Shown: positions 1-64,000 of the stretch, one piece after another
How the letters are laid out: the number at the start of each line of letters is the position of its first letter
Numbering within the stretch: the stretch's first letter is position 1
Origin: Escherichia phage SP27
Sequence record: LC494302.1
DNA length: 64,000 nucleotides
Reading direction: 5' to 3' (one strand)
Position numbers and translations under genes: made by a program
The notes under the pieces: generated by a model
What the model was told of the DNA's origin: nothing
The model's input: the letters and a program-made list of their open reading frames with translations, nothing else
Database searches by the model: none

Positions 1-46
1 CAGGTACAATATTTCCGTACTTAACCATTCTTGTAAAAGGTAACAT
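1..46 (-). CDS. 5' end of a leftward gene (partial, continues beyond window start)
   Basis: Minus-strand ATG (rc of 44-46) 7 nt after strong SD AAGGAGGG (rc of 51-58); reads MLPFTRMVKYGNIVP; divergent from the + strand array. Confidence 0.5.
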   Translation of the reverse strand, partial: MLPFTRMVKYGNIVP

Positions 47-94
47 AAATCCCTCCTTATTCATTATATCATATTTACCCCATAAAGAAAACCC

Positions 95-123
95 TTGACA
101 TCCTTTCAGTACTGGTGTACTAT
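95..123 (+). promoter_or_regulatory. sigma70-like promoter of Fam-A array
   Basis: TTGACA 95-100 /17 nt/ TACTAT 118-123; SD AAGGAG 134-139; ATG 149. Confidence 0.65.
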
Positions 124-148
124 AGAAGGAATATAAGGAGAACTACAC

Positions 149-376
149 ATGACAAATACTCTTAAGTACTACCTCAATACTCTAAATGAACTAGAGTACG
201 GGGAATTTCTCGCGGATAGTTCGTGGCTAATTGAGCTAAAAAATTATAATAGTCCAGGATGCACCCTTATGATGAACAATGCAATTGATACCCTCATTGT
301 GAGTATTTTACACAGCAACATCTGCGGGGATAGCAATAAACAATTATCAAAAATCTTAGTACTGCTATCTATATGA
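149..376 (+). CDS. Fam-A mini-protein (divergent first member)
   Basis: 75 aa; SD AAGGAG; LKYYLNTL near N-term, ILVLLSI at C-term. Confidence 0.75.
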   Translation: MTNTLKYYLNTLNELEYGEFLADSSWLIELKNYNSPGCTLMMNNAIDTLIVSILHSNICGDSNKQLSKILVLLSI

Positions 377-576
377 ATATCGAACAGTACTACATCGATG
401 CACTACCAACAAAAGGTCTACGTGAAAGCCTACTGCATACACAAACTAATTTCAAACACCTCAAACGTAGCCCTAAACTCCTGAACTCGTACAGGAATAA
501 TAACATAAGAAATGCTTTACAAGGGGTAGAATGTATGCAATACTATTACATCCTTACCCTATTAATTGAGTACTAA
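373..576 (+). CDS. Fam-A mini-protein
   Basis: 67 aa; ATGA overlap with upstream stop; EQYYIDALP ... YYILTLLIEY. Confidence 0.8.
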   Translation: MNIEQYYIDALPTKGLRESLLHTQTNFKHLKRSPKLLNSYRNNNIRNALQGVECMQYYYILTLLIEY

Positions 577-577
577 T

Positions 578-787
578 ATGAATACTGAACATAAAGAATT
601 CTACACCAAATACCTTAGCAACGAAGAACAATTGTTTCTAAGGAGTGTATCACCTGTAAGTACCAATACTCAATTCGGTAGAGATTGCTTTAATAATTGT
701 ATACGTAGTACTCTAGAAGCAATCGAATGCAATAACAAAAATATTATGTACTCAGGTTTAATAGGACTAATATATTTCTATGAATAA
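578..787 (+). CDS. Fam-A mini-protein
   Basis: ATG in conserved TAATATG junction (track start 566 is TTG, rejected); MNTEHKEFYTKYL ... LIGLIYFYE. Confidence 0.75.
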   Translation: MNTEHKEFYTKYLSNEEQLFLRSVSPVSTNTQFGRDCFNNCIRSTLEAIECNNKNIMYSGLIGLIYFYE

Positions 788-974
788 TCATAAAGATTTC
801 TATTGTAGTAAACTACCCAAACAAGAACAGCTATCATTCTCTTTAGCACCACCTATGAGAAAGGATAATCTGTATTATAATTACGATTTCAGGATGGTGA
901 CACGTTATGCAATAGAACATCAGTTCCCTGAAACTAAGTACCGCTCTATCCTGAACCTCATCTTTAAGTTCTAA
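780..974 (+). CDS. Fam-A mini-protein
   Basis: 64 aa; MNNHKDFYCSKLP ... ILNLIFKF. Confidence 0.8.
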   Translation: MNNHKDFYCSKLPKQEQLSFSLAPPMRKDNLYYNYDFRMVTRYAIEHQFPETKYRSILNLIFKF

Positions 975-1026
975 AAGGTACACCAGGGACCGAGTACTTT
1001 AATATAGTAAGGCTAATTACATTATA

Positions 1027-1212
1027 ATGAATCATATAAGCTACTACTACCAACAACTATCCGACAGAGACAAGTACAGTCACAACTCCCATGTGTGGTA
1101 CTACAAACGCGGCAGTATAAGAGACAAACAACATTACTTCTGTATTTCTATTAAAGAAGCACTGACAACTAAGTACACGTACCGAGCAGTACTTAAACTT
1201 ATTGAAATGTAA
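1027..1212 (+). CDS. Fam-A mini-protein (LKLI subtype)
   Basis: 61 aa; ISYYYQQL ... KYTYRAVLKLIEM. Confidence 0.8.
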   Translation: MNHISYYYQQLSDRDKYSHNSHVWYYKRGSIRDKQHYFCISIKEALTTKYTYRAVLKLIEM

Positions 1213-1222
1213 AGAGAATACT

Positions 1223-1405
1223 ATGAACATTGAATTGTACTTAAGTAAATTACAGCCTGGCGATAGATTCATCTACAATAAGTTCGAATTCAACTACAAG
1301 AACGGGAGCAACAAATATCGTCGAGGATACCTATATACAAGCACAAGAGATGCACAAAACGAAAAGTACACATACAGAGAAGTACTTAAACTAATCTCTA
1401 TTTGA
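1223..1405 (+). CDS. Fam-A mini-protein (LKLI subtype)
   Basis: ATG 1223 (track start 1202 is TTG); MNIELYLSKL ... KYTYREVLKLISI. Confidence 0.75.
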   Translation: MNIELYLSKLQPGDRFIYNKFEFNYKNGSNKYRRGYLYTSTRDAQNEKYTYREVLKLISI

Positions 1406-1413
1406 GGTAATAT

Positions 1414-1599
1414 ATGAATACATTTGAGTACTATACCAATAAACTATCTATGCCTGAAAGATCTCATCTCTATGTGTGGAGAAATGCGTATAAAAGCGGC
1501 AATAAACTTATACAAAGAAATTCCCTTACAGTGTGTACAAATTTAATTAAAGCAGAGTACCGCACATATATTGAAGTACTCAAACTGATAGCAATATAA
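1414..1599 (+). CDS. Fam-A mini-protein (LKLI subtype)
   Basis: 61 aa; MNTFEYYTNKL ... YIEVLKLIAI. Confidence 0.8.
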   Translation: MNTFEYYTNKLSMPERSHLYVWRNAYKSGNKLIQRNSLTVCTNLIKAEYRTYIEVLKLIAI

Positions 1600-1607
1600 G
1601 GTACTCT

Positions 1608-1787
1608 ATGCAAGAATTCTATATCTATAACCTCCAGCACAAAGATAGATACAACTATAATAAATTCCAAAGGTACTACACAGTCGGGAACAAAAGAGAT
1701 AAAAAACGTTATCTACTCTCGTGTACAGTAGAAGCACAAAACGAAAAGTACACGTACAGAGAAGTACTTAAACTAATCTCAATCTAA
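1608..1787 (+). CDS. Fam-A mini-protein (LKLI subtype)
   Basis: 59 aa, below ORF-track cutoff; hand-translated MQEFYIYNLQHKDRY...NEKYTYREVLKLISI; fills array gap. Confidence 0.7.
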   Translation: MQEFYIYNLQHKDRYNYNKFQRYYTVGNKRDKKRYLLSCTVEAQNEKYTYREVLKLISI

Positions 1788-1794
1788 GGTAGAC

Positions 1795-1983
1795 ATGAAC
1801 ACTTTTGAGTACTACTTCAATAAACTAAACCACATAGAACAAAGTATGCACAACTCATTTATTCAGCACCATCAATCATCTGCACATGGAATTAAAAATA
1901 TATCGATTGAGATTATCACTACCCGTGTACAGTCATCTGAACGTTATATGTATATTGATGTACTGAAACTCATCTCTATGTAA
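1795..1983 (+). CDS. Fam-A mini-protein (LKLI subtype)
   Basis: 62 aa; MNTFEYYFNKL ... YIDVLKLISM. Confidence 0.8.
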   Translation: MNTFEYYFNKLNHIEQSMHNSFIQHHQSSAHGIKNISIEIITTRVQSSERYMYIDVLKLISM

Positions 1984-1991
1984 GGAATAAT

Positions 1992-2171
1992 ATGCAAGAA
2001 TACTATATAGAACACATAAGCATTAAAGACCGTTTCATGTACGACACCTTCGTGAAGTACTACAACCTGGCAACTAACAGTACTAAAAATATTAATCTCA
2101 ATAGCTGCATTCATCACGCACTAACAAAAGATAATCCCTTCAGGGAAATCCTCGCACTAGCATCTGTATAA
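1992..2171 (+). CDS. Fam-A mini-protein
   Basis: 59 aa, below track cutoff; hand-translated MQEYYIEHISIKDRF...FREILALASV. Confidence 0.65.
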   Translation: MQEYYIEHISIKDRFMYDTFVKYYNLATNSTKNINLNSCIHHALTKDNPFREILALASV

Positions 2172-2181
2172 AGGAAACCAA

Positions 2182-2841
2182 ATGAAACTTAATGCACACA
2201 GCAAACAATACCTTAAGCACTTTAAGTACCTCAACAGTATTCAAGCAGAATCTATTACATCTGCATATACGTATCACCCAAATGTACTAAAGAAACGAAA
2301 TAAAAAGAAAAAATCCAGAAATGTTCTCGTATCTAAGAACCTCAAATCGTACTTGAAGAAAAATAATATAGCTCTTGCTTTTATTAATATCTATAATACT
2401 GATTTAAAAGTATTGAGTACTAATACCAGCACAAAAGCACTAAAGAATGCATCTATCTATATACACATGGATAATATCCCGTGCACTATAATTCTATCTT
2501 TCGGGAATGTATACTTCTTCGGGAATTGTAATAGCACCCATGATATCAGTACTGCACAATTCCAAATCGGCGATATGTACTGCATGGGTTCAGAAAAAAT
2601 ACACGATAACATGCACTTCTTCCAAAAGCAACGTACTAACGAAACTGATACAGTACTGCAATTCCTCAAAGAATTACAAGGCAAAGAATTATCAGAAGAA
2701 GATCTATTCATGTACAGTACTGTAATCGATAATCCAGAACTCTATAAAAACGCGTACAATCTAACAAAACATGTACAGGAACTTATCAGTACTGATAAGA
2801 AATTTCATCACCTCATTACGTATATTTCAAACTATGTATAA
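2182..2841 (+). CDS. Fam-C-like protein embedded in Fam-A array
   Basis: 219 aa; SD AAGGAA; carries LSEEDLFMYSTVID = Fam-C core with Q replaced by M; Lys-rich patch KKRNKKKKSR. Confidence 0.8.
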   Translation: MKLNAHSKQYLKHFKYLNSIQAESITSAYTYHPNVLKKRNKKKKSRNVLVSKNLKSYLKKNNIALAFINIYNTDLKVLSTNTSTKALKNASIYIHMDNIPCTIILSFGNVYFFGNCNSTHDISTAQFQIGDMYCMGSEKIHDNMHFFQKQRTNETDTVLQFLKELQGKELSEEDLFMYSTVIDNPELYKNAYNLTKHVQELISTDKKFHHLITYISNYV

Positions 2842-3016
2842 AGAATACTACAAAGATAAAATCCCAATGCATCTACAACACCATATACCAAACGTTGCAT
2901 TGGGTATCAAAGATCACGCAAAGATAATGTTCCAACAATGTACTAAGTACACGCTCATATACGATGATAATCCATATATGCTGTACTACGTAGTAATGCT
3001 AACATTCAGGTACTAA
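2834..3016 (+). CDS. Fam-A mini-protein
   Basis: ATG 2834 overlapping upstream stop (track start 2771 rejected); MYKEYYKDKIP ... VVMLTFRY. Confidence 0.75.
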   Translation: MYKEYYKDKIPMHLQHHIPNVALGIKDHAKIMFQQCTKYTLIYDDNPYMLYYVVMLTFRY

Positions 3017-3017
3017 T

Positions 3018-3197
3018 ATGAATACTTATAAAGAATTCTACCTCTCGTACCTTAATTCCGATATAGTAACATCCAATACATTCAGTACTAAAATTATCTA
3101 TAATGAATTAATGAAAGAATGTATTAAAGGTGCTATTAACCCTAAAGATACGTATGACTTGTACTATGCAGTACTAACCCTTGTTTTCACGAAATAA
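3018..3197 (+). CDS. Fam-A mini-protein
   Basis: 59 aa, below track cutoff; TAATATG junction; hand-translated MNTYKEFYLSYL...YYAVLTLVFTK. Confidence 0.7.
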   Translation: MNTYKEFYLSYLNSDIVTSNTFSTKIIYNELMKECIKGAINPKDTYDLYYAVLTLVFTK

Positions 3198-3205
3198 CAC
3201 ATAAT

Positions 3206-3397
3206 ATGAATAACCACAAAGAATACTACATAGAGAAACTCCCAATGTATCTCCAACACCTTGTACCAACAGAACCATTGGGTATAGAAAAAAACTACGA
3301 AAAAGACTACTTCATTCAGTGCACTAAATCCTCGATATATATTGAAGACTATAATCGAGTACTGTATCACATCCTTTTACTAATATATAGGTACTAA
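3206..3397 (+). CDS. Fam-A mini-protein
   Basis: 63 aa; MNNHKEYYIEKLP ... ILLLIYRY. Confidence 0.85.
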   Translation: MNNHKEYYIEKLPMYLQHLVPTEPLGIEKNYEKDYFIQCTKSSIYIEDYNRVLYHILLLIYRY

Positions 3398-3398
3398 T

Positions 3399-3581
3399 AT
3401 GCACAAAGAATACTACACACAATTTCTCCCCAGCATTTTTGAACACTACGCCAGATACAAAGTCCCTATGGATAACGATTTGGCAGTACTGGGATTCAAT
3501 AACTGCATAGAACGAAGTATAGAAAATAGTAGTAGTTATGACCAGCTATATAACACTATCCTACTTATATTCAGGTACTAA
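3399..3581 (+). CDS. Fam-A mini-protein
   Basis: 60 aa; TAATATG junction; MHKEYYTQFLP ... ILLIFRY. Confidence 0.85.
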   Translation: MHKEYYTQFLPSIFEHYARYKVPMDNDLAVLGFNNCIERSIENSSSYDQLYNTILLIFRY

Positions 3582-3582
3582 C

Positions 3583-3771
3583 ATGCATAAAGAATACTAC
3601 ACAAAATATTTCCCAATGTACCTCAGAACTAATCTATTAGATAAACCTCGCGGTATCAATGCACAAAATGATAAAGTGTATTTTACTATGTGCACTAAAG
3701 CATGTATACTAGATTTTGACAGCTACCATCGAGTACTGTATCATACCCTGTACCTAGCTTTCGTATTCTAA
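3583..3771 (+). CDS. Fam-A mini-protein
   Basis: ATG 3583 right after upstream stop (track start 3538 rejected); MHKEYYTKYFP ... LYLAFVF. Confidence 0.8.
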   Translation: MHKEYYTKYFPMYLRTNLLDKPRGINAQNDKVYFTMCTKACILDFDSYHRVLYHTLYLAFVF

Positions 3772-3780
3772 GAGAACAAT

Positions 3781-3966
3781 ATGCATAAAGAATTCTACTT
3801 AAGCCATCTGGATCTAAACTCCCAAATGCTTATACCACTAATCCCAATAGATATCAAGGATAAGAAAAATACCGAACAATTCATTTACCATACACAGTGT
3901 GCGATCACCCCAAATTACATTCCATATGAATTGTACTACATTATCGCCCTAATATATAGGTACTAA
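3781..3966 (+). CDS. Fam-A mini-protein
   Basis: 61 aa; MHKEFYLSHL ... IIALIYRY. Confidence 0.85.
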   Translation: MHKEFYLSHLDLNSQMLIPLIPIDIKDKKNTEQFIYHTQCAITPNYIPYELYYIIALIYRY

Positions 3967-3967
3967 T

Positions 3968-4153
3968 ATGCATAGAGAATACTACACACAATTTGTTAAA
4001 GGGAACTACAAACATGCCGTACCCAGAACCCCTTTAAATTCTCATGACCCAAGTACTATATTCTTGTTTAATGACGCAATACGTACAGTACTCAATACTA
4101 AAGATGAAGATGTGCAGTACGTATTCTTACTATTACTTATATACAGACACTAA
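3968..4153 (+). CDS. Fam-A mini-protein
   Basis: 61 aa; TAATATG junction; MHREYYTQFV ... LLLLIYRH. Confidence 0.85.
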   Translation: MHREYYTQFVKGNYKHAVPRTPLNSHDPSTIFLFNDAIRTVLNTKDEDVQYVFLLLLIYRH

Positions 4154-4158
4154 CTAAT

Positions 4159-4341
4159 ATGAATAAAGAACATAAAGAATTCTATATACGAAAACTAACA
4201 TTCGTCCCCGTAAGAATATATAAAGAATGCGACCCAAGATTATACCTATGGCACTTCAATGAGTGCATAAAAGATTCTATATACCATAAGAACTATAAAG
4301 AACAATTGTGCTCAGTACTAACACTAGTACTATCATATTAA
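4159..4341 (+). CDS. Fam-A mini-protein
   Basis: 60 aa; MNKEHKEFYIRKL ... LTLVLSY. Confidence 0.85.
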   Translation: MNKEHKEFYIRKLTFVPVRIYKECDPRLYLWHFNECIKDSIYHKNYKEQLCSVLTLVLSY

Positions 4342-4356
4342 TTAATAGAGAATACT

Positions 4357-4548
4357 ATGTATAAAAACTTCTATATAAGTAAACTAAAAGAAAATGAACA
4401 AGTATGGATTAGATCTATAATTCCACTGGCATTTAATAGATATGCATTTAACAGATGTACCGAGATTGCTATAGACCCTTATAATATTAAAGAGAATGTA
4501 CAGTATAATCAGTACTACTATATCTTAATGCTTATATATAGAAAGTAA
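4357..4548 (+). CDS. Fam-A mini-protein (last member)
   Basis: 63 aa; MYKNFYISKL ... YILMLIYRK. Confidence 0.8.
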   Translation: MYKNFYISKLKENEQVWIRSIIPLAFNRYAFNRCTEIAIDPYNIKENVQYNQYYYILMLIYRK

Positions 4549-4564
4549 TTAAACACATAGAGAC

Positions 4565-4649
4565 AGGGGAAGCTCCTAGTGAACAACCTTTATGTACAGG
4601 CGAATTGTTAAAATTCAGCCTGGACAAATGCGATCACTAGGATTCTCCC
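4565..4649 (+). other. long imperfect hairpin right after Fam-A array
   Basis: GGGGA-agc-TCCTAGTGA 4565-4581 pairs with TCACTAGGA-t-TCTCCCC 4633-4649 (9 + 5 bp, 51-nt loop). Confidence 0.5.
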
Positions 4650-4659
4650 CAGGCTAAAC

Positions 4660-4935
4660 CCCGTAATCATAGGTAGTCATAAGTAATCATATATAAACAT
4701 TTATATGAGCACCGTAGAATCACAGAATGATTATATATGATTCAGTACTGATTAGTATAGACAAGAATGCTCAAGAATGCACGGGAAGGATTCAGAATGA
4801 TTCAGTACTGATATGCCACTAAGTAGGCAGAGGAAGTCTGCCGTACTTTGTAGTTTCCAAGCTCCTTTTCCATTTTGCAAATTACATCAAATGTAATCAA
4901 AAGTAATCACGCAATGATTAGTACTGAATTATTAC
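4660..4935. repeat. cluster of short iterated words (GTAATCA, GAATGATT, AAGAATGC)
   Basis: GTAATCA at 4662, 4682, 4893, 4903; GAATGATT(A/C) three or four times; no ORF. Confidence 0.6.
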
Positions 4936-5185
4936 TTTCACCTTAATTTCAATTACCCCTTTACCCTTCGGGGTAAAATTCAATTACCCCTTGAGGCTCC
5001 AGCAAAAAGTTGGTTAGTACTCCATCCTAAATCTGGATCGTAAAAAATTTGGAGTACCTATGAAATAAAAGTTGGATCTTCGAAAGTTGAAATTTACGTT
5101 GGGACATATAGGATTTGTGGGATATAATGAGTTTTGTAGCGATACAGATTATACGATTTCAGTACTGAATAATGAAAGAAAGCTA

Positions 5186-5318
5186 TTGACATTATGATTC
5201 AGTACTGTATAATGTTCTACATAGGGTGATGAGTTGCTGCGAACAATTCATTTACTCTACCTCCTGTCGTGAGACAGTACAGAAAAGATAGTTCCTCCTG
5301 TGGTGGTACATCTTTTTG
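5186..5318 (+). ncRNA. candidate promoter-driven short RNA (about 100 nt) with two CCUCCUGU motifs
   Basis: TTGACA 5186-5191 /16/ TATAAT 5208-5213; no ORF with SD; CTGTC-GTGA-GACAG hairpin; direct repeat CCTCCTGT(C/G)GTG; T-run 5312-5316. Confidence 0.4.
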
Positions 5319-5544
5319 AACCTCATATGAAAATCGTAATAACAGTACTGATATTAACAGAATGGTGTCAGTACTGATTTTAATCTAAAGCATTATGCCA
5401 CCAGCACAAGTTGGTGGATTCCCTCTAACAGTATTCAGTACTACATGATAGTCTTCATCCTCCTAGGGTAACATAGTGAGGGCTATGATGGCAGTACTGA
5501 ATACTCCCTTTCAAAAGATAGATCTATGGTATAGTACTGACGGA

Positions 5545-5730
5545 TTTTGGGTGTAGTTACCCTGGATGGATTTTGGACGTAGATATGTCTAGCCCTCCAG
5601 AAGTCTGGAAGTAAAGATGGCTATCCATCTAGACGGCTAAACGGATAGATTTCTGGATGGCTGGATGGCTAGACGTTTGGACGGCTAAACGGCTAGATGG
5701 TTACACGTCTGGAAGTATAGACGGCTAAAT
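5545..5730. repeat. iteron-like cluster
   Basis: GACGGCTAAA at 5632, 5680, 5720; CTGGATGG at 5562, 5653, 5661; GTCTGGAAGTA at 5603, 5707; ATTTTGG(G/A)CGT repeated. Confidence 0.7.
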
Positions 5731-5884
5731 CAAAATTTTATTTTGTTTTTTCCAATAGTTCCCCTACCGCGTGGGGATAGTTTCCCCGCAGTATCTGGAG
5801 TTAGATTTTTCTGAATCTGGAATCATTATCTTATAAACTGGGGGCAATGTCAACGGCCTGGACGGATATTTTTAAAAATTTTTT

Positions 5885-5978
5885 CAGTACTGAATTTTGG
5901 GCGTAACTATGCACCCGGTGGGCTTGAGTCTTTCTCGACTTGATGGAACTATTATACAGTACTGAAAAAATAAAGCAA
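5885..5978 (-). ncRNA. short promoter-driven noncoding unit, CCCAYMGGGTGC core (unit a)
   Basis: Minus strand TTGCTT (rc 5973-5978) /16/ TATAAT (rc 5951-5956); reads ...CAAGCCCACCGGGTGCATAGTTACGCCCAAAATT; no ORF. Confidence 0.4.
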
Positions 5979-6008
5979 TACCCTGGAAGCAAAAAAGTTT
6001 TAATTAAT

Positions 6009-6091
6009 TTGCTTGCTATCCTGGGCCGGACTATGGTACTATATTTCAGTACTGAGAAAGTGCGTTTACCTGCTAGGGTGCGGGAGTGTAT
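6009..6091 (+). ncRNA. short promoter-driven noncoding unit (unit b)
   Basis: TTGCTT 6009-6014 /17/ TATGGT 6032-6037; ...CTGCTAGGGTGCGGGAGTGTATCC then T-run 6084-6090. Confidence 0.35.
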
Positions 6092-6194
6092 CCTTTTTTT
6101 ATATCTTGAATTTTGGGCGTAATTCCGCACCCTCTGGGGTTTCCGCTTTCTCGCGTCTATGTAGTAATTATACGCTTTTTCAGGATCAAGTCAA
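6092..6194 (-). ncRNA. short promoter-driven noncoding unit (unit c), convergent with unit b
   Basis: Minus strand TTGACT (rc 6189-6194) /16/ TATAAT (rc 6167-6172); reads ...AACCCCAGAGGGTGCGGAATTACGCCCAAAATT. Confidence 0.4.
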
Positions 6195-6352
6195 TACCTA
6201 AAAACAAAATAATTGAAAATAATTTAACGCGTTTAAACGGCCCGTAACGCCCTGGAATGATTAGAATGGTGCAAATGTATAGCTTAGGTGTATTAATGCG
6301 TTAGAATGCGTCTGAGGCCGTTTTATGGGGTGTAGTAGTGATTTGGTTGATT

Positions 6353-6439
6353 CAGTACTGAATAATAGTACTCCTATATAGAAAGATAGTTCCCCTGGAT
6401 GGTTGCAGTACTGAATAATAGTACTCCTATATAGAAAGA
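6353..6439 (+). repeat. 34-bp direct repeat x2
   Basis: CAGTACTGAATAATAGTACTCCTATATAGAAAGA at 6353-6386 and 6406-6439, 19-bp spacer. Confidence 0.85.
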
Positions 6440-6470
6440 AAACTATTTTAAAAGTATTTGTAGAAAGTAC

Positions 6471-6530
6471 TTGCACCGTACTGATAAAAGCGTATAATGT
6501 TTTACATCGAGAGCGGGAACACTTCCCGCT
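6471..6530 (+). promoter_or_regulatory. early promoter + 5' hairpin cassette
   Basis: TTGCAC 6471-6476 /16/ TATAAT 6493-6498; hairpin AGCGGGAA-CAC-TTCCCGCT 6512-6530. Confidence 0.75.
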
Positions 6531-6553
6531 ACACATTAAGAGAGATTAAAACG

Positions 6554-6916
6554 ATGGCGACTCAAATCAATAAAATCATGCTTAACCTGGTAAACTTCCG
6601 CGATGAGATGAAAGGTCTTCCGGCTGAAACTGTAAAAATTCACATTGCAGCTTATCGGGAACTTATTGCAATGTTGCCGCTTAAGCGTGAACAATACGCC
6701 GCTACTTTGATGCTGGATTCAATGATCCATATAATGATCTCAAATGATTTAACGATGGTTTATCAGTACATGGGCGAAAATTTCGCGGTGTGTAGTAAGC
6801 CAGTACCAGGGATGGCAACAACTGAGGAATTGCACGGCTTAAACTTAAAACAAGATGCATGGGATAATATGCCTCGTTTCCTGGTATGGGCTGACAGTGG
6901 CAAAATTTACAAATAA
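6554..6916 (+). CDS. hypothetical protein
   Basis: 120 aa from MATQINKIM; track start 6497 lies inside promoter/hairpin so rejected; SD AAGAGAG. Confidence 0.8.
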   Translation: MATQINKIMLNLVNFRDEMKGLPAETVKIHIAAYRELIAMLPLKREQYAATLMLDSMIHIMISNDLTMVYQYMGENFAVCSKPVPGMATTEELHGLNLKQDAWDNMPRFLVWADSGKIYK

Positions 6917-6930
6917 GTTTAATAAAGTAC

Positions 6931-6989
6931 TTGCAAACTATGTTTAATGGCGTATAATGTTTTACATCAGGTGGGGAATAGTTCCCCAC
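6931..6989 (+). promoter_or_regulatory. early promoter + 5' hairpin cassette
   Basis: TTGCAA 6931-6936 /16/ TATAAT 6953-6958; hairpin GTGGGGAA-TAG-TTCCCCAC 6971-6989. Confidence 0.75.
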
Positions 6990-7008
6990 TATATAAGAGG
7001 ATTAAAAA

Positions 7009-7248
7009 ATGGCTAAATCAAAAATGTTCTTAGGTCACAAAAACAAAACTCATTGGAATGTAAGCCTGTGGATTAATAACGATGAGGGATTGTATCGGTT
7101 GGCCCTGGACTTTATTGCCGCCAATACTAATCGCAATGATGCGGCCCGTCATATGATGTTATTTTTAGAACAGACTGGACAAGATAAAACACCGGACGGA
7201 TTCAAATATAGCACTACTGCGATCCGTGCGGCGATGGTTGGAATGTAA
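7009..7248 (+). CDS. hypothetical protein (paralog of 9050..9289)
   Basis: 79 aa; shared HKNKTHWNVSLWINN...TPDGFKYSTTAIRAAMVGM. Confidence 0.85.
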   Translation: MAKSKMFLGHKNKTHWNVSLWINNDEGLYRLALDFIAANTNRNDAARHMMLFLEQTGQDKTPDGFKYSTTAIRAAMVGM

Positions 7249-7262
7249 TAGAATTTATTTAA

Positions 7263-7297
7263 AGTACTATCATTTTTTTGCGATAGTACTTTATAAT
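7263..7297 (+). promoter_or_regulatory. promoter with AGTACT inverted repeat (weak -35)
   Basis: AGTACTATC 7263-7271 / GATAGTACT 7282-7290, TATAAT 7292-7297; sister copy at 20303-20331 has TTGACA. Confidence 0.5.
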
Positions 7298-7334
7298 AGT
7301 GTTTTATTCATACACCAACGATAAGGGCAACAGC

Positions 7335-7601
7335 ATGAATATTAAGTATTTTGCGACGCGTGAACAAGCTCGGATCGCCGCACGCCAGGACGGGGCAACG
7401 TTTAAAGATATGGGAGCGGGATCGGCAAGTGGTGAACGTTGGGCCATTGTAAAGCGTAGTACGGCCAGATCTTTACAGTACTGGTTAGCGGCCTTAAAAA
7501 GTCCCGATAGTGTATCGCGTCGAGTGGTAGAAATAAAGCTCGACCGAAAGGGCAACCGCGTGACCGTGTACCGTACTAAAAAGATTGCAGTACTTGAATA
7601 A
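7335..7601 (+). CDS. hypothetical protein (paralog of 20376..20771)
   Basis: 88 aa from MNIKYFATREQARIAARQDGATFKDMG; C-term DRKGNRVTVYRTKK shared with paralog. Confidence 0.8.
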   Translation: MNIKYFATREQARIAARQDGATFKDMGAGSASGERWAIVKRSTARSLQYWLAALKSPDSVSRRVVEIKLDRKGNRVTVYRTKKIAVLE

Positions 7602-7608
7602 AAAGTAC

Positions 7609-7667
7609 TTGCAAACTATGTTTAATGGCGTATAATGTTTTACATCGAGAGCGGGAACACTTCCCGC
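7609..7667 (+). promoter_or_regulatory. early promoter + 5' hairpin cassette
   Basis: TTGCAA 7609-7614 /16/ TATAAT 7631-7636; hairpin GCGGGAA-CAC-TTCCCGC 7651-7667. Confidence 0.75.
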
Positions 7668-7688
7668 CTATAACCTGGAGTAATAAAA

Positions 7689-7919
7689 ATGACTAATATG
7701 TATATGACTGAAGTTAAAACCGTAAAAGATACTACCACGAATAAAACTACTTACTTACAGCGGATCTGTGGTGTATGGCAACGTATCAGCAAATCAAAGT
7801 ACTTTAAATTAACATCATATGCAAATCGTTCGGATTCATTCAGTACTGAAATAAAAGGTAATAAAGTACACCAATACGGCACTTATTATTATTATAGCCT
7901 GGACGCGATTGCAGTATAA
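7689..7919 (+). CDS. hypothetical protein
   Basis: 76 aa; SD GGAG 7677-7680; MTNMYMTEVKT. Confidence 0.8.
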   Translation: MTNMYMTEVKTVKDTTTNKTTYLQRICGVWQRISKSKYFKLTSYANRSDSFSTEIKGNKVHQYGTYYYYSLDAIAV

Positions 7920-7949
7920 GCAGTTTACAAATCTTTACAATTGCCGGTA

Positions 7950-8040
7950 TTGACTTATTTTGTCAGTACTGGCATAATGTATTCATTGGCAGATAAGCCG
8001 TAGCCCATAGGGTGCGGGAGTGTATCTATAGAAAAAGTAG
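7950..8040 (+). ncRNA. short promoter-driven noncoding unit (unit d)
   Basis: TTGACT 7950-7955 /17/ CATAAT 7973-7978; ...AGATAAGCCGTAGCCCATAGGGTGCGGGAGTGTATCTATAG; no ORF. Confidence 0.45.
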
Positions 8041-8122
8041 TTTAGTATAGTTACAATTGTGCACCCGGTGGGTTAGCTGTTGTCATGGGGTATATTATGC
8101 CAGTACTTGATAATGCTGTCAA
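8041..8122 (-). ncRNA. short promoter-driven noncoding unit (unit e), convergent with unit d
   Basis: Minus strand TTGACA (rc 8117-8122) /17/ CATAAT (rc 8094-8099); reads ...GCTAACCCACCGGGTGCACAATTGTAACTATAC. Confidence 0.45.
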
Positions 8123-8169
8123 TACTTTTTTTTTAATATTCAGTACTGAAAACTATTTTTAAAAAGTAC

Positions 8170-8197
8170 TTGCAAACTATGTTTAAAGGCGTATAAT
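8170..8197 (+). promoter_or_regulatory. early promoter (upstream of conserved leader)
   Basis: TTGCAA 8170-8175 /16/ TATAAT 8192-8197. Confidence 0.7.
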
Positions 8198-8203
8198 GTT
8201 TTA

Positions 8204-8287
8204 CATCAGGACGGGGAACGAAATAAGTAACTTCCCGTTAAGTAGCCCAGGAGTAAGGCACACGAAAAACTCCCCTGATAAAATAGT
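8204..8287 (+). ncRNA. conserved leader or short RNA of about 80 nt between tandem promoters
   Basis: No ATG; hairpin ACGGGGAA...TTCCCGT; near-identical copy at 19180-19260 with a compensated stem. Confidence 0.45.
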
Positions 8288-8315
8288 TTGACAATTGTTT
8301 TTAAAAGCGTATAAT
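8288..8315 (+). promoter_or_regulatory. sigma70-like promoter
   Basis: TTGACA 8288-8293 /16/ TATAAT 8310-8315; ATG 8348. Confidence 0.7.
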
Positions 8316-8347
8316 ACTTACATCAACTACTGAATGAGGGTTACAAA

Positions 8348-8959
8348 ATGAAAACTATCACTACTACTACTTATGTTATGGCTTTTTCTGAATTGAACGC
8401 AGAACAACAAACGTCAGCTATCGAACTGGTTCGGGAACGTGAAAAAAACTTAAACGATGATTATTTTTCTGAAAGTGAAATTGAATACTATAAAGAAACA
8501 GTACTACCGGAATATGGCATTAATGACGCTGAAATACAATTCAGTGGCTTTTGGTCCCAGGGTGACGGTGCATCAATCAGTACTGACCACGTTGACGCAG
8601 TGAAGTTTTTACGCAAGGTAAGAGCATTAACTAAGTATCGCTCAATCCGTCACTTGCTGAATGAAGATGATTTGGCGATGAGTGTAAAGCGTTCGCACTC
8701 CCACTACTCGCATGAGAATACTGTAAGCGGGTACATTGAATCGGCTTACACTGATTTAACCGCAAAACAAGAAACGTTAGTTAATGAGCTTGAGGAACTA
8801 CTCACTGAAACTATTCGTGAATTATCCCGCAAGTTGTACCGTGATTTAGAGAATGCATATGAGGATCAATTCACTACTGAAAACATTACGGCACTGATTG
8901 AGGGTAACGAATATCAATTCAATGTTATTGATGGAGTAGTAGAATCAATCGAATATTAA
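8348..8959 (+). CDS. hypothetical protein
   Basis: 203 aa; SD GAGGG; acidic; contains FSGFWSQGDGA motif that I cannot assign to a named family. Confidence 0.85.
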   Translation: MKTITTTTYVMAFSELNAEQQTSAIELVREREKNLNDDYFSESEIEYYKETVLPEYGINDAEIQFSGFWSQGDGASISTDHVDAVKFLRKVRALTKYRSIRHLLNEDDLAMSVKRSHSHYSHENTVSGYIESAYTDLTAKQETLVNELEELLTETIRELSRKLYRDLENAYEDQFTTENITALIEGNEYQFNVIDGVVESIEY

Positions 8960-8971
8960 TTTAAAAAGTAC

Positions 8972-9031
8972 TTGCAAACTAAGTTTAAAAGCGTATAATA
9001 CTTTATATCGAGGCGGGGAGTGGTTCCCCGC
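8972..9031 (+). promoter_or_regulatory. early promoter + 5' hairpin cassette
   Basis: TTGCAA 8972-8977 /16/ TATAAT 8994-8999; hairpin GCGGGGA...TCCCCGC 9013-9031. Confidence 0.75.
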
Positions 9032-9049
9032 TCAAACGAGGATTTAAAA

Positions 9050-9289
9050 ATGGCTAGTACTAAAACTTACAACGGACACAAAAACAAAACTCATTGGAAT
9101 GTAAGCCTTTGGATTAATAACGGTGAGTCATTGTATCGGCTTGCTCAAAGTTGCATCGCACAAAGTAGAACTAAAGATATTGCTGCGGAATGTATGTACC
9201 GCAGATTAAAAGCCAACGGTACTACTACAACGCCGGACGGCTTTAAGTATAGCACTACTGCGATCCGTGCTGCAATGGTTGGAATGTAA
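9050..9289 (+). CDS. hypothetical protein (paralog of 7009..7248)
   Basis: 79 aa from MASTKTYNGHKNKTHWNVSLWINN; track start 9020 runs through hairpin. Confidence 0.85.
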   Translation: MASTKTYNGHKNKTHWNVSLWINNGESLYRLAQSCIAQSRTKDIAAECMYRRLKANGTTTTPDGFKYSTTAIRAAMVGM

Positions 9290-9328
9290 TATTCAGTACT
9301 GAGATAATGGCGGGAACTATTACCCGCC
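9279..9328 (+). promoter_or_regulatory. weak promoter + 5' hairpin
   Basis: TTGGAA 9279-9284 /18/ GATAAT 9303-9308; hairpin GGCGGG...CCCGCC 9309-9328. Confidence 0.45.
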
Positions 9329-9346
9329 TTTACTGAGGGTTATCTA

Positions 9347-9634
9347 ATGAGTAAAGTAATAAAGTACAATGTGTTAAGCAAATCATTGTCTATCAGTGAA
9401 TGCACCGATGGTTTTTGGATGTACGATGAAACGCGTGGCATGAATTTAGCTATGCGTGCAAAAACTGCTGAGGCGGCGTATATTCAAGCACTGGAATACT
9501 ACCAGGAACGTTTGAAGGAAGTAGAAGAAGATTATAAAAGCCTCAAAGCGAAAGTAGATCATTTCGTCGGTCAATTCGTGGAAGACAACGACGAGGACGG
9601 GCACTACTGCGACCGTTGCGGATCTTACAGTTAA
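9347..9634 (+). CDS. hypothetical protein
   Basis: 95 aa; SD GAGGG; coiled-coil-like middle; C-term HYCDRCGSYS. Confidence 0.8.
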   Translation: MSKVIKYNVLSKSLSISECTDGFWMYDETRGMNLAMRAKTAEAAYIQALEYYQERLKEVEEDYKSLKAKVDHFVGQFVEDNDEDGHYCDRCGSYS

Positions 9635-9651
9635 GTACTAAGGATTATATA

Positions 9652-9864
9652 ATGAGTGATTTAATTGAACGTATCAAAGAGCTTGAAGAAAAAGAATTGC
9701 AGTTGATCGGGTTACGGAATAAAGTATTCCATGATTTAGGTGGCTTTATTAATGCCTGGGATAGTGGCGATCCTGATGCGTTACCTGCTAACCGCCAGGC
9801 GATGATCAATGATGTGCGTGGTGTCTTTGATTATGTTTTAAAAGTACTAGACACTAAGCAATAA
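9652..9864 (+). CDS. hypothetical protein
   Basis: 70 aa from MSDLIERIKELEEKE; SD AAGGA; track start 9616 overlaps upstream gene. Confidence 0.75.
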   Translation: MSDLIERIKELEEKELQLIGLRNKVFHDLGGFINAWDSGDPDALPANRQAMINDVRGVFDYVLKVLDTKQ

Positions 9865-9875
9865 AGGCGTATAAT
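9848..9875 (+). promoter_or_regulatory. sigma70-like promoter
   Basis: TAGACA 9848-9853 /16/ TATAAT 9870-9875. Confidence 0.55.
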
Positions 9876-9925
9876 ACTTTATATTGGTACTGACAAACAT
9901 TATAAGCGATGCAGGAGCTTTAATC

Positions 9926-10111
9926 ATGACAACATTATCTGAGGTTATCCGCGATCAAGCTGCAAAGGCTGGAATGACTGTTATCAATGTAGGGATCAAG
10001 ATTGAGATCTCCCCTAACGAGTTGCAAGGGATTCCCGATCCTACTAGCTGGGATCGTGCTGGGCGAATGATGAGTAATGCTTCATTACTGGACGGTACAA
10101 AATTTAATTAA
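9926..10111 (+). CDS. hypothetical protein
   Basis: 61 aa from MTTLSEVIRDQAAKAG; SD GCAGGAG 8 nt upstream; track start 9884 would precede the likely TSS. Confidence 0.7.
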   Translation: MTTLSEVIRDQAAKAGMTVINVGIKIEISPNELQGIPDPTSWDRAGRMMSNASLLDGTKFN

Positions 10112-10118
10112 AAAGTAC

Positions 10119-10178
10119 TTGCAATTAGTTTTCAGTACTGTATAATGGTTTACATCAAAGGGAGAAATGGTTCTCCCT
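10119..10178 (+). promoter_or_regulatory. early promoter + 5' hairpin cassette
   Basis: TTGCAA 10119-10124 /16/ TATAAT 10141-10146; hairpin AGGGAGAA-ATGG-TTCTCCCT 10159-10178. Confidence 0.75.
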
Positions 10179-10196
10179 GGTAATGAGGAAAATACA

Positions 10197-10418
10197 ATGG
10201 CTAATATCACTACTCTTTCCCAACTGGAAGCACTGGTTAAATCTATGCGGGAACATGCCGACAAAATCGGCGTACAAGATCCAGCCGTTTGCTTCTGCGA
10301 CGAATTGAATGATGATACACTGGTAATAGCAGAAGTCCAGGACGTTTCTAACTATTCCTCGCGTTACACTGGCGGCGTAGCAAATAAAGGTGACTTCTGT
10401 TTATACCTTACAAAATAA
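10197..10418 (+). CDS. hypothetical protein
   Basis: 73 aa from MANITTLSQLEAL; SD GAGGAA. Confidence 0.8.
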   Translation: MANITTLSQLEALVKSMREHADKIGVQDPAVCFCDELNDDTLVIAEVQDVSNYSSRYTGGVANKGDFCLYLTK

Positions 10419-10421
10419 CAA

Positions 10422-10455
10422 CGCGGGGAGATAATAACTCCCCGTTACTTTTTCA
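10422..10455. terminator. intrinsic terminator (possibly bidirectional)
   Basis: CGGGGAG 10424-10430 / CTCCCCG 10438-10444 then TTACTTTTT; A/T-rich on both sides. Confidence 0.7.
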
Positions 10456-10464
10456 GTACTGAAT

Positions 10465-10553
10465 CATTTAATAGACGGATCTCGGCACCCGGTGGGTTAG
10501 TGACTGTTTCGTCTTGATGTAGTAATTATGCCAGTACTGGATGCACTTGTCAA
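10465..10553 (-). ncRNA. short promoter-driven noncoding unit (unit f)
   Basis: Minus strand TTGACA (rc 10548-10553) /17/ CATAAT (rc 10525-10530); reads CATCAAGACGAAACAGTCACTAACCCACCGGGTGCCGAG. Confidence 0.45.
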
Positions 10554-10586
10554 CAACTATTTTTCAAATACTTTTTATTAAAATAC

Positions 10587-10641
10587 TTGCAATTAGTTTT
10601 TAAACGCGTATAATGTTTTGCATAGGGGGAGCGGTTCCCCT
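10587..10641 (+). promoter_or_regulatory. early promoter + 5' hairpin cassette
   Basis: TTGCAA 10587-10592 /16/ TATAAT 10609-10614; hairpin AGGGGGA-GCGG-TTCCCCT 10624-10641. Confidence 0.75.
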
Positions 10642-10661
10642 GGTAACTAAGGAATAATAAA

Positions 10662-10898
10662 ATGCTTGAACAAATCAAATCAACGTCTGCGAATGTAACG
10701 GGAACGGTTGTACACTTTACTAGTGATGAATCGCGGGGCGTTCCCTATTGTGCTGTACATGTAAACACTGATGGCAACTACTGGTTTACGGTTTACGGAT
10801 CATATTCATTTGGACGGCCAGGGCATCAAAAAATTCTGGATAAAGTACAACCAACGGGTAAAAATATCACTGCCGAAATGTTTTATAAAAAATCATAA
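10662..10898 (+). CDS. hypothetical protein
   Basis: 78 aa; SD AAGGAA; MLEQIKSTSANVTG. Confidence 0.8.
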   Translation: MLEQIKSTSANVTGTVVHFTSDESRGVPYCAVHVNTDGNYWFTVYGSYSFGRPGHQKILDKVQPTGKNITAEMFYKKS

Positions 10899-10903
10899 AG
10901 TAC

Positions 10904-10963
10904 TTGCAATTAGTTTTTAGTACTGTATAATATTTTACATCGCAAGGGGAAACGGTTTCCCCT
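10904..10963 (+). promoter_or_regulatory. early promoter + 5' hairpin cassette
   Basis: TTGCAA 10904-10909 /16/ TATAAT 10926-10931; hairpin AGGGGAA-ACGGT-TTCCCCT 10945-10963. Confidence 0.75.
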
Positions 10964-10982
10964 GGTAACTAAGGATAATCAA

Positions 10983-11282
10983 ATGAAAATTGCAATCATC
11001 GCCCTGGCTTTATCTGTTTCCTCTTTCGCTGTTAATGCGTCGTTAGATGTAAGTAGTGAAAAATTCATTCAGTGCACTGTTGCAATGACCGATGAAAGAA
11101 CTGGCGAGATTGTATTAAAGGATTTAGAGATCCAGCCGGAAGCATTTAAAAACGGCCCGTTCCATGAAGAAGACGAAAACGGTAGCACGACAATTTATTA
11201 TGATGCCAGTTCCAAGCGTGGATCGGTCACTGTAATGGATACTGAGAAAGTAACACACACAGGCGTTATTAATTGCCGTTGA
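10983..11282 (+). CDS. secreted or periplasmic protein (Sec-type signal peptide)
   Basis: 99 aa; MKIAIIALALSVSSFAVNA then SLDV: basic N-term, hydrophobic core, A-x-A-like site. Confidence 0.8.
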   Translation: MKIAIIALALSVSSFAVNASLDVSSEKFIQCTVAMTDERTGEIVLKDLEIQPEAFKNGPFHEEDENGSTTIYYDASSKRGSVTVMDTEKVTHTGVINCR

Positions 11283-11303
11283 TAGATACTACGGGGTAAC
11301 ATC

Positions 11304-11534
11304 ATGACTAAGCGAATTGTTTTACTTAACGAAAGCAGTACTACACAACTACTTAACGCCGTGCATTATGATATTGAAACGAGCGTTAATCTTATCAGTA
11401 CTGTAGTACTGTTGGACACTGGAAAGGTCGCCAATGATAAAGCGATTGCAGGTATATTAACGGATCTTGAGCCTGGTAGCAGTGCACCCATAACGTTAAA
11501 TGGTAAAGTGTTTAATATTTTACTCACTGATTAA
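11304..11534 (+). CDS. hypothetical protein
   Basis: 76 aa; SD ACGGGG; MTKRIVLLNESS. Confidence 0.75.
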   Translation: MTKRIVLLNESSTTQLLNAVHYDIETSVNLISTVVLLDTGKVANDKAIAGILTDLEPGSSAPITLNGKVFNILLTD

Positions 11535-11540
11535 GTACAT

Positions 11541-11566
11541 AGCCCACCAGGTGGGCTTTTTTGTTT
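11541..11566 (+). terminator. intrinsic terminator
   Basis: AGCCCAC-CAG-GTGGGCT 11541-11557 followed by TTTTTTGTTTTT. Confidence 0.85.
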
Positions 11567-11616
11567 TTATAGTATCGTAGTACTGAGATACTTTGAAAAT
11601 AGTTTTAAGAAAGTAG

Positions 11617-11644
11617 TTGACATTACCACAGAAAAGCGTAGAAT
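11617..11644 (+). promoter_or_regulatory. sigma70-like promoter with long leader
   Basis: TTGACA 11617-11622 /16/ TAGAAT 11639-11644; leader of about 115 nt begins CATCAAGACGGGGAGCAC, loosely like the 8204 and 19180 leaders. Confidence 0.6.
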
Positions 11645-11767
11645 GTATTACATCAAGACGGGGAGCACTAAGTAGACCGCCAGTAAGTCGAACGAAAAAC
11701 TGGACACGTCGAGAAAACTTTGATACACTAATAAACGTAAACTAAACTTTAATTGAGGATTTATAAA

Positions 11768-12250
11768 ATGGCTAATGTAAAATCATTCATCAAAGCACTG
11801 GTAGCAAATGAAACTAACGTCGCGGCTGAGATCCTGGCTGAACTGGATAACGATACCATGAAAGCGGTACGCAATAATTTTAACATCGCGTACAGTACTG
11901 CGAAAGAACTACAAGCAAATAAAGCGGCAGAAATTGAAGCGGCAAAGGCGGCCCGTGAAGCAGAACTACAAGCAACAATCGAAAGTATCCAGGCGGCGGT
12001 GTCTGGATTGGATCTGGAAGTGGTTGTGGAAATGGCACATAAAGCCCTGGCGGTTAAGTATGGTGAAGATAAGCCAGAATCTAAACCTAAAAAATGGATT
12101 CAAGAACGTGTTACTGTAGTACTTGATAACGGGGAAGAACATATGATTCCTGTACGCGGTAACTGCATTGCGGTAGTACTGGACGCTATCAAAGAAAGCG
12201 GTATGACTCGCGAGGAATGGATCGAAGCTCATCGCAAAGTTGAAGCATAA
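11768..12250 (+). CDS. hypothetical protein (Ala/Glu-rich helical segment)
   Basis: 160 aa from MANVKSFIKALV; SD GAGGA; AAEIEAAKAAREAELQATIESIQAA. Confidence 0.8.
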   Translation: MANVKSFIKALVANETNVAAEILAELDNDTMKAVRNNFNIAYSTAKELQANKAAEIEAAKAAREAELQATIESIQAAVSGLDLEVVVEMAHKALAVKYGEDKPESKPKKWIQERVTVVLDNGEEHMIPVRGNCIAVVLDAIKESGMTREEWIEAHRKVEA

Positions 12251-12271
12251 CAATTAAAGTACTGAATCACT

Positions 12272-12299
12272 AGCCCACCTTAAACAGTGGGCTTTTTTG
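12272..12299 (+). terminator. intrinsic terminator
   Basis: AGCCCAC 12272-12278 / GTGGGCT 12287-12293 then TTTTTTG. Confidence 0.85.
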
Positions 12300-12452
12300 T
12301 GTCTGTAGTATTCCAGTCCACCAGCACCGCCTAGAATCGATTCTAACGCATTAAACTGATTATCTGATGCATTGCCCTAGCTGGTGGCGTGAAGGTCGTT
12401 AGAATGCGATTGAGAGCGTTTAAAGTATTTTGCAAAAAGTAATAAAAAGTAC

Positions 12453-12512
12453 TTGCACGATTAAGAGATTAGCGTATAATGTTTTACATCGAGAGGGGGA
12501 AACGGTTCTCCT
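12453..12512 (+). promoter_or_regulatory. early promoter + 5' hairpin cassette (wobble-rich stem)
   Basis: TTGCAC 12453-12458 /16/ TATAAT 12475-12480; AGGGGGA...TTCTCCT 12494-12512 with two G-U pairs. Confidence 0.65.
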
Positions 12513-12535
12513 TCCAAATCAAAGGAATCAAAACA

Positions 12536-12763
12536 ATGGCTATTATCATTACTCGCGTATCTGGTACTACTGGCAACGAACAAGTAGTTGCAGTCATTAC
12601 CAACAAGGAAGGTGCGGAATTGCAAAATGCAATGAATACCTGGGCCGTTAATGAGTTCGGTCAGTGGGCAAGTGTAGCATACATTGAAACCTATCAAGTG
12701 CCGTCGATTAGTTTAACTGATTTGGGCGTTGAGCGTATCCTTTGCCTGGATGAATTAAATTAA
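12536..12763 (+). CDS. hypothetical protein
   Basis: 75 aa from MAIIITRVSGTTGNEQ; SD AAAGGAA; track start 12479 lies in the -10 element. Confidence 0.8.
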   Translation: MAIIITRVSGTTGNEQVVAVITNKEGAELQNAMNTWAVNEFGQWASVAYIETYQVPSISLTDLGVERILCLDELN

Positions 12764-12771
12764 AAAAGTAC

Positions 12772-12831
12772 TTGCAAAGTAAATCGAATAAAGTATAATA
12801 CATTACATCAAGGGGAGAAATGGTTCTCCCC
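12772..12831 (+). promoter_or_regulatory. early promoter + 5' hairpin cassette
   Basis: TTGCAA 12772-12777 /16/ TATAAT 12794-12799; hairpin GGGGAGAA-ATGG-TTCTCCCC 12812-12831. Confidence 0.75.
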
Positions 12832-12848
12832 ACTACAAGGAAACTAAA

Positions 12849-12992
12849 ATGAAAACTTGTCAATGTGGTCAGAAATCTATTACGGGTTTAAAGCGGGGCG
12901 TTGCTCTTTGCCAGTACCATTATAATTTACAAGTATGGGGTAAAGAATGGGCCGACCAGGTGGAAGCAGCAAAGAAAGCAAAAAGTAAGTAA
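12849..12992 (+). CDS. small Cys-rich protein (possible zinc ribbon)
   Basis: 47 aa, below track cutoff; hand-translated MKTCQCGQKSITGLKRGVALCQYHYNLQVWGKEWADQVEAAKKAKSK; SD AAGGAA; own promoter cassette. Confidence 0.6.
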   Translation: MKTCQCGQKSITGLKRGVALCQYHYNLQVWGKEWADQVEAAKKAKSK

Positions 12993-13011
12993 AAATATTA
13001 TCACAGTACTA

Positions 13012-13040
13012 TTGACATAGTTTGATAGTACTGGCATAAT
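13012..13040 (+). promoter_or_regulatory. type-B promoter flanked by AGTACT inverted repeat
   Basis: CAGTACTA-TTGACA 13012-13017 /17/ CATAAT 13035-13040 preceded by GATAGTACTGG; no 5' hairpin. Confidence 0.7.
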
Positions 13041-13073
13041 AGATTTTATCAAGACAACTAAGAGGAAATTAAA

Positions 13074-13418
13074 ATGGCTAACATCAATACTATAGCAGCA
13101 CAAAATATCAACCTGTCTTCTGTTGAAGTTGTACACATTGCCGCCCGGCGTTGGTTCCAGGCGTCTTATGGTAATACTTATTTCTCTTTAACGGTAGATG
13201 TTGAAATCAATGGCGAATTTATTGAAGTAGTAAACGTGCCGTTCCAATATGGCTACGGGGATCATTTTGACACTGTAGCAATGGAAGAATTTAGCAAGGT
13301 TATTAATATGGAAGGTAAAGAGTTTTTACGCGGTTCTTATCTTTCCCGTTTTTGCCGTGATAATAATATCACTGTTTATAGTTCGGTAACTGATGTTAAA
13401 CGCAAAAAAGATCTTTAA
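13074..13418 (+). CDS. hypothetical protein (paralog of 19957..20280)
   Basis: 114 aa; shared GNTY[FH]S ... YGYG ... DVKRKKD[LM]. Confidence 0.85.
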   Translation: MANINTIAAQNINLSSVEVVHIAARRWFQASYGNTYFSLTVDVEINGEFIEVVNVPFQYGYGDHFDTVAMEEFSKVINMEGKEFLRGSYLSRFCRDNNITVYSSVTDVKRKKDL

Positions 13419-13498
13419 TTAGCTTTACTTTATGCAGATACTTTGATATAGTGTCTGCATAGGGGAAAGAAATTAAATTAACTTAAGAGGATAGTATA

Positions 13499-13768
13499 AT
13501 GAAAAATATCAGTACTTTAATCGATGCAGGTACACATGTTCGGCGGTCTATGGTTGCAACCAGTACTACAAAACAAGTAGCGAGCGGTTATCTTGTATTT
13601 GTGCACGATGGAAAACTCCTGGAACGTTCAATCAATTTTGATGTTAAAAACAATTGCCGTTTTATTATCTTTAAGCGTGAGCAATATAAAATTGATTTAC
13701 CAGCAAAGCCCATTAGTGGGGCGTACAACGTGCAATCAATGTTTGAACGTCAACCATACACCTATTAA
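13499..13768 (+). CDS. hypothetical protein
   Basis: 89 aa; SD AAGAGGA; MKNISTLIDAGTH. Confidence 0.8.
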   Translation: MKNISTLIDAGTHVRRSMVATSTTKQVASGYLVFVHDGKLLERSINFDVKNNCRFIIFKREQYKIDLPAKPISGAYNVQSMFERQPYTY

Positions 13769-13819
13769 TCAAAACATCGTTAGCGGTCGATTCAGGCCGC
13801 TTATATTGGGGATTATACC

Positions 13820-14092
13820 ATGAACGTTAATCAAGTACTGAATGAGATCGAAAGCATCATTAAACCGATGAAGCGTACTGATGCTATGTTAACACCGGAA
13901 GAATGCCGCCTTTATGAGCGTTACAGCGTCGAACAAGTCCAGGCAATGGCTATGGCTACCCCAGCCGTTAAACCGCCTGAGAATGCGTTACAGGACGTTA
14001 CAGGGGATTATATCATCAATCCAGTACTAGGGAAGATGGCTGCAATCACCGAAGATCAACAAGACTACTTAAGCCAGTACTTAAAAGGTTAA
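13820..14092 (+). CDS. hypothetical protein
   Basis: 90 aa; SD-like GGGGA; MNVNQVLNEIESI. Confidence 0.75.
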   Translation: MNVNQVLNEIESIIKPMKRTDAMLTPEECRLYERYSVEQVQAMAMATPAVKPPENALQDVTGDYIINPVLGKMAAITEDQQDYLSQYLKG

Positions 14093-14097
14093 TTAAT

Positions 14098-14307
14098 ATG
14101 CTTACTGTACAGGATAAGATCGACATCTTAAAGGTTAATATGTATGTGATTGATGCAGTACCTGGTAAAGTATTTGCATACGATGATAGTACTGTAAGCG
14201 ATTTCTACTATAGCCAGGCCGTGGGGGATCTTTCTGTACAGTCGGTTATTGAAAACGTAGTTAATGCAGCGTATGAGCATTTACTTTCAAATAGTACTTG
14301 CAATTAG
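14098..14307 (+). CDS. hypothetical protein
   Basis: 69 aa; starts 5 nt after upstream stop; 3' end overlaps next -35 element. Confidence 0.75.
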   Translation: MLTVQDKIDILKVNMYVIDAVPGKVFAYDDSTVSDFYYSQAVGDLSVQSVIENVVNAAYEHLLSNSTCN

Positions 14308-14357
14308 TTTTTAAACGCGTATAATGTTTTACATGAAGGGGAGAAATGATTCTCCCC
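14298..14357 (+). promoter_or_regulatory. early promoter + 5' hairpin cassette
   Basis: TTGCAA 14298-14303 /16/ TATAAT 14320-14325; hairpin GGGGAGAA-ATGA-TTCTCCCC 14338-14357. Confidence 0.75.
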
Positions 14358-14376
14358 ACTAATTAAGGAATATGAA

Positions 14377-14523
14377 ATGAAAGCATCAAAAAAGAGTACT
14401 AACAAGAAAGCACGTTCAACCTTAGATGGGGTATTCCCTTTACGTTTCGTTGATGAAGTGGTTTCCTACCCGCCTGGCCTTACTCCTGAGATGGTAGAAA
14501 GTTTGCGTAAATCTAAAAAATAG
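14377..14523 (+). CDS. small hypothetical protein
   Basis: 48 aa, below track cutoff; hand-translated MKASKKSTNKKARSTLDGVFPLRFVDEVVSYPPGLTPEMVESLRKSKK; SD AAGGAA; sole ORF behind its cassette. Confidence 0.6.
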   Translation: MKASKKSTNKKARSTLDGVFPLRFVDEVVSYPPGLTPEMVESLRKSKK

Positions 14524-14526
14524 TAC

Positions 14527-14586
14527 TTGCAATTAGTTTTTAGTACTGTATAATGTTTTACATAGAGGGGGGAAATGGTTCTCCCC
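14527..14586 (+). promoter_or_regulatory. early promoter + 5' hairpin cassette
   Basis: TTGCAA 14527-14532 /16/ TATAAT 14549-14554; hairpin GGGGGGAA-ATGG-TTCTCCCC 14567-14586 (one G-U). Confidence 0.75.
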
Positions 14587-14604
14587 AATAACAGGAGAAA
14601 CAAA

Positions 14605-14757
14605 ATGAAACAATACAACGCTCGGTTTGATGTTACTATCGGCAACGGTAAAGGTCAATTCTCTTTCAGTACTCGACGCAGTTATACAGAAAACTTCCTG
14701 CGTAATTGTGCACTGACCGCCGCACAAATTAAACATTACTTTCAGGCTAAAAAATGA
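14605..14757 (+). CDS. small hypothetical protein
   Basis: 50 aa from MKQYNARFDVTIG; SD CAGGAG; track start 14575 lies in hairpin. Confidence 0.7.
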   Translation: MKQYNARFDVTIGNGKGQFSFSTRRSYTENFLRNCALTAAQIKHYFQAKK

Positions 14758-14843
14758 GATCATTAGCTTATTACAGTTCGGCCCTGGTCGGTGCATTGAT
14801 CGCGGCGTTGTTAGTAACCTATCTATTCTTTATGGTGATTTAA
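14754..14843 (+). CDS. 29-aa hydrophobic peptide (single TM helix)
   Basis: ATGA overlap with upstream stop; hand-translated MRSLAYYSSALVGALIAALLVTYLFFMVI. Confidence 0.4.
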   Translation: MRSLAYYSSALVGALIAALLVTYLFFMVI

Positions 14844-14981
14844 ATGAATCCTAACGGTATAATTTACAGTACTCCTAAAACGAAAGCAGACAAGGTAAAC
14901 GCTAAAAAAGCGAAAGTAAAGGAGTACATCAAGCAAGGCATGACGCGAAAGGCGGCGATTCTAAAAGCTAAAAATAAATGA
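14844..14981 (+). CDS. small basic protein
   Basis: 45 aa; ATG abuts previous stop (TAAATG); MNPNGIIYSTPKTKADKVNAKKAKVKEYIKQGMTRKAAILKAKNK. Confidence 0.45.
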   Translation: MNPNGIIYSTPKTKADKVNAKKAKVKEYIKQGMTRKAAILKAKNK

Positions 14982-14983
14982 AA

Positions 14984-15075
14984 AAAGTGGTTGACTTCGG
15001 TCAGCCATTTTGCTATTATATATTCATTGAGAGATAGCTCACTAGCCCACAGGGTGCAGGAGTGTATCTATTGTA
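14984..15075 (+). ncRNA. short promoter-driven noncoding unit (unit g) with promoter embedded in a terminator-like hairpin
   Basis: Hairpin TGGTTGAC-TTCG-GTCAGCCA holds TTGACT 14991-14996 /17/ TATTAT 15014-15019; ...GAGATAGCTCACTAGCCCACAGGGTGCAGGAGTGTATCTATTG. Confidence 0.45.
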
Positions 15076-15112
15076 TAATGTTTGAGTACTTAAAACTATT
15101 TTTAAAAAAGTA

Positions 15113-15172
15113 CTTGCAAACTATCTCAATAAGCGTATAATGTTTTACATCGCAAGGGGAAACGGTTTCCCC
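15113..15172 (+). promoter_or_regulatory. early promoter + 5' hairpin cassette
   Basis: TTGCAA 15113-15118 /16/ TATAAT 15135-15140; hairpin AGGGGAA-ACGGT-TTCCCCT 15154-15172. Confidence 0.75.
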
Positions 15173-15192
15173 TAGTAATAAGGAAACAAATC

Positions 15193-15534
15193 ATGACTAT
15201 CTCAATTGCTCAATCTAACTTTGAAAACGAAATCATCGCCCAGGCACTGCGTTTAAATGATGGTCGGGCCGAAATCAATTACGGTTTCAATTCAGGCGGT
15301 TGTGAAAAATATCAGTACTTTATAACTGCTGATGGCTGTGTCCTGGGCATCAATACAGTTATTGTAAACATCCAAAAAATTAATTTCAATGATCCAGACG
15401 ATAGCCAGTTTTACATCACTGGCGTAGACGTGAACTATGAGGATGACTCACTAACTGATGATCACACTGGCGAGCGGTTAGAAAGTGCATACGGTGAAGA
15501 TGATTATCAGTCCGGTCCAGAAGATTTCGAATAA
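15193..15534 (+). CDS. hypothetical protein (acidic C-terminus)
   Basis: 113 aa; SD AAGGAA; MTISIAQSNFENE. Confidence 0.85.
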   Translation: MTISIAQSNFENEIIAQALRLNDGRAEINYGFNSGGCEKYQYFITADGCVLGINTVIVNIQKINFNDPDDSQFYITGVDVNYEDDSLTDDHTGERLESAYGEDDYQSGPEDFE

Positions 15535-15548
15535 TATAAAAAAATAGT

Positions 15549-15607
15549 TTGACAATAGATTATAGTACTGTATAATGTTTTACATGAAGGGGAGAATAGT
15601 TCTCCCC
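15549..15607 (+). promoter_or_regulatory. early promoter + 5' hairpin cassette
   Basis: TTGACA 15549-15554 /16/ TATAAT 15571-15576; hairpin GGGGAGAA-TAG-TTCTCCCC 15589-15607. Confidence 0.75.
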
Positions 15608-15627
15608 ACTAACAGAGAGAAAACAAA

Positions 15628-15840
15628 ATGGCTAATATCCGGTCGAAATTAAAAAATGCAAAACAAGTTTTATTTTCAGATCATGAATACTTTAATAAAG
15701 ATATTACAGGAGTTACAAGTATCAAGGAAGTAAAAGAAAAAACCGGCGTTTTGTGTGATGTGCGATTAGTTGGAACATTTGGGAATAACGTGCTATATCG
15801 CTGCGGTGATTACAATTTTACACTGACTATCATTAACTAA
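15628..15840 (+). CDS. hypothetical protein
   Basis: 70 aa; SD AGAGAGA; MANIRSKLKNAKQ. Confidence 0.8.
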   Translation: MANIRSKLKNAKQVLFSDHEYFNKDITGVTSIKEVKEKTGVLCDVRLVGTFGNNVLYRCGDYNFTLTIIN

Positions 15841-15868
15841 AAATATTATCACAGTACTATCAAAGCTA

Positions 15869-15897
15869 TTGACAATGATTGATAGTACTGGCATAAT
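15869..15897 (+). promoter_or_regulatory. type-B promoter flanked by AGTACT inverted repeat
   Basis: TTGACA 15869-15874 /17/ CATAAT 15892-15897; CAGTACTATC upstream, GATAGTACTGG in spacer. Confidence 0.7.
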
Positions 15898-15932
15898 AAC
15901 TTTTATCAACTACACTACTAAGGAATTAAAAA

Positions 15933-16112
15933 ATGGCTATCATCGCAAAAACTGAAATCGTTGGTCTGGATTCTATCATCATGACGTTTGAAGATCAAAA
16001 AGGTATGTATGTAGTTTCCTATGGTGATTATGTTCGGGAGTATGAAACGGTAGACGAAGCCTTTGAAAGTTATATTCGCCAGGTGAATAAAGCATACGAC
16101 GACTACCGCTAA
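15933..16112 (+). CDS. small hypothetical protein
   Basis: 59 aa, below track cutoff; hand-translated MAIIAKTEIVGLDSIIMTFEDQKGMYVVSYGDYVREYETVDEAFESYIRQVNKAYDDYR; SD AAGGAA. Confidence 0.65.
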   Translation: MAIIAKTEIVGLDSIIMTFEDQKGMYVVSYGDYVREYETVDEAFESYIRQVNKAYDDYR

Positions 16113-16139
16113 AATATATTACCAGTACTATTAAATCTA

Positions 16140-16167
16140 TTGACAATGTTTGATAGTACTGTATAAT
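16140..16167 (+). promoter_or_regulatory. type-B promoter flanked by AGTACT inverted repeat
   Basis: TTGACA 16140-16145 /16/ TATAAT 16162-16167. Confidence 0.7.
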
Positions 16168-16211
16168 AAGTTTTATAAACAGTAGTTAACTTAACCTAAG
16201 AGAGAAATAAA

Positions 16212-16355
16212 ATGATCGCACTGGATTCATTCATCGACGCAGTACTGGCAAAAACTGGCGAGGATCTGACCGCAGAACAATACGCGATGATCGAACAATG
16301 TCAACAGGACGGTAAATCGGTGAAAGATACTGTTAAGATTATCCGCAAGATGTAA
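16212..16355 (+). CDS. small hypothetical protein
   Basis: 47 aa, below track cutoff; hand-translated MIALDSFIDAVLAKTGEDLTAEQYAMIEQCQQDGKSVKDTVKIIRKM; SD AAGAGAGA. Confidence 0.6.
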   Translation: MIALDSFIDAVLAKTGEDLTAEQYAMIEQCQQDGKSVKDTVKIIRKM

Positions 16356-16361
16356 GATTAT

Positions 16362-16390
16362 AGCCCACTGGTTAACGCTGGTGGGCTTTA
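16362..16390 (+). terminator. terminator-like hairpin (short T tract)
   Basis: AGCCCAC 16362-16368 / GTGGGCT 16381-16387 then TTTAATT. Confidence 0.55.
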
Positions 16391-16460
16391 ATTCATCACC
16401 CTATACAATGCCAGTACTCAACCGTTTATCTCGTTAGAATGCGTTACAGGACGTTTAACA

Positions 16461-16658
16461 ATGATTAGCATGAAATCAGTACAAAAACAAATAGAAACAT
16501 TATCAAAAATTAAACGTAAACAGTACTCCTTAGAATATACAATCAATGGTAACTATCATCTAATGAAAGAGAATAATTTTATAGTCATTGATGAATCATT
16601 GCAAATCATTAGTATAGTACTGAAAGCATTAATCAATGACAGAAAAAAATTAAAATAA
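16461..16658 (+). CDS. hypothetical protein
   Basis: 65 aa; AT-rich; weak SD; preceded by CGTTAGAATGCG motif. Confidence 0.5.
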   Translation: MISMKSVQKQIETLSKIKRKQYSLEYTINGNYHLMKENNFIVIDESLQIISIVLKALINDRKKLK

Positions 16659-16662
16659 TCTA

Positions 16663-16750
16663 TTGACAATATCATCCAGTACTGGCATAATACTTACACC
16701 AAGACGAGAACGTCACTAACCCATAGGGTGCACAAATGTAACTGTATAAT
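16663..16750 (+). ncRNA. short promoter-driven noncoding unit (unit h)
   Basis: TTGACA 16663-16668 /17/ CATAAT 16686-16691; CACCAAGACGAGAACGTCACTAACCCATAGGGTGCACAAATGTAACTG. Confidence 0.45.
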
Positions 16751-16753
16751 ATT

Positions 16754-16784
16754 GATCAAAAAATGATCTGATCAATACTTGATC
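16754..16784. repeat. GATC / TGATCA cluster
   Basis: GATC at 16754, 16765, 16770, 16781 (three as TGATCA) within 31 bp. Confidence 0.8.
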
Positions 16785-16989
16785 AATTTGCGTAAAGTAG
16801 TATAATTCTATGCAGTTGGTTAGACGAAAGGTTATGATTAGTAGTGCAAGTGTATAAAAATTTTCATGGTGTATCGTTCCGCACATATGGGGATGAATAT
16901 GTGGTATCATGTGGATTGGAAAAAGTAAGAACAAGTAATATTATTGTCGCATTACAGTACTATAGTATTTTTATAATGAGGTTAAAATA

Positions 16990-17247
16990 ATGGCTGTAGG
17001 ATTCGCGAAAGATGGGGCCGAACAAGACGAGATTAACGCAGTGATTCAGGCTGCCGTTAACCACGCTAGAAAGCAAATTAACGCACAAATAGAATCACTG
17101 ATACATTGCCTCGACTGCGGCGATATAATCCCTGAGAAACGACGCCAGGCCGTTAAGGGATGTAAGTACTGCATAACTTGCCAGGAGGATCATGATAGTA
17201 CTTTTAAACGTCCCCCGCGTAATTGTTGGCATAGATCTATGAGATAA
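16990..17247 (+). CDS. TraR/DksA-family C4 zinc-finger protein
   Basis: 85 aa; CLDCGDIIPEKRRQAVKGCKYCITCQE matches the C-x2-C-G-x2-IP-x2-RR ... C-x2-CQ pattern of TraR/DksA-type proteins; SD GAGG. Confidence 0.8.
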   Translation: MAVGFAKDGAEQDEINAVIQAAVNHARKQINAQIESLIHCLDCGDIIPEKRRQAVKGCKYCITCQEDHDSTFKRPPRNCWHRSMR

Positions 17248-17253
17248 AAAGTA

Positions 17254-17281
17254 TTGACAGTACTGAAAGATAGTTTATAAT
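17254..17281 (+). promoter_or_regulatory. sigma70-like promoter
   Basis: TTGACA 17254-17259 /16/ TATAAT 17276-17281. Confidence 0.7.
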
Positions 17282-17310
17282 ATTTTATATCTTAACTGAG
17301 GATTGAAATC

Positions 17311-17667
17311 ATGGGAATACAACATATCACGCGTACTACTGACAATGGCGAGATCACTGGCTATCAAGTACAGGGCAAAGTAGCACAATTGCAGTACTGG
17401 TTTGTTAAACGTGGAATCATTGCACCGGATCTTGATTATGACCGTGTAGCGTTTATTGATTCTCTTTATGTTGATCCTGATAGTCGGGGCAATGGTGAAG
17501 GTAACGAATTAATGAATGCCTTTATTGATGCCGCCGATGATTCAGATTGTATCATCTTAGAATGCGATACGGGAGAAGATAACGCCTTTAATCTTAAAGA
17601 ATGGTACGAAGGTTTCGGATTCGAGGTATTGATAGATAGTGAATATCCTATCATGATTTTATCATAG
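17311..17667 (+). CDS. small GNAT-like N-acetyltransferase (putative)
   Basis: 118 aa; LYVDPDSRGNGEGNELMNAF resembles GNAT motif A (R-G-x-G-x-G), WYEGFGFE resembles the C-terminal FYxxxGF element. Confidence 0.6.
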   Translation: MGIQHITRTTDNGEITGYQVQGKVAQLQYWFVKRGIIAPDLDYDRVAFIDSLYVDPDSRGNGEGNELMNAFIDAADDSDCIILECDTGEDNAFNLKEWYEGFGFEVLIDSEYPIMILS

Positions 17668-17670
17668 TAC

Positions 17671-17728
17671 TTGCATTTAGTTTTCAGTACTGTTATAGTA
17701 CTTACATCAAGGGGAAACATCTTCCCCT
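17671..17728 (+). promoter_or_regulatory. early promoter + 5' hairpin cassette
   Basis: TTGCAT 17671-17676 /17/ TATAGT 17694-17699; hairpin AGGGGAA-ACATC-TTCCCCT 17710-17728. Confidence 0.7.
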
Positions 17729-17745
17729 ACTAAGAGGAAATGAAA

Positions 17746-17934
17746 ATGGAAAACTTATCAAGTATTTTAGTACAAGATGATTTCGGTAATCCTGGAAGTG
17801 CTATCATTGTTCGGGGCAATAAAGCAACGTTTGTTATTGCTGGTGGACCCGTACAGCGTAGCATTAAAAATAATGCTGTTACCATTAATAATGTACGCTA
17901 TCGCTTAGATAAAGAATTAATTCATAAACTGTAA
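17746..17934 (+). CDS. hypothetical protein
   Basis: 62 aa from MENLSSILVQDD; SD GAGG 17734-17737 is 8 nt from ATG 17746 and only 2 nt from ATG 17740. Confidence 0.7.
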   Translation: MENLSSILVQDDFGNPGSAIIVRGNKATFVIAGGPVQRSIKNNAVTINNVRYRLDKELIHKL

Positions 17935-17961
17935 TATTAATTTAATAGAGGATAACAATAA

Positions 17962-18285
17962 ATGTACATTCATACTACTATCACAAAGGAAGTCCGTTGC
18001 CAGTTCGAAAGTATTCCGGGCGTATGTTTCATCACTGGTACGTTTTCCCCTGGTGATCGTGATAATCCAGTACTGTTACAATTACGCCATCCATCATGGG
18101 ATAAAGCATTTGATCTACCGTTGAATGAATTCGCAACTACTGCTGAAAAGTACATTAAAAATATTCGCGAGAATGATCGACTATTCATTAATGCTTTTAG
18201 TGATTCCGCGTTAAGCGAGATCCACGGCGTATTGGTTGCAATCATGGAATCAATGCAGAAAACTAAATTCAAACAAGGTGAATAA
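17962..18285 (+). CDS. hypothetical protein
   Basis: 107 aa; SD AGAGGA; MYIHTTITKEVRCQ. Confidence 0.8.
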   Translation: MYIHTTITKEVRCQFESIPGVCFITGTFSPGDRDNPVLLQLRHPSWDKAFDLPLNEFATTAEKYIKNIRENDRLFINAFSDSALSEIHGVLVAIMESMQKTKFKQGE

Positions 18286-18291
18286 AAACTA

Positions 18292-18351
18292 TTGACAATA
18301 GATTATAGTACTGTATAATAAGTTACATGAAGGGGAGAAATGATTCTCCCC
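18292..18351 (+). promoter_or_regulatory. early promoter + 5' hairpin cassette
   Basis: TTGACA 18292-18297 /16/ TATAAT 18314-18319; hairpin GGGGAGAA-ATGA-TTCTCCCC 18332-18351. Confidence 0.75.
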
Positions 18352-18368
18352 ACTGAGAGGAAAGAAAA

Positions 18369-18581
18369 ATGCAAGGTCAACTAATCGTTCGTAAATGGTC
18401 TGATACTAACGAAAAACCGTGGGATGTACAATACATCGGACCGGATGGGGTATCACGTTATCAGCCTGGCGTAACGCATAGTACTGAGCAATATGCCGCC
18501 GCTCACCGCGAACGCCTGTTAGAATCCATGAAACAGGGATTCTGTGAAAAATTCATTCAAGATCATTGGCTGAAAGATTAA
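18369..18581 (+). CDS. hypothetical protein
   Basis: 70 aa; SD GAGAGGAAA; MQGQLIVRKWSDT. Confidence 0.8.
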   Translation: MQGQLIVRKWSDTNEKPWDVQYIGPDGVSRYQPGVTHSTEQYAAAHRERLLESMKQGFCEKFIQDHWLKD

Positions 18582-18598
18582 TAGAAGGAGTACAGCTT

Positions 18599-18691
18599 AT
18601 GCAAATGAATCCGATGATTATTGTTTTAGCTGTACTTATGATCATTCATGCAATTGTAGAAGTATTAACGCAATCAGGAGTAATAAAATGA
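18599..18691 (+). CDS. 30-aa hydrophobic peptide (single TM helix)
   Basis: SD GAAGGAG 18584-18590; hand-translated MQMNPMIIVLAVLMIIHAIVEVLTQSGVIK. Confidence 0.5.
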   Translation: MQMNPMIIVLAVLMIIHAIVEVLTQSGVIK

Positions 18692-18861
18692 TTCAAGTAG
18701 AATTATCAGTACTGAAAGATCTGTTTTATCGGTTAGGTACTACTGGAGAGTATCCTAAAAGTGATACCGCAAAACTTTTTGTATCACTCGATTTATGGCA
18801 ACGCGAACAATTAGTAATGTCCTGGCGTAAAGGTAAAGCAGATAGCGAGGTGAAAGCATGA
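18688..18861 (+). CDS. small hypothetical protein
   Basis: 57 aa, below track cutoff; ATGA overlap; MIQVELSVLKDLFYRLGTTGEYPKSD... Confidence 0.55.
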   Translation: MIQVELSVLKDLFYRLGTTGEYPKSDTAKLFVSLDLWQREQLVMSWRKGKADSEVKA

Positions 18862-19007
18862 AAGAATTCTTATTCGAAGTAGTGTTTCAAGGTGTCGGTA
18901 GTAATCAATTGATTCGCTCAAGTGGTTACAATGTTAACCAGGCATGGAATAACATTAAACAAATGTACCCGAACGCTATCACATATCGCAACCCAAAAGA
19001 AGTTTAA
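18858..19007 (+). CDS. small hypothetical protein
   Basis: 49 aa, below track cutoff; ATGA overlap; MKEFLFEVVFQGVGSNQLIRSSGYNVNQAWNNIKQMYPNAITYRNPKEV. Confidence 0.55.
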   Translation: MKEFLFEVVFQGVGSNQLIRSSGYNVNQAWNNIKQMYPNAITYRNPKEV

Positions 19008-19015
19008 AAATAATT

Positions 19016-19105
19016 GAAAAAGGGATTGACTCCGGTCAGTCCCTTTGCTATTATATACGCATAGAAACAAATCAGCCCACCGGGTGCATAAATGTATCTA
19101 TTGTT
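19016..19105 (+). ncRNA. short promoter-driven noncoding unit (unit i), promoter embedded in terminator-like hairpin
   Basis: GGGATTGAC-TCCG-GTCAGTCCC holds TTGACT 19026-19031 /17/ TATTAT 19049-19054; CATAGAAACAAATCAGCCCACCGGGTGCATAAATGTATCTATTG. Confidence 0.45.
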
Positions 19106-19145
19106 TGCTGGTGGCTAGTACTGAAAACTATTTTTAAAAAAGTAC

Positions 19146-19173
19146 TTGCATTGTACTTAGAATCAAGTATAAT
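19146..19173 (+). promoter_or_regulatory. early promoter (upstream of conserved leader)
   Basis: TTGCAT 19146-19151 /16/ TATAAT 19168-19173. Confidence 0.7.
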
Positions 19174-19179
19174 GTTTTA

Positions 19180-19260
19180 CATCAGGACGGGGAACGAAAC
19201 AAGTAACCCCGTTAAGTAGTCCAGGAGTAAGACATACGAAAAACTCCCCTGATAAAATAG
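19180..19260 (+). ncRNA. conserved leader or short RNA of about 80 nt between tandem promoters (copy 2)
   Basis: Near-identical to 8204-8287; stem ACGGGG...CCCCGT; no ATG. Confidence 0.45.
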
Positions 19261-19261
19261 T

Positions 19262-19289
19262 TTGACAATAGAAAGTAAACGAGTATAAT
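19262..19289 (+). promoter_or_regulatory. sigma70-like promoter
   Basis: TTGACA 19262-19267 /16/ TATAAT 19284-19289. Confidence 0.7.
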
Positions 19290-19322
19290 ACTTACATCAA
19301 CCACTGATAAGGAAACATAAAA

Positions 19323-19598
19323 ATGCGGATTCTACTGACAGCTAACGAAATCGAACAAGTACTGACTACTAACCTGGAAGACTGGAAACGTGAAGCAGAT
19401 ATCCAGGCGGTTCAATGGTTAAATGATAAGTTAACGCCGGATGACTTAAGCAAGATTGTAGATCCTCAATTCTACGAAGATATCCACGACACCGCGTTAA
19501 GCGTCGAGGATGTACTAGATAAGCACTTTATTGATACTGATTTGCAGGTTTACGGTCGTAAAAACTTTATCACTATTCACGACATTTACAATAATTAA
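19323..19598 (+). CDS. hypothetical protein
   Basis: 91 aa; SD AAGGAA; acidic; MRILLTANEIEQVL. Confidence 0.8.
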   Translation: MRILLTANEIEQVLTTNLEDWKREADIQAVQWLNDKLTPDDLSKIVDPQFYEDIHDTALSVEDVLDKHFIDTDLQVYGRKNFITIHDIYNN

Positions 19599-19601
19599 GT
19601 A

Positions 19602-19663
19602 TTGACAAAGTATCTTAGTACTGTATAATAGTTTACATCGAGTGAGGGGAAACGGTTCCCCTC
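19602..19663 (+). promoter_or_regulatory. early promoter + 5' hairpin cassette
   Basis: TTGACA 19602-19607 /16/ TATAAT 19624-19629; hairpin GAGGGGAA-ACGG-TTCCCCTC 19644-19663. Confidence 0.75.
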
Positions 19664-19686
19664 CTAACAAAGAGAGAGAAATAAAA

Positions 19687-19869
19687 ATGGCTAAGTGCAC
19701 TATCTGCAAGAAAGAAATAGTATTAGTTCCAAGTGCCCGTGAACGTGCCGCTCGGTTCGGTGGCAAAGCGTCAGACTATACAAAAATGTTTACTGCCCAT
19801 ACAGCTTGCCAGGTAGCAAAACGTTCACAAGAAAGCGTAGAATTAATGCGTAAACTTTCCAAAAAATAA
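19687..19869 (+). CDS. small protein with C-x2-C ... H-x2-C pattern
   Basis: 60 aa from MAKCTICKKEIVLVPS ... FTAHTACQVAK; SD AGAGAGAGA; track start 19642 lies in hairpin. Confidence 0.75.
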   Translation: MAKCTICKKEIVLVPSARERAARFGGKASDYTKMFTAHTACQVAKRSQESVELMRKLSKK

Positions 19870-19872
19870 GTA

Positions 19873-19933
19873 TTGACAAAGTATCTTAGTACTGTATAAT
19901 AGTTTACATCAAGTGAGGGGAATGGTTCCCCTC
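19873..19933 (+). promoter_or_regulatory. early promoter + 5' hairpin cassette (near-duplicate of 19602-19663)
   Basis: TTGACA 19873-19878 /16/ TATAAT 19895-19900; hairpin GAGGGGAA-TGG-TTCCCCTC 19915-19933. Confidence 0.75.
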
Positions 19934-19956
19934 CTAACTAAAAGAGAGAAATAAAA

Positions 19957-20280
19957 ATGGCTATGATCCTTGCCCAGAAAGTAGAATTGAAAATTGTAAC
20001 CTCCTTTGACATTAACGTTAATCGGTGGACTGATTCACACGGCAATACTTACCACTCTTGCTACGTGTCTGCGTTAATTGGCGACCGCTGGGAAGACCTG
20101 GGACACGAAACCTTTACATACGGTTACGGTACACAAGGCGAATACACGGGCTTGGAGATCATTAAAGAAACCGTTATAGGTTTCAACCCGAAAGAAAAAG
20201 TTATTCACCGCATCGAGGAAGAGATCAACAAAGAAATAACAGTTCGCTACCACGATGTAAAACGTAAGAAAGACATGTAA
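19957..20280 (+). CDS. hypothetical protein (paralog of 13074..13418)
   Basis: 107 aa; GNTYHS ... YGYG ... DVKRKKDM. Confidence 0.85.
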   Translation: MAMILAQKVELKIVTSFDINVNRWTDSHGNTYHSCYVSALIGDRWEDLGHETFTYGYGTQGEYTGLEIIKETVIGFNPKEKVIHRIEEEINKEITVRYHDVKRKKDM

Positions 20281-20302
20281 TAGAATCCATTTAAAGTACT
20301 AT

Positions 20303-20331
20303 TTGACATTGCCCAGATAGTACTTTATAAT
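20303..20331 (+). promoter_or_regulatory. promoter with AGTACT inverted repeat
   Basis: AGTACTA-TTGACA 20303-20308 /17/ TATAAT 20326-20331, GATAGTACT in spacer. Confidence 0.7.
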
Positions 20332-20375
20332 AGACTCTAACTTGTAGTACTAACTCAACTAATAGGATGTATACC

Positions 20376-20771
20376 ATGATTACTAAATTCTACGCTACCC
20401 GTGAAGCTGCCCGTATTGTTGCACGCGAGGAAGGCGAAACATTTAAAGACATGGGCAAAGATGCACCGAAAGGTCAACGCTGGGCCGTACAGTTCAAAGA
20501 GATCTCTGATATTGTGAATTCACCGGAGCCAGTACTAACAGCAGCAGAACTAAAACGAGCGGATTTACTGGCGTCAATACTTGATGCACAAGATGAGTTT
20601 ATCGCTGATTCTGATATCAAAGTACAGACAAACCACACCGCTTGGACTCACGCGGATCACCTGGCAAACCTTAAGCGTCCAAGTGAACTGATTCGCAACC
20701 AGAAAGAGATCCGACACGACCGTAAGGGTAATCGTGTAACAGTATACAGTAAACGCCGCCAGGTTATCTAA
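20376..20771 (+). CDS. hypothetical protein (paralog of 7335..7601)
   Basis: 131 aa from MITKFYATREAARIVAREEGETFKDMG; SD AGGA 7 nt upstream; alternative ATG at 20367. Confidence 0.8.
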   Translation: MITKFYATREAARIVAREEGETFKDMGKDAPKGQRWAVQFKEISDIVNSPEPVLTAAELKRADLLASILDAQDEFIADSDIKVQTNHTAWTHADHLANLKRPSELIRNQKEIRHDRKGNRVTVYSKRRQVI

Positions 20772-20793
20772 TAACTTGCAGTACTAACAACAC

Positions 20794-20818
20794 GGCGGGA
20801 TCAGTTCCCGCCTTTTTT
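20794..20818 (+). terminator. intrinsic terminator
   Basis: GGCGGGA 20794-20800 / TCCCGCC 20806-20812 then TTTTTT. Confidence 0.85.
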
Positions 20819-20832
20819 ATAGGACAAACAAA

Positions 20833-21087
20833 ATGATTAAGGTTCAACTATATAAAGATAACATCTTACGGGTACACTATAAAGCACCTCAGAGAATCAT
20901 CACAAAGGCCGTACAGCTTGCAAATGAGTTTATTAATGGTAACCTATTACCTAGGAAGTTAAGCAACGGGAAACTGCGTGTAATCGACGTGGACACTAAC
21001 AACAGGATAGTAATCGAGAACACAGGAAAGATAAACCTTTATGAGCATCAACAATACAATAAGAAAATAAAACTAATATCACGTTGA
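20833..21087 (+). CDS. hypothetical protein
   Basis: 84 aa; SD AGGA; MIKVQLYKDNILRV. Confidence 0.75.
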   Translation: MIKVQLYKDNILRVHYKAPQRIITKAVQLANEFINGNLLPRKLSNGKLRVIDVDTNNRIVIENTGKINLYEHQQYNKKIKLISR

Positions 21088-21112
21088 CAGTACTCAAATG
21101 TTTTAGTACTAT
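21084..21112 (+). promoter_or_regulatory. sigma70-like promoter
   Basis: TTGACA 21084-21089 /17/ TACTAT 21107-21112. Confidence 0.6.
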
Positions 21113-21140
21113 ATGTACATACCAACACGGGGGAAACAAA

Positions 21141-21383
21141 ATGATTACTTTAGAAAAACGTATCAAAGAAACTACATCGCTGGTGGAACTGTTAACAGTA
21201 CTCAAATGTAAAACAACACCATTCAGCACGCCGGACTTTATTAATATGGTTGATGTTAATGGTCGCTATCGTATCACGGTCGAACAAGGAGCGGCGAAAG
21301 TATTCAGTACTAAAAACACGAAGGAAGTGATCCACGCCGTTAATGTTAAAAAAGTAGTTGCCATTGATAGTAAAGTACTGTAA
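21141..21383 (+). CDS. hypothetical protein
   Basis: 80 aa from MITLEKRIKETTS; SD GGGGGAA; track start 21084 coincides with the -35 element. Confidence 0.75.
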   Translation: MITLEKRIKETTSLVELLTVLKCKTTPFSTPDFINMVDVNGRYRITVEQGAAKVFSTKNTKEVIHAVNVKKVVAIDSKVL

Positions 21384-21414
21384 GATAGTTACATTAACTC
21401 AAGGAGAACATGCA

Positions 21415-21999
21415 ATGCGTAATTATACTAAATTCATCCGTACACTGTCAGAAATGGAAACCAACAAAGAGATCCTTTCAGCTTGTCGGTTAGCTGGCCT
21501 GGAGATCATCGGTGCTGGTTCTTCCCGTATAGTTTTCGCTTTAAATGATCGGTTAGTGATTAAGGTCGCGAATTGTGATGCGGGTGTAGAACAAAATGAA
21601 ACTGAATGTAAGGTATGGAATTTTTTAGACTATGACCGCCCTCAGTTGAAACAGTACTTTGCAAAGGTGCATATGCATTTATGCGATCCTGATAATATGT
21701 TTATCGTTATGGATCGGTTGAGTACTGCAAGTAAAGGCAGTGTGAAGCACGTAAACGCGTGCAATGAATTAAAGTACAATATTAAACGTAATGCAATCGA
21801 CCGCCAGCACCGCTTTGCTGATGCACTACAACACGTTGATGATACATTATCAACACTAACGATAAGAGATATCAGAAAACAGAATATCGGCCAGGATCGT
21901 AATGGACTTATTAAAGTACTTGATTACGGTTTAACCAGCAATATCTGGAATCAGTACTATAAAAAGCGTGATGTGGCAGCAAGTAAGGTAACACGATAA
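21415..21999 (+). CDS. protein-kinase-like protein (putative Ser/Thr kinase fold)
   Basis: 194 aa from MRNYTKF; SD AAGGAG; IGAGSSRIVF (Gly loop), VIKVA (Lys), DIRKQNIG (D-x-K-x-x-N catalytic loop), VLDYG (DFG-like). Confidence 0.65.
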   Translation: MRNYTKFIRTLSEMETNKEILSACRLAGLEIIGAGSSRIVFALNDRLVIKVANCDAGVEQNETECKVWNFLDYDRPQLKQYFAKVHMHLCDPDNMFIVMDRLSTASKGSVKHVNACNELKYNIKRNAIDRQHRFADALQHVDDTLSTLTIRDIRKQNIGQDRNGLIKVLDYGLTSNIWNQYYKKRDVAASKVTR

Positions 22000-22007
22000 A
22001 AAAGATT

Positions 22008-22100
22008 AAAAAAGGGATTGACTCCGGTCAGTCCCTTTGCTATTATATATCCATTGAGAGATAACTCACTGACCCATAGGGTGCGGAAGTGTATCTATTA
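22008..22100 (+). ncRNA. short promoter-driven noncoding unit (unit j), promoter embedded in terminator-like hairpin
   Basis: GGGATTGAC-TCCG-GTCAGTCCC; TTGACT 22018-22023 /17/ TATTAT 22041-22046; ...GAGATAACTCACTGACCCATAGGGTGCGGAAGTGTATCTATTA. Confidence 0.45.
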
Positions 22101-22140
22101 TATAAGTATTCAGTACTGAAAACTATTTTTAAAAAAGTAC

Positions 22141-22200
22141 TTGCATTGTACTTAGAATCAAGTATAATGTTTTATATCGAGAGGGGAAATGGTTCTCCCT
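22141..22200 (+). promoter_or_regulatory. early promoter + degenerate 5' hairpin
   Basis: TTGCAT 22141-22146 /16/ TATAAT 22163-22168; AGGGGAAA...TTCTCCCT 22182-22200 with one mismatch. Confidence 0.65.
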
Positions 22201-22219
22201 GGCAATAAGGAATAAAATC

Positions 22220-22441
22220 ATGACTACAATGACTTGCATTTACGCTTCCAATCTACTGAATGATGCGGCCTTTAATGTTGATTCAGAATATCAATGTTAT
22301 CGGGATGAAAATAAAAAAGTTTTTGTAGTTGATAATAATGGTTTCCATATTGAATTACAATCCGGCTTCACTGGTGTTGATGGTAAATCAGTATGGGGCG
22401 TACAGGATGATAAAGGCACATATCATTTTAAACGTAATTAA
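22220..22441 (+). CDS. hypothetical protein
   Basis: 73 aa; SD AAGGAA; MTTMTCIYASNLL. Confidence 0.8.
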   Translation: MTTMTCIYASNLLNDAAFNVDSEYQCYRDENKKVFVVDNNGFHIELQSGFTGVDGKSVWGVQDDKGTYHFKRN

Positions 22442-22444
22442 GTA

Positions 22445-22503
22445 TTGACAAAGTATACCAGTACTGTATAATAGTTTACATCAAGGGGAGAATAGTTCTC
22501 CCC
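22445..22503 (+). promoter_or_regulatory. early promoter + 5' hairpin cassette
   Basis: TTGACA 22445-22450 /16/ TATAAT 22467-22472; hairpin GGGGAGAA-TAG-TTCTCCCC 22485-22503. Confidence 0.75.
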
Positions 22504-22525
22504 GATACTAAAAGGAAACAAAATT

Positions 22526-22798
22526 ATGTCCAGCTACTCCGCTACTATGATCATTAAAGATATGAACGGTAATCCTACTTCTGCTGGTGGATCATTTGGA
22601 AACATTAATTTAGATGGTCGGTTATCCATGCAATCAGCAATCGATGCAGCGAAAGAAGTTTTTAAGAATGAATGTACTGTTAGTAAGCTGGATTATATGG
22701 GATTTGCTATCGAAAAAACTAATCGTTTTGTGGACTACAAAAAACCACTGATGATTGATACTAACCTGAAAGCAAACGAAGTGGAGTACTTATTATGA
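22526..22798 (+). CDS. hypothetical protein
   Basis: 90 aa; SD AAAGGAA; MSSYSATMIIKDMNG. Confidence 0.8.
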   Translation: MSSYSATMIIKDMNGNPTSAGGSFGNINLDGRLSMQSAIDAAKEVFKNECTVSKLDYMGFAIEKTNRFVDYKKPLMIDTNLKANEVEYLL

Positions 22799-22986
22799 CA
22801 GTTGAAGAAGTTAAAAAAGTACTGGCAGTACTACGCTATCATAATCATTGTAAGGTGAAGAATGATCCTGATTATCTTGATTCATCCCTGGAAGAGGATA
22901 CACTACAAGCAATAAGCCATATGCAAACATTAGCAAAGCGTATGACCGAAAAGAATAGACCGGACTATATCGGAAATAAAATTTAA
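22795..22986 (+). CDS. hypothetical protein
   Basis: 63 aa; ATGA overlap; MTVEEVKKVLAVL. Confidence 0.75.
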   Translation: MTVEEVKKVLAVLRYHNHCKVKNDPDYLDSSLEEDTLQAISHMQTLAKRMTEKNRPDYIGNKI

Positions 22987-22993
22987 AAAGTAC

Positions 22994-23054
22994 TTGCATT
23001 GTAGTTAGATTAACGTATAATGTTTTACATAGAGCGGGGGAATAGTTCTCCCGC
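22994..23054 (+). promoter_or_regulatory. early promoter + 5' hairpin cassette
   Basis: TTGCAT 22994-22999 /16/ TATAAT 23016-23021; hairpin GCGGGGGAA-TAG-TTCTCCCGC 23034-23054 (one G-U). Confidence 0.75.
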
Positions 23055-23072
23055 CAGTCCAGGAGATACACC

Positions 23073-23336
23073 ATGAACACTATCGAAATCACTATCAATG
23101 CACACGTATACGACAACGTAATCATGCAAACTACTATGACCGCTAATGATACCAGTACTTTGCGGAATACTGTTATTAGTGCCGTATGTGCCGCTATCGG
23201 TGATGTCGCCCTGGAAAATGCAGAACATATCAACAACGGTTTCACTATGTGCAAGCGTGATAACGCAAAACATATCATCGTAGAAGGTTACGGCGGTGTA
23301 GAATTTAATGTTTATATGAAAAAAGTACTTGCATAA
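23073..23336 (+). CDS. hypothetical protein
   Basis: 87 aa; SD CAGGAG; MNTIEITINAHVYDN; 3' end overlaps next promoter. Confidence 0.8.
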   Translation: MNTIEITINAHVYDNVIMQTTMTANDTSTLRNTVISAVCAAIGDVALENAEHINNGFTMCKRDNAKHIIVEGYGGVEFNVYMKKVLA

Positions 23337-23385
23337 TAACTAAAACAAAGTATAATGTTTTGCATAGGGGGAGATATCCTCCCCC
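23329..23385 (+). promoter_or_regulatory. early promoter + 5' hairpin cassette
   Basis: TTGCAT 23329-23334 /16/ TATAAT 23351-23356; hairpin GGGGGAG...CTCCCCC 23367-23385. Confidence 0.7.
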
Positions 23386-23403
23386 ACTAAAAGGAGTAAT
23401 AAA

Positions 23404-23628
23404 ATGGCTAACTTTGATGAACTGATGCGGGAAGTAGCTAACCTGGCAGAAGAGAAGAAATCATTCGATTCTATCTATAACACCGCTCATCGTGATTCAG
23501 TACTGGCATGTACTCAGGATCAAAAAGATGAACTAATCGCCACCTATCATGAAGCATGGAAGTACTACCGACAATGGGAGAAAGAAGAAAGAGAGTCTAC
23601 CATTGACGGCCTCAACAATCTAATCTAA
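23404..23628 (+). CDS. hypothetical protein
   Basis: 74 aa; SD AAGGAG; MANFDELMREVANL. Confidence 0.85.
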   Translation: MANFDELMREVANLAEEKKSFDSIYNTAHRDSVLACTQDQKDELIATYHEAWKYYRQWEKEERESTIDGLNNLI

Positions 23629-23647
23629 AAGTTTTATTTCAGTACTA

Positions 23648-23676
23648 TTGACATAGCTTGATAGTACTGATGTAAT
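23648..23676 (+). promoter_or_regulatory. type-B promoter flanked by AGTACT inverted repeat
   Basis: CAGTACTA-TTGACA 23648-23653 /17/ TGTAAT 23671-23676. Confidence 0.6.
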
Positions 23677-23704
23677 AACTTTACTAACTACAAGGGGAAA
23701 CATA

Positions 23705-23962
23705 ATGGAACAGTTCACACAATATCGGGTAAATCCTCAAGCTATGGCCTACGTAGAAGACCATAAAACATTACCAGTACTAACACCAATTAAAGGCCAT
23801 ATCTATCGTGCAATGTCATGGAATACCGCCCAGGATGGATATACTACCGCTGGCGTGGGTATGTATTGCGGGAATGGTGAATGGTTTGATCCAAATAATC
23901 CGGTAGCCATTGACAGTACTGAAAAAATGAAATGGGCCGACTACATCGAAGATATTTCATAA
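23705..23962 (+). CDS. hypothetical protein
   Basis: 85 aa; SD AAGGGGAA; MEQFTQYRVNPQ. Confidence 0.8.
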   Translation: MEQFTQYRVNPQAMAYVEDHKTLPVLTPIKGHIYRAMSWNTAQDGYTTAGVGMYCGNGEWFDPNNPVAIDSTEKMKWADYIEDIS

Positions 23963-23968
23963 AACTAT

Positions 23969-24029
23969 TTGACAGTACTAACCAGTAATGTATAATGTTT
24001 TACATAGAGCGGGGGAATAGTTCTCCCGC
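23969..24029 (+). promoter_or_regulatory. early promoter + 5' hairpin cassette
   Basis: TTGACA 23969-23974 /16/ TATAAT 23991-23996; hairpin GCGGGGGAA-TAG-TTCTCCCGC 24009-24029. Confidence 0.75.
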
Positions 24030-24051
24030 CAATAGTTTGGAGTAAAACATT

Positions 24052-24252
24052 ATGTCTATCGCTATCGCCCTGGTTGAAGTACTGAAAGAAGCTAAAGCCA
24101 ACCAGATCGACGTAAAGATCCAGGAACTACAAAACGGCGTAATCGGCTGTACTTGTACCGCTGGTGGAGCGGCAGACTATCGAGAACACGAATCACTCGA
24201 ATCACTGGTTCGGTATCTTACCATGATCGTTGATGATTGGAGAATCATCTAA
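24052..24252 (+). CDS. hypothetical protein
   Basis: 66 aa; SD TGGAG; MSIAIALVEVLKEAK. Confidence 0.8.
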   Translation: MSIAIALVEVLKEAKANQIDVKIQELQNGVIGCTCTAGGAADYREHESLESLVRYLTMIVDDWRII

Positions 24253-24264
24253 CAAAAAAGAATA

Positions 24265-24352
24265 AAAAAGGGATTGACTCCGGTCAGTCCCTTTGCTATT
24301 ATATACGCATAGACAAAAACTAGCCCACAGGGTGCATAGGTGTATCTAAAAT
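24265..24352 (+). ncRNA. short promoter-driven noncoding unit (unit k), promoter embedded in terminator-like hairpin
   Basis: GGGATTGAC-TCCG-GTCAGTCCC; TTGACT 24275-24280 /16/ TATTAT 24297-24302; CATAGACAAAAACTAGCCCACAGGGTGCATAGGTGTATCTAAA. Confidence 0.45.
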
Positions 24353-24414
24353 ATATGGTTAATAACGGTGAGTAACTATCTGCTGGTGGAGTGAAAACTA
24401 TTAATAAAAAAGTA

Positions 24415-24443
24415 TTGACAAAGTATATCAGTACTGCGATAAT
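24415..24443 (+). promoter_or_regulatory. sigma70-like promoter
   Basis: TTGACA 24415-24420 /17/ GATAAT 24438-24443; leader differs from cassette type. Confidence 0.65.
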
Positions 24444-24496
24444 GTATCTCGTAGGGCGGCAATGGTGCGACGGCCCACAAAGTTAGGAGATTCAAA

Positions 24497-24829
24497 ATGA
24501 GTACTTCAATCGCTATCGTTAAAGCTTTCATCCGTACCAATGTTTCATCTGTATTCATCGACGGTATGGATCGGGAAGTAGAATACTCAATCATTATCGC
24601 ACAGACTGCAAACGGTGCTCGGTATATCCTCAATGATAGTGAAGCAAATCACTACTACTTCACTAAAGCTACTGGCTTTAAACGCATCGATGCCGATGTA
24701 GTATACGCTAAGATGAATAAGCTGGTAGACAAGATTAACGCTAAAGGCACTATTGATTTACAGTACTGGACCGAAACCGATCCAGAATATGGATCTCACC
24801 GCTACCTGAATCCAGGTATTAAAATGTAA
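24497..24829 (+). CDS. hypothetical protein
   Basis: 110 aa; SD TAGGAG; MSTSIAIVKAFIRT. Confidence 0.85.
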   Translation: MSTSIAIVKAFIRTNVSSVFIDGMDREVEYSIIIAQTANGARYILNDSEANHYYFTKATGFKRIDADVVYAKMNKLVDKINAKGTIDLQYWTETDPEYGSHRYLNPGIKM

Positions 24830-24836
24830 AAAGTAC

Positions 24837-24898
24837 TTGCATAGTACTTAGATTCATGTATAATGTTTTACATAGAGAGGGGGAAATGGTTCTCCCTC
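24837..24898 (+). promoter_or_regulatory. early promoter + 5' hairpin cassette
   Basis: TTGCAT 24837-24842 /16/ TATAAT 24859-24864; hairpin GAGGGGGAA-ATGG-TTCTCCCTC 24877-24898 (one G-U). Confidence 0.75.
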
Positions 24899-24918
24899 CT
24901 AAATTAAGGAGTTTTATC

Positions 24919-25320
24919 ATGACCTTCTCAATCACTTCCTTCGCTGACGTTTTAGTACTGGCTCGGACTTTTGGTAAAGATGCACTGGAGTACGCTGTAA
25001 GTAATGGCACTATCCAACCGGAACAGTGCCGCATCATTGGAAACTGCAAACGTTGGGCGGTATCCAATACTATTGCACTGGAAAACTTCCACGATGGCAA
25101 CAATGAATATTCTGTTGATGTAGTATTCGAAGCCGTTGATCTCGGCGGTATCTATAATACTAACCTGAATGATGTGCGTATCGTTCGCACGGGGTTCGGT
25201 GCTTATGATGTATCTATCCGTGAAGCTATGAACACCGGATACATTAGCAAGGACTTACTTGCTCACATCATGCAGCTGTGTACGGAACGTAACGAAGCAC
25301 GTACTATCTTAGGGCTGTAA
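24919..25320 (+). CDS. hypothetical protein
   Basis: 133 aa from MTFSITSFADVLVL; SD AAGGAG; track start 24856 lies in the -10 element. Confidence 0.8.
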   Translation: MTFSITSFADVLVLARTFGKDALEYAVSNGTIQPEQCRIIGNCKRWAVSNTIALENFHDGNNEYSVDVVFEAVDLGGIYNTNLNDVRIVRTGFGAYDVSIREAMNTGYISKDLLAHIMQLCTERNEARTILGL

Positions 25321-25344
25321 GCAATACACATCACCAAACATCAT

Positions 25345-25364
25345 AGGCCGCTCTCTAGCGGCCT
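25345..25364 (+). other. GC-rich stem-loop without T tract
   Basis: AGGCCGC 25345-25351 / GCGGCCT 25358-25364. Confidence 0.5.
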
Positions 25365-25388
25365 TAACTATATCAGGAGTACATACAC

Positions 25389-25598
25389 ATGATCTATACA
25401 GTATACAGCGTCCTAGGCACTATTGCAGGCGTACATGATAACGTCGATAGTGCTATGCGTACAGTACTGCAACAGGTTCCACTAAAGCCTAAGACCATTA
25501 AGCAGATGACAGCACGACTAACCAGGGCGACCGATGGCGTGGAAGTATGGCAGGACTACGGGGATACACAGATAATCGTTAGCGTAACGAAGGATTAA
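25389..25598 (+). CDS. hypothetical protein
   Basis: 69 aa; SD CAGGAG; MIYTVYSVLGTIAG. Confidence 0.8.
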   Translation: MIYTVYSVLGTIAGVHDNVDSAMRTVLQQVPLKPKTIKQMTARLTRATDGVEVWQDYGDTQIIVSVTKD

Positions 25599-25626
25599 TG
25601 CGTAAAGGGATCTAGTACTGATTCAG

Positions 25627-25692
25627 AAAAAAGTCAAGGCGTTTTTAAAATTATGCGTTAAAAAAATGCATAGGTAATCCCTTGACTTTTTT
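25627..25692 (+). terminator. long-loop hairpin with flanking A and T tracts (possible bidirectional terminator)
   Basis: AAAAAAGTCAAGG 25627-25639 is the perfect complement of CCTTGACTTTTTT 25680-25692. Confidence 0.5.
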
Positions 25693-25789
25693 GAAATAAA
25701 AGGGATTGGACTATGGCAAAATGCGTAGGGGGCTAAAGGGCGGGTAACCTTAGCGACTTCGATAAAGGGGTATTACGAATAAAATGTTA

Positions 25790-25817
25790 TTGATTTTTTA
25801 TACGAATCGTATATTAT
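25790..25817 (+). promoter_or_regulatory. sigma70-like promoter of Fam-B array
   Basis: TTGATT 25790-25795 /16/ TATTAT 25812-25817; SD GGAG 25839-25842; ATG 25848. Confidence 0.55.
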
Positions 25818-25847
25818 AGGATTGATATTATTTTTAATGGAGTCCCT

Positions 25848-26045
25848 ATGCGTATTTTAACTAAAGAACAGCACCACGAAAGACTTATCAATAACATGGC
25901 TATGATAATGTATAAGTCCCATGACCGTGGTATTGCCTATAAGCGTGAATTAATTATGGCACTATTCATTGGAACTAACTTTCAGGAAAGGTATGTCAAC
26001 GATTGGATTTGGTATTTAATTGAAGATATAACGAGTAAACTATGA
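25848..26045 (+). CDS. Fam-B protein
   Basis: 65 aa; FIGTNFQERYVNDWIWYLIEDITSKL. Confidence 0.85.
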   Translation: MRILTKEQHHERLINNMAMIMYKSHDRGIAYKRELIMALFIGTNFQERYVNDWIWYLIEDITSKL

Positions 26046-26242
26046 AAATGCGTATTTTAAATAAAGAAGAATATCAATCACTGTTACGTAAAAACTTCAC
26101 AAAGATTTATAATACAGACACACACGTAGAACGAATGGAGTTATACCTTTTGATTACTTTGGGAACTAACTATCAGGAAAGATGGGTGATTCAATATATG
26201 GATACATTGAAAAATAAAATATTGTCCACGAGGAAACAATGA
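26042..26242 (+). CDS. Fam-B protein
   Basis: 66 aa; ATGA overlap; LGTNYQERWVIQYMDTLKNKI. Confidence 0.85.
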   Translation: MKMRILNKEEYQSLLRKNFTKIYNTDTHVERMELYLLITLGTNYQERWVIQYMDTLKNKILSTRKQ

Positions 26243-26448
26243 AAACTATAACACGAACCCAATCATACGGTCTTATCTTGAAATACATGGACTTAATGGT
26301 GGATATCAGCAAAGACCTTCCTAAAACTGAAATTGAAGTTGCAAGAGCAGAGATCCGCATGTTGGCTGTACTGAACACAAACCATCAGGAAGATTATGTT
26401 GAAGAATGGATTCGATTTTTAATTCAAGATATAAAGAGTAAATTATGA
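26239..26448 (+). CDS. Fam-B protein
   Basis: 69 aa; ATGA overlap; LNTNHQEDYVEEWIRFLIQDIKSKL. Confidence 0.85.
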   Translation: MKTITRTQSYGLILKYMDLMVDISKDLPKTEIEVARAEIRMLAVLNTNHQEDYVEEWIRFLIQDIKSKL

Positions 26449-26657
26449 TTTTTTTAACACCAGAAGAATATAAGAAACGTTTCAATTCCGCACAGGGTGA
26501 AATCTTACTTATATACCTTTCAAATGCAGACCTTAACTTATCAAGGGTATTAGAAAAAGATTTACTTATGGGTGCATTCCTTGATACAGACTTTCAGGTG
26601 TATTATGTAGGGGAATACTTAATTGCACTCCAGAATTACATTAAGAGTAAACTATGA
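26445..26657 (+). CDS. Fam-B protein
   Basis: 70 aa; ATGA overlap; LDTDFQVYYVGEYLIALQNYIKSKL. Confidence 0.85.
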   Translation: MIFLTPEEYKKRFNSAQGEILLIYLSNADLNLSRVLEKDLLMGAFLDTDFQVYYVGEYLIALQNYIKSKL

Positions 26658-26866
26658 ATAGCATTAACTCAAATCTATATACCGAACGCGTCGCGGCCAG
26701 ACAACTTGAAATTCTCATAGTATATGAAGAGACTGATGATTTAAACTTAGCATTAGTATTGGAAAATGATATACTATTGGGTGCATTCCTCGGCACAGAC
26801 TATCAGGAGCACTTCTTGAATGAGTATATAATTGCACTCCAGAAATACATTAAGAGCAAACTATGA
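26654..26866 (+). CDS. Fam-B protein
   Basis: 70 aa; ATGA overlap; LGTDYQEHFLNEYIIALQKYIKSKL. Confidence 0.85.
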   Translation: MNSINSNLYTERVAARQLEILIVYEETDDLNLALVLENDILLGAFLGTDYQEHFLNEYIIALQKYIKSKL

Positions 26867-27081
26867 AACATTTAAGTAATTACGAGAAGAATAAAATTAT
26901 CGTTGCTGCAATAAACAAATATTTTACACTTCCTCACACAGAAGGTTTATGTGTAAGGGAACACAGGATAAACACCACCGATATACGCATGATGGCTGTA
27001 CTGGGGACGAACTTTCAGGAAGAGTATGTTGTTGCACACATAGTTGCCCTCACTGATCTAATAAGGGACAAATGTAAATGA
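26863..27081 (+). CDS. Fam-B protein
   Basis: 72 aa; ATGA overlap; LGTNFQEEYVVAHIVALTDLIRDKCK. Confidence 0.85.
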   Translation: MKHLSNYEKNKIIVAAINKYFTLPHTEGLCVREHRINTTDIRMMAVLGTNFQEEYVVAHIVALTDLIRDKCK

Positions 27082-27335
27082 AACACTTAACTGATGATGA
27101 ATTTGAAACTATAATTCGTAAACTAACCCCCATCACAAGGATAGTCTACGGTGACCCCAGCCTTACATGGAACCAAATGCGAGCTAAAGTTAATGAGCTA
27201 TGGTTGCTGTACTTTATGGGGACTCAATATCAAGATAAGTTTTGCACAGAATATATCGAACAATTAACGAATGTTATACAGGATAAACTAGATGATTATT
27301 TGCTCACAAAACATGAAGACTTTATCAGGAGTTGA
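27078..27335 (+). CDS. Fam-B protein (C-terminally extended)
   Basis: 85 aa; MGTQYQDKFCTEYIEQLTNVIQDKL plus a 14-aa tail beyond the usual stop position. Confidence 0.8.
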   Translation: MKHLTDDEFETIIRKLTPITRIVYGDPSLTWNQMRAKVNELWLLYFMGTQYQDKFCTEYIEQLTNVIQDKLDDYLLTKHEDFIRS

Positions 27336-27564
27336 GTATCAAACTGCCCTATTCTCTTTAATCCATGCCCTTAGAAAAAACAATGCCTTATATGGTGCAC
27401 CTGAAGTGGATGTTATCAACGGTGAACTTTATCTTATGAAATTCATTGGAACAAACTATCAAGATCTGTTCATTCAACGATACTTATCAGCATTAAGAAA
27501 CCAAATCCAATATAAAACCATCAAGGCCAAAAAAGAATGGAATAAACAATGCGACACAGACTAA
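27313..27564 (+). CDS. Fam-B protein
   Basis: Start MKTLSGVEY fits the family N-terminus (alternative ATG 27292); IGTNYQDLFIQRYLSALRNQI. Confidence 0.75.
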   Translation: MKTLSGVEYQTALFSLIHALRKNNALYGAPEVDVINGELYLMKFIGTNYQDLFIQRYLSALRNQIQYKTIKAKKEWNKQCDTD

Positions 27565-27797
27565 ATCACAAAATGTATTGTAAACTATTGCAGACATTGG
27601 CACAGAAACACTATGACACGGTATCTGGAATATTACCCTATGATATCATGCGTTTACTTCACTGTGAGGCCGAGATGCTTGTACTGATGACAGGCACTGA
27701 TAAAAACGCAATTGCCAAATCAATAGATATGTTCATCGAAGCACACTGCCAACACATGAGAACCGAAATCTGGAGGAAAGAGAATGATAATCCTTAA
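27549..27797 (+). CDS. Fam-B protein (divergent)
   Basis: 82 aa; MTGTDKNAIAKSIDMFIEAH. Confidence 0.75.
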   Translation: MRHRLNHKMYCKLLQTLAQKHYDTVSGILPYDIMRLLHCEAEMLVLMTGTDKNAIAKSIDMFIEAHCQHMRTEIWRKENDNP

Positions 27798-27999
27798 TGA
27801 GTATCAGTATCATTGGAGGTTACAAACTATCAAATCAAAAGTGTATAGTATTGTGTTAAACAAATCTATTGCACAAGAGGACAAATGTGTTATAATAGCT
27901 GAAATGAAGTTGGGTGTATTCGTAGGGACAAACTATCAAAACATCTACACTGACGTATTGTTAAGTGCCTTACGTAACAAGGTGGTATCCAAAATATGA
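27784..27999 (+). CDS. Fam-B protein
   Basis: 71 aa; VGTNYQNIYTDVLLSALRNKVVSKI. Confidence 0.85.
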   Translation: MIILNEYQYHWRLQTIKSKVYSIVLNKSIAQEDKCVIIAEMKLGVFVGTNYQNIYTDVLLSALRNKVVSKI

Positions 28000-28214
28000 G
28001 AAATTTACAAGGCTTTGAATACATCAGACTCCTGAAAACATGTGGAAGCAGAAGGAGAATGATATCAAGCGATAAGAGCATCCAAGCTAACCTTAAGCAC
28101 GCACTAGTAACTGAACTCTATGTAGGTGCACTCTTAGGCACAAACTATCAACAAATGTATGTAGATCTATGGATTGACGCTCTACAGAAAGAGGTTAAAA
28201 GTAAATGCAAATGA
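27996..28214 (+). CDS. Fam-B protein
   Basis: 72 aa; ATGA overlap; LGTNYQQMYVDLWIDALQKEVKSKCK. Confidence 0.85.
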   Translation: MRNLQGFEYIRLLKTCGSRRRMISSDKSIQANLKHALVTELYVGALLGTNYQQMYVDLWIDALQKEVKSKCK

Positions 28215-28423
28215 TTAATTTAAGTAAAGACGAATTTTATGTTATACTGGCGAAAACTTATCCAGCACGTAAGGCCGTTTATGATAGTCACATTATTGAA
28301 CCCTCAAAGAAGTTGATTTTAGTAAATGAGATAAAGATGCTTTCAGTCTTAGGAACAAACTATCAAGAGAATGCTGTACTGATGTTAATTGATGCCCTCC
28401 AGAGAGAGGTTAAACGTAAATGA
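28205..28423 (+). CDS. Fam-B protein
   Basis: 72 aa; MQMINLSKDEF; LGTNYQENAVLMLIDALQREVKRK. Confidence 0.85.
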   Translation: MQMINLSKDEFYVILAKTYPARKAVYDSHIIEPSKKLILVNEIKMLSVLGTNYQENAVLMLIDALQREVKRK

Positions 28424-28650
28424 AAATGATTAATTTAACTTACCATGAATATCAAAAACGTTTAAATGCATCCAGAGATATAAGGATTCAAATATTCAAT
28501 AACAAAAAATTGAAACCTGATACCAGAAGAATCAAAATCATAGAAGCCGTGTTGTGTAACTTCCTAGGGACTAACTATCAGGAAGGTAAGGTAGAAAACT
28601 ATCTTATAGAACTCATGAATAGTATTGAAAATAAATGTAAGGGTAATTAA
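28420..28650 (+). CDS. Fam-B protein
   Basis: 76 aa; ATGA overlap; LGTNYQEGKVENYLIELMNSIENKCKGN. Confidence 0.85.
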   Translation: MKMINLTYHEYQKRLNASRDIRIQIFNNKKLKPDTRRIKIIEAVLCNFLGTNYQEGKVENYLIELMNSIENKCKGN

Positions 28651-28654
28651 CATG
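28621..28654 (+). repeat. 34-nt direct repeat, copy 1 (3' end of 28420..28650 plus next start)
   Basis: AGTATTGAAAATAAATGTAAGGGTAATTAACATG, identical to 28890-28923. Confidence 0.9.
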
Positions 28655-28891
28655 AAAATGATTAAATTATCTCAAGCAAAATATAAAGAACGCCTGGTAA
28701 AAATTGCACCTGGACTTAATGAAATCCATCACGGAGAAGTCATTAAACACGGAAATAAGATGATTATGAAACTTGAGTTAAAGGTGGGTGCATTCATAGG
28801 AACAAACTATCAGGAGTATTATGTAGATGAATACATAATCGCACTTAAGAGATACATTGGAAGAAAACTATATCTACAAACTAAAGAATAG
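28652..28891 (+). CDS. Fam-B protein
   Basis: ATG 28652 (track start 28625 is TTG); MKMIKLSQAKY; IGTNYQEYYVDEYIIALKRYI. Confidence 0.8.
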   Translation: MKMIKLSQAKYKERLVKIAPGLNEIHHGEVIKHGNKMIMKLELKVGAFIGTNYQEYYVDEYIIALKRYIGRKLYLQTKE

Positions 28892-28923
28892 TATTGAAAA
28901 TAAATGTAAGGGTAATTAACATG
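28890..28923 (+). repeat. 34-nt direct repeat, copy 2 (noncoding remnant of a gene 3' end plus next start)
   Basis: Identical to 28621-28654 but here it lies downstream of a different stop codon. Confidence 0.9.
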
Positions 28924-29184
28924 CAAATGATCAATTTAAGTAAAGATGAATATACCGAGCGTATGACAAAAATTACGCACAAACGTAATACAATCTATCA
29001 CAACCCAGAAATTCAACACAGTAAGAAAATGATTATGATGCGTGAGTTAAAGATGGGTGTATTCTTAGGAACAAACTATCAAGATACAGAAGTAAATCGC
29101 TTAATCGCGGAGTTACTACTGGAAATCAGAGGTAAGCTGTACTTTCATCAAATGACCCAACCACTGAGGTGTACTGATCGATGA
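28921..29184 (+). CDS. Fam-B protein
   Basis: ATG 28921 (track start 28894 lies in the repeated remnant); MQMINLSKDEY; LGTNYQDTEVNRLIAELLLEI. Confidence 0.8.
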   Translation: MQMINLSKDEYTERMTKITHKRNTIYHNPEIQHSKKMIMMRELKMGVFLGTNYQDTEVNRLIAELLLEIRGKLYFHQMTQPLRCTDR

Positions 29185-29432
29185 ATGCGATGAATATTGT
29201 GAATAACATCAGATTAGCAGAAAGATTTGATAGAATTGGGGAAGCACTGAGAAGATACGATAAAGAATATGGTCATTTGAGCTTTTCTATAGAAAAGAGA
29301 TATGAACTTGAAGCAGAGTTTAAAATGCAGAGTCTCTTAGGCACACAGTATCAAAACCAATATATTCAAACTTGGATTGATTGTTTAATCCAGACAATTT
29401 ACGTAAGAAACATTAAATGCAAAATGAAATGA
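29181..29432 (+). CDS. Fam-B protein
   Basis: 83 aa; ATGA overlap; LGTQYQNQYIQTWIDCLIQTI. Confidence 0.85.
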   Translation: MNAMNIVNNIRLAERFDRIGEALRRYDKEYGHLSFSIEKRYELEAEFKMQSLLGTQYQNQYIQTWIDCLIQTIYVRNIKCKMK

Positions 29433-29671
29433 TATACTTAACACATGATGAGTTAACAGAAAGACTAGATAAATCCAAAAGACTTACAAATAAACTTCCT
29501 CACAACACAAATCAAACCCCAGCAGAAAGGAGTGCAGAAGTTTTATTCCAAAGATTACCATACCTTCTTGGAACTGATAGGCAAGAGTATCACATTGAAC
29601 GTATAATTAAATATCTCAAAATTACTATTAAGGAAAAAGTAAATGCAAATGAAATACTTAACAGACGATGA
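29417..29671 (+). CDS. Fam-B protein
   Basis: 84 aa (alternative ATG 29429); LGTDRQEYHIERIIKYLKITIKEK. Confidence 0.8.
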   Translation: MQNEMIYLTHDELTERLDKSKRLTNKLPHNTNQTPAERSAEVLFQRLPYLLGTDRQEYHIERIIKYLKITIKEKVNANEILNRR

Positions 29672-29894
29672 GTTAAAAGAACGACTAATTAAATCCAGAA
29701 AACTTACAAATCAACTTCCAAACGACACAAACAAGTCACATGCCGAAAGGAGTGCAGAAGTTTTATACATTCAACTCATGTACTTTCTTGGCACTGACAG
29801 ACAAGAGTATTACATTGAAAGTATGCTTCGATATCTTAAATTCTCTATAAAGGAAAAGATACATGCTCAAGAATTTAAAAATCCTAACAGTTAA
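29643..29894 (+). CDS. Fam-B protein (close paralog of 29417..29671)
   Basis: 83 aa; LTDDELKERL; LGTDRQEYYIESMLRYLKFSIKEK. Confidence 0.8.
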   Translation: MQMKYLTDDELKERLIKSRKLTNQLPNDTNKSHAERSAEVLYIQLMYFLGTDRQEYYIESMLRYLKFSIKEKIHAQEFKNPNS

Positions 29895-30105
29895 TGAATA
29901 TCATACGATTGTAATGAAAACTAATAGTGCAATTTCTAAAAAATCAAACCCCAAGTACATACTGGAACACACATTTGAAGAACGTCAATTAGCTTTAGTT
30001 GAAGCAAAACTTCTTGCACTCCTAGGGACTAACTATCAAGAAGAATACATCAGAAAACTAATATACCTTTTAACTAAACATATAAGAAAAAGAAAAAATG
30101 CATGA
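29863..30105 (+). CDS. Fam-B protein
   Basis: 80 aa; LGTNYQEEYIRKLIYLLTKHI. Confidence 0.85.
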   Translation: MLKNLKILTVNEYHTIVMKTNSAISKKSNPKYILEHTFEERQLALVEAKLLALLGTNYQEEYIRKLIYLLTKHIRKRKNA

Positions 30106-30332
30106 AACACTTGACAGATGATGAACATGGGCTTATAGTAATGGATGTAATCAACATCGAATACAAAAAGTTGATACGCTACCGTTGTTATGAAGATAAG
30201 CAACTCGTTCTAGCAGAACAGAAGTTGTTTCGACTCTTAAACACAAACTTCCAAGCACAATACGAAGAATCGTATATGTACCTTTTGGCGAGGAAAGCAA
30301 AAAGAGATTATGAAAATTTTAAGCAAAGGTGA
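30102..30332 (+). CDS. Fam-B protein
   Basis: 76 aa; ATGA overlap; LNTNFQAQYEESYMYLLARKA. Confidence 0.8.
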   Translation: MKHLTDDEHGLIVMDVINIEYKKLIRYRCYEDKQLVLAEQKLFRLLNTNFQAQYEESYMYLLARKAKRDYENFKQR

Positions 30333-30525
30333 TTCAGTAATATTACTTATAGAGAGTTCAAGTAAATTCTTAAACATAACACTGTCTGATATAGATGAAG
30401 ATGACAAAGAAGTACTGAGAGCAGATTTAAGAGTACTGTTACATATCGGAACAAACCTACAAGAAGAATATGTAGAATGCTACATCAATGAACTTAAAGA
30501 ATCAGTACTGAGAAAATGCAAATGA
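30310..30525 (+). CDS. Fam-B protein
   Basis: 71 aa; IGTNLQEEYVECYINELKESVLRKCK. Confidence 0.85.
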   Translation: MKILSKGDSVILLIESSSKFLNITLSDIDEDDKEVLRADLRVLLHIGTNLQEEYVECYINELKESVLRKCK

Positions 30526-30743
30526 AAATCATTACCGATGCAGAATACCTAACAATCATAAATGGACTGTTTTTGAAGCTCTTCGTCATTAACACATCAG
30601 ATATACCAGATATGGATAAAATTATTAAGAGAAATGAAGTCTATGTTCTAGCTACCCTTGGAACGAACTATCAAGAACACGACATTAAAGATTATATTAA
30701 TACACTTAAACGAGCGATTGAACTAAAATGCCAAAACCACTAG
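30516..30743 (+). CDS. Fam-B protein
   Basis: 75 aa; LGTNYQEHDIKDYINTLKRAIELKC. Confidence 0.85.
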   Translation: MQMKIITDAEYLTIINGLFLKLFVINTSDIPDMDKIIKRNEVYVLATLGTNYQEHDIKDYINTLKRAIELKCQNH

Positions 30744-30943
30744 GAACAGCAGAATACATTGAACTAATGGCATTACACTTCTCATCCTTTCAGAAACTTA
30801 GGCGAGAATCAAAGAATGATTTAGAATATACCATCAGAGGTTCCGATTTAAGAATGCTTCTCACCCTAGACACAGATTCCCAAGAGCGATTTGTCAATGA
30901 GCATATTAGAGCACTTTTAATGGAAATTCAAAGTAAACTATGA
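30728..30943 (+). CDS. Fam-B protein
   Basis: 71 aa; LDTDSQERFVNEHIRALLMEIQSKL. Confidence 0.85.
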   Translation: MPKPLGTAEYIELMALHFSSFQKLRRESKNDLEYTIRGSDLRMLLTLDTDSQERFVNEHIRALLMEIQSKL

Positions 30944-31155
30944 AGATAATATCAAACCAAGAGTACTTGGCACTATTCAGGAAGAATAATCACAAATATA
31001 TGGCACTTGATTCAAGAACTGATATAAGTGAACTTGAAAAAAATCTTTTGCGTTCAGAGATGATAGTACTGACACTCTTAGGAACACAGCATCAAGAGAG
31101 AACTGTTAATTCACACATAGGTATTCTTATACAGATTGTACTGGAAAAGATATGA
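30940..31155 (+). CDS. Fam-B protein
   Basis: 71 aa; ATGA overlap; LGTQHQERTVNSHIGILIQIV. Confidence 0.85.
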   Translation: MKIISNQEYLALFRKNNHKYMALDSRTDISELEKNLLRSEMIVLTLLGTQHQERTVNSHIGILIQIVLEKI

Positions 31156-31373
31156 GAATCATAACACAACAAGATATTCTTAAGTTCACAAGGGTTCATG
31201 CATCTGAATTTGATGCTATATTATCAAAAAGTTACAACAACCCTTATACAGAAGATGTACATTACAGTGAATTATGGATGTATATACTTTTAGGTACAAA
31301 TAAACAAGAGCAAGCAGTACAGAAGTATTTGACAGCTTTACGTGATGCTACTGCTAATGGAGTATGTGTTTAA
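31152..31373 (+). CDS. Fam-B protein
   Basis: 73 aa; ATGA overlap; LGTNKQEQAVQKYLTALRDA. Confidence 0.85.
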   Translation: MRIITQQDILKFTRVHASEFDAILSKSYNNPYTEDVHYSELWMYILLGTNKQEQAVQKYLTALRDATANGVCV

Positions 31374-31374
31374 T

Positions 31375-31617
31375 ATGAAAGTACTGACAGAACTAGAAAT
31401 GTATCATAGATTTAATAAGTACTATCATTTACTTAAGCCTATACAGAGGATTAAATGTCCATTTGAAGAGAAACAGGTTTTAATCTATGAGCACAAGTTC
31501 TTTGTATCATTAGGTACAGATCAACAAGAGTACTATTTGACGTTGTACTTGATTACATTAATAGATTTAATTCACTATAAAACAAAACAAGCTAATAAAG
31601 AGAAATATGAAAACTAA
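31375..31617 (+). CDS. Fam-B protein (last of contiguous array)
   Basis: ATG 31375 after TAAT junction (track start 31342 is GTG); MKVLTELEMY; LGTDQQEYYLTLYLITLIDLI. Confidence 0.8.
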   Translation: MKVLTELEMYHRFNKYYHLLKPIQRIKCPFEEKQVLIYEHKFFVSLGTDQQEYYLTLYLITLIDLIHYKTKQANKEKYEN

Positions 31618-31951
31618 TATACAACTCAAGGTATATAAATCATTTGAACATACATATATCAAAAGTAGTCTATGTAGAGATGTAATGGATTACAAGGGTA
31701 AGCCATTCACAATTACCTATGATTCTTATGTTAGTGATTTATATATATCATTTGTTAATTACGAAAATAAAATATACAAGCACGTTGATATTAAAGATTT
31801 AAGTACTTTATCTGAAGAGGAATACTTTCAGGAATCATTAGTATGGGATTTAGAGTTTCCTATGCCATTAGTACATAAGATGATAGTACTAATGAAAGAA
31901 TCTAAACAGGAGCCTAATGGTGATTATGAAGAACACACAGTTGAGTATTAA
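31607..31951 (+). CDS. Fam-C protein
   Basis: 114 aa; core LSEEEYFQESLVWD. Confidence 0.85.
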   Translation: MKTNIQLKVYKSFEHTYIKSSLCRDVMDYKGKPFTITYDSYVSDLYISFVNYENKIYKHVDIKDLSTLSEEEYFQESLVWDLEFPMPLVHKMIVLMKESKQEPNGDYEEHTVEY

Positions 31952-32321
31952 AAGTACTGATAATATTAAGAGTTATACAAGCTCAAGTACTGTGACAATC
32001 GAAGTGAATTCTCTTAATGCTGGTAATACAGTAGATAAGTTCTTTATTGCTCAAGGGTACAGGAAAGATATTCATCAATATTGTTCAGTATATGGGGAGT
32101 ACAATAGTACTGAAGATATAATTTATTGGTCAACACATCAAGATTATCTAACTAAAATTGGCGTTCCAGATGTTAGTACTTTATCTGAAGAAGAATACTT
32201 TCAGTACAGCTTAGTACATGATTTACATATACCTTTAGGGTTAATCAAGGGTATGCAGGAAGAGGTTCATAAGCTTAAATCCATGAGTAAAGGTACTTTC
32301 ATTAGAACAGTGCAATACTAG
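31917..32321 (+). CDS. Fam-C protein
   Basis: 134 aa (alternative ATG 31926); core LSEEEYFQYSLVHD. Confidence 0.8.
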   Translation: MVIMKNTQLSIKSTDNIKSYTSSSTVTIEVNSLNAGNTVDKFFIAQGYRKDIHQYCSVYGEYNSTEDIIYWSTHQDYLTKIGVPDVSTLSEEEYFQYSLVHDLHIPLGLIKGMQEEVHKLKSMSKGTFIRTVQY

Positions 32322-32322
32322 C

Positions 32323-32351
32323 TTGACAGTACTTTTCTTTAGTGCTATAGT
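32323..32351 (+). promoter_or_regulatory. sigma70-like promoter inside Fam-C array
   Basis: TTGACA 32323-32328 /17/ TATAGT 32346-32351. Confidence 0.7.
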
Positions 32352-32380
32352 ACCTGTACGTTAATCATAGGGTAGAAATT

Positions 32381-32626
32381 ATGTTAAATTTTTTAAATTT
32401 TCTTATCGTCTTGTGTATTGTTCTTGGGATTGCACCATTTGTATTGTATTTCATGGATTCAGATGAAATGCAGAAGATGAATTGCACAAGGACAGGACAG
32501 AGTAGAGTAGAGACGATTCTTATGCCTGTTACGGTTATTGTTAACAACATGCCCATTACGAACATGGTCCCTACCCTAACGACAACGTACCAGTACTCTT
32601 GTACAGACGGAGAGAGGTGGAGATGA
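32381..32626 (+). CDS. small membrane protein (N-terminal TM helix), not Fam-C
   Basis: 81 aa; MLNFLNFLIVLCIVLGIAPFVLYF hydrophobic N-terminus; own promoter. Confidence 0.75.
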   Translation: MLNFLNFLIVLCIVLGIAPFVLYFMDSDEMQKMNCTRTGQSRVETILMPVTVIVNNMPITNMVPTLTTTYQYSCTDGERWR

Positions 32627-32943
32627 AATTTAATATAGCAAAAACATCGAGTATATGTATTTTTGGTTATGCAGAAGAGTTAGGTGATATTGACATTCTT
32701 TTGTACAAAAAGGATGGTGTTATGCATTTCAAGTACCAGGATGAAGAGGCAGACAATTATCTTTTACCTAATTTAGTACAAATGCAGGAAGAGGAATTAT
32801 TCCAGTACAGCTTAATATACGACATTGTTATTTGCACGATGCCAGTACTAATTAGTATTCAAAAAGTGATGCTCGATATGTATGATAAGCTAATACAAGG
32901 TACATCAGGGAGAATCATTGAAATCGATATACAAGACAATTAA
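32623..32943 (+). CDS. Fam-C protein
   Basis: ATG 32623 in ATGA overlap, SD GAGGTGGAG (track start 32599 rejected); core QEEELFQYSLIYD. Confidence 0.8.
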   Translation: MKFNIAKTSSICIFGYAEELGDIDILLYKKDGVMHFKYQDEEADNYLLPNLVQMQEEELFQYSLIYDIVICTMPVLISIQKVMLDMYDKLIQGTSGRIIEIDIQDN

Positions 32944-33136
32944 TCAAGAATGGAAGACCCAAAAGTACAGGGAATTCAACAGGAATTTTACAAAAGATGC
33001 ATTGAATTTAAAAACAACAGAGTTTGATATGTTTATTTTTCTTGGAACACGTTCACAAGAACAATTTGTTCATTATTATATAAATTCGTTGCGAACGGAG
33101 ATAGTATGCAAAACACAGGGTATTATAAAAAGGTAA
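32918..33136 (+). CDS. Fam-B-like protein (stray copy, TTG start)
   Basis: 72 aa; no in-frame ATG near 5' end, TTG at 32918; FLGTRSQEQFVHYYINSLRTEI. Confidence 0.55.
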   Translation: MKSIYKTINQEWKTQKYREFNRNFTKDALNLKTTEFDMFIFLGTRSQEQFVHYYINSLRTEIVCKTQGIIKR

Positions 33137-33372
33137 ACCAATATTTGTACGCTACAAAGTACAGGGATTTTTGTTTAAAGGGTGGTGATGAAGATTTTTC
33201 TTTGCGATTATCAGAATTTAATCTGTTATTTTATCTTGGTACAAAAGAACAAGAAGAAATGGCACAGAAATTTATCAAGCACCTTTTACAAAAAATTAAT
33301 ATGCAAATTTTGATGCTTAAGTTACAGAATGAGATAAATGAATATGAATCCAGAAATAGTTCAGGATCTTAA
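33106..33372 (+). CDS. Fam-B-like protein (stray copy)
   Basis: 88 aa; SD ACGGAG; YLGTKEQEEMAQKFIKHLLQKI. Confidence 0.75.
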   Translation: MQNTGYYKKVNQYLYATKYRDFCLKGGDEDFSLRLSEFNLLFYLGTKEQEEMAQKFIKHLLQKINMQILMLKLQNEINEYESRNSSGS

Positions 33373-33730
33373 AAAAGTAATATTTCTTTTGAATACCAGA
33401 AGTGAATTGTATACAGAGTTAAAAGAGATTAATGCATTTTATCAGAATTTTGTAATCCAAGAGATCAGTGATTTAATTACAGATGCATTATTTGAATTCT
33501 CGGAGAAATACAAAGGTTCAGAGTTCAGTGTTAAGAATGTTATTCGTCCAAGTGCAAGGAAAATTATATTATCACATTTTACATTTGACAATAAAGATTT
33601 ATTCAGTCATAATCCAAGTACAGCTTTATATTTTATTCCTGATTCAGACAAAAATCATCCTATTCATTACGGATGGATTTTGTCATATATAGTACAAGGA
33701 AAGGAGTATCCTATTAAATGGAAAGATTAG
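33338..33730 (+). CDS. hypothetical protein (array-embedded; motif doubtful)
   Basis: 130 aa; only a weak DALFEFSEKY resemblance to the core. Confidence 0.7.
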   Translation: MNMNPEIVQDLKKVIFLLNTRSELYTELKEINAFYQNFVIQEISDLITDALFEFSEKYKGSEFSVKNVIRPSARKIILSHFTFDNKDLFSHNPSTALYFIPDSDKNHPIHYGWILSYIVQGKEYPIKWKD

Positions 33731-33879
33731 GGCGATTAGATTATTACACAATTAATACAAATTATTTGTTGCGTAATATAAAATCCGATTACAAAATATG
33801 GATAAAGAACAGAGATAGCATGTGTTATGAATTTTATTTAGATTATGCTATCAAACGATTTTTAAGAGAAGAACATTAA
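33718..33879 (+). CDS. small hypothetical protein
   Basis: 53 aa, below track cutoff; hand-translated MERLGRLDYYTINTNYLLRNIKSDYKIWIKNRDSMCYEFYLDYAIKRFLREEH; TAATG junction to next gene. Confidence 0.5.
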   Translation: MERLGRLDYYTINTNYLLRNIKSDYKIWIKNRDSMCYEFYLDYAIKRFLREEH

Positions 33880-34082
33880 TGCAAAAGATTAATACGATAA
33901 CATTAAATGCATTACAGGATTCATTATTAGATAGTATTAAGATGTATTACAATATACATTTGAAGGGTGGTATTGATAATTACGATTATTATTTGAGTTT
34001 AATTACATTTGAGCACCTTTCAGTACAGGACAGGATTTTACATCCTACAAATCCTAGGTATCCATCGATAGGTAAATTATGA
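33879..34082 (+). CDS. hypothetical protein (array-embedded)
   Basis: 67 aa; N-terminal NALQDSLLDSI loosely core-like. Confidence 0.65.
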   Translation: MQKINTITLNALQDSLLDSIKMYYNIHLKGGIDNYDYYLSLITFEHLSVQDRILHPTNPRYPSIGKL

Positions 34083-34627
34083 ATGAGATAAAGTTATTAG
34101 CACACAAGATAAGTACAATAATGCTTATCCTCAATAACAACCATCCTATATCGCATATAGATGGAATCCTGAGTCAGAGGACAGGTGGTAGTTTATATTT
34201 GTCCATAAACGCGGATATCGCAAGGAAATACATTGATATTGATGTTGAAATCGAATATGATACAACGGGGATTGTTGATGTAGGTGCATTAATCAGTTCA
34301 AATCCAGTATCAGCATCCCCATTGACCAAAGATGTTAGTACAGGATTCGAAGGATATTTGTGGTACAATACCAATGATGATTATTTTATATATCAGCATT
34401 CCAATACAAATTATGATGAAGACAAATTTCAGTTCATAGACCCTTATGATGAAGCTGAAGTATTTCAAAAATCATTAATCACAAAACCGCATGAGATGAT
34501 GTATCTAATGTTATTCAGTACAATGCATTTGAATCCATTAATTAAAGGTTTAAAATTTTATATTCAATTAAATTTAGTCCATGTAGTTTATGATTTATTA
34601 ATGCAAGGATATAGTTATGAAGTATAA
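34079..34627 (+). CDS. Fam-C protein
   Basis: 182 aa; ATGA overlap; core DEAEVFQKSLITK. Confidence 0.85.
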   Translation: MNEIKLLAHKISTIMLILNNNHPISHIDGILSQRTGGSLYLSINADIARKYIDIDVEIEYDTTGIVDVGALISSNPVSASPLTKDVSTGFEGYLWYNTNDDYFIYQHSNTNYDEDKFQFIDPYDEAEVFQKSLITKPHEMMYLMLFSTMHLNPLIKGLKFYIQLNLVHVVYDLLMQGYSYEV

Positions 34628-34928
34628 AATGATGTATACCCCAGATATGATTTATGTTGAATTAGAAGATGATGACGATGGGTGGAATTTGATTTATTCA
34701 AGAAGTTCAGGTTGGTACATGGCACATTTAAATGATTCGATAGTTACAGATTATTTTGTAGATTTCAATACATTATCCGATGAAGAATTGTTCCAACAGC
34801 AATTAGTGATTGACACGGGTGGTTATGATGTCTTATTATTAAAAAAGATACAGAAAGCTGTTATTGATTTTAAGCCCATGATATGGCAAAGGAAATATTA
34901 TGACCTCGAAGTACCATACCAGCAATGA
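34617..34928 (+). CDS. Fam-C protein
   Basis: 103 aa; core SDEELFQQQLVID. Confidence 0.85.
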   Translation: MKYKMMYTPDMIYVELEDDDDGWNLIYSRSSGWYMAHLNDSIVTDYFVDFNTLSDEELFQQQLVIDTGGYDVLLLKKIQKAVIDFKPMIWQRKYYDLEVPYQQ

Positions 34929-35466
34929 AATTCAGTACACCTACGCTAATGCAATCCTTATGGGACAAAAGTTAGCTTGTATTGTTGCAGCCTTATATAA
35001 TGCCCAGAAATATCACAAGCGTCATTTCCACAAATGTATTGGTATTATTCCATCGAAGTACAATACATATATTGCGTGCACGAGTCATTTTGATAAACGA
35101 TTCAATACACCAGATATACCAAATGCCCGTAGTGTTATTGGTCTTTTGGATTTCGCACCTGGTGCTGTTATTGGAAAGAATGATTTAGAGTACGCATGGT
35201 ATAATAAAAATGCCCCGTTAGTAATGGTAACATATGATAAAGAAACGAACAACGCAATAGAGTACAATACATATAAATCAGAGGAAGAATTTTTTCAAGG
35301 TTCAATGCTTGTACCAGTGCGTTTGTTATTTTATAATGTCATAATGAGTACAGTACACAATAGTCCATTACACAAGAATCACAAAATTAATTTCAATTTT
35401 TGTGCTTATGCGATTGATGGTGTGTATGAGTGTTTAATGGAGGTATTGAGTTATGAAGCTGAATAA
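34900..35466 (+). CDS. Fam-C protein
   Basis: 188 aa; core SEEEFFQGSMLVP. Confidence 0.85.
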   Translation: MTSKYHTSNEIQYTYANAILMGQKLACIVAALYNAQKYHKRHFHKCIGIIPSKYNTYIACTSHFDKRFNTPDIPNARSVIGLLDFAPGAVIGKNDLEYAWYNKNAPLVMVTYDKETNNAIEYNTYKSEEEFFQGSMLVPVRLLFYNVIMSTVHNSPLHKNHKINFNFCAYAIDGVYECLMEVLSYEAE

Positions 35467-35794
35467 TACATTTGATATTAATAAGTTAAGAGAATGGTTT
35501 TATAGTATTGAAATTGAAGCCATCCCGTATCATAGATATGAACAATATAATTTAACCAGTATTGATATCAGTGAGTTGTACGCGTATTATCAAAGTGCAT
35601 TAGAGATGCATAAGTTATTTTTGAGTACAGATTTTGTTCTAAATTACAATTTTGAGGAATTTAAAAATTATAATTTAGTACAGAAATATGTAGTAGCAAA
35701 GTACATGTACCTTCAAGGAATTACAAGTATAGTGGAATTCAATACAGTCCTTGCTTTAGTTGAGGTAATTTTATGCAGTACATGTATGATTTAG
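35453..35794 (+). CDS. hypothetical protein (array-embedded; degenerate core?)
   Basis: 113 aa; SELYAYYQSALEMH weakly core-like. Confidence 0.7.
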   Translation: MKLNNTFDINKLREWFYSIEIEAIPYHRYEQYNLTSIDISELYAYYQSALEMHKLFLSTDFVLNYNFEEFKNYNLVQKYVVAKYMYLQGITSIVEFNTVLALVEVILCSTCMI

Positions 35795-36279
35795 AGTTCA
35801 GCTTAGATGCTGCATTTAAATATGTTCACAAGATAGAAACAATATACAGTACATTATGTGCAATAAAATCAGTAACAGAAGAGCTTGATGTTGGTGAAAA
35901 ATATCAGGTATGGAATAATACATTTTTAAATAAAGAACGTTGCTCTACGGGGTTTAATATTTTAACATTTAATCCCAGCAATTGTTACCCAGAGAAGCAT
36001 GAACGTTATCCGAATGACGACATGTGGTTTGAGTACAAAGAAGATTGTGATATGTCGTTCATTGAAGTTCCTGATGATTTTAATGCACAAGATTTAACAG
36101 ACGAGTGGTGGTTCCAGCAGAATTTAGTCCACGATGATATTGATTTATTTTTTTATGTAGTATTTAAAATGCTTTATCACAACAATATAGTACAAGATAG
36201 TGTATTTTTTTCATGTCTATATATTGATGATTTGTACAATGAAATTCAAATCAACATGCCCAGAACGCCTGTATCGTAA
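35773..36279 (+). CDS. Fam-C protein
   Basis: 168 aa; core TDEWWFQQNLVHD. Confidence 0.85.
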   Translation: MQYMYDLEFSLDAAFKYVHKIETIYSTLCAIKSVTEELDVGEKYQVWNNTFLNKERCSTGFNILTFNPSNCYPEKHERYPNDDMWFEYKEDCDMSFIEVPDDFNAQDLTDEWWFQQNLVHDDIDLFFYVVFKMLYHNNIVQDSVFFSCLYIDDLYNEIQINMPRTPVS

Positions 36280-36295
36280 GATATGGGCTTTTTTC
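36258..36295 (+). terminator. weak terminator-like hairpin
   Basis: GCCCA 36258-36262 / TGGGC 36284-36288 (21-nt loop) then TTTTTT. Confidence 0.4.
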
Positions 36296-36304
36296 GTTTT
36301 GGTA

Positions 36305-36333
36305 TTGACATAGAAGACCAAAGCTGTTATCAT
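36305..36333 (+). promoter_or_regulatory. sigma70-like promoter inside Fam-C array
   Basis: TTGACA 36305-36310 /17/ TATCAT 36328-36333. Confidence 0.65.
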
Positions 36334-36361
36334 GTGTATTCATTTTAAAGGAGAATATATA

Positions 36362-36874
36362 GTGAGTTTCATAATCCCAAGTACATACGAAGATGCATCA
36401 AGTGCAGTTCATAAGATTCATTATATTTTTAATTTAATTATTAGATCTGCAAAAATTAAAATGTATGCACCTCTTGTGACAAATAATCGAAATGAAGAAA
36501 TTTTTATTAGCACAGACAAAATTATTTTTCCATATTTCAATGAAGATAGATTGTGGTTCATACATTTAGCTGCATTACAAAAATATAAGATGTCAATTCG
36601 TAATAATTTGGTTATACCGTTATATCATCCCGATATTGGAGAGGATGAGTATTTTCAGTACAGCACAGTACACCGCCATGAAGATATCTTTGCTGCTATG
36701 CTTATTGCTAAATTGAACACCGTTGATTTGGAGCAGTACAAATACAATAATAAATCATGTAAGATCATAATCCCTGCATTCATAGCTCTTTATGATTATG
36801 TGGTGCATAACAAAAAAGATGATACATATGCTTTCAATGAAGAGTATTTGGATTTTTTTAAGGATAACATATGA
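36362..36874 (+). CDS. Fam-C protein (GTG start)
   Basis: GTG 36362, 8 nt after SD AAAGGAG; track ATG 36332 lies in the -10 element; core GEDEYFQYSTVHR. Confidence 0.75.
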   Translation: MSFIIPSTYEDASSAVHKIHYIFNLIIRSAKIKMYAPLVTNNRNEEIFISTDKIIFPYFNEDRLWFIHLAALQKYKMSIRNNLVIPLYHPDIGEDEYFQYSTVHRHEDIFAAMLIAKLNTVDLEQYKYNNKSCKIIIPAFIALYDYVVHNKKDDTYAFNEEYLDFFKDNI

Positions 36875-37410
36875 GCAGTACAACAGTATCAAAAGTACAG
36901 AAAGCAATGTCATTCAATGAAATTGGTACATTTAAAGATAAGATCATTGATTGCCTTGAATACATGATTTGTAGTAATATCGAAAGTATCGAGATATTTA
37001 ACAAGACAAATCGCTCTTACCATATGATGTACATTGCAAACAATAATGGTATCATTCCATTTATTTCGGATAGTACAATATGGTACGCATGTGATACGAA
37101 AAAAACCACAATAGGTTTACATTTATTTGAGACACATTATGATCTAATTATTCCTGAGCATTGTATGCAAGAAGAAGAATATTTTCAAATGCAATGTATA
37201 CATTCACCATTAGTGTTGTTTAGTTTATATATTATACCTTATATCACCAAATGTGTTCATGAGAATAAAGCTCCGTGGAATCATGAATTTGTATCGTTGA
37301 AGTTATTGTATAATGTATTAGTAGAATATTATGATTACAGGCACAATGGTACAATCAGTGATGTATGGGATTTTGAATCGCTAAGGGTGAAAACATACAC
37401 AGGTGAATGA
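36871..37410 (+). CDS. Fam-C protein
   Basis: 179 aa; ATGA overlap; core QEEEYFQMQCIHS. Confidence 0.85.
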   Translation: MSSTTVSKVQKAMSFNEIGTFKDKIIDCLEYMICSNIESIEIFNKTNRSYHMMYIANNNGIIPFISDSTIWYACDTKKTTIGLHLFETHYDLIIPEHCMQEEEYFQMQCIHSPLVLFSLYIIPYITKCVHENKAPWNHEFVSLKLLYNVLVEYYDYRHNGTISDVWDFESLRVKTYTGE

Positions 37411-37411
37411 T

Positions 37412-38026
37412 ATGACCAGAATTAAAATGTATGATTTGATGCAGTACAGTAAAATTGCCATTCCAGTGCTTAATAAAGTGCTGGATGCATTCATTGCCAA
37501 ATACCCTGAGAATTCAGTGTTATGTATTCCATTTAGTGTTCCAGATAAAGATGATATATTCCAAGTGAATGTCAGTACACGTGGTATTACATTACAGCAG
37601 AAATACATGGATACGGAATATTATGGAATAAAGTTGGATTCAGTACAGGGTTCAAAATCAGCCTATGATTTTTTTGTTCCTAATAATATAGAGTCATGGG
37701 AAACAAACATTTCAAAGAAAGATGAAAATGATGTTCCTATTAGTGGTGTGTTCAACAATAAAGTTTTTTATTATTACGAAACCGACAAATTCCCTGAAGA
37801 GTTATATTACAATTCAGAAATGAATGAAGATGTAGATGCATTCATGTTTCAATTATCTTTAGTACATGATATCATTGATGTTAAAGAGTTAAGAGCAGAA
37901 ATCAATTTAGCTAAAGAGTTATCGGACATGCTGCCACCGTTTAGTATGCTTTTTTGTGAAGGTGGTTATTTTTCAAAAGAAGTGTTTGAACATTTCGTAG
38001 ATGTTGTAAAAGGGTTGGATATATAG
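37412..38026 (+). CDS. Fam-C protein
   Basis: ATG 37412 (track start 37403 is GTG); MTRIKMYDL; core VDAFMFQLSLVHD. Confidence 0.8.
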   Translation: MTRIKMYDLMQYSKIAIPVLNKVLDAFIAKYPENSVLCIPFSVPDKDDIFQVNVSTRGITLQQKYMDTEYYGIKLDSVQGSKSAYDFFVPNNIESWETNISKKDENDVPISGVFNNKVFYYYETDKFPEELYYNSEMNEDVDAFMFQLSLVHDIIDVKELRAEINLAKELSDMLPPFSMLFCEGGYFSKEVFEHFVDVVKGLDI

Positions 38027-38027
38027 T

Positions 38028-38222
38028 ATGCTTACAGTTGATGTTAAACAAAAATACCGTAAGTTTGATTGGTTCACCGACAGTTTCCAGCTTGAATTAT
38101 TACATTTGAATATCTGTGAAACATTATGTGCAGAAACACAAGATGAATTTGATGATAGAGTGATGAACATAGTAATGCTTTCTTGCTTTAAACATTTTGG
38201 TTATTTTTTCGGACAGAATTGA
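38028..38222 (+). CDS. hypothetical protein (array-embedded)
   Basis: 64 aa; DSFQLELLHL weakly core-like. Confidence 0.65.
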   Translation: MLTVDVKQKYRKFDWFTDSFQLELLHLNICETLCAETQDEFDDRVMNIVMLSCFKHFGYFFGQN

Positions 38223-38230
38223 GGTAAAAA

Positions 38231-38749
38231 ATGCATCAACACAAGCATCATTCATATGATTTTGCAATTAACATTATGAAGTTCATTCGAGCGTTGGAGG
38301 ATGGGAAGCTTAGTCATAAGTACAGAAAAGAGGGTAACAATTGGTTCAGAAATGATGATGATGAGTTCAGAAGTCATAAGATTGTTTACAGCAATAATTA
38401 CAGTGCCAATTACCTACAAGATGTAGTGATGTGTTTTGAATACGTGTTGCAGTTCAGGGGTTCAATCCAGGATGAGTTGATGGAGCACATGTACATCAGA
38501 TACCTTCCAATGCTCAAAGATGAAAATGTATTATTAAATTCAATATACCAACGAGTTCGTGAAATTGAGTGCAGGGATATATTAGATACAGAAGAATCGT
38601 ATTTCCAGCAATCCCTGATTTATGCACCTGATTTATTACAGGTACATAATTTGTTTAATACATTACGTCAAAACATCAGTACAGACATATTTTTGTCATT
38701 ATCGGATTATGATACATTTGTCAAAGATTTAGAGGAAATAGGTTTATGA
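38231..38749 (+). CDS. Fam-C protein
   Basis: 172 aa; SD GAGG; core TEESYFQQSLIYA. Confidence 0.85.
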   Translation: MHQHKHHSYDFAINIMKFIRALEDGKLSHKYRKEGNNWFRNDDDEFRSHKIVYSNNYSANYLQDVVMCFEYVLQFRGSIQDELMEHMYIRYLPMLKDENVLLNSIYQRVREIECRDILDTEESYFQQSLIYAPDLLQVHNLFNTLRQNISTDIFLSLSDYDTFVKDLEEIGL

Positions 38750-39090
38750 GTATATTTTCGGTTTATATAGTAAACGTCAGTAAAGATGGTAGTTTAATTG
38801 AATTTGATGTAGTTGATAACAATGATAATTCATATGGTATTAAGGTACAGGACAATGATGTACAGTTCAGTACAAGGACAAATTTTGAGAATCCAGTCCA
38901 AGTTCCGAATTTCATAGAAGATGAAGCTGCACGATTCCAATACGAAACGGCATATGACAATGTACATATGCATATTATTATGCAAACGAGTTTAGTTCAA
39001 TTAGTTCCTTTGTTCAGACAAAATATATATGTACATGAAGTGTCGATTAATGGCATTCAAAGTTCCGTTTTGTTCGGTACAAATATGTAA
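38746..39090 (+). CDS. Fam-C protein
   Basis: 114 aa; ATGA overlap; core DEAARFQYETAYD. Confidence 0.8.
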   Translation: MSIFSVYIVNVSKDGSLIEFDVVDNNDNSYGIKVQDNDVQFSTRTNFENPVQVPNFIEDEAARFQYETAYDNVHMHIIMQTSLVQLVPLFRQNIYVHEVSINGIQSSVLFGTNM

Positions 39091-39100
39091 GGAAAGTACA

Positions 39101-39652
39101 ATGAGTTCAATGAGTTTATTAGATACATTAGAAAAAGACAGAAGTGCAATTAAGCGTTTAAAAGAGCAAGTACAAAAGATTGTATACAACGTTGATAAGT
39201 TTGAAGTCCCAGGAAGATTTGGTGATATTTCCCATACGGAGATCAAATCCCTTAAGTCAGATTTGTTGATTAAAAATAAAAATGGGTTGATTTTAGTTTT
39301 GAGTTCAGATATGATGGGGGCAACACATAGTTATAATGCAGTATCGGTGCGTTCAGAGTGTGAAGGTATATATCTATCACAGGGTTTCAATAGCGAGACA
39401 CAGGTTTGTTTTTGTGATGCAGTACATGACCCTATGAAGTTCACGAGAAGTGAAGCCCAAGCGTTATTAGAGCTATCAGACGAGAGTTTGTTTCAGTACA
39501 GTACAATGTATGACAATGATAAGCTTCGTTGTATGTACGCTGTAAAGCATTATACACATGAGTTCTCTGGATTTGCATACCTTTTAGTTAGAACCAATAC
39601 CAGATATATTGATATGTTAGAAGATTACATCGATAAAGTTGTTAATGTATGA
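39101..39652 (+). CDS. Fam-C protein
   Basis: 183 aa from MSSMSLLDTLEKD; SD AAGGAA (track start 39029 overlaps upstream gene); core SDESLFQYSTMYD. Confidence 0.8.
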   Translation: MSSMSLLDTLEKDRSAIKRLKEQVQKIVYNVDKFEVPGRFGDISHTEIKSLKSDLLIKNKNGLILVLSSDMMGATHSYNAVSVRSECEGIYLSQGFNSETQVCFCDAVHDPMKFTRSEAQALLELSDESLFQYSTMYDNDKLRCMYAVKHYTHEFSGFAYLLVRTNTRYIDMLEDYIDKVVNV

Positions 39653-39674
39653 TGTATGATTATGTGATGGGATA

Positions 39675-39842
39675 ATGCTGATGAAAGAGTTATTTGAAGA
39701 TCAGTTCAATGCATATGTGGATAATATTCTTTATTCCAGTCGTGCCAGTCAACGAGGAAATCGTGCTTACAACATAGATTACCTATTAACGGTGCTGAGT
39801 TCACAGTACACCTACGCTGTACAGAGGACATATTATGAATAA
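39675..39842 (+). CDS. small hypothetical protein
   Basis: 55 aa, below track cutoff; hand-translated MLMKELFEDQFNAYVDNILYSSRASQRGNRAYNIDYLLTVLSSQYTYAVQRTYYE; 8-nt overlap with next gene. Confidence 0.5.
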   Translation: MLMKELFEDQFNAYVDNILYSSRASQRGNRAYNIDYLLTVLSSQYTYAVQRTYYE

Positions 39843-40038
39843 TTTTAGAGATGTTGCTAAGGAGAAGTTCAAGTGCAGTTTAGATTACGGTTTAAATGAT
39901 TTTCTTACATGCACAATGTACAGGAATGATGATTATGAGCAATCCGTAATTTCGTTGCACAGATATTTCGAAATAATTTACGCAAGATATCTTAGAAGGT
40001 TAGATGGGATAGGGGATTGGAATTATGATTACGTTTGA
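39835..40038 (+). CDS. hypothetical protein (array-embedded, no core)
   Basis: 67 aa; MNNFRDVAKEKFK. Confidence 0.7.
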   Translation: MNNFRDVAKEKFKCSLDYGLNDFLTCTMYRNDDYEQSVISLHRYFEIIYARYLRRLDGIGDWNYDYV

Positions 40039-40234
40039 AGAGCCGGAAGTGTTAAGTTCGCATAGTATTAAGGGTTTTGAATACATGATGGATTTGATTT
40101 TGAAGGATACATATTTGGTTCAGAGTGTAGATAATACGGTACACCGAGTATTGAATTTATACGAGATGACGAGTCGAAGGCTTTGTGCTATGAAAAGGAT
40201 TGAAGAAATCAAGCTTTCTAGGCTGAATAAATAG
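40025..40234 (+). CDS. hypothetical protein (array-embedded, no core)
   Basis: 69 aa; MITFEEPEVLSSH. Confidence 0.7.
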   Translation: MITFEEPEVLSSHSIKGFEYMMDLILKDTYLVQSVDNTVHRVLNLYEMTSRRLCAMKRIEEIKLSRLNK

Positions 40235-40254
40235 AGACGTTTCATTTTTACAGG

Positions 40255-40382
40255 CCGCTGGGGGGGGTCAAAAAAATTTCCGCTGAAAAACATGCTAAGG
40301 TATATGTTTAATATAAAGTTTTATATTGTGTTTTTCAGAGTACAGTTCATGTTTCCTGAAACAAAAAATACCCCGCCCCCGC
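40255..40382 (+). other. G-run and C-rich tracts able to pair across about 100 nt of AT-rich spacer
   Basis: GCCGCTGGGGGGGGTC about 40255-40270 versus CCCCGCCCCCGC 40371-40382; only GC-rich islands in the array. Confidence 0.4.
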
Positions 40383-40433
40383 AACGTGCTCCTTATATTG
40401 GAGTTTACCTTATTAATTATAGTAGAGATTAAG

Positions 40434-40811
40434 ATGGAAATAAAATATAATGAATTTTGTGCAAGGACATGGATGTACACTGGTGAGTTAGTTACGCACT
40501 CTAACTTATACAAGGGTGATTTAAACTACGCTAGGGACAAGATTTTAAAGTACTGGAATGCTGACTTTTATTTGATGGATTTTAGTACTGGGTTTCATGG
40601 GATATCTATCGAGATGCCGGACTATACAGTACTTGATGATGCTGCACTGTTCCAGGAGGCATTAGTATTTGATAAGAAGTACATCTGTACATTAGAAGAG
40701 ATGATTGAATTACAGCGTAGAATTAAATGTATTCACAGGGAATGTATAGATATCTGGTGCAGTACTGGTGAGGCCGATTTCTGGAAATTTTTTAATCTAG
40801 GAGAAGAGTGA
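40434..40811 (+). CDS. Fam-C protein (PDYT subgroup)
   Basis: 125 aa from MEIKYNEF (track start 40326 is TTG, in the noncoding gap); core MPDYTVLDDAALFQEALVFDKKY. Confidence 0.75.
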   Translation: MEIKYNEFCARTWMYTGELVTHSNLYKGDLNYARDKILKYWNADFYLMDFSTGFHGISIEMPDYTVLDDAALFQEALVFDKKYICTLEEMIELQRRIKCIHRECIDIWCSTGEADFWKFFNLGEE

Positions 40812-41167
40812 TGGAATTTGATTTTTTAATATCAGTACATACTTTCAAGCACAGTTATCAGTACTTTTGTAATTTAAACAAAGGTGATTTAATGCACAGT
40901 GCGAATGAGTATATTCATTACACTCAGGGTAAATTTACATTCATTGATTACAGTTCATTACAGTATCCACACCAAGATATGCCGGACTATACATTAATGG
41001 ATACCGCAGAACTATTCCAAGAATCATTAGTATTTGATAAGAAGTACTTGTGTACATTTGAAGAAGTTATTGCAATACAAAATGAAATGAAAGAGTATGC
41101 TGCTTTGCATAAACCCAATTCAAGTATTAATCAAGAATACAAATTCAATTTAGGAATTCAAGAATGA
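40811..41167 (+). CDS. Fam-C protein (PDYT subgroup)
   Basis: ATG 40811 overlapping the upstream TGA by 1 nt (track GTG 40808); core MPDYTLMDTAELFQESLVFDKKY. Confidence 0.8.
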   Translation: MEFDFLISVHTFKHSYQYFCNLNKGDLMHSANEYIHYTQGKFTFIDYSSLQYPHQDMPDYTLMDTAELFQESLVFDKKYLCTFEEVIAIQNEMKEYAALHKPNSSINQEYKFNLGIQE

Positions 41168-41523
41168 CATATGATTATTCTATGTACTATTATAAGTTAC
41201 CTAAAGGATGGGACTTGTGCTGTAATCTTATTAAGGGCGACTCGGAACATGAGTTGAGTTTATATATGCATTACAAAGATTCTTGTTTTAAATTTATTCA
41301 TGTATCACATGACGACTATGACTATGAATCTGAGAGTCTTATAGATTATACAGTACTGGACGATGGCGAACTATTTCAGGCTGCATTAGTGTTTGATAAG
41401 AATAAGTACTCCTGTACATTTGAAGAAATGGTTTCTTTGCAAAATGAAATGAAGAGATTTGAAAAAGAAAACGTATTTAATCCATCCCCATCAAGAACGA
41501 ATAATTATTATTTCAATATATGA
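41164..41523 (+). CDS. Fam-C protein (PDYT subgroup)
   Basis: 119 aa; ATGA overlap; core LIDYTVLDDGELFQAALVFDKNKY. Confidence 0.85.
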   Translation: MTYDYSMYYYKLPKGWDLCCNLIKGDSEHELSLYMHYKDSCFKFIHVSHDDYDYESESLIDYTVLDDGELFQAALVFDKNKYSCTFEEMVSLQNEMKRFEKENVFNPSPSRTNNYYFNI

Positions 41524-41532
41524 GATTATAAA

Positions 41533-42024
41533 ATGACATTACAGAGTTCATTGGAAAAAGCAAAGAAGATTCATGAGTACATGAATATGGCAAAAGAAGG
41601 TTCAGTTTACGGTGTTTTCAAAGACACAAGTACTCAATATTATGTACCGGATAACCTCCTTTATAATGACTGCTCAGATACAGAAACGTGCGTACTGGAT
41701 ACAGAAACGTGTGTACTGGATACCGACCCTAATGATTATGAATGCTACATTAATATGCATAATGAGTACATGGTCTATATTAATGATACAGATACCATCA
41801 ACAGTACTGACAGCGATTCCAATGACATTATAATTCCGAGTGAAGTACTGGAAGGTCCGTGGGATAGTGAAGAGTATTACTTCCAACAAAGTACTGTATA
41901 TGATAATGAAGTACTTGATGTTATTATAATTATGTGGTACTTTAAAAGTATTGGTTCTGGGAACTTCTATTTCGATTACAAATACGTAAAGAAAACTGTA
42001 GATAACGGTATTAACAGGGGTTGA
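41533..42024 (+). CDS. Fam-C protein (GPW subgroup)
   Basis: 163 aa; MTLQSSLEKAKKIHEY; core GPWDSEEYYFQQSTVYD; contains the DTETCVL x2 duplication. Confidence 0.85.
   Translation: MTLQSSLEKAKKIHEYMNMAKEGSVYGVFKDTSTQYYVPDNLLYNDCSDTETCVLDTETCVLDTDPNDYECYINMHNEYMVYINDTDTINSTDSDSNDIIIPSEVLEGPWDSEEYYFQQSTVYDNEVLDVIIIMWYFKSIGSGNFYFDYKYVKKTVDNGINRG
41677..41718 (+). repeat. in-frame 21-nt tandem duplication
   Basis: GATACAGAAACGTG(C/T)GTACTG x2 (41677-41697, 41698-41718) encoding DTETCVL DTETCVL. Confidence 0.9.
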
Positions 42025-42025
42025 A

Positions 42026-42496
42026 ATGAGTTTAGAAAGAGCATTAGAGATTGCGAAGTTAATTGATTTATGCAGCAAAGAAATTGTAGCAAATTGTCTT
42101 AATGGATATCTATTCAAGGAAGGTAAATCTTATTGTCGAATGAGATACGATGACAGTAGTGAGTACATTCACATGTATGAAGAAAACTTAGATTCTTCTG
42201 AAACAACACTCAATGGGTGTGATGTTAATTTGGAAGATAATTACATGTACTTCTGTCGTGATGCTGATATTTTAATACAAGATTCTGACATTATATCTGG
42301 TGCAGCAGAGAAACATCTTCCGTATTCAGTACTGGATAATGACTGGGGAAGTGAAGAGTTCTACTTCCAGCAGAATACTATCTACGAGGAATATGTGCTT
42401 GACAAGCTTGTCATTCTGTGGTACTTTAATAATACCGATTGTCCTAGCTTCTATCTGGACTTGGATCTACTACGAGTTATTAAAGAGGATATATGA
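42026..42496 (+). CDS. Fam-C protein (GPW subgroup)
   Basis: 156 aa; MSLERALEIAKLIDL; core DNDWGSEEFYFQQNTIYE. Confidence 0.85.
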   Translation: MSLERALEIAKLIDLCSKEIVANCLNGYLFKEGKSYCRMRYDDSSEYIHMYEENLDSSETTLNGCDVNLEDNYMYFCRDADILIQDSDIISGAAEKHLPYSVLDNDWGSEEFYFQQNTIYEEYVLDKLVILWYFNNTDCPSFYLDLDLLRVIKEDI

Positions 42497-42936
42497 GTTT
42501 AGCAAGTGCACTTAAACTGGCACACAAAATACATCACTTCCACGATAACATAAAAAGTGGTTTCTATGGTGATAAAGTAAGTGCATTTGGTAATGAGTAT
42601 TATCTATCAGGTATAAAGACATACTCTGATGATATTTTACTTATGGGCCATGATAAAGACAATACTATACAGTACTCTTCATGTAGTCAATATACTAGTT
42701 TTTTTGTATATATTCCAGGTACTAAGATTACGTTTGACACATCAAATACACCTGTTGACTTCGGGGTACTTGATGGCCCGTGGGGTACTGAAGAGTATTA
42801 CTTCCAACAGAGTCTTATTTTTAACCAAGAAATGCTTGATTCCTTGGTTGTTTTGTGGTACTTTAAGGAATTGAAGTTTGAACCATTTTTTCTTGACTGG
42901 GGAGCATGTGAATATTTAAGTACAGGGGATTTGTAA
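42493..42936 (+). CDS. Fam-C protein (GPW subgroup)
   Basis: 147 aa; ATGA overlap; MSLASALKLAHKIHHF; core GPWGTEEYYFQQSLIFN. Confidence 0.85.
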   Translation: MSLASALKLAHKIHHFHDNIKSGFYGDKVSAFGNEYYLSGIKTYSDDILLMGHDKDNTIQYSSCSQYTSFFVYIPGTKITFDTSNTPVDFGVLDGPWGTEEYYFQQSLIFNQEMLDSLVVLWYFKELKFEPFFLDWGACEYLSTGDL

Positions 42937-43427
42937 TGTCGTTACAAAGTGCATTGAAAGAAGCAAAGAAGATTCATGAGTACATGATTATGGTACAGGA
43001 AGGTTCAGTACCTGGGGTGTATAAAACATCTGATACTGAATTTTTTGTAAAAGACCGTGACGATTATGACGAGTCCGAGATATGTGCAGAAACATTAGTA
43101 CTGCACACTGATACTGGTGACAGTGATAACTGTGAATATCATATGTACAATCAGTACATTAGTTATTGCCGTAATGAAGATATTACCATCTACAACACAG
43201 ATAGTGATGCTGATGACACTATCATTCCTTATTCAGTACTGGAAGGACCGTGGGATAGTGAAGAATATTACTTCCAGAATAGTACGTTGTACAATGAAGA
43301 AGAACTGGATGTTATTGTGATTATGTGGTACTTTAAAAGTATTGGTTCTGATAGTTTCTATTTCGATTATGAATACGTAGAGAATACTGTAGGGGAAGAT
43401 AATGTCATTACAAAGTGCACTGGATAA
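42936..43427 (+). CDS. Fam-C protein (GPW subgroup; close paralog of 41533..42024)
   Basis: 163 aa; MSLQSALKEAKKIHEY; core GPWDSEEYYFQNSTLYN. Confidence 0.85.
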   Translation: MSLQSALKEAKKIHEYMIMVQEGSVPGVYKTSDTEFFVKDRDDYDESEICAETLVLHTDTGDSDNCEYHMYNQYISYCRNEDITIYNTDSDADDTIIPYSVLEGPWDSEEYYFQNSTLYNEEELDVIVIMWYFKSIGSDSFYFDYEYVENTVGEDNVITKCTG

Positions 43428-43845
43428 AGCAAAAGAACTACAGGTATATATTGAAGATATCAAGGCTGGGAAGTTCGAAGAAGTATACAAAGCCGAGAAT
43501 GGTAACTACTACAAGGATAGTGATTTTACCACAACTACAGTTATTCTTGGGCTGAATTCCAAAAGTCCCGCAGATTTTTCACAATACAATCCAGATGCAG
43601 AATTTATCAGTTATGCTTATGGTGGTGAAATCCGTTTTTATAATCGCAGCAGACCTTTAAAATTGAACTTTGAAGTACTGAAAGGTCCGTGGGATAGTGA
43701 AGAGTATTACTTTCAGAATAGTACTTTGTATGATGATGAAGTACTAGATACTTTAGTTATTATGTGGTACTTTAAAAGTATTGATAGTACAAGATTTTAT
43801 TTGGATTATGAATATGTACGTGAAGCATATAAGGGCAAACGATGA
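43402..43845 (+). CDS. Fam-C protein (GPW subgroup)
   Basis: 147 aa; MSLQSALDKAKELQVY; core GPWDSEEYYFQNSTLYD. Confidence 0.85.
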   Translation: MSLQSALDKAKELQVYIEDIKAGKFEEVYKAENGNYYKDSDFTTTTVILGLNSKSPADFSQYNPDAEFISYAYGGEIRFYNRSRPLKLNFEVLKGPWDSEEYYFQNSTLYDDEVLDTLVIMWYFKSIDSTRFYLDYEYVREAYKGKR

Positions 43846-44156
43846 AATTCTTATACAGTATTCAGTACATTCCTGGTACAATTAGTTTAATGTATTTCTT
43901 CGATCATGATAATTTCCAGCACCTTGCCGTTAGAAGATGTAATGAATCTTTAATGATTGAATATCTTCACGATTGTGATTATATTCCTGACTTCCTTGAA
44001 TGTGATTACAGAGATGATCATGAAACATTTCTTTTTCAGGAATCACTTGTATGGGATAAGAGAATTAATTTTTATGCTTTACTTGAGATACAAAAACAAG
44101 TGAAGTACTACTGGGATTACTTAATTACCCAAGAATATATAGAGATTGAAATATAA
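43842..44156 (+). CDS. Fam-C protein
   Basis: 104 aa; ATGA overlap; core DHETFLFQESLVWD. Confidence 0.85.
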   Translation: MKFLYSIQYIPGTISLMYFFDHDNFQHLAVRRCNESLMIEYLHDCDYIPDFLECDYRDDHETFLFQESLVWDKRINFYALLEIQKQVKYYWDYLITQEYIEIEI

Positions 44157-44629
44157 TGTACGAAAGTGATCTTAAGCACGCTGAGGAATTAGTTAATATA
44201 GTAAAGTTCTTTCAAAATAATGTAAAGTACTTAGACGACAAAGGGGCATATATTAGTACTATAAGTGTTGGTACAGATATTCTAGGATTAGGTAATGAAT
44301 ATAAGTACGAGTCCCATGATTATGATTTGGAATTCAAGTACTTCGAATGGAATCCTGGAACTTTCTATTCAATCGATGAAAGTGGGAAATATTTTGAATT
44401 CACCGAAGAAGACGTACTATTCTTAAATTCAGAAGATGCTTACTTCCAGTACAGTACTATATACCCAAATAGTGCATTAAGAGCTTTAGTAGTTTTTAAT
44501 GCATTTCTGAAAGAGAACTTTAATAATTCTATATTCATTGATTTAAATTATGTATATGAACTAAATCAGGTGATATATATGGAGTCCAGAAAAAATGAGT
44601 TACGAAAGTGCAATCAAGAAAGCAAATGA
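44156..44629 (+). CDS. Fam-C protein
   Basis: 157 aa; TAATG junction; core NSEDAYFQYSTIYP. Confidence 0.85.
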   Translation: MYESDLKHAEELVNIVKFFQNNVKYLDDKGAYISTISVGTDILGLGNEYKYESHDYDLEFKYFEWNPGTFYSIDESGKYFEFTEEDVLFLNSEDAYFQYSTIYPNSALRALVVFNAFLKENFNNSIFIDLNYVYELNQVIYMESRKNELRKCNQESK

Positions 44630-45041
44630 TATTCTAAAAGTTGTTAAGTTCTTCAAAGAAAATCCTGAATACGTAGATGATGAACGAAGAGAAGTTTCTA
44701 ATGGCACGAAGATTACAATTGATTCTTTATTTGACACTAGCAACAACAACTGTAGTACTATTGAATTAGCATACGATTATATTTCATTGAACAGAAAATA
44801 TGATGAAGTTACGATAGAGCGTCATGAGAATGAAGAATCTTTTAAAATTTCTGATATTTTATCTCTGAGTACAGAAGAAGGGTACTTCCAGGGAAGTACT
44901 GTTTATAATGAAGGAACACTAGACAATCTATGTACATTTAGTGTACTATATCAGAAGTCAGTACTGGATATATTTTATCTAGACACTGAAAAACTTGATA
45001 GGTTAGTTGATTTCGTTACTATAGAAGAGGCATCCGTTTGA
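44595..45041 (+). CDS. Fam-C protein
   Basis: 148 aa; MSYESAIKKANDILKVVKFF; core STEEGYFQGSTVYN. Confidence 0.85.
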   Translation: MSYESAIKKANDILKVVKFFKENPEYVDDERREVSNGTKITIDSLFDTSNNNCSTIELAYDYISLNRKYDEVTIERHENEESFKISDILSLSTEEGYFQGSTVYNEGTLDNLCTFSVLYQKSVLDIFYLDTEKLDRLVDFVTIEEASV

Positions 45042-45574
45042 GAAAAATTAACATTAATGATTATGATGCATTACAAGATTTATCAAAAAAGATTCGCACT
45101 ATCGTACCAGTACTGAAGAAATGCAGTACTGGATTAATCGATCCTAGTACTGTTGTTAATGAGAAGTACAATTTTCATTATGTATTACAGGGTACTGGGG
45201 CATTCCAGAAGTGTGAGGTGCGTGAGAAACACGTAATTGATACATCATTGTTTTCTATTGGTGCACCTATGTCGAATAATACTATTTTCCTGGATGACGC
45301 AGGAAATATTCAACAATTAACATTTAAGAAAAGGAAAAAGAACAATAACATTGGTGTGTACGCGATGAAGTGGGGTCAACCTGATTTGAAGCGTGAAATT
45401 CACATCCCTAAGTACAATTACAATTCATTTGAAGAACAGTGCTTTCAACTATCGTGTACTGACCCTGACTATGCTATCATTCAGTTCTATATGGAATTGC
45501 AGATAGCATTTAACAGTAATTTGTATATTAACTTATTGGCGATTAACATTGATGAAGTATTCAAAAACATTTAA
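45038..45574 (+). CDS. Fam-C protein (TTG start)
   Basis: 178 aa; TTGA overlap, no nearby in-frame ATG; core SFEEQCFQLSCTDP. Confidence 0.65.
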   Translation: MRKININDYDALQDLSKKIRTIVPVLKKCSTGLIDPSTVVNEKYNFHYVLQGTGAFQKCEVREKHVIDTSLFSIGAPMSNNTIFLDDAGNIQQLTFKKRKKNNNIGVYAMKWGQPDLKREIHIPKYNYNSFEEQCFQLSCTDPDYAIIQFYMELQIAFNSNLYINLLAINIDEVFKNI

Positions 45575-45770
45575 TCGAATTGAATACATGAGAACTGTGA
45601 GTGCAGTGTGGGACATATGGTTCACTACTAAACCAAAAATGGATTACCATGACTTTAAGCTCTTGTTCTTCGTTGGCTCTAACAAACAGGATGTTGCAAT
45701 GAAGGGTTATATTCAGCACTTACAGGAACTAATCCAGAAGAGAATATATGAAAATAATAGACCAAAATGA
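45552..45770 (+). CDS. Fam-B-like protein (stray copy)
   Basis: ATG 45552 (track TTG 45549); FVGSNKQDVAMKGYIQHLQELIQKRI. Confidence 0.7.
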   Translation: MKYSKTFNRIEYMRTVSAVWDIWFTTKPKMDYHDFKLLFFVGSNKQDVAMKGYIQHLQELIQKRIYENNRPK

Positions 45771-45939
45771 CATTGCTAAACTATTCAATATATATTCTAC
45801 TAGAATGATGCAAACAGACTCATATAGTACTGAATTCAAAGAGTTGAAAGTACTGATGTACTTAGGAACCCAATACCAAGAACAAGTTATTTTAGAATAT
45901 ATTAATTCGTTGAAGAAGGATATCCGTTATGTACGATGA
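45748..45939 (+). CDS. Fam-B-like protein (stray copy)
   Basis: 63 aa; LGTQYQEQVILEYINSLKKDI. Confidence 0.8.
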   Translation: MKIIDQNDIAKLFNIYSTRMMQTDSYSTEFKELKVLMYLGTQYQEQVILEYINSLKKDIRYVR

Positions 45940-46489
45940 TTTAGATCTTGCGTTTGAACGTATGGTAATTTTAATGCAATGCAATGAAATGCATGAAACA
46001 ATCCGTCGCACCAAAGGGATTGAATATACAAGTAAACTATTCTCATACGAAAGTCGTCGAGGGATGGATCATTTTTACTGCACTGATTGTTCAAAGTTTT
46101 CAGTACTGAAATATTATCATCCTACTGTTTCCAATAATAGTTTAATATCCACATATGACGGTGATCTGTTTAGTGTAATGTATGACACATTACATCCATC
46201 AATTTCAATCTATAAAGATTGCGATAGTAGTTTATCGTATATAATTGAAGATTACTTATCTCCTAATACTGAAGAGAATATTTTTCAGAACAGTGTGTTG
46301 CATGATGAATTAAGTATAAAATGCATCTATATGTTCAATAAGTTAAAAGAGTACGCCGATAATAATTACTTCATTGATGATTTAGCGGTATTGTCTGTTT
46401 CCGTTTTTAATACAAATGATATTGATATGAAATACTATAATGAGATTTGTAAAGTACATAATATGTATAAGGAACTATTATGCCAATAA
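45929..46489 (+). CDS. Fam-C protein
   Basis: 186 aa; core NTEENIFQNSVLHD. Confidence 0.85.
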   Translation: MYDDLDLAFERMVILMQCNEMHETIRRTKGIEYTSKLFSYESRRGMDHFYCTDCSKFSVLKYYHPTVSNNSLISTYDGDLFSVMYDTLHPSISIYKDCDSSLSYIIEDYLSPNTEENIFQNSVLHDELSIKCIYMFNKLKEYADNNYFIDDLAVLSVSVFNTNDIDMKYYNEICKVHNMYKELLCQ

Positions 46490-47082
46490 ATGCAAATAAA
46501 TGTTGTAGTGCAGATGTGCATTTGTTTTTTAAGAAATTAGTAAATGATATTATCTATATGCAAGAAATCATTTATCACAAAAGAATGGACTTAGAAAAAG
46601 CATTAGTTCAGTTCTCTTTTATGCTGGATGGGATTATTACTCTAGATGGTGATGGATTGCGTATAGCATTTGACGGTAATTCAAATAGGGTTTTCTATTG
46701 GATGAATAATAAATTATGTTCCTCAATTTGCCGCACTTTTTATAACCCTATTTCGGACTTATATCAATTGGTGTATTCTAAAGGTGCAGTAGAAGCATCA
46801 TATGGTGATAGTTATGCCCTAGGAAAGAGTATTCCATATATGCAATCATTTGATATTGAATTAGTCAGTACTGATGAAGATGCAATGTTCACAAATGATT
46901 TAACGATGGAACGTGAATCTGCAATGAGATATATTACAAATTCTATGCATACATTCTTTCAACGAGTAGAATTTGATAATGTATATATAGCAAATGTAAA
47001 TATTTTTACTGACCTGTGTCAGTACTTGAGAAGTGTTTGTGATTTTGATGAAAGCTATTGTAAGCTTTATACTGAGGTATAA
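46480..47082 (+). CDS. Fam-C-like protein (degenerate core)
   Basis: 200 aa; TDEDAMFTNDLTME at the expected position (Q replaced by T). Confidence 0.75.
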   Translation: MPINANKCCSADVHLFFKKLVNDIIYMQEIIYHKRMDLEKALVQFSFMLDGIITLDGDGLRIAFDGNSNRVFYWMNNKLCSSICRTFYNPISDLYQLVYSKGAVEASYGDSYALGKSIPYMQSFDIELVSTDEDAMFTNDLTMERESAMRYITNSMHTFFQRVEFDNVYIANVNIFTDLCQYLRSVCDFDESYCKLYTEV

Positions 47083-47087
47083 AACAA

Positions 47088-47450
47088 ATGAACACATTAA
47101 GTATTACATACTATACAACTAAAAAATTAGTTACTTGTTTAATATCATTGAAGACAAACCATGATGATATGTTTGATATGGCTGCATATGAATTAGAATT
47201 ATCAGAAGATGGCTTCAAGAGCTATGAAGTATATAGCTATGTTCGTGAAGATGTAATTGACACTACACTAATGCAAGAGGATGAGTTATTCCAAGAAAGT
47301 TTAGTATGGGATAATAAGTACGATTGTAACTTTGATTTCTTATGTTTAATCCAGAAAGAAATGAAAAGAATCTTTGATAATTATCCAGTGAAGAGATTGA
47401 GTACTGGACCGGAGCAGTACAGGAGAATTTTATTCCGTTATGAAGACTGA
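47088..47450 (+). CDS. Fam-C protein
   Basis: 120 aa; core QEDELFQESLVWDNKYD. Confidence 0.85.
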   Translation: MNTLSITYYTTKKLVTCLISLKTNHDDMFDMAAYELELSEDGFKSYEVYSYVREDVIDTTLMQEDELFQESLVWDNKYDCNFDFLCLIQKEMKRIFDNYPVKRLSTGPEQYRRILFRYED

Positions 47451-47775
47451 ATTAGTGAAAGTAATGTACGCTACTCATATTAAACTACTACTTGTGAAAT
47501 TTGATTATAATAAAAAACATAATGATTTCTATACTTTAATTCGTGATGAAAATACATTCTCCTTGCGATGCAACAATATACCGTTGAAGATAAATGATTT
47601 TACTTCACTTGACGAGGGTGAATTATTTCAAGAATCATTAGTTTTTAATAGTAATATAAAAATTGATATAGAAGTTATTAAAAAATACCAGATTTTATTG
47701 AACAAAATTATGAATTGTTATCCATGTGAAATAGGTGGTCATATGCAGTTCAAATCAAAAATGTATGAATTATGA
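47440..47775 (+). CDS. Fam-C protein
   Basis: 111 aa; core DEGELFQESLVFN. Confidence 0.85.
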   Translation: MKTELVKVMYATHIKLLLVKFDYNKKHNDFYTLIRDENTFSLRCNNIPLKINDFTSLDEGELFQESLVFNSNIKIDIEVIKKYQILLNKIMNCYPCEIGGHMQFKSKMYEL

Positions 47776-47782
47776 GGTTTAT

Positions 47783-48319
47783 ATGTTAGATGAAAAAATG
47801 AACAATGGAACACAATATAATCATCTTAAGTTAGATACATTCGAATCAGCTATCAGTACTGCACAAGATATAATTGATATTATCAAGTTCATTAAAGAAA
47901 ATAAGTTCAAATGTTTGAAAATACTAAATCGTTCAATGTACCGTGATAACAATATTCATGTATCAGTACGTAGACCGAAAGATAAAGAAAGTGGGAGAGA
48001 TTTCTATAACAACAGTGAGCAGTTCGAATGTGAATATGATCCAGAATTCAGAGGCGGTTTCATGTGTTACAGTATAAAGGATACCTCACACATTGAGATA
48101 CGTTCATCGAAAGGTGGCATACGTACATTAGAGTTCATTGATATAGTTTTAAATCAGGAATACTACTTTCAACTATCATTATTGTTTCCTGCATACGATT
48201 TAGGAGTTCTATTCATGTATAAGTACTTTTATGAGCACTGGAATGAAGACTTCTATCTGGACTTAGAAGATTACCAATTAGTTTGGAAAGAAATGGTAGA
48301 ACTTCGCAATCCCTCTTGA
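47783..48319 (+). CDS. Fam-C protein
   Basis: 178 aa from MLDEKMNNG; SD GAGG 5 nt upstream (track start 47735 is GTG inside upstream gene); core LNQEYYFQLSLLFP. Confidence 0.8.
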   Translation: MLDEKMNNGTQYNHLKLDTFESAISTAQDIIDIIKFIKENKFKCLKILNRSMYRDNNIHVSVRRPKDKESGRDFYNNSEQFECEYDPEFRGGFMCYSIKDTSHIEIRSSKGGIRTLEFIDIVLNQEYYFQLSLLFPAYDLGVLFMYKYFYEHWNEDFYLDLEDYQLVWKEMVELRNPS

Positions 48320-48368
48320 CACCCACCGATTCTTTGTGATATAATCCCTTTATATTAATTGTAAAGGG
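48316..48368 (+). promoter_or_regulatory. extended -10 promoter + 5' hairpin inside Fam-C array
   Basis: TTGACA 48316-48321 /18/ TGaTATAAT (TATAAT 48340-48345); hairpin CCCTTTA...TAAAGGG 48346-48368. Confidence 0.65.
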
Positions 48369-48378
48369 TTATAACACA

Positions 48379-48855
48379 ATGTCCAAAGACCTATCATTTA
48401 GCAATGCACAAAAAATAGCAAAAGACATTATCAGGGTTTATAAATTCCTTGCGAATGTTACTGAAGATTTTTCCGTGGGGGAACATAAAGTTATTAAACG
48501 AAATGGATACCTTTCATTTATGGATGGGTTACTCTATAGTTCAGATGAATCAACTTGTAGCATTAGAGTACTTGATGAAGTACCAAGTGGTGATTTTATT
48601 TCATACCATTTTCCAAGTTCAGATAATTTCAAATACTACAATCATCTTCTTATAAATGAAGCATTTAATACGATTGTAATTAACACTGAAGAAGAGTTCT
48701 TCCAGTACAGTACTGTGTATCCAGAGAGGATTGTTTTCAGTTCAGTGATTTTAACAGCCCTTAAAAATGAACTAAATTCCGATAGTGATCATTTCTACTT
48801 GGACCTGAACAATGTCGATTGTATTATTGAGTACCTGGAGAAAAATGGTTTATGA
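48379..48855 (+). CDS. Fam-C protein
   Basis: 158 aa; core NTEEEFFQYSTVYP. Confidence 0.85.
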   Translation: MSKDLSFSNAQKIAKDIIRVYKFLANVTEDFSVGEHKVIKRNGYLSFMDGLLYSSDESTCSIRVLDEVPSGDFISYHFPSSDNFKYYNHLLINEAFNTIVINTEEEFFQYSTVYPERIVFSSVILTALKNELNSDSDHFYLDLNNVDCIIEYLEKNGL

Positions 48856-49337
48856 TTACTACAGAATATGATTACTATGGTGTTTTAGAATTTACAGAAA
48901 ATATCTATCGCATTGCAAAGGAGTTCAGAAGTCCTAAGCCTTTTGGTGGAATGCCTTTTGGTGGTATGTTTCAATACGATGAGTTCAGTTCATCTAAAGG
49001 AAGACTAGCATTTACTAATGGTAGAGGTAATCAAATCTACGCGGAGTACTTTGATGATAATGACTTTCATTACAAAGCCGAATACATTTCATATTGCCCT
49101 GGGTCTGATTTGAAGATTAATATTGATACATTTAGAGAAGCAGTATTTGTTCCGTATAATGATTTAGTCTTCATGTCAGAGGAAATGTACTTTCAGGGTT
49201 CTTGTATTCATGATGTAAAAGTACTTAATGCTATGTTATTTTATGGTGCACTACTTAATCATTACAAATACAATCAACGATTCTTTTTAGATTTAGCAGT
49301 CTACTATAAATGCGTGGATTATTTGAATGCAAAATAA
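48852..49337 (+). CDS. Fam-C protein
   Basis: 161 aa; ATGA overlap; core MSEEMYFQGSCIHD; contains the PFGGM x2 duplication. Confidence 0.85.
   Translation: MITTEYDYYGVLEFTENIYRIAKEFRSPKPFGGMPFGGMFQYDEFSSSKGRLAFTNGRGNQIYAEYFDDNDFHYKAEYISYCPGSDLKINIDTFREAVFVPYNDLVFMSEEMYFQGSCIHDVKVLNAMLFYGALLNHYKYNQRFFLDLAVYYKCVDYLNAK
48939..48968 (+). repeat. in-frame 15-nt tandem duplication
   Basis: CCTTTTGGTGG(A/T)ATG x2 encoding PFGGM PFGGM. Confidence 0.9.
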
Positions 49338-49689
49338 GAAAACAATTCAGTACATGACGGATGGCAATGAATGCTTTGCTTCAAGATATGAATTCAACAA
49401 GAACCATTTCGTAACCTATATCCCTGAATATAATCAGTTTTATCTACAGATTTACCAAAATGATTCATATATGAATGAGATATATTCTGAAATAAAAATC
49501 CCGGATTATAGTACTTTATCAGAAGAGGAATTGTTTCAGCAGAGCACTATCAGTACTGAAGATGTGTATGAAATAATGGAATACCAGAAGGTACTTAAAT
49601 ATTTCCATGAAGTTCAGGATATACAAATGGATAGTGTTAAAGCGTGGAATTATAACACATACGAGGTAAATTATGTTCGAAATGATTAA
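49327..49689 (+). CDS. Fam-C protein
   Basis: 120 aa; core LSEEELFQQSTIST. Confidence 0.85.
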   Translation: MQNKKTIQYMTDGNECFASRYEFNKNHFVTYIPEYNQFYLQIYQNDSYMNEIYSEIKIPDYSTLSEEELFQQSTISTEDVYEIMEYQKVLKYFHEVQDIQMDSVKAWNYNTYEVNYVRND

Positions 49690-50086
49690 AATTATGCAAC
49701 GATGTATTGTAGACCAACACGGGATATATGGATATCGTTTAAGTGCTCCTATTGACAAAAATAAAACAACCTATGTAAGCTATAATGCTGTACAAGGATT
49801 TGATATATTCATTGATGCCAACAATAAAATCAAACAAGCTAAGGATGTGTCTATAATGACCCCTGATGAGTTATTTCAGTACAGCTTAGTCTTTCCTACA
49901 TGTATCGATTTACAACGTCTAGGAGCGATACAGAAGGTTTTACGCGAACATAAAGTACAACCCAATAAAGTCACACACATTCCAGAAACAATCTTCAAAA
50001 CCATAGAAGTAGAAACTCCTGATTATATGTTAAGTGATGATGAGTACTACGAGAAACACTTCCCTGGTAAAGTTTGGAGAGACTAA
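49673..50086 (+). CDS. Fam-C protein
   Basis: 137 aa; core TPDELFQYSLVFP. Confidence 0.85.
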   Translation: MFEMIKIMQRCIVDQHGIYGYRLSAPIDKNKTTYVSYNAVQGFDIFIDANNKIKQAKDVSIMTPDELFQYSLVFPTCIDLQRLGAIQKVLREHKVQPNKVTHIPETIFKTIEVETPDYMLSDDEYYEKHFPGKVWRD

Positions 50087-50568
50087 TGAACCGAAAGTAC
50101 AGAGAAACTATGAAGTTCGCTAAGGAGTGTTTAGAGACATTTGATTTCATTTTCGATAACAAAGACTCACTGGGTCATCACTTCGTAATTACAAAGAAAG
50201 AAGATAAGAGATACAAGTGTGAAAGATTAGGATACAGTATTGAGTTCTCCTTAATGATTGATGGAATGATAAACTCCTTATATGAATGTGGTAAGACTGA
50301 TTACCTTTCATTTAGATCATGGAGTGAAGGTATCATGTTCTTGAGAACAAATGGAGTTTTATATCCGTTTCTTGATGATTTATCAGAAGAAAGTTACTTT
50401 CAAAATAGTTTAATTTACACAGAAAAAGAACTCAAGATGCTATTCATTATGTCGTACTTTAAAAAGTACTGCAATTTTAAATCATTATCTTTTGAGATCT
50501 CTGCAATGAAAGTATTCATTAAAAATGTAAAAGAATTAAAGAGGATTTACGATGTACATAGAAAATGA
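50086..50568 (+). CDS. Fam-C protein
   Basis: ATG 50086 in TAATG junction (track start 50074 is TTG); MNRKYRETMKFAKECL; core LSEESYFQNSLIYT. Confidence 0.8.
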   Translation: MNRKYRETMKFAKECLETFDFIFDNKDSLGHHFVITKKEDKRYKCERLGYSIEFSLMIDGMINSLYECGKTDYLSFRSWSEGIMFLRTNGVLYPFLDDLSEESYFQNSLIYTEKELKMLFIMSYFKKYCNFKSLSFEISAMKVFIKNVKELKRIYDVHRK

Positions 50569-51094
50569 TAATGTAAAATGCATTGCCGACATTTGTATAA
50601 AATTAATGAAAATTTTCATTAACCCAAAATACAAGACTCGTTCTTTACGTCATAATATTGATGAGCATTGTACCATTAATATACTAGGTAGTATTCTTGA
50701 TGTAAAATATGATGGTAAAATGTTATTCGGTATAAGAGAAGAGAAGATAGATGATGCATTCTTTTCTTCTAAAGATAAATTTGAACCTTCTGATTATAAA
50801 GTGATTATTCGTGATGATAGCATCTATATTAGTAGTGATTATTCAAATTACTTCGATAAAATATACACTGAAAACGTTGACTACCATTATGAAATGATTG
50901 ATTTACCAGTAACAGACATTGATATGGAGAGAATCAAATTTTCATTATCAGATAATGAGTACTTAGGTATACAAACATATTATTCACTACAAGGAAAGAT
51001 TCCACCTGCTATGTATATAAGGATTGAGATTGGTAATGTATTCAATGATAAGGTTATATCAATTGCTGATAAAATATTGAGGGTTGAATTATGA
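50552..51094 (+). CDS. Fam-C-like protein (degenerate core)
   Basis: 180 aa; MERIKFSLSDNEY at the expected position. Confidence 0.7.
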   Translation: MYIENDNVKCIADICIKLMKIFINPKYKTRSLRHNIDEHCTINILGSILDVKYDGKMLFGIREEKIDDAFFSSKDKFEPSDYKVIIRDDSIYISSDYSNYFDKIYTENVDYHYEMIDLPVTDIDMERIKFSLSDNEYLGIQTYYSLQGKIPPAMYIRIEIGNVFNDKVISIADKILRVEL

Positions 51095-51654
51095 ATATCA
51101 ATGATTACCAATTTCATAGGCTTGAATTTCGTCATTGTGTTGCATTTGCAAAAACATTGATGTGCATCATTGACACTCTTTCATCCAAACAATTTCGTAA
51201 GGATAATGATTTATTTCTGAAAAAAGGTCGTGTAACATCATCCGATATCAGTGTTGAACTATTTGTTGATATCAGTGTTGATACCGGAGACAGTACAAGG
51301 GTTGGTTGTATAGGTCATATTGGTACACATTGCTTCACATGGAATCCAAATACAAGTCAAGTACGAATTGATTATAGAAATTCACGTTGGGTTGATCTTA
51401 GTACTGAATCCGATTTAGAATCAGCTATGTTCCAGCTAAGTTTAATTCACAATCCTAATGAACTTCTTTACATTATTACTTTCAGTTATCTGTTACAAAA
51501 CTACGATAATCCATCAGGGTTTTTCATAGAATCGGATATAGAAGAAATTATGGAAGAGTTTCCTAGTTTAAAGGATATTCTGGTAGAAAAAGATTTCTAT
51601 GAAGACTTCAGAGATTTATACGACATGCACTTGGAGTTATTTAAGAATGGATAA
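51091..51654 (+). CDS. Fam-C protein
   Basis: 187 aa; ATGA overlap; core DLESAMFQLSLIHN. Confidence 0.85.
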   Translation: MNINDYQFHRLEFRHCVAFAKTLMCIIDTLSSKQFRKDNDLFLKKGRVTSSDISVELFVDISVDTGDSTRVGCIGHIGTHCFTWNPNTSQVRIDYRNSRWVDLSTESDLESAMFQLSLIHNPNELLYIITFSYLLQNYDNPSGFFIESDIEEIMEEFPSLKDILVEKDFYEDFRDLYDMHLELFKNG

Positions 51655-52165
51655 AGATGATATTCTAATTAGACTAATTAAGAGTTTAATAAAGTTCTCA
51701 AATAATGATGTCGATACATACAAAGTAGGGGATATTGAATTCAAATCATTTGGTATGTACGGTGAGGACAAAACATATTATGCGTCAATGAAATTTCAAG
51801 ATTTTCACGAGATGTTAATATCGTTATCATATGAAGATGTTGATCCAAGATGGAGTTCCAGTATTTCACTATCGAGAATGGTAATTCGTAGTAAGCATCG
51901 TTACATTTCGTCAAAGAATACTCCTAACTTGATTAATATTGTGTTGAATGAAAATACCAATCCTATATCTAAACTTGATATCGTACCGTTAACCGATGAA
52001 GTACTTTTTCAATTGAGTACCATTTGTGATGAAGATGTGATATCATGTATGAAAATTTATGAGACGGTTGGGAGTGATATTCACATGAACTATTACCTAA
52101 CGATAGATGGAACATACCTCAGAGATGAAGCTCTAGCGTACATTGACAGTGTTTTACCAAAATAA
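51647..52165 (+). CDS. Fam-C protein
   Basis: 172 aa from MDKDDILIRL (8-nt overlap; alternative ATG 51599 would overlap by 56 nt); core LTDEVLFQLSTICD. Confidence 0.7.
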   Translation: MDKDDILIRLIKSLIKFSNNDVDTYKVGDIEFKSFGMYGEDKTYYASMKFQDFHEMLISLSYEDVDPRWSSSISLSRMVIRSKHRYISSKNTPNLINIVLNENTNPISKLDIVPLTDEVLFQLSTICDEDVISCMKIYETVGSDIHMNYYLTIDGTYLRDEALAYIDSVLPK

Positions 52166-52186
52166 AGACCCTTATGGGTCTTTTTG
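52166..52186 (+). terminator. intrinsic terminator
   Basis: AGACCC-TTAT-GGGTCT 52166-52181 then TTTTT. Confidence 0.8.
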
Positions 52187-52196
52187 TGTTTATGTC

Positions 52197-52225
52197 TTTA
52201 CAGTAGCATTCAGATGTGTTATAAT
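52197..52225 (+). promoter_or_regulatory. extended -10 promoter inside Fam-C array
   Basis: TTTACA 52197-52202 /17/ TGtTATAAT (TATAAT 52220-52225). Confidence 0.65.
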
Positions 52226-52252
52226 CACTTTTAATAGAGGATAGGAGAAGAT

Positions 52253-52819
52253 ATGAGTACTGAATTAATTAAAGAAGTTACCTTACTTCTGAAGCATTGT
52301 TTTAAGTTCATTCCTGATACTGGTTCACGCCAGTACATTAAAGTTAATGAGAAATATAACATCAATATCCTTGTATCTGAAACTGCGAGCAGTTATGCTA
52401 ACATTGAGTTGGATTCTGAAGAAAAATATACAGTATTACAAATCATAGCAGATGTACAACGTAAACAAGATTACCGTTCTTCATTTTACAACGATTATCT
52501 GTGTGTTTGCTCAAACTTCAGTGAGAATAAAATTGTGTATAAGAATTTATACACACATGAAGTGATTGATACATATAATTATAAAATTTCATCTGATGAA
52601 TACAATGTGCTAATGTTCAACGCAAACCTTTTGTATGATGCCAGTACTGTACGCTGTTTAGAGTTAGCATATAAAATTCCAAAGATCATGGAAAGAAAAG
52701 ATTTGATTCACTTTAAAACTATTTTAAAATACAGTACAAAAGAATTAGAGGATTTAGTACAGGCTCTTAAGAATTTCATTAATGAACATGTACCTGTTAA
52801 ATTCGAGGATGCACAATGA
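52253..52819 (+). CDS. Fam-C-like protein (degenerate core)
   Basis: 188 aa; SD AGGAGAAG; EYNVLMFNANLLYD (Q replaced by N). Confidence 0.8.
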   Translation: MSTELIKEVTLLLKHCFKFIPDTGSRQYIKVNEKYNINILVSETASSYANIELDSEEKYTVLQIIADVQRKQDYRSSFYNDYLCVCSNFSENKIVYKNLYTHEVIDTYNYKISSDEYNVLMFNANLLYDASTVRCLELAYKIPKIMERKDLIHFKTILKYSTKELEDLVQALKNFINEHVPVKFEDAQ

Positions 52820-53400
52820 ACCATATCAGAACTAAAATTTTGAGACTCATGCATGACATTGCAGAACTTTCAGAGATTCATGACATTACAGAAATTGTTG
52901 AATTTGATGATTATCGACTGAAAATTGAAAACAAATCCAAACATCGTTTTGGATCAGTTCAGTTGGATGTATATAAAACTTATGAATTTTCTAAAAAAAT
53001 TAAAAGTTCATGGGATACGATTACTATGTACATTCGCACATCCAGAAATCGTGAACGTATTGGTTCTATTTCTTCTAATATGGTATTTGCGAATGCATTA
53101 CATGAAAAAATGAATAAAATTGTAGAATCTGATTTCAGTGAAGATGATGGTTTTATTGGGTTGGATGTTCCACCAGAATTAGACCAAAGTGAAGATATTC
53201 GAGATGCATTCATTTTCCAGAAATCATTGTTGGACAATTACAAAGAATTCGAGTACTTAATGCTTTGTTACGATACTGCAAAAGTTCTTGATTGTGGTGA
53301 ACTAGTTATGTACAATGATTTTATCAATTACAAGACTGATGTTCTGAATACACTACTTCAAAATATAGAATCGGTTAAGGAAAAATATGAACGCTTATAG
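52816..53400 (+). CDS. Fam-C protein
   Basis: 194 aa; ATGA overlap; core IRDAFIFQKSLLDN. Confidence 0.85.
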   Translation: MNHIRTKILRLMHDIAELSEIHDITEIVEFDDYRLKIENKSKHRFGSVQLDVYKTYEFSKKIKSSWDTITMYIRTSRNRERIGSISSNMVFANALHEKMNKIVESDFSEDDGFIGLDVPPELDQSEDIRDAFIFQKSLLDNYKEFEYLMLCYDTAKVLDCGELVMYNDFINYKTDVLNTLLQNIESVKEKYERL

Positions 53401-53965
53401 TTATATGACAGAACGCCATCAGTTATTATATGATATCAGTACAAAAATGTTATCAATTGTTAGTAGTGCAAAAGAAATTGAAAAACAATACCTCATCCGT
53501 GATGTAGCAATTTCATCTAAATGTTGGTCCAATGAATATTACGATCACGGTATTCTTACTATTTCTGGGGCTAGAAATATTTGTATTGTAAAAAATAAAA
53601 ATAAAAGTAATGAAGAGTGTGAGATTATAACCGATATACAAATTAAGGATGATGGAAGTTTTTCACACCACCCATTCCATATTAGTACTATTGGTGTTTT
53701 ATATAATATTAAAGTACTATTCGGTGATGAAGAGTATGTGTTAAAATCTATCAATCCAGAATCAAGTACAGTTGAAGAAGAACTGTTCCAGATGAGCACT
53801 GTTATACCTGAAGAGGTTCTTAGTACTGTTATTTTTTGTAGTTTAATTTATCATGAATACAAAAAGTACCAGTTCGATTTCCACATGTTAGGAACATACA
53901 TCTTCAATAATTTGAATGTAGATCGTTTAACAGCATTAAATGCAGCAATGGATAAGGTGCTATAA
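53387..53965 (+). CDS. Fam-C protein
   Basis: 192 aa; core TVEEELFQMSTVIP. Confidence 0.85.
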   Translation: MNAYSYMTERHQLLYDISTKMLSIVSSAKEIEKQYLIRDVAISSKCWSNEYYDHGILTISGARNICIVKNKNKSNEECEIITDIQIKDDGSFSHHPFHISTIGVLYNIKVLFGDEEYVLKSINPESSTVEEELFQMSTVIPEEVLSTVIFCSLIYHEYKKYQFDFHMLGTYIFNNLNVDRLTALNAAMDKVL

Positions 53966-54393
53966 TGACAAGAGATGATTGTTTGTACATATGGGATATA
54001 ATTGAAACTACACTTTCAAATCCAGAAAATTATAAAACAAAAAAAAGACAACGACACAAAATATGGATAGATTTGTTCGTTGAGGGCATACACGCAGTGA
54101 CTATTTGGGATTCACCGAGGGCATCATCATCTACTCTGTTGGACAATGAATGCATTGATTGCATTAATTCCACTTTTCATCTCTACGGTACTACAATTTT
54201 TGGTACATTTCTGGATATTGAAAGTAAAGATGATATTGATTCACTTGCGTTACAATACCAAGTACTATATAATACTAAATTAATTTACGATTTAGTACTA
54301 GCTTCTTATGTGTATAAATTAATGATGAAATATAATCATATTTCTGTTTCAGTTTATACTAAGGATATTCTTTCATTAAGAGACAAAACATGA
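53965..54393 (+). CDS. Fam-C-like protein (degenerate core)
   Basis: 142 aa; TAATG junction; IDSLALQYQVLYN. Confidence 0.75.
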   Translation: MTRDDCLYIWDIIETTLSNPENYKTKKRQRHKIWIDLFVEGIHAVTIWDSPRASSSTLLDNECIDCINSTFHLYGTTIFGTFLDIESKDDIDSLALQYQVLYNTKLIYDLVLASYVYKLMMKYNHISVSVYTKDILSLRDKT

Positions 54394-54899
54394 GTTTATT
54401 AAATGCACGCGAATTGGTTGAGATGTATGAGATTTTGTCTTCATATAAAAATTCTCCAAAAGATGTAATTCTAAACAAAAAGTTCCATGTCAGTGTTGAA
54501 CATATAACAAATATAGATATGATTTCTTTGGTGGAAAGTAATAAGTCAGGTCTGGAGCGTGATATCATGCGTTTGATTTATATTCCTAAACCATCATATA
54601 CTAATGATAGTACTATTAGCAATGAGACATTCATGTATAGTCCTGGTACGGATTCTACTATAGTATCGCTGTCCAATAAATCAATGGATACTTTCCAATT
54701 CATCTATACCAGTACTGATAACATTGAAGAAATTGAATTTCAAAACAATACATTAAGTCCATGTAGTAGTGTTATAACCTTTATGTCATATCTATGGTCA
54801 ACTAAAACAAGTGCTGTTGTATATAGTTCAAATTATACACAAGATAGTATTGTTGAATCATATAAAGTTCTAAAGGAATACTATGAAAATAACAAATGA
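54390..54899 (+). CDS. Fam-C protein
   Basis: 169 aa; ATGA overlap; core NIEEIEFQNNTLSP. Confidence 0.8.
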   Translation: MSLLNARELVEMYEILSSYKNSPKDVILNKKFHVSVEHITNIDMISLVESNKSGLERDIMRLIYIPKPSYTNDSTISNETFMYSPGTDSTIVSLSNKSMDTFQFIYTSTDNIEEIEFQNNTLSPCSSVITFMSYLWSTKTSAVVYSSNYTQDSIVESYKVLKEYYENNK

Positions 54900-55464
54900 T
54901 TTTATTAAAAGTGTAGTACACCCTATGCTTAGTATTATGAAAAAAATACAGAATCTACCGGAAGATAACGATTACAAGTTTAATCGTTTTGATTCAGATG
55001 TGTTTTGTATTGAAATTGAAATTAATAACAATCGTAATTTACATTTAAAATTCAAAGAATCTTCGAGTCCGTACTACAACTTTGATATGAATTTTAAAAT
55101 AGATACTGACATTGAAGAAAACGTAATATCAAATCATACTAGCAAAAATGGTTTTATGCATAGAACTACTATGTACAATAATAAAAATAGTATTATATCT
55201 AAATGGAATCAACAATTCACTAAAATTTGTGAAATTGAATATAATGATTTTGGTAAAGAACATTACTTTCAGTTAAGTACAATTCATGAACTTCCACCAT
55301 ATGATTATGTTAAAACATGGTTTGATATTCATAATATAATTGATGATGCAATCAAACTTCCATTTGGTGTGTCAATATCATATACTGCTCCTAAAACATT
55401 TGTTTTTACTGAAGATATGATTATGAAAAAGATATGGGCAATCATCCCACTTATGATGGATTAA
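54883..55464 (+). CDS. Fam-C protein
   Basis: 193 aa; core GKEHYFQLSTIHE. Confidence 0.85.
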   Translation: MKITNDFIKSVVHPMLSIMKKIQNLPEDNDYKFNRFDSDVFCIEIEINNNRNLHLKFKESSSPYYNFDMNFKIDTDIEENVISNHTSKNGFMHRTTMYNNKNSIISKWNQQFTKICEIEYNDFGKEHYFQLSTIHELPPYDYVKTWFDIHNIIDDAIKLPFGVSISYTAPKTFVFTEDMIMKKIWAIIPLMMD

Positions 55465-55470
55465 ATTTGT

Positions 55471-55507
55471 ACCAGGGGTTGACTCTGGTTTTTTTGTATG
55501 ATACATT
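55471..55507 (+). promoter_or_regulatory. terminator-like hairpin with embedded promoter
   Basis: ACCAG 55471-55475 / CTGGT 55485-55489 + T-run; TTGACT 55479-55484 /17/ TGaTACATT (55502-55507). Confidence 0.5.
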
Positions 55508-55525
55508 GTTCTCAAGGAGAATTTT

Positions 55526-56077
55526 ATGAACTACAATCATGATCTTTTTACATTATGTGCATCCAAATGTGTTGAAGGATGGGCAGATAAAATCAATATC
55601 ATAATTCATCGATATCTCGTCTTTAGTTCCCGTGCACGAAGTGAGGGGGCTATGGATTTCAAATATACACTATCTATTGATGGTGTAACTATCCATGCAG
55701 ACGAAGAACGTCTGAACATTAATTTGTATGATTCCTGTGTATTTGCTATTCACCAAAAGATGGGGAAAGGATGGGGTTGTAATAACATTAACTCCAAAGC
55801 TATCTTTTGGGTTGGTCACCATCAGACAGTACTTGATCCTTCAATCAAATCTAATCTTTTATCCGATAATATGGTTTATGATTTATTGTACTCCGAAGAA
55901 CAACATTTTCAGTTAAGTACATTGCATGTTCTGGCACAGTACGAGGATTGTTACAAAACATTAGAACTATGCCATTCCCTTGAACTTAAAGATAAATTAA
56001 TACAAGTTTACCCTTCATTCTTTCATGAAGAAGTCCAAAGTACACTAGATCATATTTTATATGGATACGATAAATGA
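55526..56077 (+). CDS. Fam-C protein
   Basis: 183 aa; SD AAGGAGAA; core YSEEQHFQLSTLHV. Confidence 0.85.
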   Translation: MNYNHDLFTLCASKCVEGWADKINIIIHRYLVFSSRARSEGAMDFKYTLSIDGVTIHADEERLNINLYDSCVFAIHQKMGKGWGCNNINSKAIFWVGHHQTVLDPSIKSNLLSDNMVYDLLYSEEQHFQLSTLHVLAQYEDCYKTLELCHSLELKDKLIQVYPSFFHEEVQSTLDHILYGYDK

Positions 56078-56676
56078 GAAAAAGTTATCAAGAAGCTATT
56101 GACTTAATTCGTGAAGTTATCAAGGTGGCTCCTGCTGCTATTGAGTTCAAGAAGTCCATATACAAGAAGTATGGGTCAATGTCGAGTATGTGCTTTCAAA
56201 AGAAACGTAGAGCATTCACTACCCAGTACTGGAATGATTCTATCATCCTGAGCAATGAGACTCAGCGTATTTTAACACTAGAATCTGAACCTAATGAGTA
56301 CGGGGAAGGAAACATTTGTGTACCTGATTATGATGAAATTAACTTCAACTGCGGTGATTTTGAAACAACATTATTACTTCATGAGGGTTATCCAGAAGGT
56401 GATGTATTAGCTGAATACAATCCAAAAACTAAAATTCTCAAAAGAGGAATTCAGTTCACTATTAATAACAAAGATGATGTTGAAGCAGCACTGATGCAAC
56501 TGAGTACAAGTGAACCTATCACTATTAGTGTAGAAGAGTTATGGGGAATTATTTCAGTACTCAATGAGTGCTATAAAGTAAAATCATTGCGTAATCACAC
56601 CCTTATATTGCATACTAATATGGCAAATATAAAATGTAAGCACATTCAAGAAATGGTGGTTCCAGATGGACTTTAA
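56074..56676 (+). CDS. Fam-C-like protein (degenerate core)
   Basis: 200 aa; ATGA overlap; VEAALMQLSTSEP. Confidence 0.8.
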   Translation: MRKSYQEAIDLIREVIKVAPAAIEFKKSIYKKYGSMSSMCFQKKRRAFTTQYWNDSIILSNETQRILTLESEPNEYGEGNICVPDYDEINFNCGDFETTLLLHEGYPEGDVLAEYNPKTKILKRGIQFTINNKDDVEAALMQLSTSEPITISVEELWGIISVLNECYKVKSLRNHTLILHTNMANIKCKHIQEMVVPDGL

Positions 56677-57250
56677 AGAAATTGAAAGTAAATTAAAGTA
56701 CTTCAAAGATATCAAACTTCTTTGGGAAAAGTATAAAATTGATTACAATTTCAGTGATGATGAGACAATAAAATACATTGAGATTAATATCAAAATCAAG
56801 TTCAAGAATAATAATTATGGTGAAGTAAGCTTAAATCATGCTGGTATATCACTCAAGGACTATGATGGTTCAACACTCGCATATTTCGACTTCACACCAG
56901 AACCAGGTGAAACACTACTTAGTGAGATAAATTCCTATGACATGGAAGTGTTCGGCGGGAATCCGTTACTGTTCCGACTTTCTGAAGAGTGGAGTGAAGA
57001 ATACTACACTTACAAAGATGGTGTAGTACTTGACATTCATGGAGAAGTTGTGAATGACTTGGAAGAACGTTTGTTCCAAGAATTGTGTGTTTCAAATACT
57101 TCATATGCATACAATCATATCCTTGACATGTTTGATTTATATAGTAAAATAGATGCTGAAATGAATGCACATGGTATTCATTACCTTACAATTAACGACT
57201 ATGCTCAACTCGAAACCGCTGTGAAAGCATTGACTAAAGTACTGAAATAG
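56666..57250 (+). CDS. Fam-C protein
   Basis: 194 aa; core LEERLFQELCVSN. Confidence 0.85.
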   Translation: MDFKEIESKLKYFKDIKLLWEKYKIDYNFSDDETIKYIEINIKIKFKNNNYGEVSLNHAGISLKDYDGSTLAYFDFTPEPGETLLSEINSYDMEVFGGNPLLFRLSEEWSEEYYTYKDGVVLDIHGEVVNDLEERLFQELCVSNTSYAYNHILDMFDLYSKIDAEMNAHGIHYLTINDYAQLETAVKALTKVLK

Positions 57251-57259
57251 GAATGAAAT

Positions 57260-57673
57260 ATGAAACTGTATCATGCGAGTACTGTAAAAATTGATAACTT
57301 TTATATCCCGTATGGTGGCCTTCATATGGGAGGTAAACACAGTGCTTTAGAAGCTGCCTTACGCAAGCTGAGAAGCCCACTAAACGTTGTTGACGCATGT
57401 ACAGTATACTTGCATACCTTAGAAGTTGATGTTGATAACGTGCTTCTGTGTGAAGATTTAGGCAGTGATGATGAGTGGCGTTCACTTATTGAGAATTGCA
57501 CGGCTCAAGGTTATGATGCTGTTCAGTACAAAAATGATTACGAGCCAGACAATGTTCCTAGCTTTATGATTTGGGATACATCTAAAATTCGTATTATTGA
57601 AGTTGATGCGATGCATATGGATGAAGCTGAAATGATCATCGAAGATTTCCTTGATGAATATGAAGGTGTATAA
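57260..57673 (+). CDS. hypothetical protein, not Fam-C (array insert)
   Basis: 137 aa; MKLYHASTVKIDNFYIPYGGLHMGGKHSALEAA, acidic C-terminus; no core motif. Confidence 0.8.
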   Translation: MKLYHASTVKIDNFYIPYGGLHMGGKHSALEAALRKLRSPLNVVDACTVYLHTLEVDVDNVLLCEDLGSDDEWRSLIENCTAQGYDAVQYKNDYEPDNVPSFMIWDTSKIRIIEVDAMHMDEAEMIIEDFLDEYEGV

Positions 57674-58191
57674 TGATTGAACCTATGACAGTACTAGCAC
57701 GTACTAAATTATTATTGAAGATTGCTGAAATATTCACTGTTCTTATGTACAATAATCAAGACATAACTGACTTAGGTATTAAGCAACCGTGGCAAATTAC
57801 AAAGTTCACGGCGTTCCACCGATTGTCATATAATGGTGAAACTGTTCTTGATTTTAATCCAAAAGCCACGTTCGTGAATTACGCTGCATTATATGGATGT
57901 AATGGTGGATTAACAAATGACTTCACTGAAATAAAAGTACAATCAGAATCATTAGAATTTAATGACTTAATATATCCAGAATTTAAGTTAACAGAAGAAA
58001 CACTATTTCAGTACTCACTAATTATAAAAGATGTATATGATCTTGAGTACTACAAAGAGTTAGTAGATATTTTTAAGAATACTCGACTTTCAAAAGATAT
58101 TGTGATATTCTGGTATGTTGAGTATGTTACAGAGGAATTGCTAGAAGAATTTCTTCTAAATATGACAGCTATAAAGGAGAAGTTATGTTAG
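57673..58191 (+). CDS. Fam-C protein
   Basis: 172 aa; TAATG junction; core LTEETLFQYSLIIK. Confidence 0.85.
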   Translation: MIEPMTVLARTKLLLKIAEIFTVLMYNNQDITDLGIKQPWQITKFTAFHRLSYNGETVLDFNPKATFVNYAALYGCNGGLTNDFTEIKVQSESLEFNDLIYPEFKLTEETLFQYSLIIKDVYDLEYYKELVDIFKNTRLSKDIVIFWYVEYVTEELLEEFLLNMTAIKEKLC

Positions 58192-58658
58192 ATATTTTAG
58201 GAAACATCGACACTGCAAATTATTTTATTCAAGATGCATTGTTTAATACAGTACAACAAGGTTTAGAAGTTCACCACAATGTTTATCAGGGTGATGGATA
58301 TTTTGTTGATATTATCGAGACACGTAAAAATACATTTAATGTTAACATTACGACGCTTGGAAGACAGAACATTGCACGAATTTTAGTAAGTAAAGATGAA
58401 ATAGTACTGAGATACAGTGCTAAGTTTATGTTGACTTATAAGAAAAAAACTGATATGTTCAGTACTAATTTATTTGATGAGCCATTTGACCTTGAAGATA
58501 TTGAAGCTACTTTCTTTACTCAAAGTACTATGGTAAAATACACTGATGTTCAATTTTCTGCTGATGTAATGTCAGAAACATTACAAATGATCAAGGTATT
58601 ATTTTATGCATTTGAGCAATTTAGAGAAGAAAGAAACAAGGTTAACAACCACAGATGA
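58185..58658 (+). CDS. Fam-C-like protein (degenerate core)
   Basis: 157 aa; IEATFFTQSTMVK. Confidence 0.8.
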   Translation: MLDILGNIDTANYFIQDALFNTVQQGLEVHHNVYQGDGYFVDIIETRKNTFNVNITTLGRQNIARILVSKDEIVLRYSAKFMLTYKKKTDMFSTNLFDEPFDLEDIEATFFTQSTMVKYTDVQFSADVMSETLQMIKVLFYAFEQFREERNKVNNHR

Positions 58659-59019
58659 ACTAATAGAGGCGATCACTAAGGAGTCAAAATACCATAAAGG
58701 GATTCGTCTATACTTTATAGATACTGGTTCGATGGAAGGTACATACATTTATGGTTCACAATCGTTGTCTTATGATGCAATGCCAAATAAACATGTTAAA
58801 ATCTTTTTAGGTTCAAGTAATAAAACTTTCTTGACAATTAATGATAAAAACGTTATTATGAATTCGTTGGGTCATGATAAGGTGGAAATTGATCTAAACA
58901 CGCTGGAGGATATTGATTTTTTTCAATACGAGTGTTTAGGTGTTGACTTACATGGCATTAGTAGCGATATGATAAAATCATTAATCAAATATTTCGAAGG
59001 TGTTCATAAATGTATCTAA
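58606..59019 (+). CDS. Fam-C protein
   Basis: 137 aa (53-nt overlap, start uncertain); core LEDIDFFQYECLGV. Confidence 0.7.
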   Translation: MHLSNLEKKETRLTTTDELIEAITKESKYHKGIRLYFIDTGSMEGTYIYGSQSLSYDAMPNKHVKIFLGSSNKTFLTINDKNVIMNSLGHDKVEIDLNTLEDIDFFQYECLGVDLHGISSDMIKSLIKYFEGVHKCI

Positions 59020-59507
59020 CTAAATCAATGAAAAATTCATTTGATAAAATTAAGAGTTGTCTTGATGGAGAAAATATTACAAGTGTTACACAAACTGCTG
59101 ACCAAATTCAAAGCAGTTCAAGTGATTGCACTGTTATTTTTGGTTTACATAGTCTGCGTTTATCAATAGTAAATAATATTGACAACACTGCTATTGTAAT
59201 CACACCATGCAATATTCAAAATGAGAATGGTGTATATCTTCATCACATGGGAACAGTATTTCACATTTTCAATTCAAACGAAAACATTGTTAAGGAATAC
59301 AATACTCTTAATATTGATTCAGGTGAATTATTTCAAATGAGTACTTTGTACTCATGTAATTTTACAGATACTTCATGTATTTTGCCATTTTTCTTGGAAA
59401 TTATTAAGAAAATGGAAAATTTAAAACGTGAATACAATAAAGAAATGGTTCCTGAAGCTATATTAAATATTACTAATGCTATAGAGAAGTATAATGCAGT
59501 GACTTAA
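59010..59507 (+). CDS. Fam-C protein (last of contiguous array)
   Basis: 165 aa; core DSGELFQMSTLYS. Confidence 0.85.
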   Translation: MYLTKSMKNSFDKIKSCLDGENITSVTQTADQIQSSSSDCTVIFGLHSLRLSIVNNIDNTAIVITPCNIQNENGVYLHHMGTVFHIFNSNENIVKEYNTLNIDSGELFQMSTLYSCNFTDTSCILPFFLEIIKKMENLKREYNKEMVPEAILNITNAIEKYNAVT

Positions 59508-59549
59508 TAAAAACGCACATGGAGTGCATTAGAAGATCAAGGATAGATC

Positions 59550-60023
59550 ATGGAGATTAAAACTGTTGAAAATGGGAAAATTGATGACATTTTAGAGTTG
59601 GACGCATTCAAAGTTCATGATATAATGTTTAATGTGAAGGACATTATTCAATGTCTATTTTTGTGTAGCAAGACAATGCATGATTTTTTTCACAACCCAA
59701 ATACTAACGTTTTTATACTAACAATCAGTACTGAAAACTCGTTTATCATGGGTATGCCTATGAGTACAAATGAACAATATATTGATTGTGTTATTCGTAA
59801 TAACGATAGTATTACGCCACAATCTGAAGTACGTAAAAAGAAAAACACCTACACAATCAAAGATGATAAAATTATGATGTGCTGTAGTAAAGGGTTTATA
59901 TTAGATAATTTTATCGTAAAAGACAGTTATCACGACTTTAAAGTATCTGAAAATCAATCCAATGTAGTTCTTTATGCGAGTGACATAGAAAGTCTAACAG
60001 TTAAAGATCCTAGTTTGGAGTAA
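59550..60023 (+). CDS. hypothetical protein
   Basis: 157 aa; SD AAGGA; MEIKTVENGKIDD; no family motif. Confidence 0.8.
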   Translation: MEIKTVENGKIDDILELDAFKVHDIMFNVKDIIQCLFLCSKTMHDFFHNPNTNVFILTISTENSFIMGMPMSTNEQYIDCVIRNNDSITPQSEVRKKKNTYTIKDDKIMMCCSKGFILDNFIVKDSYHDFKVSENQSNVVLYASDIESLTVKDPSLE

Positions 60024-60025
60024 TT

Positions 60026-60157
60026 ATGTCGAAGAAAGTTAACAATTTCGTACAGAAACATATGAATGAGTTTAATAAACCTCAGACACATGTGGATCGT
60101 AAAAAAGAAATGAAAAATGGTAAAGTAAAACACAAGTCGAGATTTATTCTCGACTAA
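60026..60157 (+). CDS. small basic protein
   Basis: 43 aa, below track cutoff; SD GGAG 5 nt upstream; hand-translated MSKKVNNFVQKHMNEFNKPQTHVDRKKEMKNGKVKHKSRFILD. Confidence 0.55.
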   Translation: MSKKVNNFVQKHMNEFNKPQTHVDRKKEMKNGKVKHKSRFILD

Positions 60158-60167
60158 TTTTTTGTCT
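60136..60167 (+). terminator. intrinsic terminator overlapping the gene's 3' end
   Basis: GTCGAGA-TTTAT-TCTCGAC 60136-60154 then TAATTTTTTG. Confidence 0.65.
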
Positions 60168-60186
60168 AAATTTATGAGGATTGTAT

Positions 60187-61035
60187 ATGTTAGACATTTC
60201 AGATTTTCTTAATTTTAAAAAGTATTCAGTACTTGAACATATCAACGAATTTCTGAATTCTACTACACCATTTGGTATCAGTACATCAGATGCATACGAT
60301 GGATATACAATCTTCCCATACAATGACTTTCAAATTTCCGTCAAAAAAGGTTTTACAAAAGAAGTTGCAATTCGTGATGTAGTAATGTATAGCGATTCTT
60401 CTATTTCTTACTGTCATGATGTGAACAAGTTTGAATCTCTTGCAACACCTAATTGTTCATACTACAAATCACATGACACGATGATGTATAAAGAACAACA
60501 TATCAATGGTGTTTCGTTCTATAAAACTAGCAGTGATAAATCATATACATCTAGAGATGATTTTGGAAAATACACATGTACTATGCACACGGATAATGAA
60601 AAAACAAATTACACTCATTCATTCGAGTCCAAATTCCAAGAGAGTGAAGTTTCAAATATCACTATACAAGAACAGGTTTCAGAAGGCATTGTATATCGTA
60701 GCACTGCATTCTTTCGCATGAAAGATATTGCCACAGGCAGACCAATGATGTACAATATTGACATATACATGAAAGGTGATATATCCGAAGTAGTGATTAG
60801 TACTGGTTATCGTGAAAAATATACAGTTACAATGGAATCACCAGATGCATCATTAGTTCATCTCTTTAACAATTTATATACATTCCAATTCGAACTTAGT
60901 TTCGATCCAAATGAATATCAAATATTTGATATATTAAAAAGTAATATTATTAATAAGTTAGAATATTACTACAAGTTAGGTGGTAAGATGTGCATAGTTA
61001 ATACTATGTTACATAACATAAAAGAAACATTATAA
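60187..61035 (+). CDS. hypothetical protein
   Basis: 282 aa from MLDISDF; SD GAGGA 6 nt upstream (track start 60181 is TTG); ESKFQESEVS is only a faint core resemblance. Confidence 0.8.
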   Translation: MLDISDFLNFKKYSVLEHINEFLNSTTPFGISTSDAYDGYTIFPYNDFQISVKKGFTKEVAIRDVVMYSDSSISYCHDVNKFESLATPNCSYYKSHDTMMYKEQHINGVSFYKTSSDKSYTSRDDFGKYTCTMHTDNEKTNYTHSFESKFQESEVSNITIQEQVSEGIVYRSTAFFRMKDIATGRPMMYNIDIYMKGDISEVVISTGYREKYTVTMESPDASLVHLFNNLYTFQFELSFDPNEYQIFDILKSNIINKLEYYYKLGGKMCIVNTMLHNIKETL

Positions 61036-61051
61036 ATCTGGAGGATTTGGT

Positions 61052-61345
61052 ATGGATACTAAATTCAAAATTATTTTTAAAACTAAGCCGTATATTCCAC
61101 ATACAGCAGAACGTTTTATACCACATGGTGCTGAGGAAATTATTCACCAAGATGGTACTAAGTTATACCTTGTTCCTTGTTCTTATGAACGTGCAGTAGA
61201 AATGTTACTAATGAATGCTAGACTATGCAAAAACAAGTACATTAGTTACCTATACAATGAACATATTTTAGATTTCAATGATGAAAATATGTTCATTCTA
61301 GCAATTGAGGATTTTGATAACTGGTACAATATTATTAAAATCTAA
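61052..61345 (+). CDS. hypothetical protein
   Basis: 97 aa; SD TGGAGGA; MDTKFKIIFKTKPY. Confidence 0.8.
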   Translation: MDTKFKIIFKTKPYIPHTAERFIPHGAEEIIHQDGTKLYLVPCSYERAVEMLLMNARLCKNKYISYLYNEHILDFNDENMFILAIEDFDNWYNIIKI

Positions 61346-61353
61346 TGAAAATA

Positions 61354-61401
61354 ATGTGAACATATTAGATTCTTGTGATATAATGTTCACATCTTTTTTT
61401 T
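61354..61401 (+). terminator. intrinsic terminator with a TATAAT box in its loop
   Basis: ATGTGAACAT 61354-61363 / ATGTTCACAT 61383-61392 (10 bp) then T8; loop holds TGaTATAAT (61376-61384). Confidence 0.75.
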
Positions 61402-61417
61402 GATAACGGAGATATAG

Positions 61418-61804
61418 ATGAATACAAGTTCAATCCTAAAAGCAATTGGTGGTGTTTTACTCATTGAAGTAAAAGGTGAACCAAAGCTATGCTGTTTAGA
61501 AGATATGAAGAATACAAAACACTTCAGTACTGGTCAGATTTTCAATGCCATTCGTATTCTAAATGACAAATCCATTGCTGATTATGGAAAAGTTTGGCCT
61601 GTATATCAAAATGCTGATGGTGATATCAGTACTGATTGGAAAACAATTGAGGCGGTACGACAAAGTTGTGAGAGTGATTGGGACTTCATTGTTGAAGTTT
61701 GTGATCAACTACAAGAAGATGTTCCAGAAATTGTCGAACGAAAAGAAGTCCTAGCACGACTTGAAAAATTCCGTCACGGAACACTACAGTATGACACAAT
61801 CTAA
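61418..61804 (+). CDS. hypothetical protein
   Basis: 128 aa; SD ACGGAG; MNTSSILKAIGGV. Confidence 0.8.
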   Translation: MNTSSILKAIGGVLLIEVKGEPKLCCLEDMKNTKHFSTGQIFNAIRILNDKSIADYGKVWPVYQNADGDISTDWKTIEAVRQSCESDWDFIVEVCDQLQEDVPEIVERKEVLARLEKFRHGTLQYDTI

Positions 61805-61853
61805 TCTGCTTATTAAAAATATCTAATTAACATTATATAAAAGGAATTTAAAA

Positions 61854-62159
61854 ATGGAAGACAATGGAATGAAATTTGATATGTTTGAAGGTGTACCAGA
61901 GTTCGATTTCAATAAACTTGAAAATGGTGAAGAATCAGAACTAGTAAGTGTTACACTAAAATCAGATACCAAAAAGAAATATTCCCCATCAGTTCGTTCA
62001 CGTTCTCAAGAAGAATATGAAACCTTCATTGAGAGTATTCATTACGAAACGTTCCATCATGCAGATGGTACTCCGTATGAAGTTCGTGTTACAGTACTGA
62101 AGCCTGAAGTAAACCCAATGGAAAATCTACGTCCTGTTTACTGCTGGGCAAGCCACTAA
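61854..62159 (+). CDS. hypothetical protein
   Basis: 101 aa; SD AAAGGAA; MEDNGMKFDMFEG. Confidence 0.8.
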   Translation: MEDNGMKFDMFEGVPEFDFNKLENGEESELVSVTLKSDTKKKYSPSVRSRSQEEYETFIESIHYETFHHADGTPYEVRVTVLKPEVNPMENLRPVYCWASH

Positions 62160-62169
62160 TAAACCAAAG

Positions 62170-62198
62170 GACGGGATATAATATCTCGTCTTTTTTTT
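62170..62198 (+). terminator. intrinsic terminator with TATAAT inside the stem-loop
   Basis: GACGGGATA 62170-62178 / TATCTCGTC 62182-62190 (one G-U) then T8; TATAAT 62177-62182. Confidence 0.75.
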
Positions 62199-62210
62199 GT
62201 CTGGAGATAT

Positions 62211-63059
62211 ATGAAACTTTATCTAATCGTTGACTACAGTAAGGGTTATTATGACTACGCAGAAGAATCTGAAGGGTATTGCTCGTCTACTAATGTCAAT
62301 GTACGCACCAGTAGTACACATGAGCATGAATCTATTACAAACCTAAAAGATTTCATCGCATATCGAGCATTTGAAAAGAATTTCTGTCGTAGTAGATATT
62401 CGAAGTTTGAGTACCCGTTAATTGATGTTCCTGATGAATTGATGTTCCAGTTAATGCTCACTGGAGTACAAGATTATGATTACATCGCGTACAATCACAT
62501 TACTAAGAAAATTTATATCGGTACGTCAACACATGACATTTCTATGTATGCATCATGCCCCGATGATCGAATGAATGATAGAAAATCATACTATAGTGGT
62601 TCAGTTGGTTCAAATGATTCATTAAATGAAAATTTATTCTTTGAGTACGAGTTTGATAATCATCGAGGGAAAAAAGACCGAGAAGATTATTGTACTGAAA
62701 TTGATAGTACCAATGGATATGAAGAAGTGAAAGAAGCGATAATGCCATATATCCTTGACAAGTACTACAAAGATTTTCAGTACTGTAGTAATTTTCTAAT
62801 CCGAAATTCTATCATAATCGGTCGTCAAAGTACTGCATTCTCTAAGTACTACAATGATTCCCCTGTTGCTGAAAATGAAAACTGTAATATTCTCTCAATC
62901 CCACGTGAAGATATGGTATTCATGTTCACATCTTTCATTGAAGATGATGAGTTGTATGTAAAAAACAAGCACAGGTTCATGCCAAGTAAGATTGAGGTTA
63001 TGAGAAGCTTAAGTGCAGATATCTTAACTAATTTCACTGAAAAAACAGAATACAACTGA
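62211..63059 (+). CDS. Fam-C-like protein (outlying copy)
   Basis: 282 aa; SD TGGAG; core VPDELMFQLMLTGV. Confidence 0.8.
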   Translation: MKLYLIVDYSKGYYDYAEESEGYCSSTNVNVRTSSTHEHESITNLKDFIAYRAFEKNFCRSRYSKFEYPLIDVPDELMFQLMLTGVQDYDYIAYNHITKKIYIGTSTHDISMYASCPDDRMNDRKSYYSGSVGSNDSLNENLFFEYEFDNHRGKKDREDYCTEIDSTNGYEEVKEAIMPYILDKYYKDFQYCSNFLIRNSIIIGRQSTAFSKYYNDSPVAENENCNILSIPREDMVFMFTSFIEDDELYVKNKHRFMPSKIEVMRSLSADILTNFTEKTEYN

Positions 63060-63088
63060 GACATACCATAAGTTTATGATATAATGTA

Positions 63089-63122
63089 AGGTGACAGCAG
63101 AATATGTTGTCGCCTTTTTTTT
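63089..63122 (+). terminator. intrinsic terminator preceded by GATATAAT
   Basis: AGGTGACA 63089-63096 / TGTCGCCT 63108-63115 (one G-U) then T8; TATAAT 63080-63085. Confidence 0.75.
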
Positions 63123-63734
63123 AATCCTGAAAGGTTCCATATGGAAATGATTAAAGCCTAATCCACTCGAAAAGTAGAGGGTAGATGAGTAGTCCTTTCA
63201 GTACGAACAGCAAATGAAACCCGTTAGATGATGGCATAGTTTGAACCACTCACGGCAATGCGGCTGTATAAAGAACTCCAATAGGATAAAGAGAGTTCCT
63301 CGATAGACATATAAGGATCGCACCTTACCAATTATCTAAGGGAGATTTCATGAGAAATTTGCGGTCGGAATTATACAATATAGTTGCGTCCAAATTTTGT
63401 GAAATCAAATACAAGTACTGGTCATATGGTATTTGTATTATGTGTCGGGATGTTTAAGACCGACGACCGTTGCTACAAGAACCGCGATAGAGAGAAACAG
63501 AGCAACCCGCTTTCGTCTCGTAAGAGAATTCGTGATATGAACTATGTGAAGGCCACCAGCGTCAAACTTTTTTGTTCTTTCCCCTGCGGGGGGATGAAAT
63601 ATGCTCAAGCAAACCCCGTCAATATTAATTAAAAGAAAATAGTACTTGTAGAATTAGACATGCGTAGCATGGTAATTCTACTGATGTTGATGAAATCAAC
63701 GTCACGTATATTCATTGATGTTTCCATAGGAATA

Positions 63735-64000
63735 ATGATGGCATTTATTAGAAAAGAAAAAACTGTTACTTATAAAACTTTGAATTTTGATGATTGCATT
63801 AATCAATCACAAGACGAAGATATCTTTACTGGATATGTGGTTATTAAAGAAAAAGGATGCATTTCTTATATAAAGGAATTGCAAAATGGAATTGAAGTGA
63901 CTTCAGTTAAATTACTTCCTACTCAAAAACCAACAATATCAAAAGCCCAGTATGGTAATTATTTTGAAGAAAGATATAGTAATAATTCAATAAGTGTTAA
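63735..64000 (+). CDS. hypothetical protein (partial, runs past window end)
   Basis: Not in track (no stop in window); ATGATG at 63735/63738 after AGGA; open for 88 codons: MMAFIRKEKTVTYKTLNFDDCINQSQDEDIF... Confidence 0.65.
   Translation, partial: MMAFIRKEKTVTYKTLNFDDCINQSQDEDIFTGYVVIKEKGCISYIKELQNGIEVTSVKLLPTQKPTISKAQYGNYFEERYSNNSISV

Follow-up and report, generated by a model that had tools for sequence, protein, structure and literature searches.

Promoter-early stem-loops (PeSLs) of phages RB49 and phi1 usually have the stem-loop between the −35 and −10 elements or overlapping the −10, where it acts as a terminator (PMC2839356). Base pairing at the 5′ end of a message slows RNase E greatly, and the ompA and papA mRNAs are stabilised by 5′ stem-loops (PMC3997798). 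The T7 gene 10 leader carries a stem-loop and an A/U-rich tract 5′ of the Shine-Dalgarno sequence (SD), which raise mRNA stability and expression (PMC6146998). At the T5 N25 and T7 A1 promoters, escape is favoured when the initial transcribed sequence is rich in purines, and output falls about 10-fold when it is rich in pyrimidines (PMC12464699, PMC5961368).

Here we analysed a 64,000-nucleotide stretch (the window) of an Asteriusvirus-type jumbo coliphage, whose relatives include PBECO4, 121Q, G17 and fEgEco12. We found in the literature neither a prior description of the promoter-hairpin cassette reported below nor an Asteriusvirus transcriptome.

A promoter-hairpin cassette recurs within the terminal repeat

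All copies of the cassette lie inside one feature of the window:

4822..25750, + strand: direct terminal repeat (DTR), about 21 kb, with about 50 small early genes

The bounds were set by alignment: window 4822 matches position 1 of fEgEco12, and window 25750 is where the G17 record begins. The fEgEco12 DTR is 20,993 bp as determined from PhageTerm and restriction digests (PMC13070987), and the repeat annotations of vB_Ec-M-J and fENko-Kae01 are concordant with this placement.

Each copy combines three parts: a strong promoter of the host type, a ribosome site and, close to the predicted start of the message, a small RNA hairpin. The promoter is near-consensus for host sigma70 and reads, in order, an A/T-rich tract with AGTACT, TTGCAA or TTGACA, a 16-nt spacer, and TATAAT-GTTTTACAT, with an AT-rich discriminator. 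The predicted start is the A of CAT, followed by 3–5 unpaired purines and a G·C-rich hairpin of 7–9 bp whose 5′ arm is rich in G; roughly 7 nt of A/U-rich spacer then lead to the SD and the ATG, giving a short leader of 40–50 transcribed nt from the predicted start. The 23 positions listed in the first-pass annotation were all −35 starts of real cassettes, one of them shifted by a base (15113 to 15114). The four stems it quoted were right, as were its G-U sites at 14567, 23034, 24009 and 24877, to which the cassette with its −35 at 12453 adds two G-U pairs. The copies are as follows:

6462..6556, + strand: cassette; −35 TTGCAC 6471, −10 6493, predicted start 6506, hairpin 6512-6530 AGCGGGAA-cac-TTCCCGCT, ATG 6554
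6922..7011, + strand: cassette; −35 6931, −10 6953, predicted start 6966, hairpin 6970-6990 GGTGGGGAA-tag-TTCCCCACT, ATG 7009
7600..7691, + strand: cassette; −35 7609, −10 7631, predicted start 7644, hairpin 7648-7669, ATG 7689
8161..8290 (8170), + strand: long-loop variant, 27.5 bits; same promoter, hairpin, then about 85 nt of structured non-coding leader, directly abutting another promoter at 8288 that lacks the hairpin
8963..9052, + strand: cassette; −35 8972, −10 8994, predicted start 9007, hairpin 9012-9032 GCGGGGAG-tgg-TTCCCCGC, ATG 9050
10110..10199, + strand: cassette; −35 10119, −10 10141, predicted start 10154, hairpin 10159-10178, ATG 10197
10578..10664, + strand: cassette; −35 10587, −10 10609, predicted start 10622, hairpin 10623-10642, ATG 10662
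10895..10985, + strand: cassette; −35 10904, −10 10926, predicted start 10939, hairpin 10942-10966, ATG 10983
12444..12538, + strand: cassette; −35 12453, −10 12475, predicted start 12488, hairpin 12493-12514 with two G-U pairs, ATG 12536
12763..12851, + strand: cassette; −35 12772, −10 12794, predicted start 12807, hairpin 12812-12831 GGGGAGAA-atgg-TTCTCCCC, ATG 12849
14289..14379, + strand: cassette; −35 14298, −10 14320, predicted start 14333, hairpin 14338-14357, ATG 14377
14518..14607, + strand: cassette; −35 14527, −10 14549, predicted start 14562, hairpin 14567-14586 with one G-U pair, ATG 14605
15105..15195, + strand: cassette; −35 15114, −10 15136, predicted start 15149, hairpin 15152-15176, ATG 15193
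15540..15630, + strand: cassette; −35 TTGACA 15549, −10 15571, predicted start 15584, hairpin 15589-15607, ATG 15628
17662..17748, + strand: cassette, E=0.049; −35 17671, degenerate −10 TTATAG, hairpin 17710-17728 AGGGGAA-acatc-TTCCCCT, ATG 17746
18283..18371, + strand: cassette; −35 18292, −10 18314, predicted start 18327, hairpin 18332-18351, ATG 18369
19137..19262 (19146), + strand: second copy of the long-leader variant, 28.9 bits; a hairpin-less promoter adjoins at 19262
19593..19689, + strand: cassette; −35 19602, −10 19624, predicted start 19637, hairpin 19641-19665 with core GAGGGGAA-acgg-TTCCCCTC, ATG 19687
19864..19959, + strand: cassette; −35 19873, −10 19895, predicted start 19908, hairpin 19912-19935, ATG 19957
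22132..22222, + strand: cassette; −35 22141, −10 22163, predicted start 22176, bulged weaker hairpin 22178-22202 (−8.4 kcal/mol), ATG 22220
22436..22528, + strand: cassette; −35 22445, −10 22467, predicted start 22480, hairpin 22485-22503, ATG 22526
22985..23075, + strand: cassette; −35 22994, −10 23016, predicted start 23029, hairpin 23034-23054 with one G-U pair, ATG 23073
23320..23406, + strand: cassette; −35 23329, −10 23351, predicted start 23364, hairpin 23367-23385 GGGGGAG-atatc-CTCCCCC, ATG 23404
23960..24054, + strand: cassette; −35 23969, −10 23991, predicted start 24004, hairpin 24009-24029 with one G-U pair, ATG 24052
24828..24921, + strand: cassette, 5′ end almost fully paired; −35 24837, −10 24859, predicted start 24872, hairpin 24873-24901 with one G-U pair, ATG 24919

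A degenerate copy lies at 11617, and hairpins of the cassette type without a promoter at 5773 and 10423. The other promoter classes of the cassette region have no hairpin.

Scanning the window for near-consensus sigma70 promoters (TTGCAA/TTGACA, 16 nt, TATAAT) revealed 31 on the + strand (5186 to 24864), against only 4 weaker matches on the − strand. The extended −10 motif TATAATRNTTTAYAT had 54 matches at ≤2 mismatches, compared with 16.5 ± 4.6 in shuffles. An unfiltered search of the 64 kb with a covariance model built on the hairpin and its −10 element detected 24 copies with E<0.01 as well as a weak 25th (17694, E=0.049), all on the + strand from 6493 to 24903, and none elsewhere in the 64 kb.

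Across 139 unique copies the stem begins 8–17 nt past the −10 (modes at 12 and 10 nt) and is followed by the SD after 3–11 nt and by the ATG after 16–25 nt, with means of 11.7 ± 1.6, 7.3 ± 1.4 and 19.8 ± 1.9 nt, respectively; these values correct the first-pass spacings (stem about 10–15 nt past the −10, SD and ATG 8–20 nt later). By promoter geometry, nearly all copies have their predicted start 1–7 nt 5′ of the stem, leaving 0–6 unpaired 5′ nucleotides in 144 of 151 unique leaders, and 3–5 in most copies. From +4 to +14 the consensus is G or A at each position (G+A 84–99% per position).

Of the predicted 5′ UTRs, 20 were folded, and in each the hairpin was both the minimum-energy and the centroid fold (−8.4 to −15.9 kcal/mol; most z-scores −2 to −3.8), with the SD and AUG unpaired and the A/U-rich spacer also left free. 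Mean minimum free energy over the first 45 nt was −12.6 kcal/mol for cassettes versus −3.8 for other consensus promoters at the same loci.

Stem covariation and wobble pairs point to an RNA structure

The first-pass annotation had preferred an RNA structure to a protein-bound DNA palindrome, and this reading is supported by sequence comparison: by covariation, by the excess of G·T over A·C, by variable loops and by the promoter geometry. We aligned 108 distinct copies from the window, A4, G17, 121Q, fENko-Kae01, RaK2, IMG/VR contigs and one Phapecoctavirus. Paired cells made up 97.5% of the total (59–83% in slid controls), and compensatory double changes occurred at 7 of 8 pairs (96 cells), values that 0 of 500 shuffles reached; these counts are of cells, not independent events, as cassettes spread by copying, and the alignment was fitted to the structure of the covariance model. 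RNAalifold independently recovered the same helix.

On the + strand, 54 mismatched cells were of the wobble type (53 G·T and 1 T·G), against 12 of the alternative type (11 A·C and 1 C·A), and at the inner pairs G·T outnumbered A·C by about 50 to 3. Loops are 3–5 nt and variable in sequence (ATGG, TAG, ACATC, CGG, CAC and others). A purine occupies the 5′ arm in about 97% of Watson-Crick cells (704 G-C or A-U versus 20 C-G or U-A), a bias for which structure alone gives no reason and which could mean a sequence-specific partner or common descent.

Loop inversions between orthologues (cac/gtg, tag/cta) and G-run slippage were also observed, and show that DNA-level palindrome dynamics also shape the cassette repeats.

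Comparison with PeSLs and other candidate roles

The cassette could be a PeSL-like linker, i.e., a portable homology block for the gain, loss and exchange of early ORFans with a stem-loop that attenuates upstream transcription, a role documented for the RB49 and phi1 elements (PMC2839356); we consider this unlikely. It fits individual cases: gene-sized indels between relatives end in or beside cassettes (e.g., window 9052/10099 and 12490/12523), fEgEco12 has an extra gene between two copies of the cassette matching window 22440-22538, and orthologous genes carry different cassette variants. Cassettes hold 14 of 41 unique breakpoints, versus 15.5% expected (p=0.0025), but they account for 14 of the 32 non-coding breakpoints (44%) and 43% of non-coding sequence, thus there is no enrichment beyond lying between genes. 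Synteny breakpoints with relatives favour intergenic DNA generally, not the cassette in particular, and the portable recombination module proposed at first pass gains no specific support. Homology-driven exchange also leaves the selection for pairing and the asymmetry of G·U over A·C unexplained. Furthermore, since the hairpin lies 3′ of the start specified by its own promoter, termination at that point would cut off the cassette's own message; no cassette hairpin was flagged as terminator-like and the U-tract is absent. In RB49 and phi1 the terminator usually overlaps the −10 or lies between it and the −35, whereas here the stem-loop follows the predicted start and lacks a U-tract, and for this reason the cassette is not a PeSL member and the likeness drawn earlier holds as an analogy only.

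About equally doubtful is a common RNA handle, by which the hairpin would bind a phage or host RNA-binding protein or nuclease that co-regulates all immediate-early mRNAs, for example in timed shut-off, protection during phage-induced host mRNA decay, or nut-like antitermination. Arm orientation (G-rich 5′ arm, C/U-rich 3′ arm) and core (GGGG.A / U.CCCC) are conserved across jumbo phages of E. coli, Salmonella and Klebsiella, the position relative to start and SD is fixed, and the copies are limited to one temporal gene class and to the terminal repeat. However, the loops vary in both length and sequence, 7 of the 8 stem pairs vary, no boxA-like motif accompanies the hairpin, and the orientation bias is explained more simply by a purine-rich initial transcribed sequence and shared ancestry. 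Searches of the larger repeat-encoded proteins against Pfam and PHROGs brought out no candidate RNA-binding protein and matched only a GNAT acetyltransferase, a kinase (weakly), a PHROG 'DNA ligase' (weakly) and families of unknown function.

A duplex operator, in which the inverted repeat (about +5 to +27) would bind a dimeric repressor that shuts early promoters, is very improbable: the repeat lies just past the start, where bound protein would block RNA polymerase, and has conserved half-site-like cores (GGGGA, TCCCC), but half-site spacing varies by at least 2 bp and by up to about 18 in variants, such a protein would poorly tolerate loops variable in length and sequence, paired positions co-vary, and the imperfections of the many imperfect palindromes are G·T rather than A·C (54 to 12), an asymmetry that is meaningless for duplex DNA and thus counts against an operator. 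There is likewise very little to recommend a switch in which the pyrimidine-rich 3′ arm serves as an anti-SD that the 5′ arm normally hides, and in which loss or cleavage of the 5′ arm (e.g., a RegB-like cut at GGAG, present in many 5′ arms) would free the 3′ arm to pair with the SD and silence the message: once the 5′ arm is taken away, folding predicts that at least 3 nucleotides of the SD pair with the 3′ arm in 23/23 copies, but the energies are weak (0 to −7 kcal/mol) and the complementarity is at the level of composition, arm shuffles being equally stable (mean z = −0.07).

Proposed role as a 5′ stabiliser

On balance we lean, with some reserve, towards the cassette being a self-contained immediate-early unit whose 5′-UTR hairpin stabilises the message, boosts expression and keeps the ribosome site free. 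Transcription probably begins 8 nt past the −10, at the A in the conserved CAT, and the mRNA would therefore open with 3–5 unpaired purines and then the hairpin. As RNA, the hairpin would be a 5′-proximal stabiliser and expression enhancer, impeding 5′-end entry that depends on RppH and RNase E and insulating the ribosome site against the sequence that precedes it. The same three-part design of stem-loop, A/U-rich tract and SD is found in the T7 gene 10 leader, and the ompA leader is similar in its stabilising 5′ stem-loop.

RppH is reported to require as few as 2–3 unpaired 5′ nucleotides. As most copies keep 3–5, 5′ protection may be partial, and the predicted unpaired nucleotides may suffice for RppH or RNase E action. 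The orthologues of gene 12536 in fEgEco12, G17 and A4 have a promoter without the hairpin, which indicates that at least some genes can do without it, and pairing is lost in one A4 copy.

The G/A-rich 5′ arm at +4 to +14 and its strict orientation probably reflect selection for a purine-rich initial transcribed sequence, which would let RNA polymerase leave a near-consensus promoter quickly, as in T5 N25; the arm probably also aids promoter escape. As a side effect, the conserved unit of about 100 bp would supply homology for cassette or gene exchange between relatives. The first-pass interpretation stands in part, and the cassette appears to be a real but fairly conventional expression device.

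Cassettes in the terminal repeat

A 6-kb piece of the cassette-bearing early region was matched by megablast to Asteriusvirus jumbo coliphages (A4, EC.P1, CMSTMSU, G17, PBECO4 and others) with 91–97% identity. Window position 4822 is the alignment point of fEgEco12 position 1, and the G17 record begins its alignment at position 25750. For fEgEco12, PhageTerm and restriction digests established both the physical ends and a direct terminal repeat of 20,993 bp (PMC13070987), and the same genes are covered by the repeat annotations of vB_Ec-M-J and fENko-Kae01. Given these alignments to genome ends and the repeat annotations, the cassette coordinates fall inside a terminal repeat of ~21 kb (window 4822–25750).

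The terminal repeat holds about 50 small genes on the + strand, nearly all without known function. Pfam and PHROGs searches with the ten largest repeat-encoded proteins gave no candidate RNA-binding partner of the hairpin: the matches were to a GNAT acetyltransferase, to a kinase (below threshold), to a PHROG labelled DNA ligase (one, weak) and to families without known function; a tRNA/tmRNA scan gave no match. In Rak2-like and Asteriusvirus jumbo phages generally, hardly any of the terminal-repeat genes has a known function, and they look like host-takeover genes. Flanking the repeat (window 3968–4548 and 25848–29184) are arrays of densely packed genes of 60–90 aa that often overlap at their stop and start codons and lack promoters of their own, in sharp contrast to the one-promoter-per-gene layout inside the repeat; the fEgEco12 annotation is alike in this respect. 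The first ~1.6 kb of the repeat (4822–6460) has no convincing gene. It contains many CAGTACTGA repeats and, especially at 5560–5730, an array with 8-nt periodicity (CTGGATGG / GGCTAGAC / GGCTAAAC, units of 24–32 nt), possibly a signal for end recognition, injection or replication. The megablast matches to the early region also included records with unexpected labels, seven of them Campylobacter phages and the rest from a few other genera; these could be mislabelled records or reflect small genes or promoters in common.

Cassette copies and promoter classes

The region contains 31 sigma70 promoters close to consensus, all with a spacer of exactly 16 nt and all on the + strand, and the extended -10 motif was found 54 times, compared with 16.5 ± 4.6 in shuffled sequences. 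A covariance model of the -10 element and hairpin, run unfiltered on both strands of the whole 64 kb, recovered 25 copies, 24 of them at E<0.01 and the last at E=0.049, exclusively on the + strand between 6493 and 24903. All 23 cassette positions listed in the first-pass annotation were real. The copy with its -35 at 17671 has a degenerate -10 element, and those at 8170 and 19146 have a long-loop variant of the hairpin followed by a second promoter. A single pattern scan of IMG/VR found the cassette in five contigs only.

Two other promoter types in the repeat have no hairpin: TTGACAAT...TATAATACTTACATCAAC, with a 25-nt leader, and TTGACA-17-TGGCATAAT. The hairpin thus travels with one promoter class, that with TATAATGTTTTACAT. 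Several further elements were noted beside the cassettes.

Other repeated and structured elements of the early region (window coordinates)
8161–8350 and 19137–19325: tandem promoters, the first of the hairpin class
10423–10445 and 5773–5787: promoter-less hairpins of the GGGGA...TCCCC type
14984–15011, 19019–19046, 22011–22038 and 24267–24294: four copies of a 12-bp terminator-like hairpin, AAAGGGATTGACTCCGGTCAGTCCCTTT
8004, 8049 (- strand), 15046, 16720, 19076, 22073 and 24324: seven copies (0 expected) of a 24-mer, CCCAYAGGGTGCRNRARTGTATCT

In both tandem units a structured non-coding stretch of ~85 nt, whose 5' AUCAGG is able to pair with a 3' CCUGAU, lies 3' of the hairpin-class promoter, and the second, hairpin-less promoter (TTGACAAT...TATAATACTTACATCAAC) lies between this stretch and the gene; the arrangement is kept in A4, G17 and 121Q. 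Most copies of the 24-mer are in ORF-free stretches just 3' of TGGCATAAT-type promoters or promoter-like sites of the TTGACT-17-TATTAT type, and may be small non-coding RNAs. Those at 8004 (+) and 8049 (-) are the two arms of a long inverted repeat.

The first-pass annotation had included AAAGTAC, before the -35, in the cassette. This motif is one instance of a palindrome, AGTACT (consensus (C)AGTACT(G)), which occurs 270 times in the window versus 18.6 expected from dinucleotide shuffles. The palindrome is dense at 1–25619, 30411–32849 and from 40549 onward, and absent from 25620–30410 and 32850–40548; within the terminal repeat there are 4.2 copies per kb of coding sequence and 11.3 per kb of intergenic sequence. 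In 18 of 25 cassettes the -35 begins with the last T of an AGTACT, and nine of 25 have a second AGTACT ending 1 nt 5' of the -10. The palindrome was enriched 13–20 times in all Rak2-like loci examined (A4, G17, fEgEco12, PBECO4, fENko-Kae01, RaK2 and IMG/VR contigs), with no enrichment in the Phapecoctavirus nepoznato. We found no paper on this abundance, which may be a more unusual feature of the sequence than the cassette.

Pairing in the hairpin is conserved

We aligned 128 copies, 108 of them distinct, which came from the window, A4, G17, 121Q, PBECO4-like contigs, Klebsiella phage fENko-Kae01, RaK2, IMG/VR contigs and Phapecoctavirus nepoznato. Standard pairs occupied 97.5% of the alignment cells and changes on both sides were seen at seven of the eight pairs (96 cells), where all counts are of cells and not of independent events, the copies having spread by duplication and the alignment having been fitted to the model. 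None of 500 shuffles reached any of the observed pairing measures, and sliding the partner by 1–3 columns lowered pairing to 59–83%. RNAalifold, making its own prediction, recovered six of the eight pairs, each with compensatory changes. The first-pass annotation had favoured an RNA structure over a DNA operator and called for a covariation analysis, and the compensatory changes bear this preference out.

The cells that depart from Watson-Crick pairing are strongly asymmetric (53 G·T and 1 T·G versus 11 A·C and 1 C·A; about 50 G·T to 3 A·C at the six inner pairs), and one column presents the classic series of G-C, G-U and A-U (48/31/23). This asymmetry fits a + strand RNA structure and would be meaningless for duplex DNA. 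Together with the covariation and the variable spacing of the half-sites, which argues against a dimeric DNA-binding protein, it makes a DNA operator very unlikely. It is the pairing that is conserved rather than the sequence, as in a stabilising stem-loop, alongside a strong purine/pyrimidine bias of the arms: the purine is on the 5' arm in ~97% of Watson-Crick cells (704 versus 20).

Anatomy of the leader

The geometry of 139 unique copies from the SP27 window and its relatives is constrained. The stem, 7–9 bp with a loop of 3, 4 or 5 nt (about 30 loop sequences), begins 11.7 ± 1.6 nt 3' of the -10 (range 8–17; +1 to +10 from the predicted start), and is separated by 7.3 ± 1.4 nt from the SD and by 19.8 ± 1.9 nt from the ATG. 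E. coli RNA polymerase usually starts at a purine that follows a pyrimidine, 6–9 nt 3' of the -10; by this rule the cassette start should be the A of the conserved CAT. From this predicted start, 144 of 151 unique leaders have 0–6 unpaired 5' nt (modes 3 and 5), and every consensus base from +4 to +14 is a G or an A (G+A 84–99% at each position). The first 45 nt have a mean folding energy of -12.6 kcal/mol, versus -3.8 at other consensus promoters of the same loci. When 20 predicted leaders were folded, the hairpin was both the minimum-energy and the centroid structure in all 20 (-8.4 to -15.9 kcal/mol; z mostly -2 to -3.8), with the SD and AUG single-stranded.

A proposed early expression unit

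Each of these features has a relative among known leaders. The T7 gene 10 leader, used in expression vectors, has a stem-loop and an A/U tract that each raise mRNA stability and output (PMC6146998). It shares with the cassette the order of its parts, the stem-loop coming first, then an A/U-rich tract and then a strong SD, and a stem with a G/A-rich 5' side and a U/C-rich 3' side. It differs in being used once, from a late promoter of T7 RNA polymerase, whereas the cassette serves many early promoters of the host RNA polymerase. Base-paired 5' ends slow RNase E, and ompA and papA mRNAs are stabilised by 5' stem-loops (PMC3997798), likewise simple hairpins near the 5' end with an accessible ribosome site 3' of them. 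By this analogy, the cassette hairpin would be expected to hinder 5'-end-dependent decay. The ompA and papA leaders are single-gene elements with measured effects on half-life, whereas the cassette is a ~24-copy family of one sequence type whose leaders, unlike theirs, have 3–5 predicted unpaired 5' nt. These free nucleotides may still be open to RppH, which is the main weakness of reading the hairpin as a stabiliser.

At the escape-limited consensus promoters of T5 and T7, escape is aided when the initial transcribed sequence is rich in purines, and its pyrimidine-rich mirror reduces productive RNA ~10-fold (PMC12464699, PMC5961368). T5 N25 and T7 A1 resemble the cassette: each is a near-consensus sigma70 promoter of a virulent phage, limited at escape, whose non-template strand is strongly purine-rich at ~+3 to +20. 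No conserved hairpin has been described in the N25 leader, whereas the purine run of the cassette has a downstream complement.

We propose, as the most likely reading, that the cassette is an optimised immediate-early expression unit. We infer that the 5' arm would serve promoter escape as a purine-rich initial transcribed sequence, and that the 3' arm would turn this 5' purine run into a protective hairpin that insulates the SD. The 5' arm is read as an escape element because its purine bias is not needed by structure alone and matches the early promoters of T5 and T7.

An unlikely alternative is that the hairpin is a common recognition mark on ~24 immediate-early mRNAs, read by a phage-encoded, virion-delivered or host factor. 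Across hosts, both the orientation of the arms and the GGGG/CCCC core are kept, as such a mark would have them, but the loops and stems are variable and there is no companion motif. Were it true, the orientation and core would be recognition features and not by-products, and the phage could handle its first ~24 mRNAs as one regulon, for example sparing them while it speeds up host mRNA decay or shutting them off jointly in the early-to-middle transition. A switch in which the 3' arm masks the SD in truncated leaders is possible on paper, since the two can pair in 23 of 23 such leaders, but this pairing is no better than in a composition-matched shuffle (mean z = -0.07) and gives the switch no specific support.

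Small RNA structures just 3' of early promoters are known from lambda boxB, with its fixed 5-bp stem, conserved pentaloop and adjacent boxA, and from HK022 put, with two stem-loops in about 70 nt; unlike these, the cassette has one helix, variable loops and no companion motif. A lambda-type nut site was rejected on the varying loops (3–5 nt, about 30 sequences) and the lack of a boxA-like neighbour, as no conserved flanking motif was found beyond the A/U-rich spacer and SD. The Rfam covariance models gave no match in window 1–30000 at E<=1. An intrinsic terminator is unlikely, as the cassette hairpins have no U-tract and 0 of 23 were listed among terminator-like hairpins; a terminator 3' of its own promoter's start would defeat the cassette.

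Terminator-like hairpins are present elsewhere in the terminal repeat, where they were marked by the G17 annotators. The promoter-less hairpin at 10423 is one of those listed as terminator-like, being 3' of a gene and followed by a T-run, and suggests that the stem-loop module is reusable in another role.

Comparison with PeSL cassettes and gene exchange

The first-pass annotation had likened the cassettes to promoter-early stem-loop (PeSL) elements, described in the T4-like phages RB49/phi1, PST and nt-1 (PMC2839356, PMC4122927). The likeness extends to the layout: both are ~100-bp intergenic repeats in which a strong early promoter of sigma70-like type follows an A/T-rich tract and is accompanied by a G/C-rich stem-loop containing G-T pairs, with an SD and start codon at the end. 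Both precede small ORFans of a variable region, and in several cases indels between close relatives end at cassettes, as they do at PeSLs. It does not extend to the stem-loop, which in PeSLs usually lies between the -35 and -10, over the -10 or just before the start, and was shown to be a terminator (PMC2839356). That of the cassette is neither within nor upstream of the promoter; it lies 3' of the predicted start, in the 5' UTR, and has no U-tract. The cassette is also in an unrelated jumbo phage and in the terminal repeat only, and the comparison is one of layout. The PeSL is the nearest described repeat, with a different defining stem-loop position and role. The AAAGGGATTGACTCCGGTCAGTCCCTTT repeats are arranged as genuine PeSLs are, the stem-loop sharing sequence with a promoter: a promoter-like site (TTGACT-17-TATTAT with TG) has its TTGACT within the stem. 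Their equivalents in G17 are annotated as ARNOLD terminators.

Several gene-sized indels between relatives end at cassettes, and fEgEco12 has an extra gene between two copies of the cassette matching window 22440–22538, indicating that exchange at cassettes happens. These individual cases agree with the earlier suggestion that the cassettes are portable recombination modules; a cassette-specific hotspot is not supported. The raw count of 29 of 73 breakpoints became 14 of 41 when only unique positions were considered (15.5% expected, p=0.0025), and shrank to the intergenic level within non-coding DNA, where cassettes account for 44% of breakpoints and 43% of the sequence. This breakpoint comparison gave no sign that the cassette is a better exchange substrate than other intergenic repeats.

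Variation among relatives

Orthologues whose coding starts are 90–100% identical often have differing cassette variants. The arms before the gene with its ATG at 7009 are GGTGGGGAA/TTCCCCACT in the window, GGCGGGGGA/TTCCCCGCT in A4 and AGCGGGAA/TTCCCGCC in a Phapecoctavirus, and the gene at 12536 has the hairpin cassette in the window and PBECO4 and a hairpin-less promoter in fEgEco12, G17 and A4. Pairing is lost in one A4 copy, and the length of the G-run in the 5' arm is variable (up to 9 G in A4). In two orthologous pairs the loop is exactly inverted and the stems unchanged (window 6512–6530 versus PBECO4, cac/gtg; window 22485–22503 versus fEgEco12, tag/cta). Such inversion is a DNA-level palindrome event, of the kind that template switching or recombination across the palindrome would leave.

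Escherichia phage nepoznato (Phapecoctavirus) is a 151-kb phage of a different subfamily. Most small genes of its early region have a sigma70-like promoter, a 5' hairpin that differs in sequence type (GGGCGGC-AATGG-GCCGCC) and then an SD; a few of its cassettes are of the SP27-window type, and window 24415–24497 holds a cassette of the nepoznato type. As an analogous layout fills this early region, the design may be common in large coliphages.

Implications for early gene expression

The literature on Asteriusvirus, PBECO4, 121Q, phAPEC6, CBB, Sharanji, fEgEco12 and PA5oct mentions no 5' hairpin; for CBB, phAPEC6, Sharanji, fEgEco12 and PA5oct, it reports at most RpoD-like promoters with an UP element in the early region. 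No Asteriusvirus transcriptome was found in our literature search. The cassette embodies no new principle, each of its ingredients having a known counterpart. What it shows is that about half of the terminal-repeat genes are, by prediction, driven by one standard promoter-leader-ribosome-site unit.

As a compact natural part comprising a strong promoter, a structured leader and an SD, the cassette is testable and reusable, and its ~100 natural variants offer a series for the joint effect of a 5' hairpin and a purine-rich initial transcribed sequence on mRNA output. For the phages themselves, the cassettes give a precise map of the predicted immediate-early transcription units and landmarks for tracking gene shuffling in the repeat.

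Follow-up and report, generated by a model that had tools for sequence, protein, structure and literature searches.

Phage T7 has one of the best-studied genomes, and its A1 promoter and the initial transcript made from it are standard tools; in older work A1 transcripts were found to run on to the RNase III site R0.3. The T7 A1-A2 leader (nt 498-595) is homologous to the locus described here, which lies in a stretch of 64,000 nt from Escherichia phage SP27 (LC494302.1; the window, below), and has the same linker and pseudoknot, a strong early promoter before it and a second promoter after it. The put RNA of HK022 is likewise a short, folded, non-coding RNA made by host polymerase just after phage early promoters. 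It consists of two stem-loops and not of a pseudoknot; so described, its fold differs from that of the present element, in which a hairpin is combined with a pseudoknot. Mobile promoter cassettes of T4-type phages, called PeSLs, were reportedly described by Arbiol, Comeau and Krisch in 2010. They resemble the window in that repeated early-promoter cassettes recombine and shuffle small early genes, one block of the window being shared, at 93% identity, with an unrelated phage genus, but PeSLs are promoters with terminator stem-loops and lack a conserved structured RNA product.

Ribosomal protein S1 binds H-type pseudoknots with high affinity, and in tisB mRNA a 5' H-type pseudoknot recruits S1 and the 30S subunit (PMC7708055). 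The element has in common with tisB and other S1-binding pseudoknots (a SELEX ligand, rpsO, tmRNA, preQ1) an H-type pseudoknot near the 5' end; unlike tisB, T7 has no downstream structured ribosome-binding site that needs a standby site. That an RNA encoded by a phage can neutralise a nuclease of a defence system is also on record (PMC3475682, PMC8860590). ToxI and related type III antitoxins, and the phage pseudo-ToxI mimic, are similar to the element as RNA pseudoknots of ~35 nt with an A-rich stretch. However, the element occurs in single units 3-8 kb apart and not in tandem repeats, has no toxN neighbour and no Rfam match, and carries its A-rich stretch inside the knot instead of at unit boundaries.

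The window is the promoter-dense early region in the terminal repeat of an Asteriusvirus (PBECO4/121Q-like, ~350 kb). In Rak2-like relatives, RpoD-like promoters and UP-like elements have been described in the early/terminal-repeat region (PMC5259590). A query of 800 nt round the element matched 35 jumbo phages of Escherichia and Salmonella (PBECO4/121Q/G17 group) with 97-99% identity, in up to 8 places per record. In vB_Ec-M-J the region homologous to the window sits within an annotated direct terminal repeat of 21,525 bp and, by this comparison, all three copies of the element fall in the 21.5-kb terminal repeat. Between ~5 and 25 kb the + strand of the window holds some thirty near-consensus sigma-70-type promoters of a single cassette type, in which an A/T-rich upstream tract is followed by TTGCAA or TTGACA, a 16-nt spacer, TATAAT and then GTTTTACATC. 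Nearly every gene in the window has a promoter of its own. Promoters and start sites are putative and come from consensus matches, except for T7 A1, which is annotated. The promoter cassettes recombine throughout the window, and a 5' hairpin also opens cassettes other than those with the element.

A preliminary description of the window had singled out segments 8204-8287 and 19180-19260 as near-identical and as lying between tandem promoters ahead of unrelated genes, and both observations hold. The segments are identical in 77 of 84 aligned columns (91.7%) and consensus promoters stand on both sides of each, while the flanks are less alike (72% in the P1 region, 78% in the P2 region) and the downstream ORFs, at 54% identity over their first 153 nt, are effectively unrelated. 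A looser relative had been suspected behind a promoter at 11617, and a covariance-model search had been proposed as a check. We built a covariance model of the core (R1) from the family described below and ran it over the 64 kb, on both strands and with filters off. Pseudoknot pairing is beyond a model of this kind, and the E-values of R1 are approximate. R1 finds exactly three copies, at 8239-8276 (copy A, 53.1 bits), 19213-19250 (copy B, 55.1 bits) and 11669-11706 (copy C, 53.7 bits), and the next-best match in the window scores 9.7 bits; the looser relative is a true member.

The features of the three copies are collected in Table 1. All pairs of the two pseudoknot helices, S1 and S2, are formed in A, B and C. 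Copies A and B are separated by four substitutions, two of which form a compensatory pair inside the pseudoknot (C8246-G8258 in A, U19220-A19232 in B). A perfect TTGACA-N16-TATAAT follows 8 nt past the end of both, and an A/T-rich UP-like tract precedes P1 of copy A. The copy A transcript probably starts at A8205, as judged from T7 A1, whose start is 7 nt after the -10 hexamer and whose transcript begins AUCGAG.

Table 1. Coordinates of the three copies of the element and of the promoters next to them, in nucleotides of the window.
Feature	Position	Strand	Details and basis
Copy A, promoter P1	8170-8197	+	-35 TTGCAA 8170-8175, -10 TATAAT 8192-8197; consensus scan
Copy A, RNA domain	8205-8279	+	75 nt; MFE fold; 92% identical to copy B
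Copy A, closing helix	8205-8210 with 8274-8279	+	AUCAGG with CCUGAU
Copy A, hairpin P0	8211-8238	+	arms 8211-8217 and 8232-8238
Copy A, linker	8239-8245	+	UAAGUAG
Copy A, pseudoknot	8245-8273	+	covariance-model match, pair counts
Copy A, S1	8245-8247 with 8257-8259	+	GCC with GGC
Copy A, S2	8250-8253 with 8270-8273	+	GGAG with CUCC
Copy A, loops	L2 8254-8256; L3 8260-8269	+	L1 CA; L2 UAA; L3 ACACGAAAAA
Copy A, promoter P2	8288-8315	+	TTGACA-N16-TATAAT; consensus; precedes 203-aa ORF 8348-8959
Copy B, promoter P1	19146-19173	+	-35 TTGCAT 19146-19151, -10 TATAAT 19168-19173; predicted start A19181
Copy B, RNA domain	19181-19253	+	73 nt; covariance model; MFE z -3.23
Copy B, closing helix	19181-19186 with 19248-19253	+	
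Copy B, hairpin P0	19187-19212	+	
Copy B, linker	19213-19219	+	
Copy B, pseudoknot	19219-19247	+	S1 GUC 19219-19221 with GAC 19231-19233
Copy B, S2	19224-19227 with 19244-19247	+	GGAG with CUCC
Copy B, promoter P2	19262-19289	+	consensus; precedes 91-aa ORF 19323-19598
Copy C, promoter P1	11617-11644	+	-35 TTGACA 11617-11622, -10 TAGAAT 11639-11644; predicted start A11652
Copy C, RNA domain	11652-11724	+	without P0 hairpin; covariance model
Copy C, linker	11669-11675	+	UAAGUAG
Copy C, pseudoknot	11675-11703	+	S1 GAC 11675-11677 with GUC 11687-11689
Copy C, S2	11680-11683 with 11700-11703	+	CCAG with CUGG
Copy C, candidate closing pairs	11657-11660 with 11707-11710; 11652-11656 with 11720-11724	+	GACG with CGUC; AUCAA with UUGAU

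Copies A and B are the variant that also occurs in Justusliebigvirus and Vequintavirinae. BLAST with copy A returned 44 phage records and, beyond Asteriusvirus, reached myoviruses of 137-147 kb at 90-93% identity (Justusliebigvirus EmilieFrey, outra and muut; Vequintavirinae A73, W70, A7_1 and A5-4), where the copies again lie between two promoters and ahead of different small genes. The block 19167-19675, which takes in the RNA, P2 and the 91-aa gene, has 92.8% identity with muut (Justusliebigvirus). Copy C is the orthologue of the copies in Munch and Hallingskeid; the 160-aa ORF that follows it (11768-12250, phrog_27871) has its homologues directly behind the element in these two phages. With copy C as query, the core matched T7-like Yersinia phages at genome position ~553-587, and other jumbo phages were found (Salmonella Munch, 7t3 and SE_PL, Klebsiella fENko-Kae01, Erwinia Hallingskeid); the matched loci have the same 35-nt core downstream of the first early promoter. 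The genes behind the element differ between copies and lineages and none has a known function, including the 203-aa ORF (phrog_5162) and the 91-aa ORF (phrog_14947). An attempt to read the function of the element from its neighbours was therefore abandoned.

In T7 the core occupies nt 551-587, between the A1 start (498, as annotated in MZ318363) and the -35 hexamer of A2 (589-594), and nt 551-589 score 59.7 bits with R1. Sequence comparison places the window copies and the T7 A1-A2 segment (nt 536-593) in one RNA family. A BLAST search with 55 nt of T7 matched 491 phage records, in one place each; these include T7, T3, Kayfunavirus, T7-likes of Klebsiella and Citrobacter, and Cronobacter GAP227 from another subfamily. 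T7 has one copy, whereas SP27 has three per terminal repeat. Throughout the family the element is on the sense strand, with a sigma-70-like early promoter 18-55 nt before it (annotated for T7 A1, otherwise by consensus), and the next promoter follows after 2 to ~45 nt, depending on the lineage. The family has travelled among unrelated lineages of coliphages as a "promoter + RNA" module that is not tied to the gene which follows. By eye, the T7 A2-A3 spacer resembles a decayed duplicate; a second copy there was rejected, as the covariance model gives no match.

The core consists of an invariant linker, UAAGUAG, and an H-type pseudoknot of 29-31 nt with the strand order S1-S2-S1'-S2', in which S1 has 3 bp and S2 has 4-5 bp. 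From 5' to 3' it reads UAAGUAG, G-N-C (S1), 1-2 nt, 4-5 nt (S2), (N)UAA, G-N'-C, NNACGAA(A/C)AA and S2'; the G of the 5' strand of S1 is shared with the linker, and the A-rich L3 is ACGAAAAA or NNACGAAAAA. The core alignment was drawn from ~60 loci found by pattern scans of IMG/VR, metagenomes and GTDB genomes. Most sequences come from a pattern fixing 19 bases or from BLAST with the element, so that conservation is inflated and divergent members are missed. Family members score 45-65 bits, as against 15-28 bits for five chance pattern matches that are without the complementarity. When the two outer S1 positions of the pattern were freed, 11 extra loci were obtained, all below 16 bits and none a true member, and loose pattern scans of IMG/VR gave chance matches only.

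In 24 distinct cores from at least four phage lineages, 94.8% of cells are paired, a value that falls to ~32% when the 3' partners are slid by one column. The same cores show 28 double-sided changes versus 9.2 expected from shuffles, and none of 500 shuffles reached the observed covariation. Within the Autographiviridae (26 sequences, 7 of them obtained via BLAST and not via the pattern), S1 and S2 are 100% paired. The middle pair of S1 is A-U in T7 and copy C, U-A in copy B, L146 and yong1, C-G in copy A and L153, and G-C in L190 and JeanTinguely. S2 occurs as GCCUG/CAGG(C/U), GCCAG/CUGGU, GCUUG/CAAGC, ACCUG/CAGGU and GGAG/CUCC, with a U-G wobble in L160 and a G-U wobble at the outer pair in 7 of the 26 Autographiviridae sequences. 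G-U pairs would turn into A-C mismatches on the opposite strand. It is therefore the + strand that folds, most simply as the transcript. Indels among family members are limited to loops; in KE18 an extra 20-nt hairpin lies inside L2 while S1, S2 and L3 are intact, which is typical of structured-RNA evolution. The segment very probably represents an RNA of the T7 A1-leader family, structured and under selection.

The same observations bear on whether the element acts as RNA at all. It might instead be a DNA-level part of the next promoter, such as an UP element or a factor-binding site, or a neutral passenger of the cassette. An A-tract, ACGAAAAAC, does lie just upstream of the A2 -35 hexamer in T7, the window is full of recombining promoter cassettes, and the T7 A2-A3 spacer resembles a duplicate that has decayed. 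Nevertheless, compensatory changes in four helices are explained neither by binding of protein to double-stranded DNA nor by drift, and the G-U wobbles are specific to one strand. The spacing to the next -35 hexamer is also variable, as noted above, and the element is better conserved than the neighbouring promoter spacers, by a figure that ascertainment bias inflates. Covariation largely refutes this reading, which we regard as extremely unlikely. Modulation of the downstream promoter, raised in the preliminary description, is not required by the data either, given this variable spacing and the relative L153, where a boxA-like CGCTCTTTAACAA directly after the element replaces the second promoter.

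Outside the core, the fold is completed by helices that differ between lineages. A hairpin, P0, usually ends 0-1 nt ahead of the linker; its sequence and length vary and it covaries. In T7 it is CCGGGGUCAACCGG, it is 89-91% paired within the Autographiviridae (26 sequences), and neither copy C nor Hallingskeid has it. In the T7-likes the P0 loop pairs with 5-7 nt past the knot, after a 2-nt spacer, as GUCAA/UUGAC in T7 and elsewhere as GUCAAG/CUUGAC, GUCAGA/UCUGAC, GUCAUC/GAUGAC, GUCGGU/ACCGAC, GAUUAG/CUAAUC or GCUAA/UUAGC. Over five pairs of this helix, each of which shows 6-9 double changes, 129 of 130 cells are paired in 26 T7-like sequences, while the outermost, sixth pair forms in only 8 of the 26. 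In T7 the TTGAC of the A2 -35 hexamer supplies the 3' strand of the helix, and the leader has an extra 5' domain (nt 499-534). The jumbo-phage versions, copies A and B included, use the 3' flank differently and pair it with the nucleotides that begin the transcript, which gives the closing helices AUCAGG/CCUGAU in A and B, CGGC/GCCG in Munch and CAUC..CGG/CCG..GAUG in Hallingskeid. In MFE folds these helices appear together with P0 and S2, with z from -1.75 to -3.7 (-19.4 kcal/mol and z -1.75 for copy A). Copy C is the exception, with a weakly supported closing helix (z -0.27).

Several proposals of the preliminary description can be judged from these folds. It had noted that the first stem differs between the two segments yet stays paired, and that an outer ATCAGG...CCTGAT can close the whole element; a 2-nt indel separates A and B in the stem, and the MFE fold recovers both stem and outer helix. 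The structured RNA that it suspected is supported by compensatory changes, wobbles and loop indels. The first stem, called P0 here, is not the conserved core, as it is variable and missing in copy C; the core is the pseudoknot with its linker, which the preliminary description had not noticed. As the closing helix is real in A and B, the 3' edge of the RNA domain is defined at 8279 and 19253, respectively. Each copy is the 5'-terminal folded domain, of ~75 nt, of a transcript from a strong sigma-70-like promoter.

The pairing of the transcript's first nucleotides, found in every lineage, would suit a 5'-UTR module that acts on its own mRNA, either as a stabiliser, whose compact fold and paired 5' end would keep out RppH and RNase E, or as an S1-dependent standby site that loads ribosomes as in tisB, the precedent for a 5' pseudoknot that recruits S1 and the 30S subunit (PMC7708055). 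Either form would raise early gene expression from P1 transcripts. Consistent with this, 5' hairpins also start other cassettes in the window, and in copy C and L153 the next gene has no 5' UTR other than the one with the element. On the other hand, a stabiliser needs no invariant loops and simple hairpins serve in neighbouring cassettes, the downstream genes are mutually unrelated, and P2 transcripts, probably the majority, are without the element. In T7, moreover, the first ORF is ~340 nt downstream of the element and beyond the RNase III cut at R0.3. We consider a 5'-UTR role improbable.

The segment is non-coding. The preliminary description had reported no ATG, and none is present inside the transcribed segments of A or B, nor is GTG or TTG. 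A 31-aa ORF on the + strand (8196-8291) was discarded because it starts inside the -10 hexamer and its frame is lost in B through the 2-nt indel, which also breaks a 20-aa minus-strand ORF (8201-8263). ARAGORN finds no tRNA or tmRNA gene in the window. Rfam 15 has no match in the window at gathering thresholds and, at E<=10 with short stretches, gives only a spurious Methylobacterium-1 match of 14.6 bits against a gathering threshold of 40. In T7 400-1000 there is likewise no Rfam match, including preQ1, pistol, twister and hammerhead.

These searches weigh against a small-molecule sensor (a riboswitch-like aptamer) or a self-cleaving ribozyme. The element is indeed very small, and its short covarying helices surround invariant unpaired nucleotides. 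It has the size class and strand order of the preQ1-I aptamer (S1-L1-S2-L2-S1'-A-rich L3-S2'), a resemblance only, and the double pseudoknot of the T7-likes is faintly pistol-like. However, its S1 has only 3 bp, its loop sequences differ from those of preQ1-I, no Rfam family responds at E<=10, the preQ1-I model among them, and no expression platform follows, whether a terminator or a sequestered ribosome-binding site. To our knowledge, self-cleavage has not been reported in decades of in vitro work with the T7 A1 transcript. A hammerhead-like CUGAUAA...CGAAA in T7 was dismissed, as it is not conserved in relatives and has no Rfam match. A sensor or ribozyme is highly unlikely.

Counterparts in the host were also sought. 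BLAST found no match in 5,426 E. coli genomes and only chance matches among 72,556 plasmids (PLSDB), and the pattern scan of genome collections returned only a T7-like phage contig. The lack of similar E. coli or plasmid sequence excludes close mimicry of a host RNA, and mimicry of a type III antitoxin was rejected on the same searches. A likeness to 16S rRNA noticed by eye (nt 862-912 and 52-72) was discarded, since alignment to rrsH/rrlH is no better than shuffles (z <= 2.8). CsrA-type CAGGA motifs occur only in A and B and are absent from C and the T7-likes, and boxA/nut-like sequences in the window are not above chance.

No terminator-like hairpin with a U-run follows directly after any copy, which leaves the attenuator of the preliminary description without support, and no 3' end is visible in the sequence. 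Terminator-like hairpins do occur further downstream of the copies (10423, 11541, 12272 and 20794). They would be targets for a cis modifier of the transcribing host polymerase like put of HK022, where the nascent RNA would stay bound and protect the polymerase against pausing, backtracking, Rho or intrinsic terminators. Thus protected, the lead polymerase could read on through the early region and, in T7, perhaps pull it in. The constant position of the element, on the sense strand 18-55 nt after a strong early promoter at the first-entering end, fits such a role, as do its highly conserved unpaired nucleotides, which suit a specific RNA-protein contact, and the boxA-like sequence directly behind the element in L153. 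Against it, the T7 boxA-like sequence lies after A3 and is in all three transcripts, whereas the element is only in those from A1 and missing from those from A2 and A3; boxA-like sequences in the window are at chance level; and little read-through is needed where nearly every gene has its own promoter. T7 on BL21 also tolerates loss of the element. We judge such a modifier unlikely.

We tentatively prefer, at less than even probability, a self-contained, factor-binding, immediate-early RNA. The module would then be an RNA gene in its own right and not a control element of the next gene. Its RNA would be among the first made by host polymerase from the entering DNA end, with a compact fold and a paired 5' end, and its conserved unpaired nucleotides would capture a host factor in the manner of a decoy or sponge. 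Candidate partners are RNA polymerase, a defence protein, and ribosomal protein S1 or the 30S subunit; S1 is a concrete one because it binds H-type pseudoknots (PMC7708055). The RNA might be cut from a read-through transcript in the A/U-rich stretch after the element.

A self-contained unit is favoured by the following observations: the element is carried only by A1 transcripts in T7 and is absent from P2 transcripts in the window, its 3' boundary is set by a helix back to the 5' part, and all copies are in the 21.5-kb terminal repeat. Conserved loops together with covarying helices point to a specific partner, and a factor-binding RNA is favoured by the early 5' position, mobility apart from the next gene, A1/P1-only carriage and loop conservation. 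In copy C and L153, which lack a strong second promoter, the element is the 5' UTR of the next gene, and a role in cis fits equally well. The lack of a visible 3' end and of a terminator also counts against the preferred mechanism, as does an evolved T7 line, MZ318363, which is without the 3' half of the pseudoknot, A2, A3 and genes 0.3-0.7 and grows on BL21; the element is thus dispensable in the laboratory, and its role there is accessory.

A related possibility, which we think rather doubtful, is a trans-acting, immediate-early anti-host RNA, in which the double pseudoknot would be a protein-binding decoy against a host factor or defence protein. It would be the first product from the entering end of T7-, rV5- and Rak2-like coliphages, made before any phage protein, and might be passed on horizontally, like anti-defence genes, in the form of a "promoter + RNA" cassette.

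In the open-access literature we found no account of this structure for the T7 A1-A2 region, and older T7 papers could mention the block. The A1-A2 stretch seems not to have been recognised before as a conserved RNA fold supported by covariation. The fold is present in hundreds of Autographiviridae as well as in unrelated coliphages of 140 kb and 350 kb, and in all of them it is the first to be transcribed from the entering end, and a shared, first-transcribed fold points to a general step at the RNA level in the first seconds of infection. In T7 the A2 -35 hexamer is both a promoter element and one side of an RNA helix, and such an overlap of codes could influence the behaviour of A1-A2-A3 constructs in vitro.

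The loop of P0, the variable hairpin upstream of the pseudoknot, pairs in T7-like phages with 5-7 nt on the 3' side of the pseudoknot, and sequence comparison reveals many compensatory changes in this helix. Its 3' strand in T7 is TTGAC of the -35 hexamer of early promoter A2, and thus a promoter element also serves as a strand of an RNA helix. Salmonella phage KE18 (locus L213, 264-322) has a 20-nt insertion in loop L2 that folds as its own hairpin (UCAGU-UGAAC-ACUGA), the pseudoknot being otherwise intact. The middle pair of helix S1 is a C-A mismatch (GCC/GAC) in phage EmilieFrey (locus L001, 3031-3068), the sole exception in S1 seen among family members; its close relative outra is paired at the same place (GCC/GGC).

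The T7 A2-A3 spacer (locus L166, 660-706, CUUAAGCGCACCACGGCACAUAAGGUGAAACAAAACGG-UUGACA) resembles, by eye, a degenerate second copy of the element between A1 and A2. Helix S2 is lost in this spacer, and the family covariance model found no match there. The lab-evolved T7 del_holin_F20 (MZ318363), which is viable on BL21, carries a deletion that begins after CACGA (nt 578) and runs from position 579, within the A-rich loop of the pseudoknot, into the early genes; both A2 and A3 are gone.

A 38-nt unit of the window, AAAGGGATTGACTCCGGTCAGTCCCTTTGCTATTATAT, forms a 12-bp hairpin with a -35-like hexamer, TTGACT, inside it, and TATTAT follows downstream at promoter spacing. This unit could combine a terminator with a promoter in one fused cassette, a reading that likens it to the PeSLs (promoter and stem-loop cassettes) of T4-type phages. 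GC-rich hairpins lie upstream of the P1 promoters that precede element copies A, B and C; some are followed by a T-run and look like terminators ending the preceding cassette. Three window cassettes share their initial transcribed sequence, AUCGAGAG(C/G)GGG, with T7 A1 (AUCGAGAGGG). Downstream of this start are a 5' hairpin rich in GC and a ribosome-binding site; EmilieFrey has an identical leader.

Coordinates of the features in the window and in loci of relatives (L numbers)
Feature	Window	Relatives	Basis
38-nt unit, four copies	14984-15021, 19019-19056, 22011-22048, 24267-24304		sequence repeat
P0-loop/3'-flank helix		L166 (T7) 536-593; also L140, L146, L165, L192, L207-L210, L214	compensatory changes
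Cassettes with AUCGAGAG(C/G)GGG start	6506, 7644, 12488	L001 (EmilieFrey) 3114	sequence
GC-rich hairpins, core CCCACC(N)GGTGGG	8060-8080, 19075-19092, 11541-11557, 12272-12293		either orientation

The window (19167-19675) and phage muut (locus L007, 1487-1996), a 146-kb Justusliebigvirus, have in common a 510-nt block that holds the RNA element, a 91-aa gene of unknown function and, between them, the second promoter. The 92.8% identity of this block between the present jumbo phage and muut indicates that early cassettes have recently been exchanged horizontally between jumbo phage and Justusliebigvirus.
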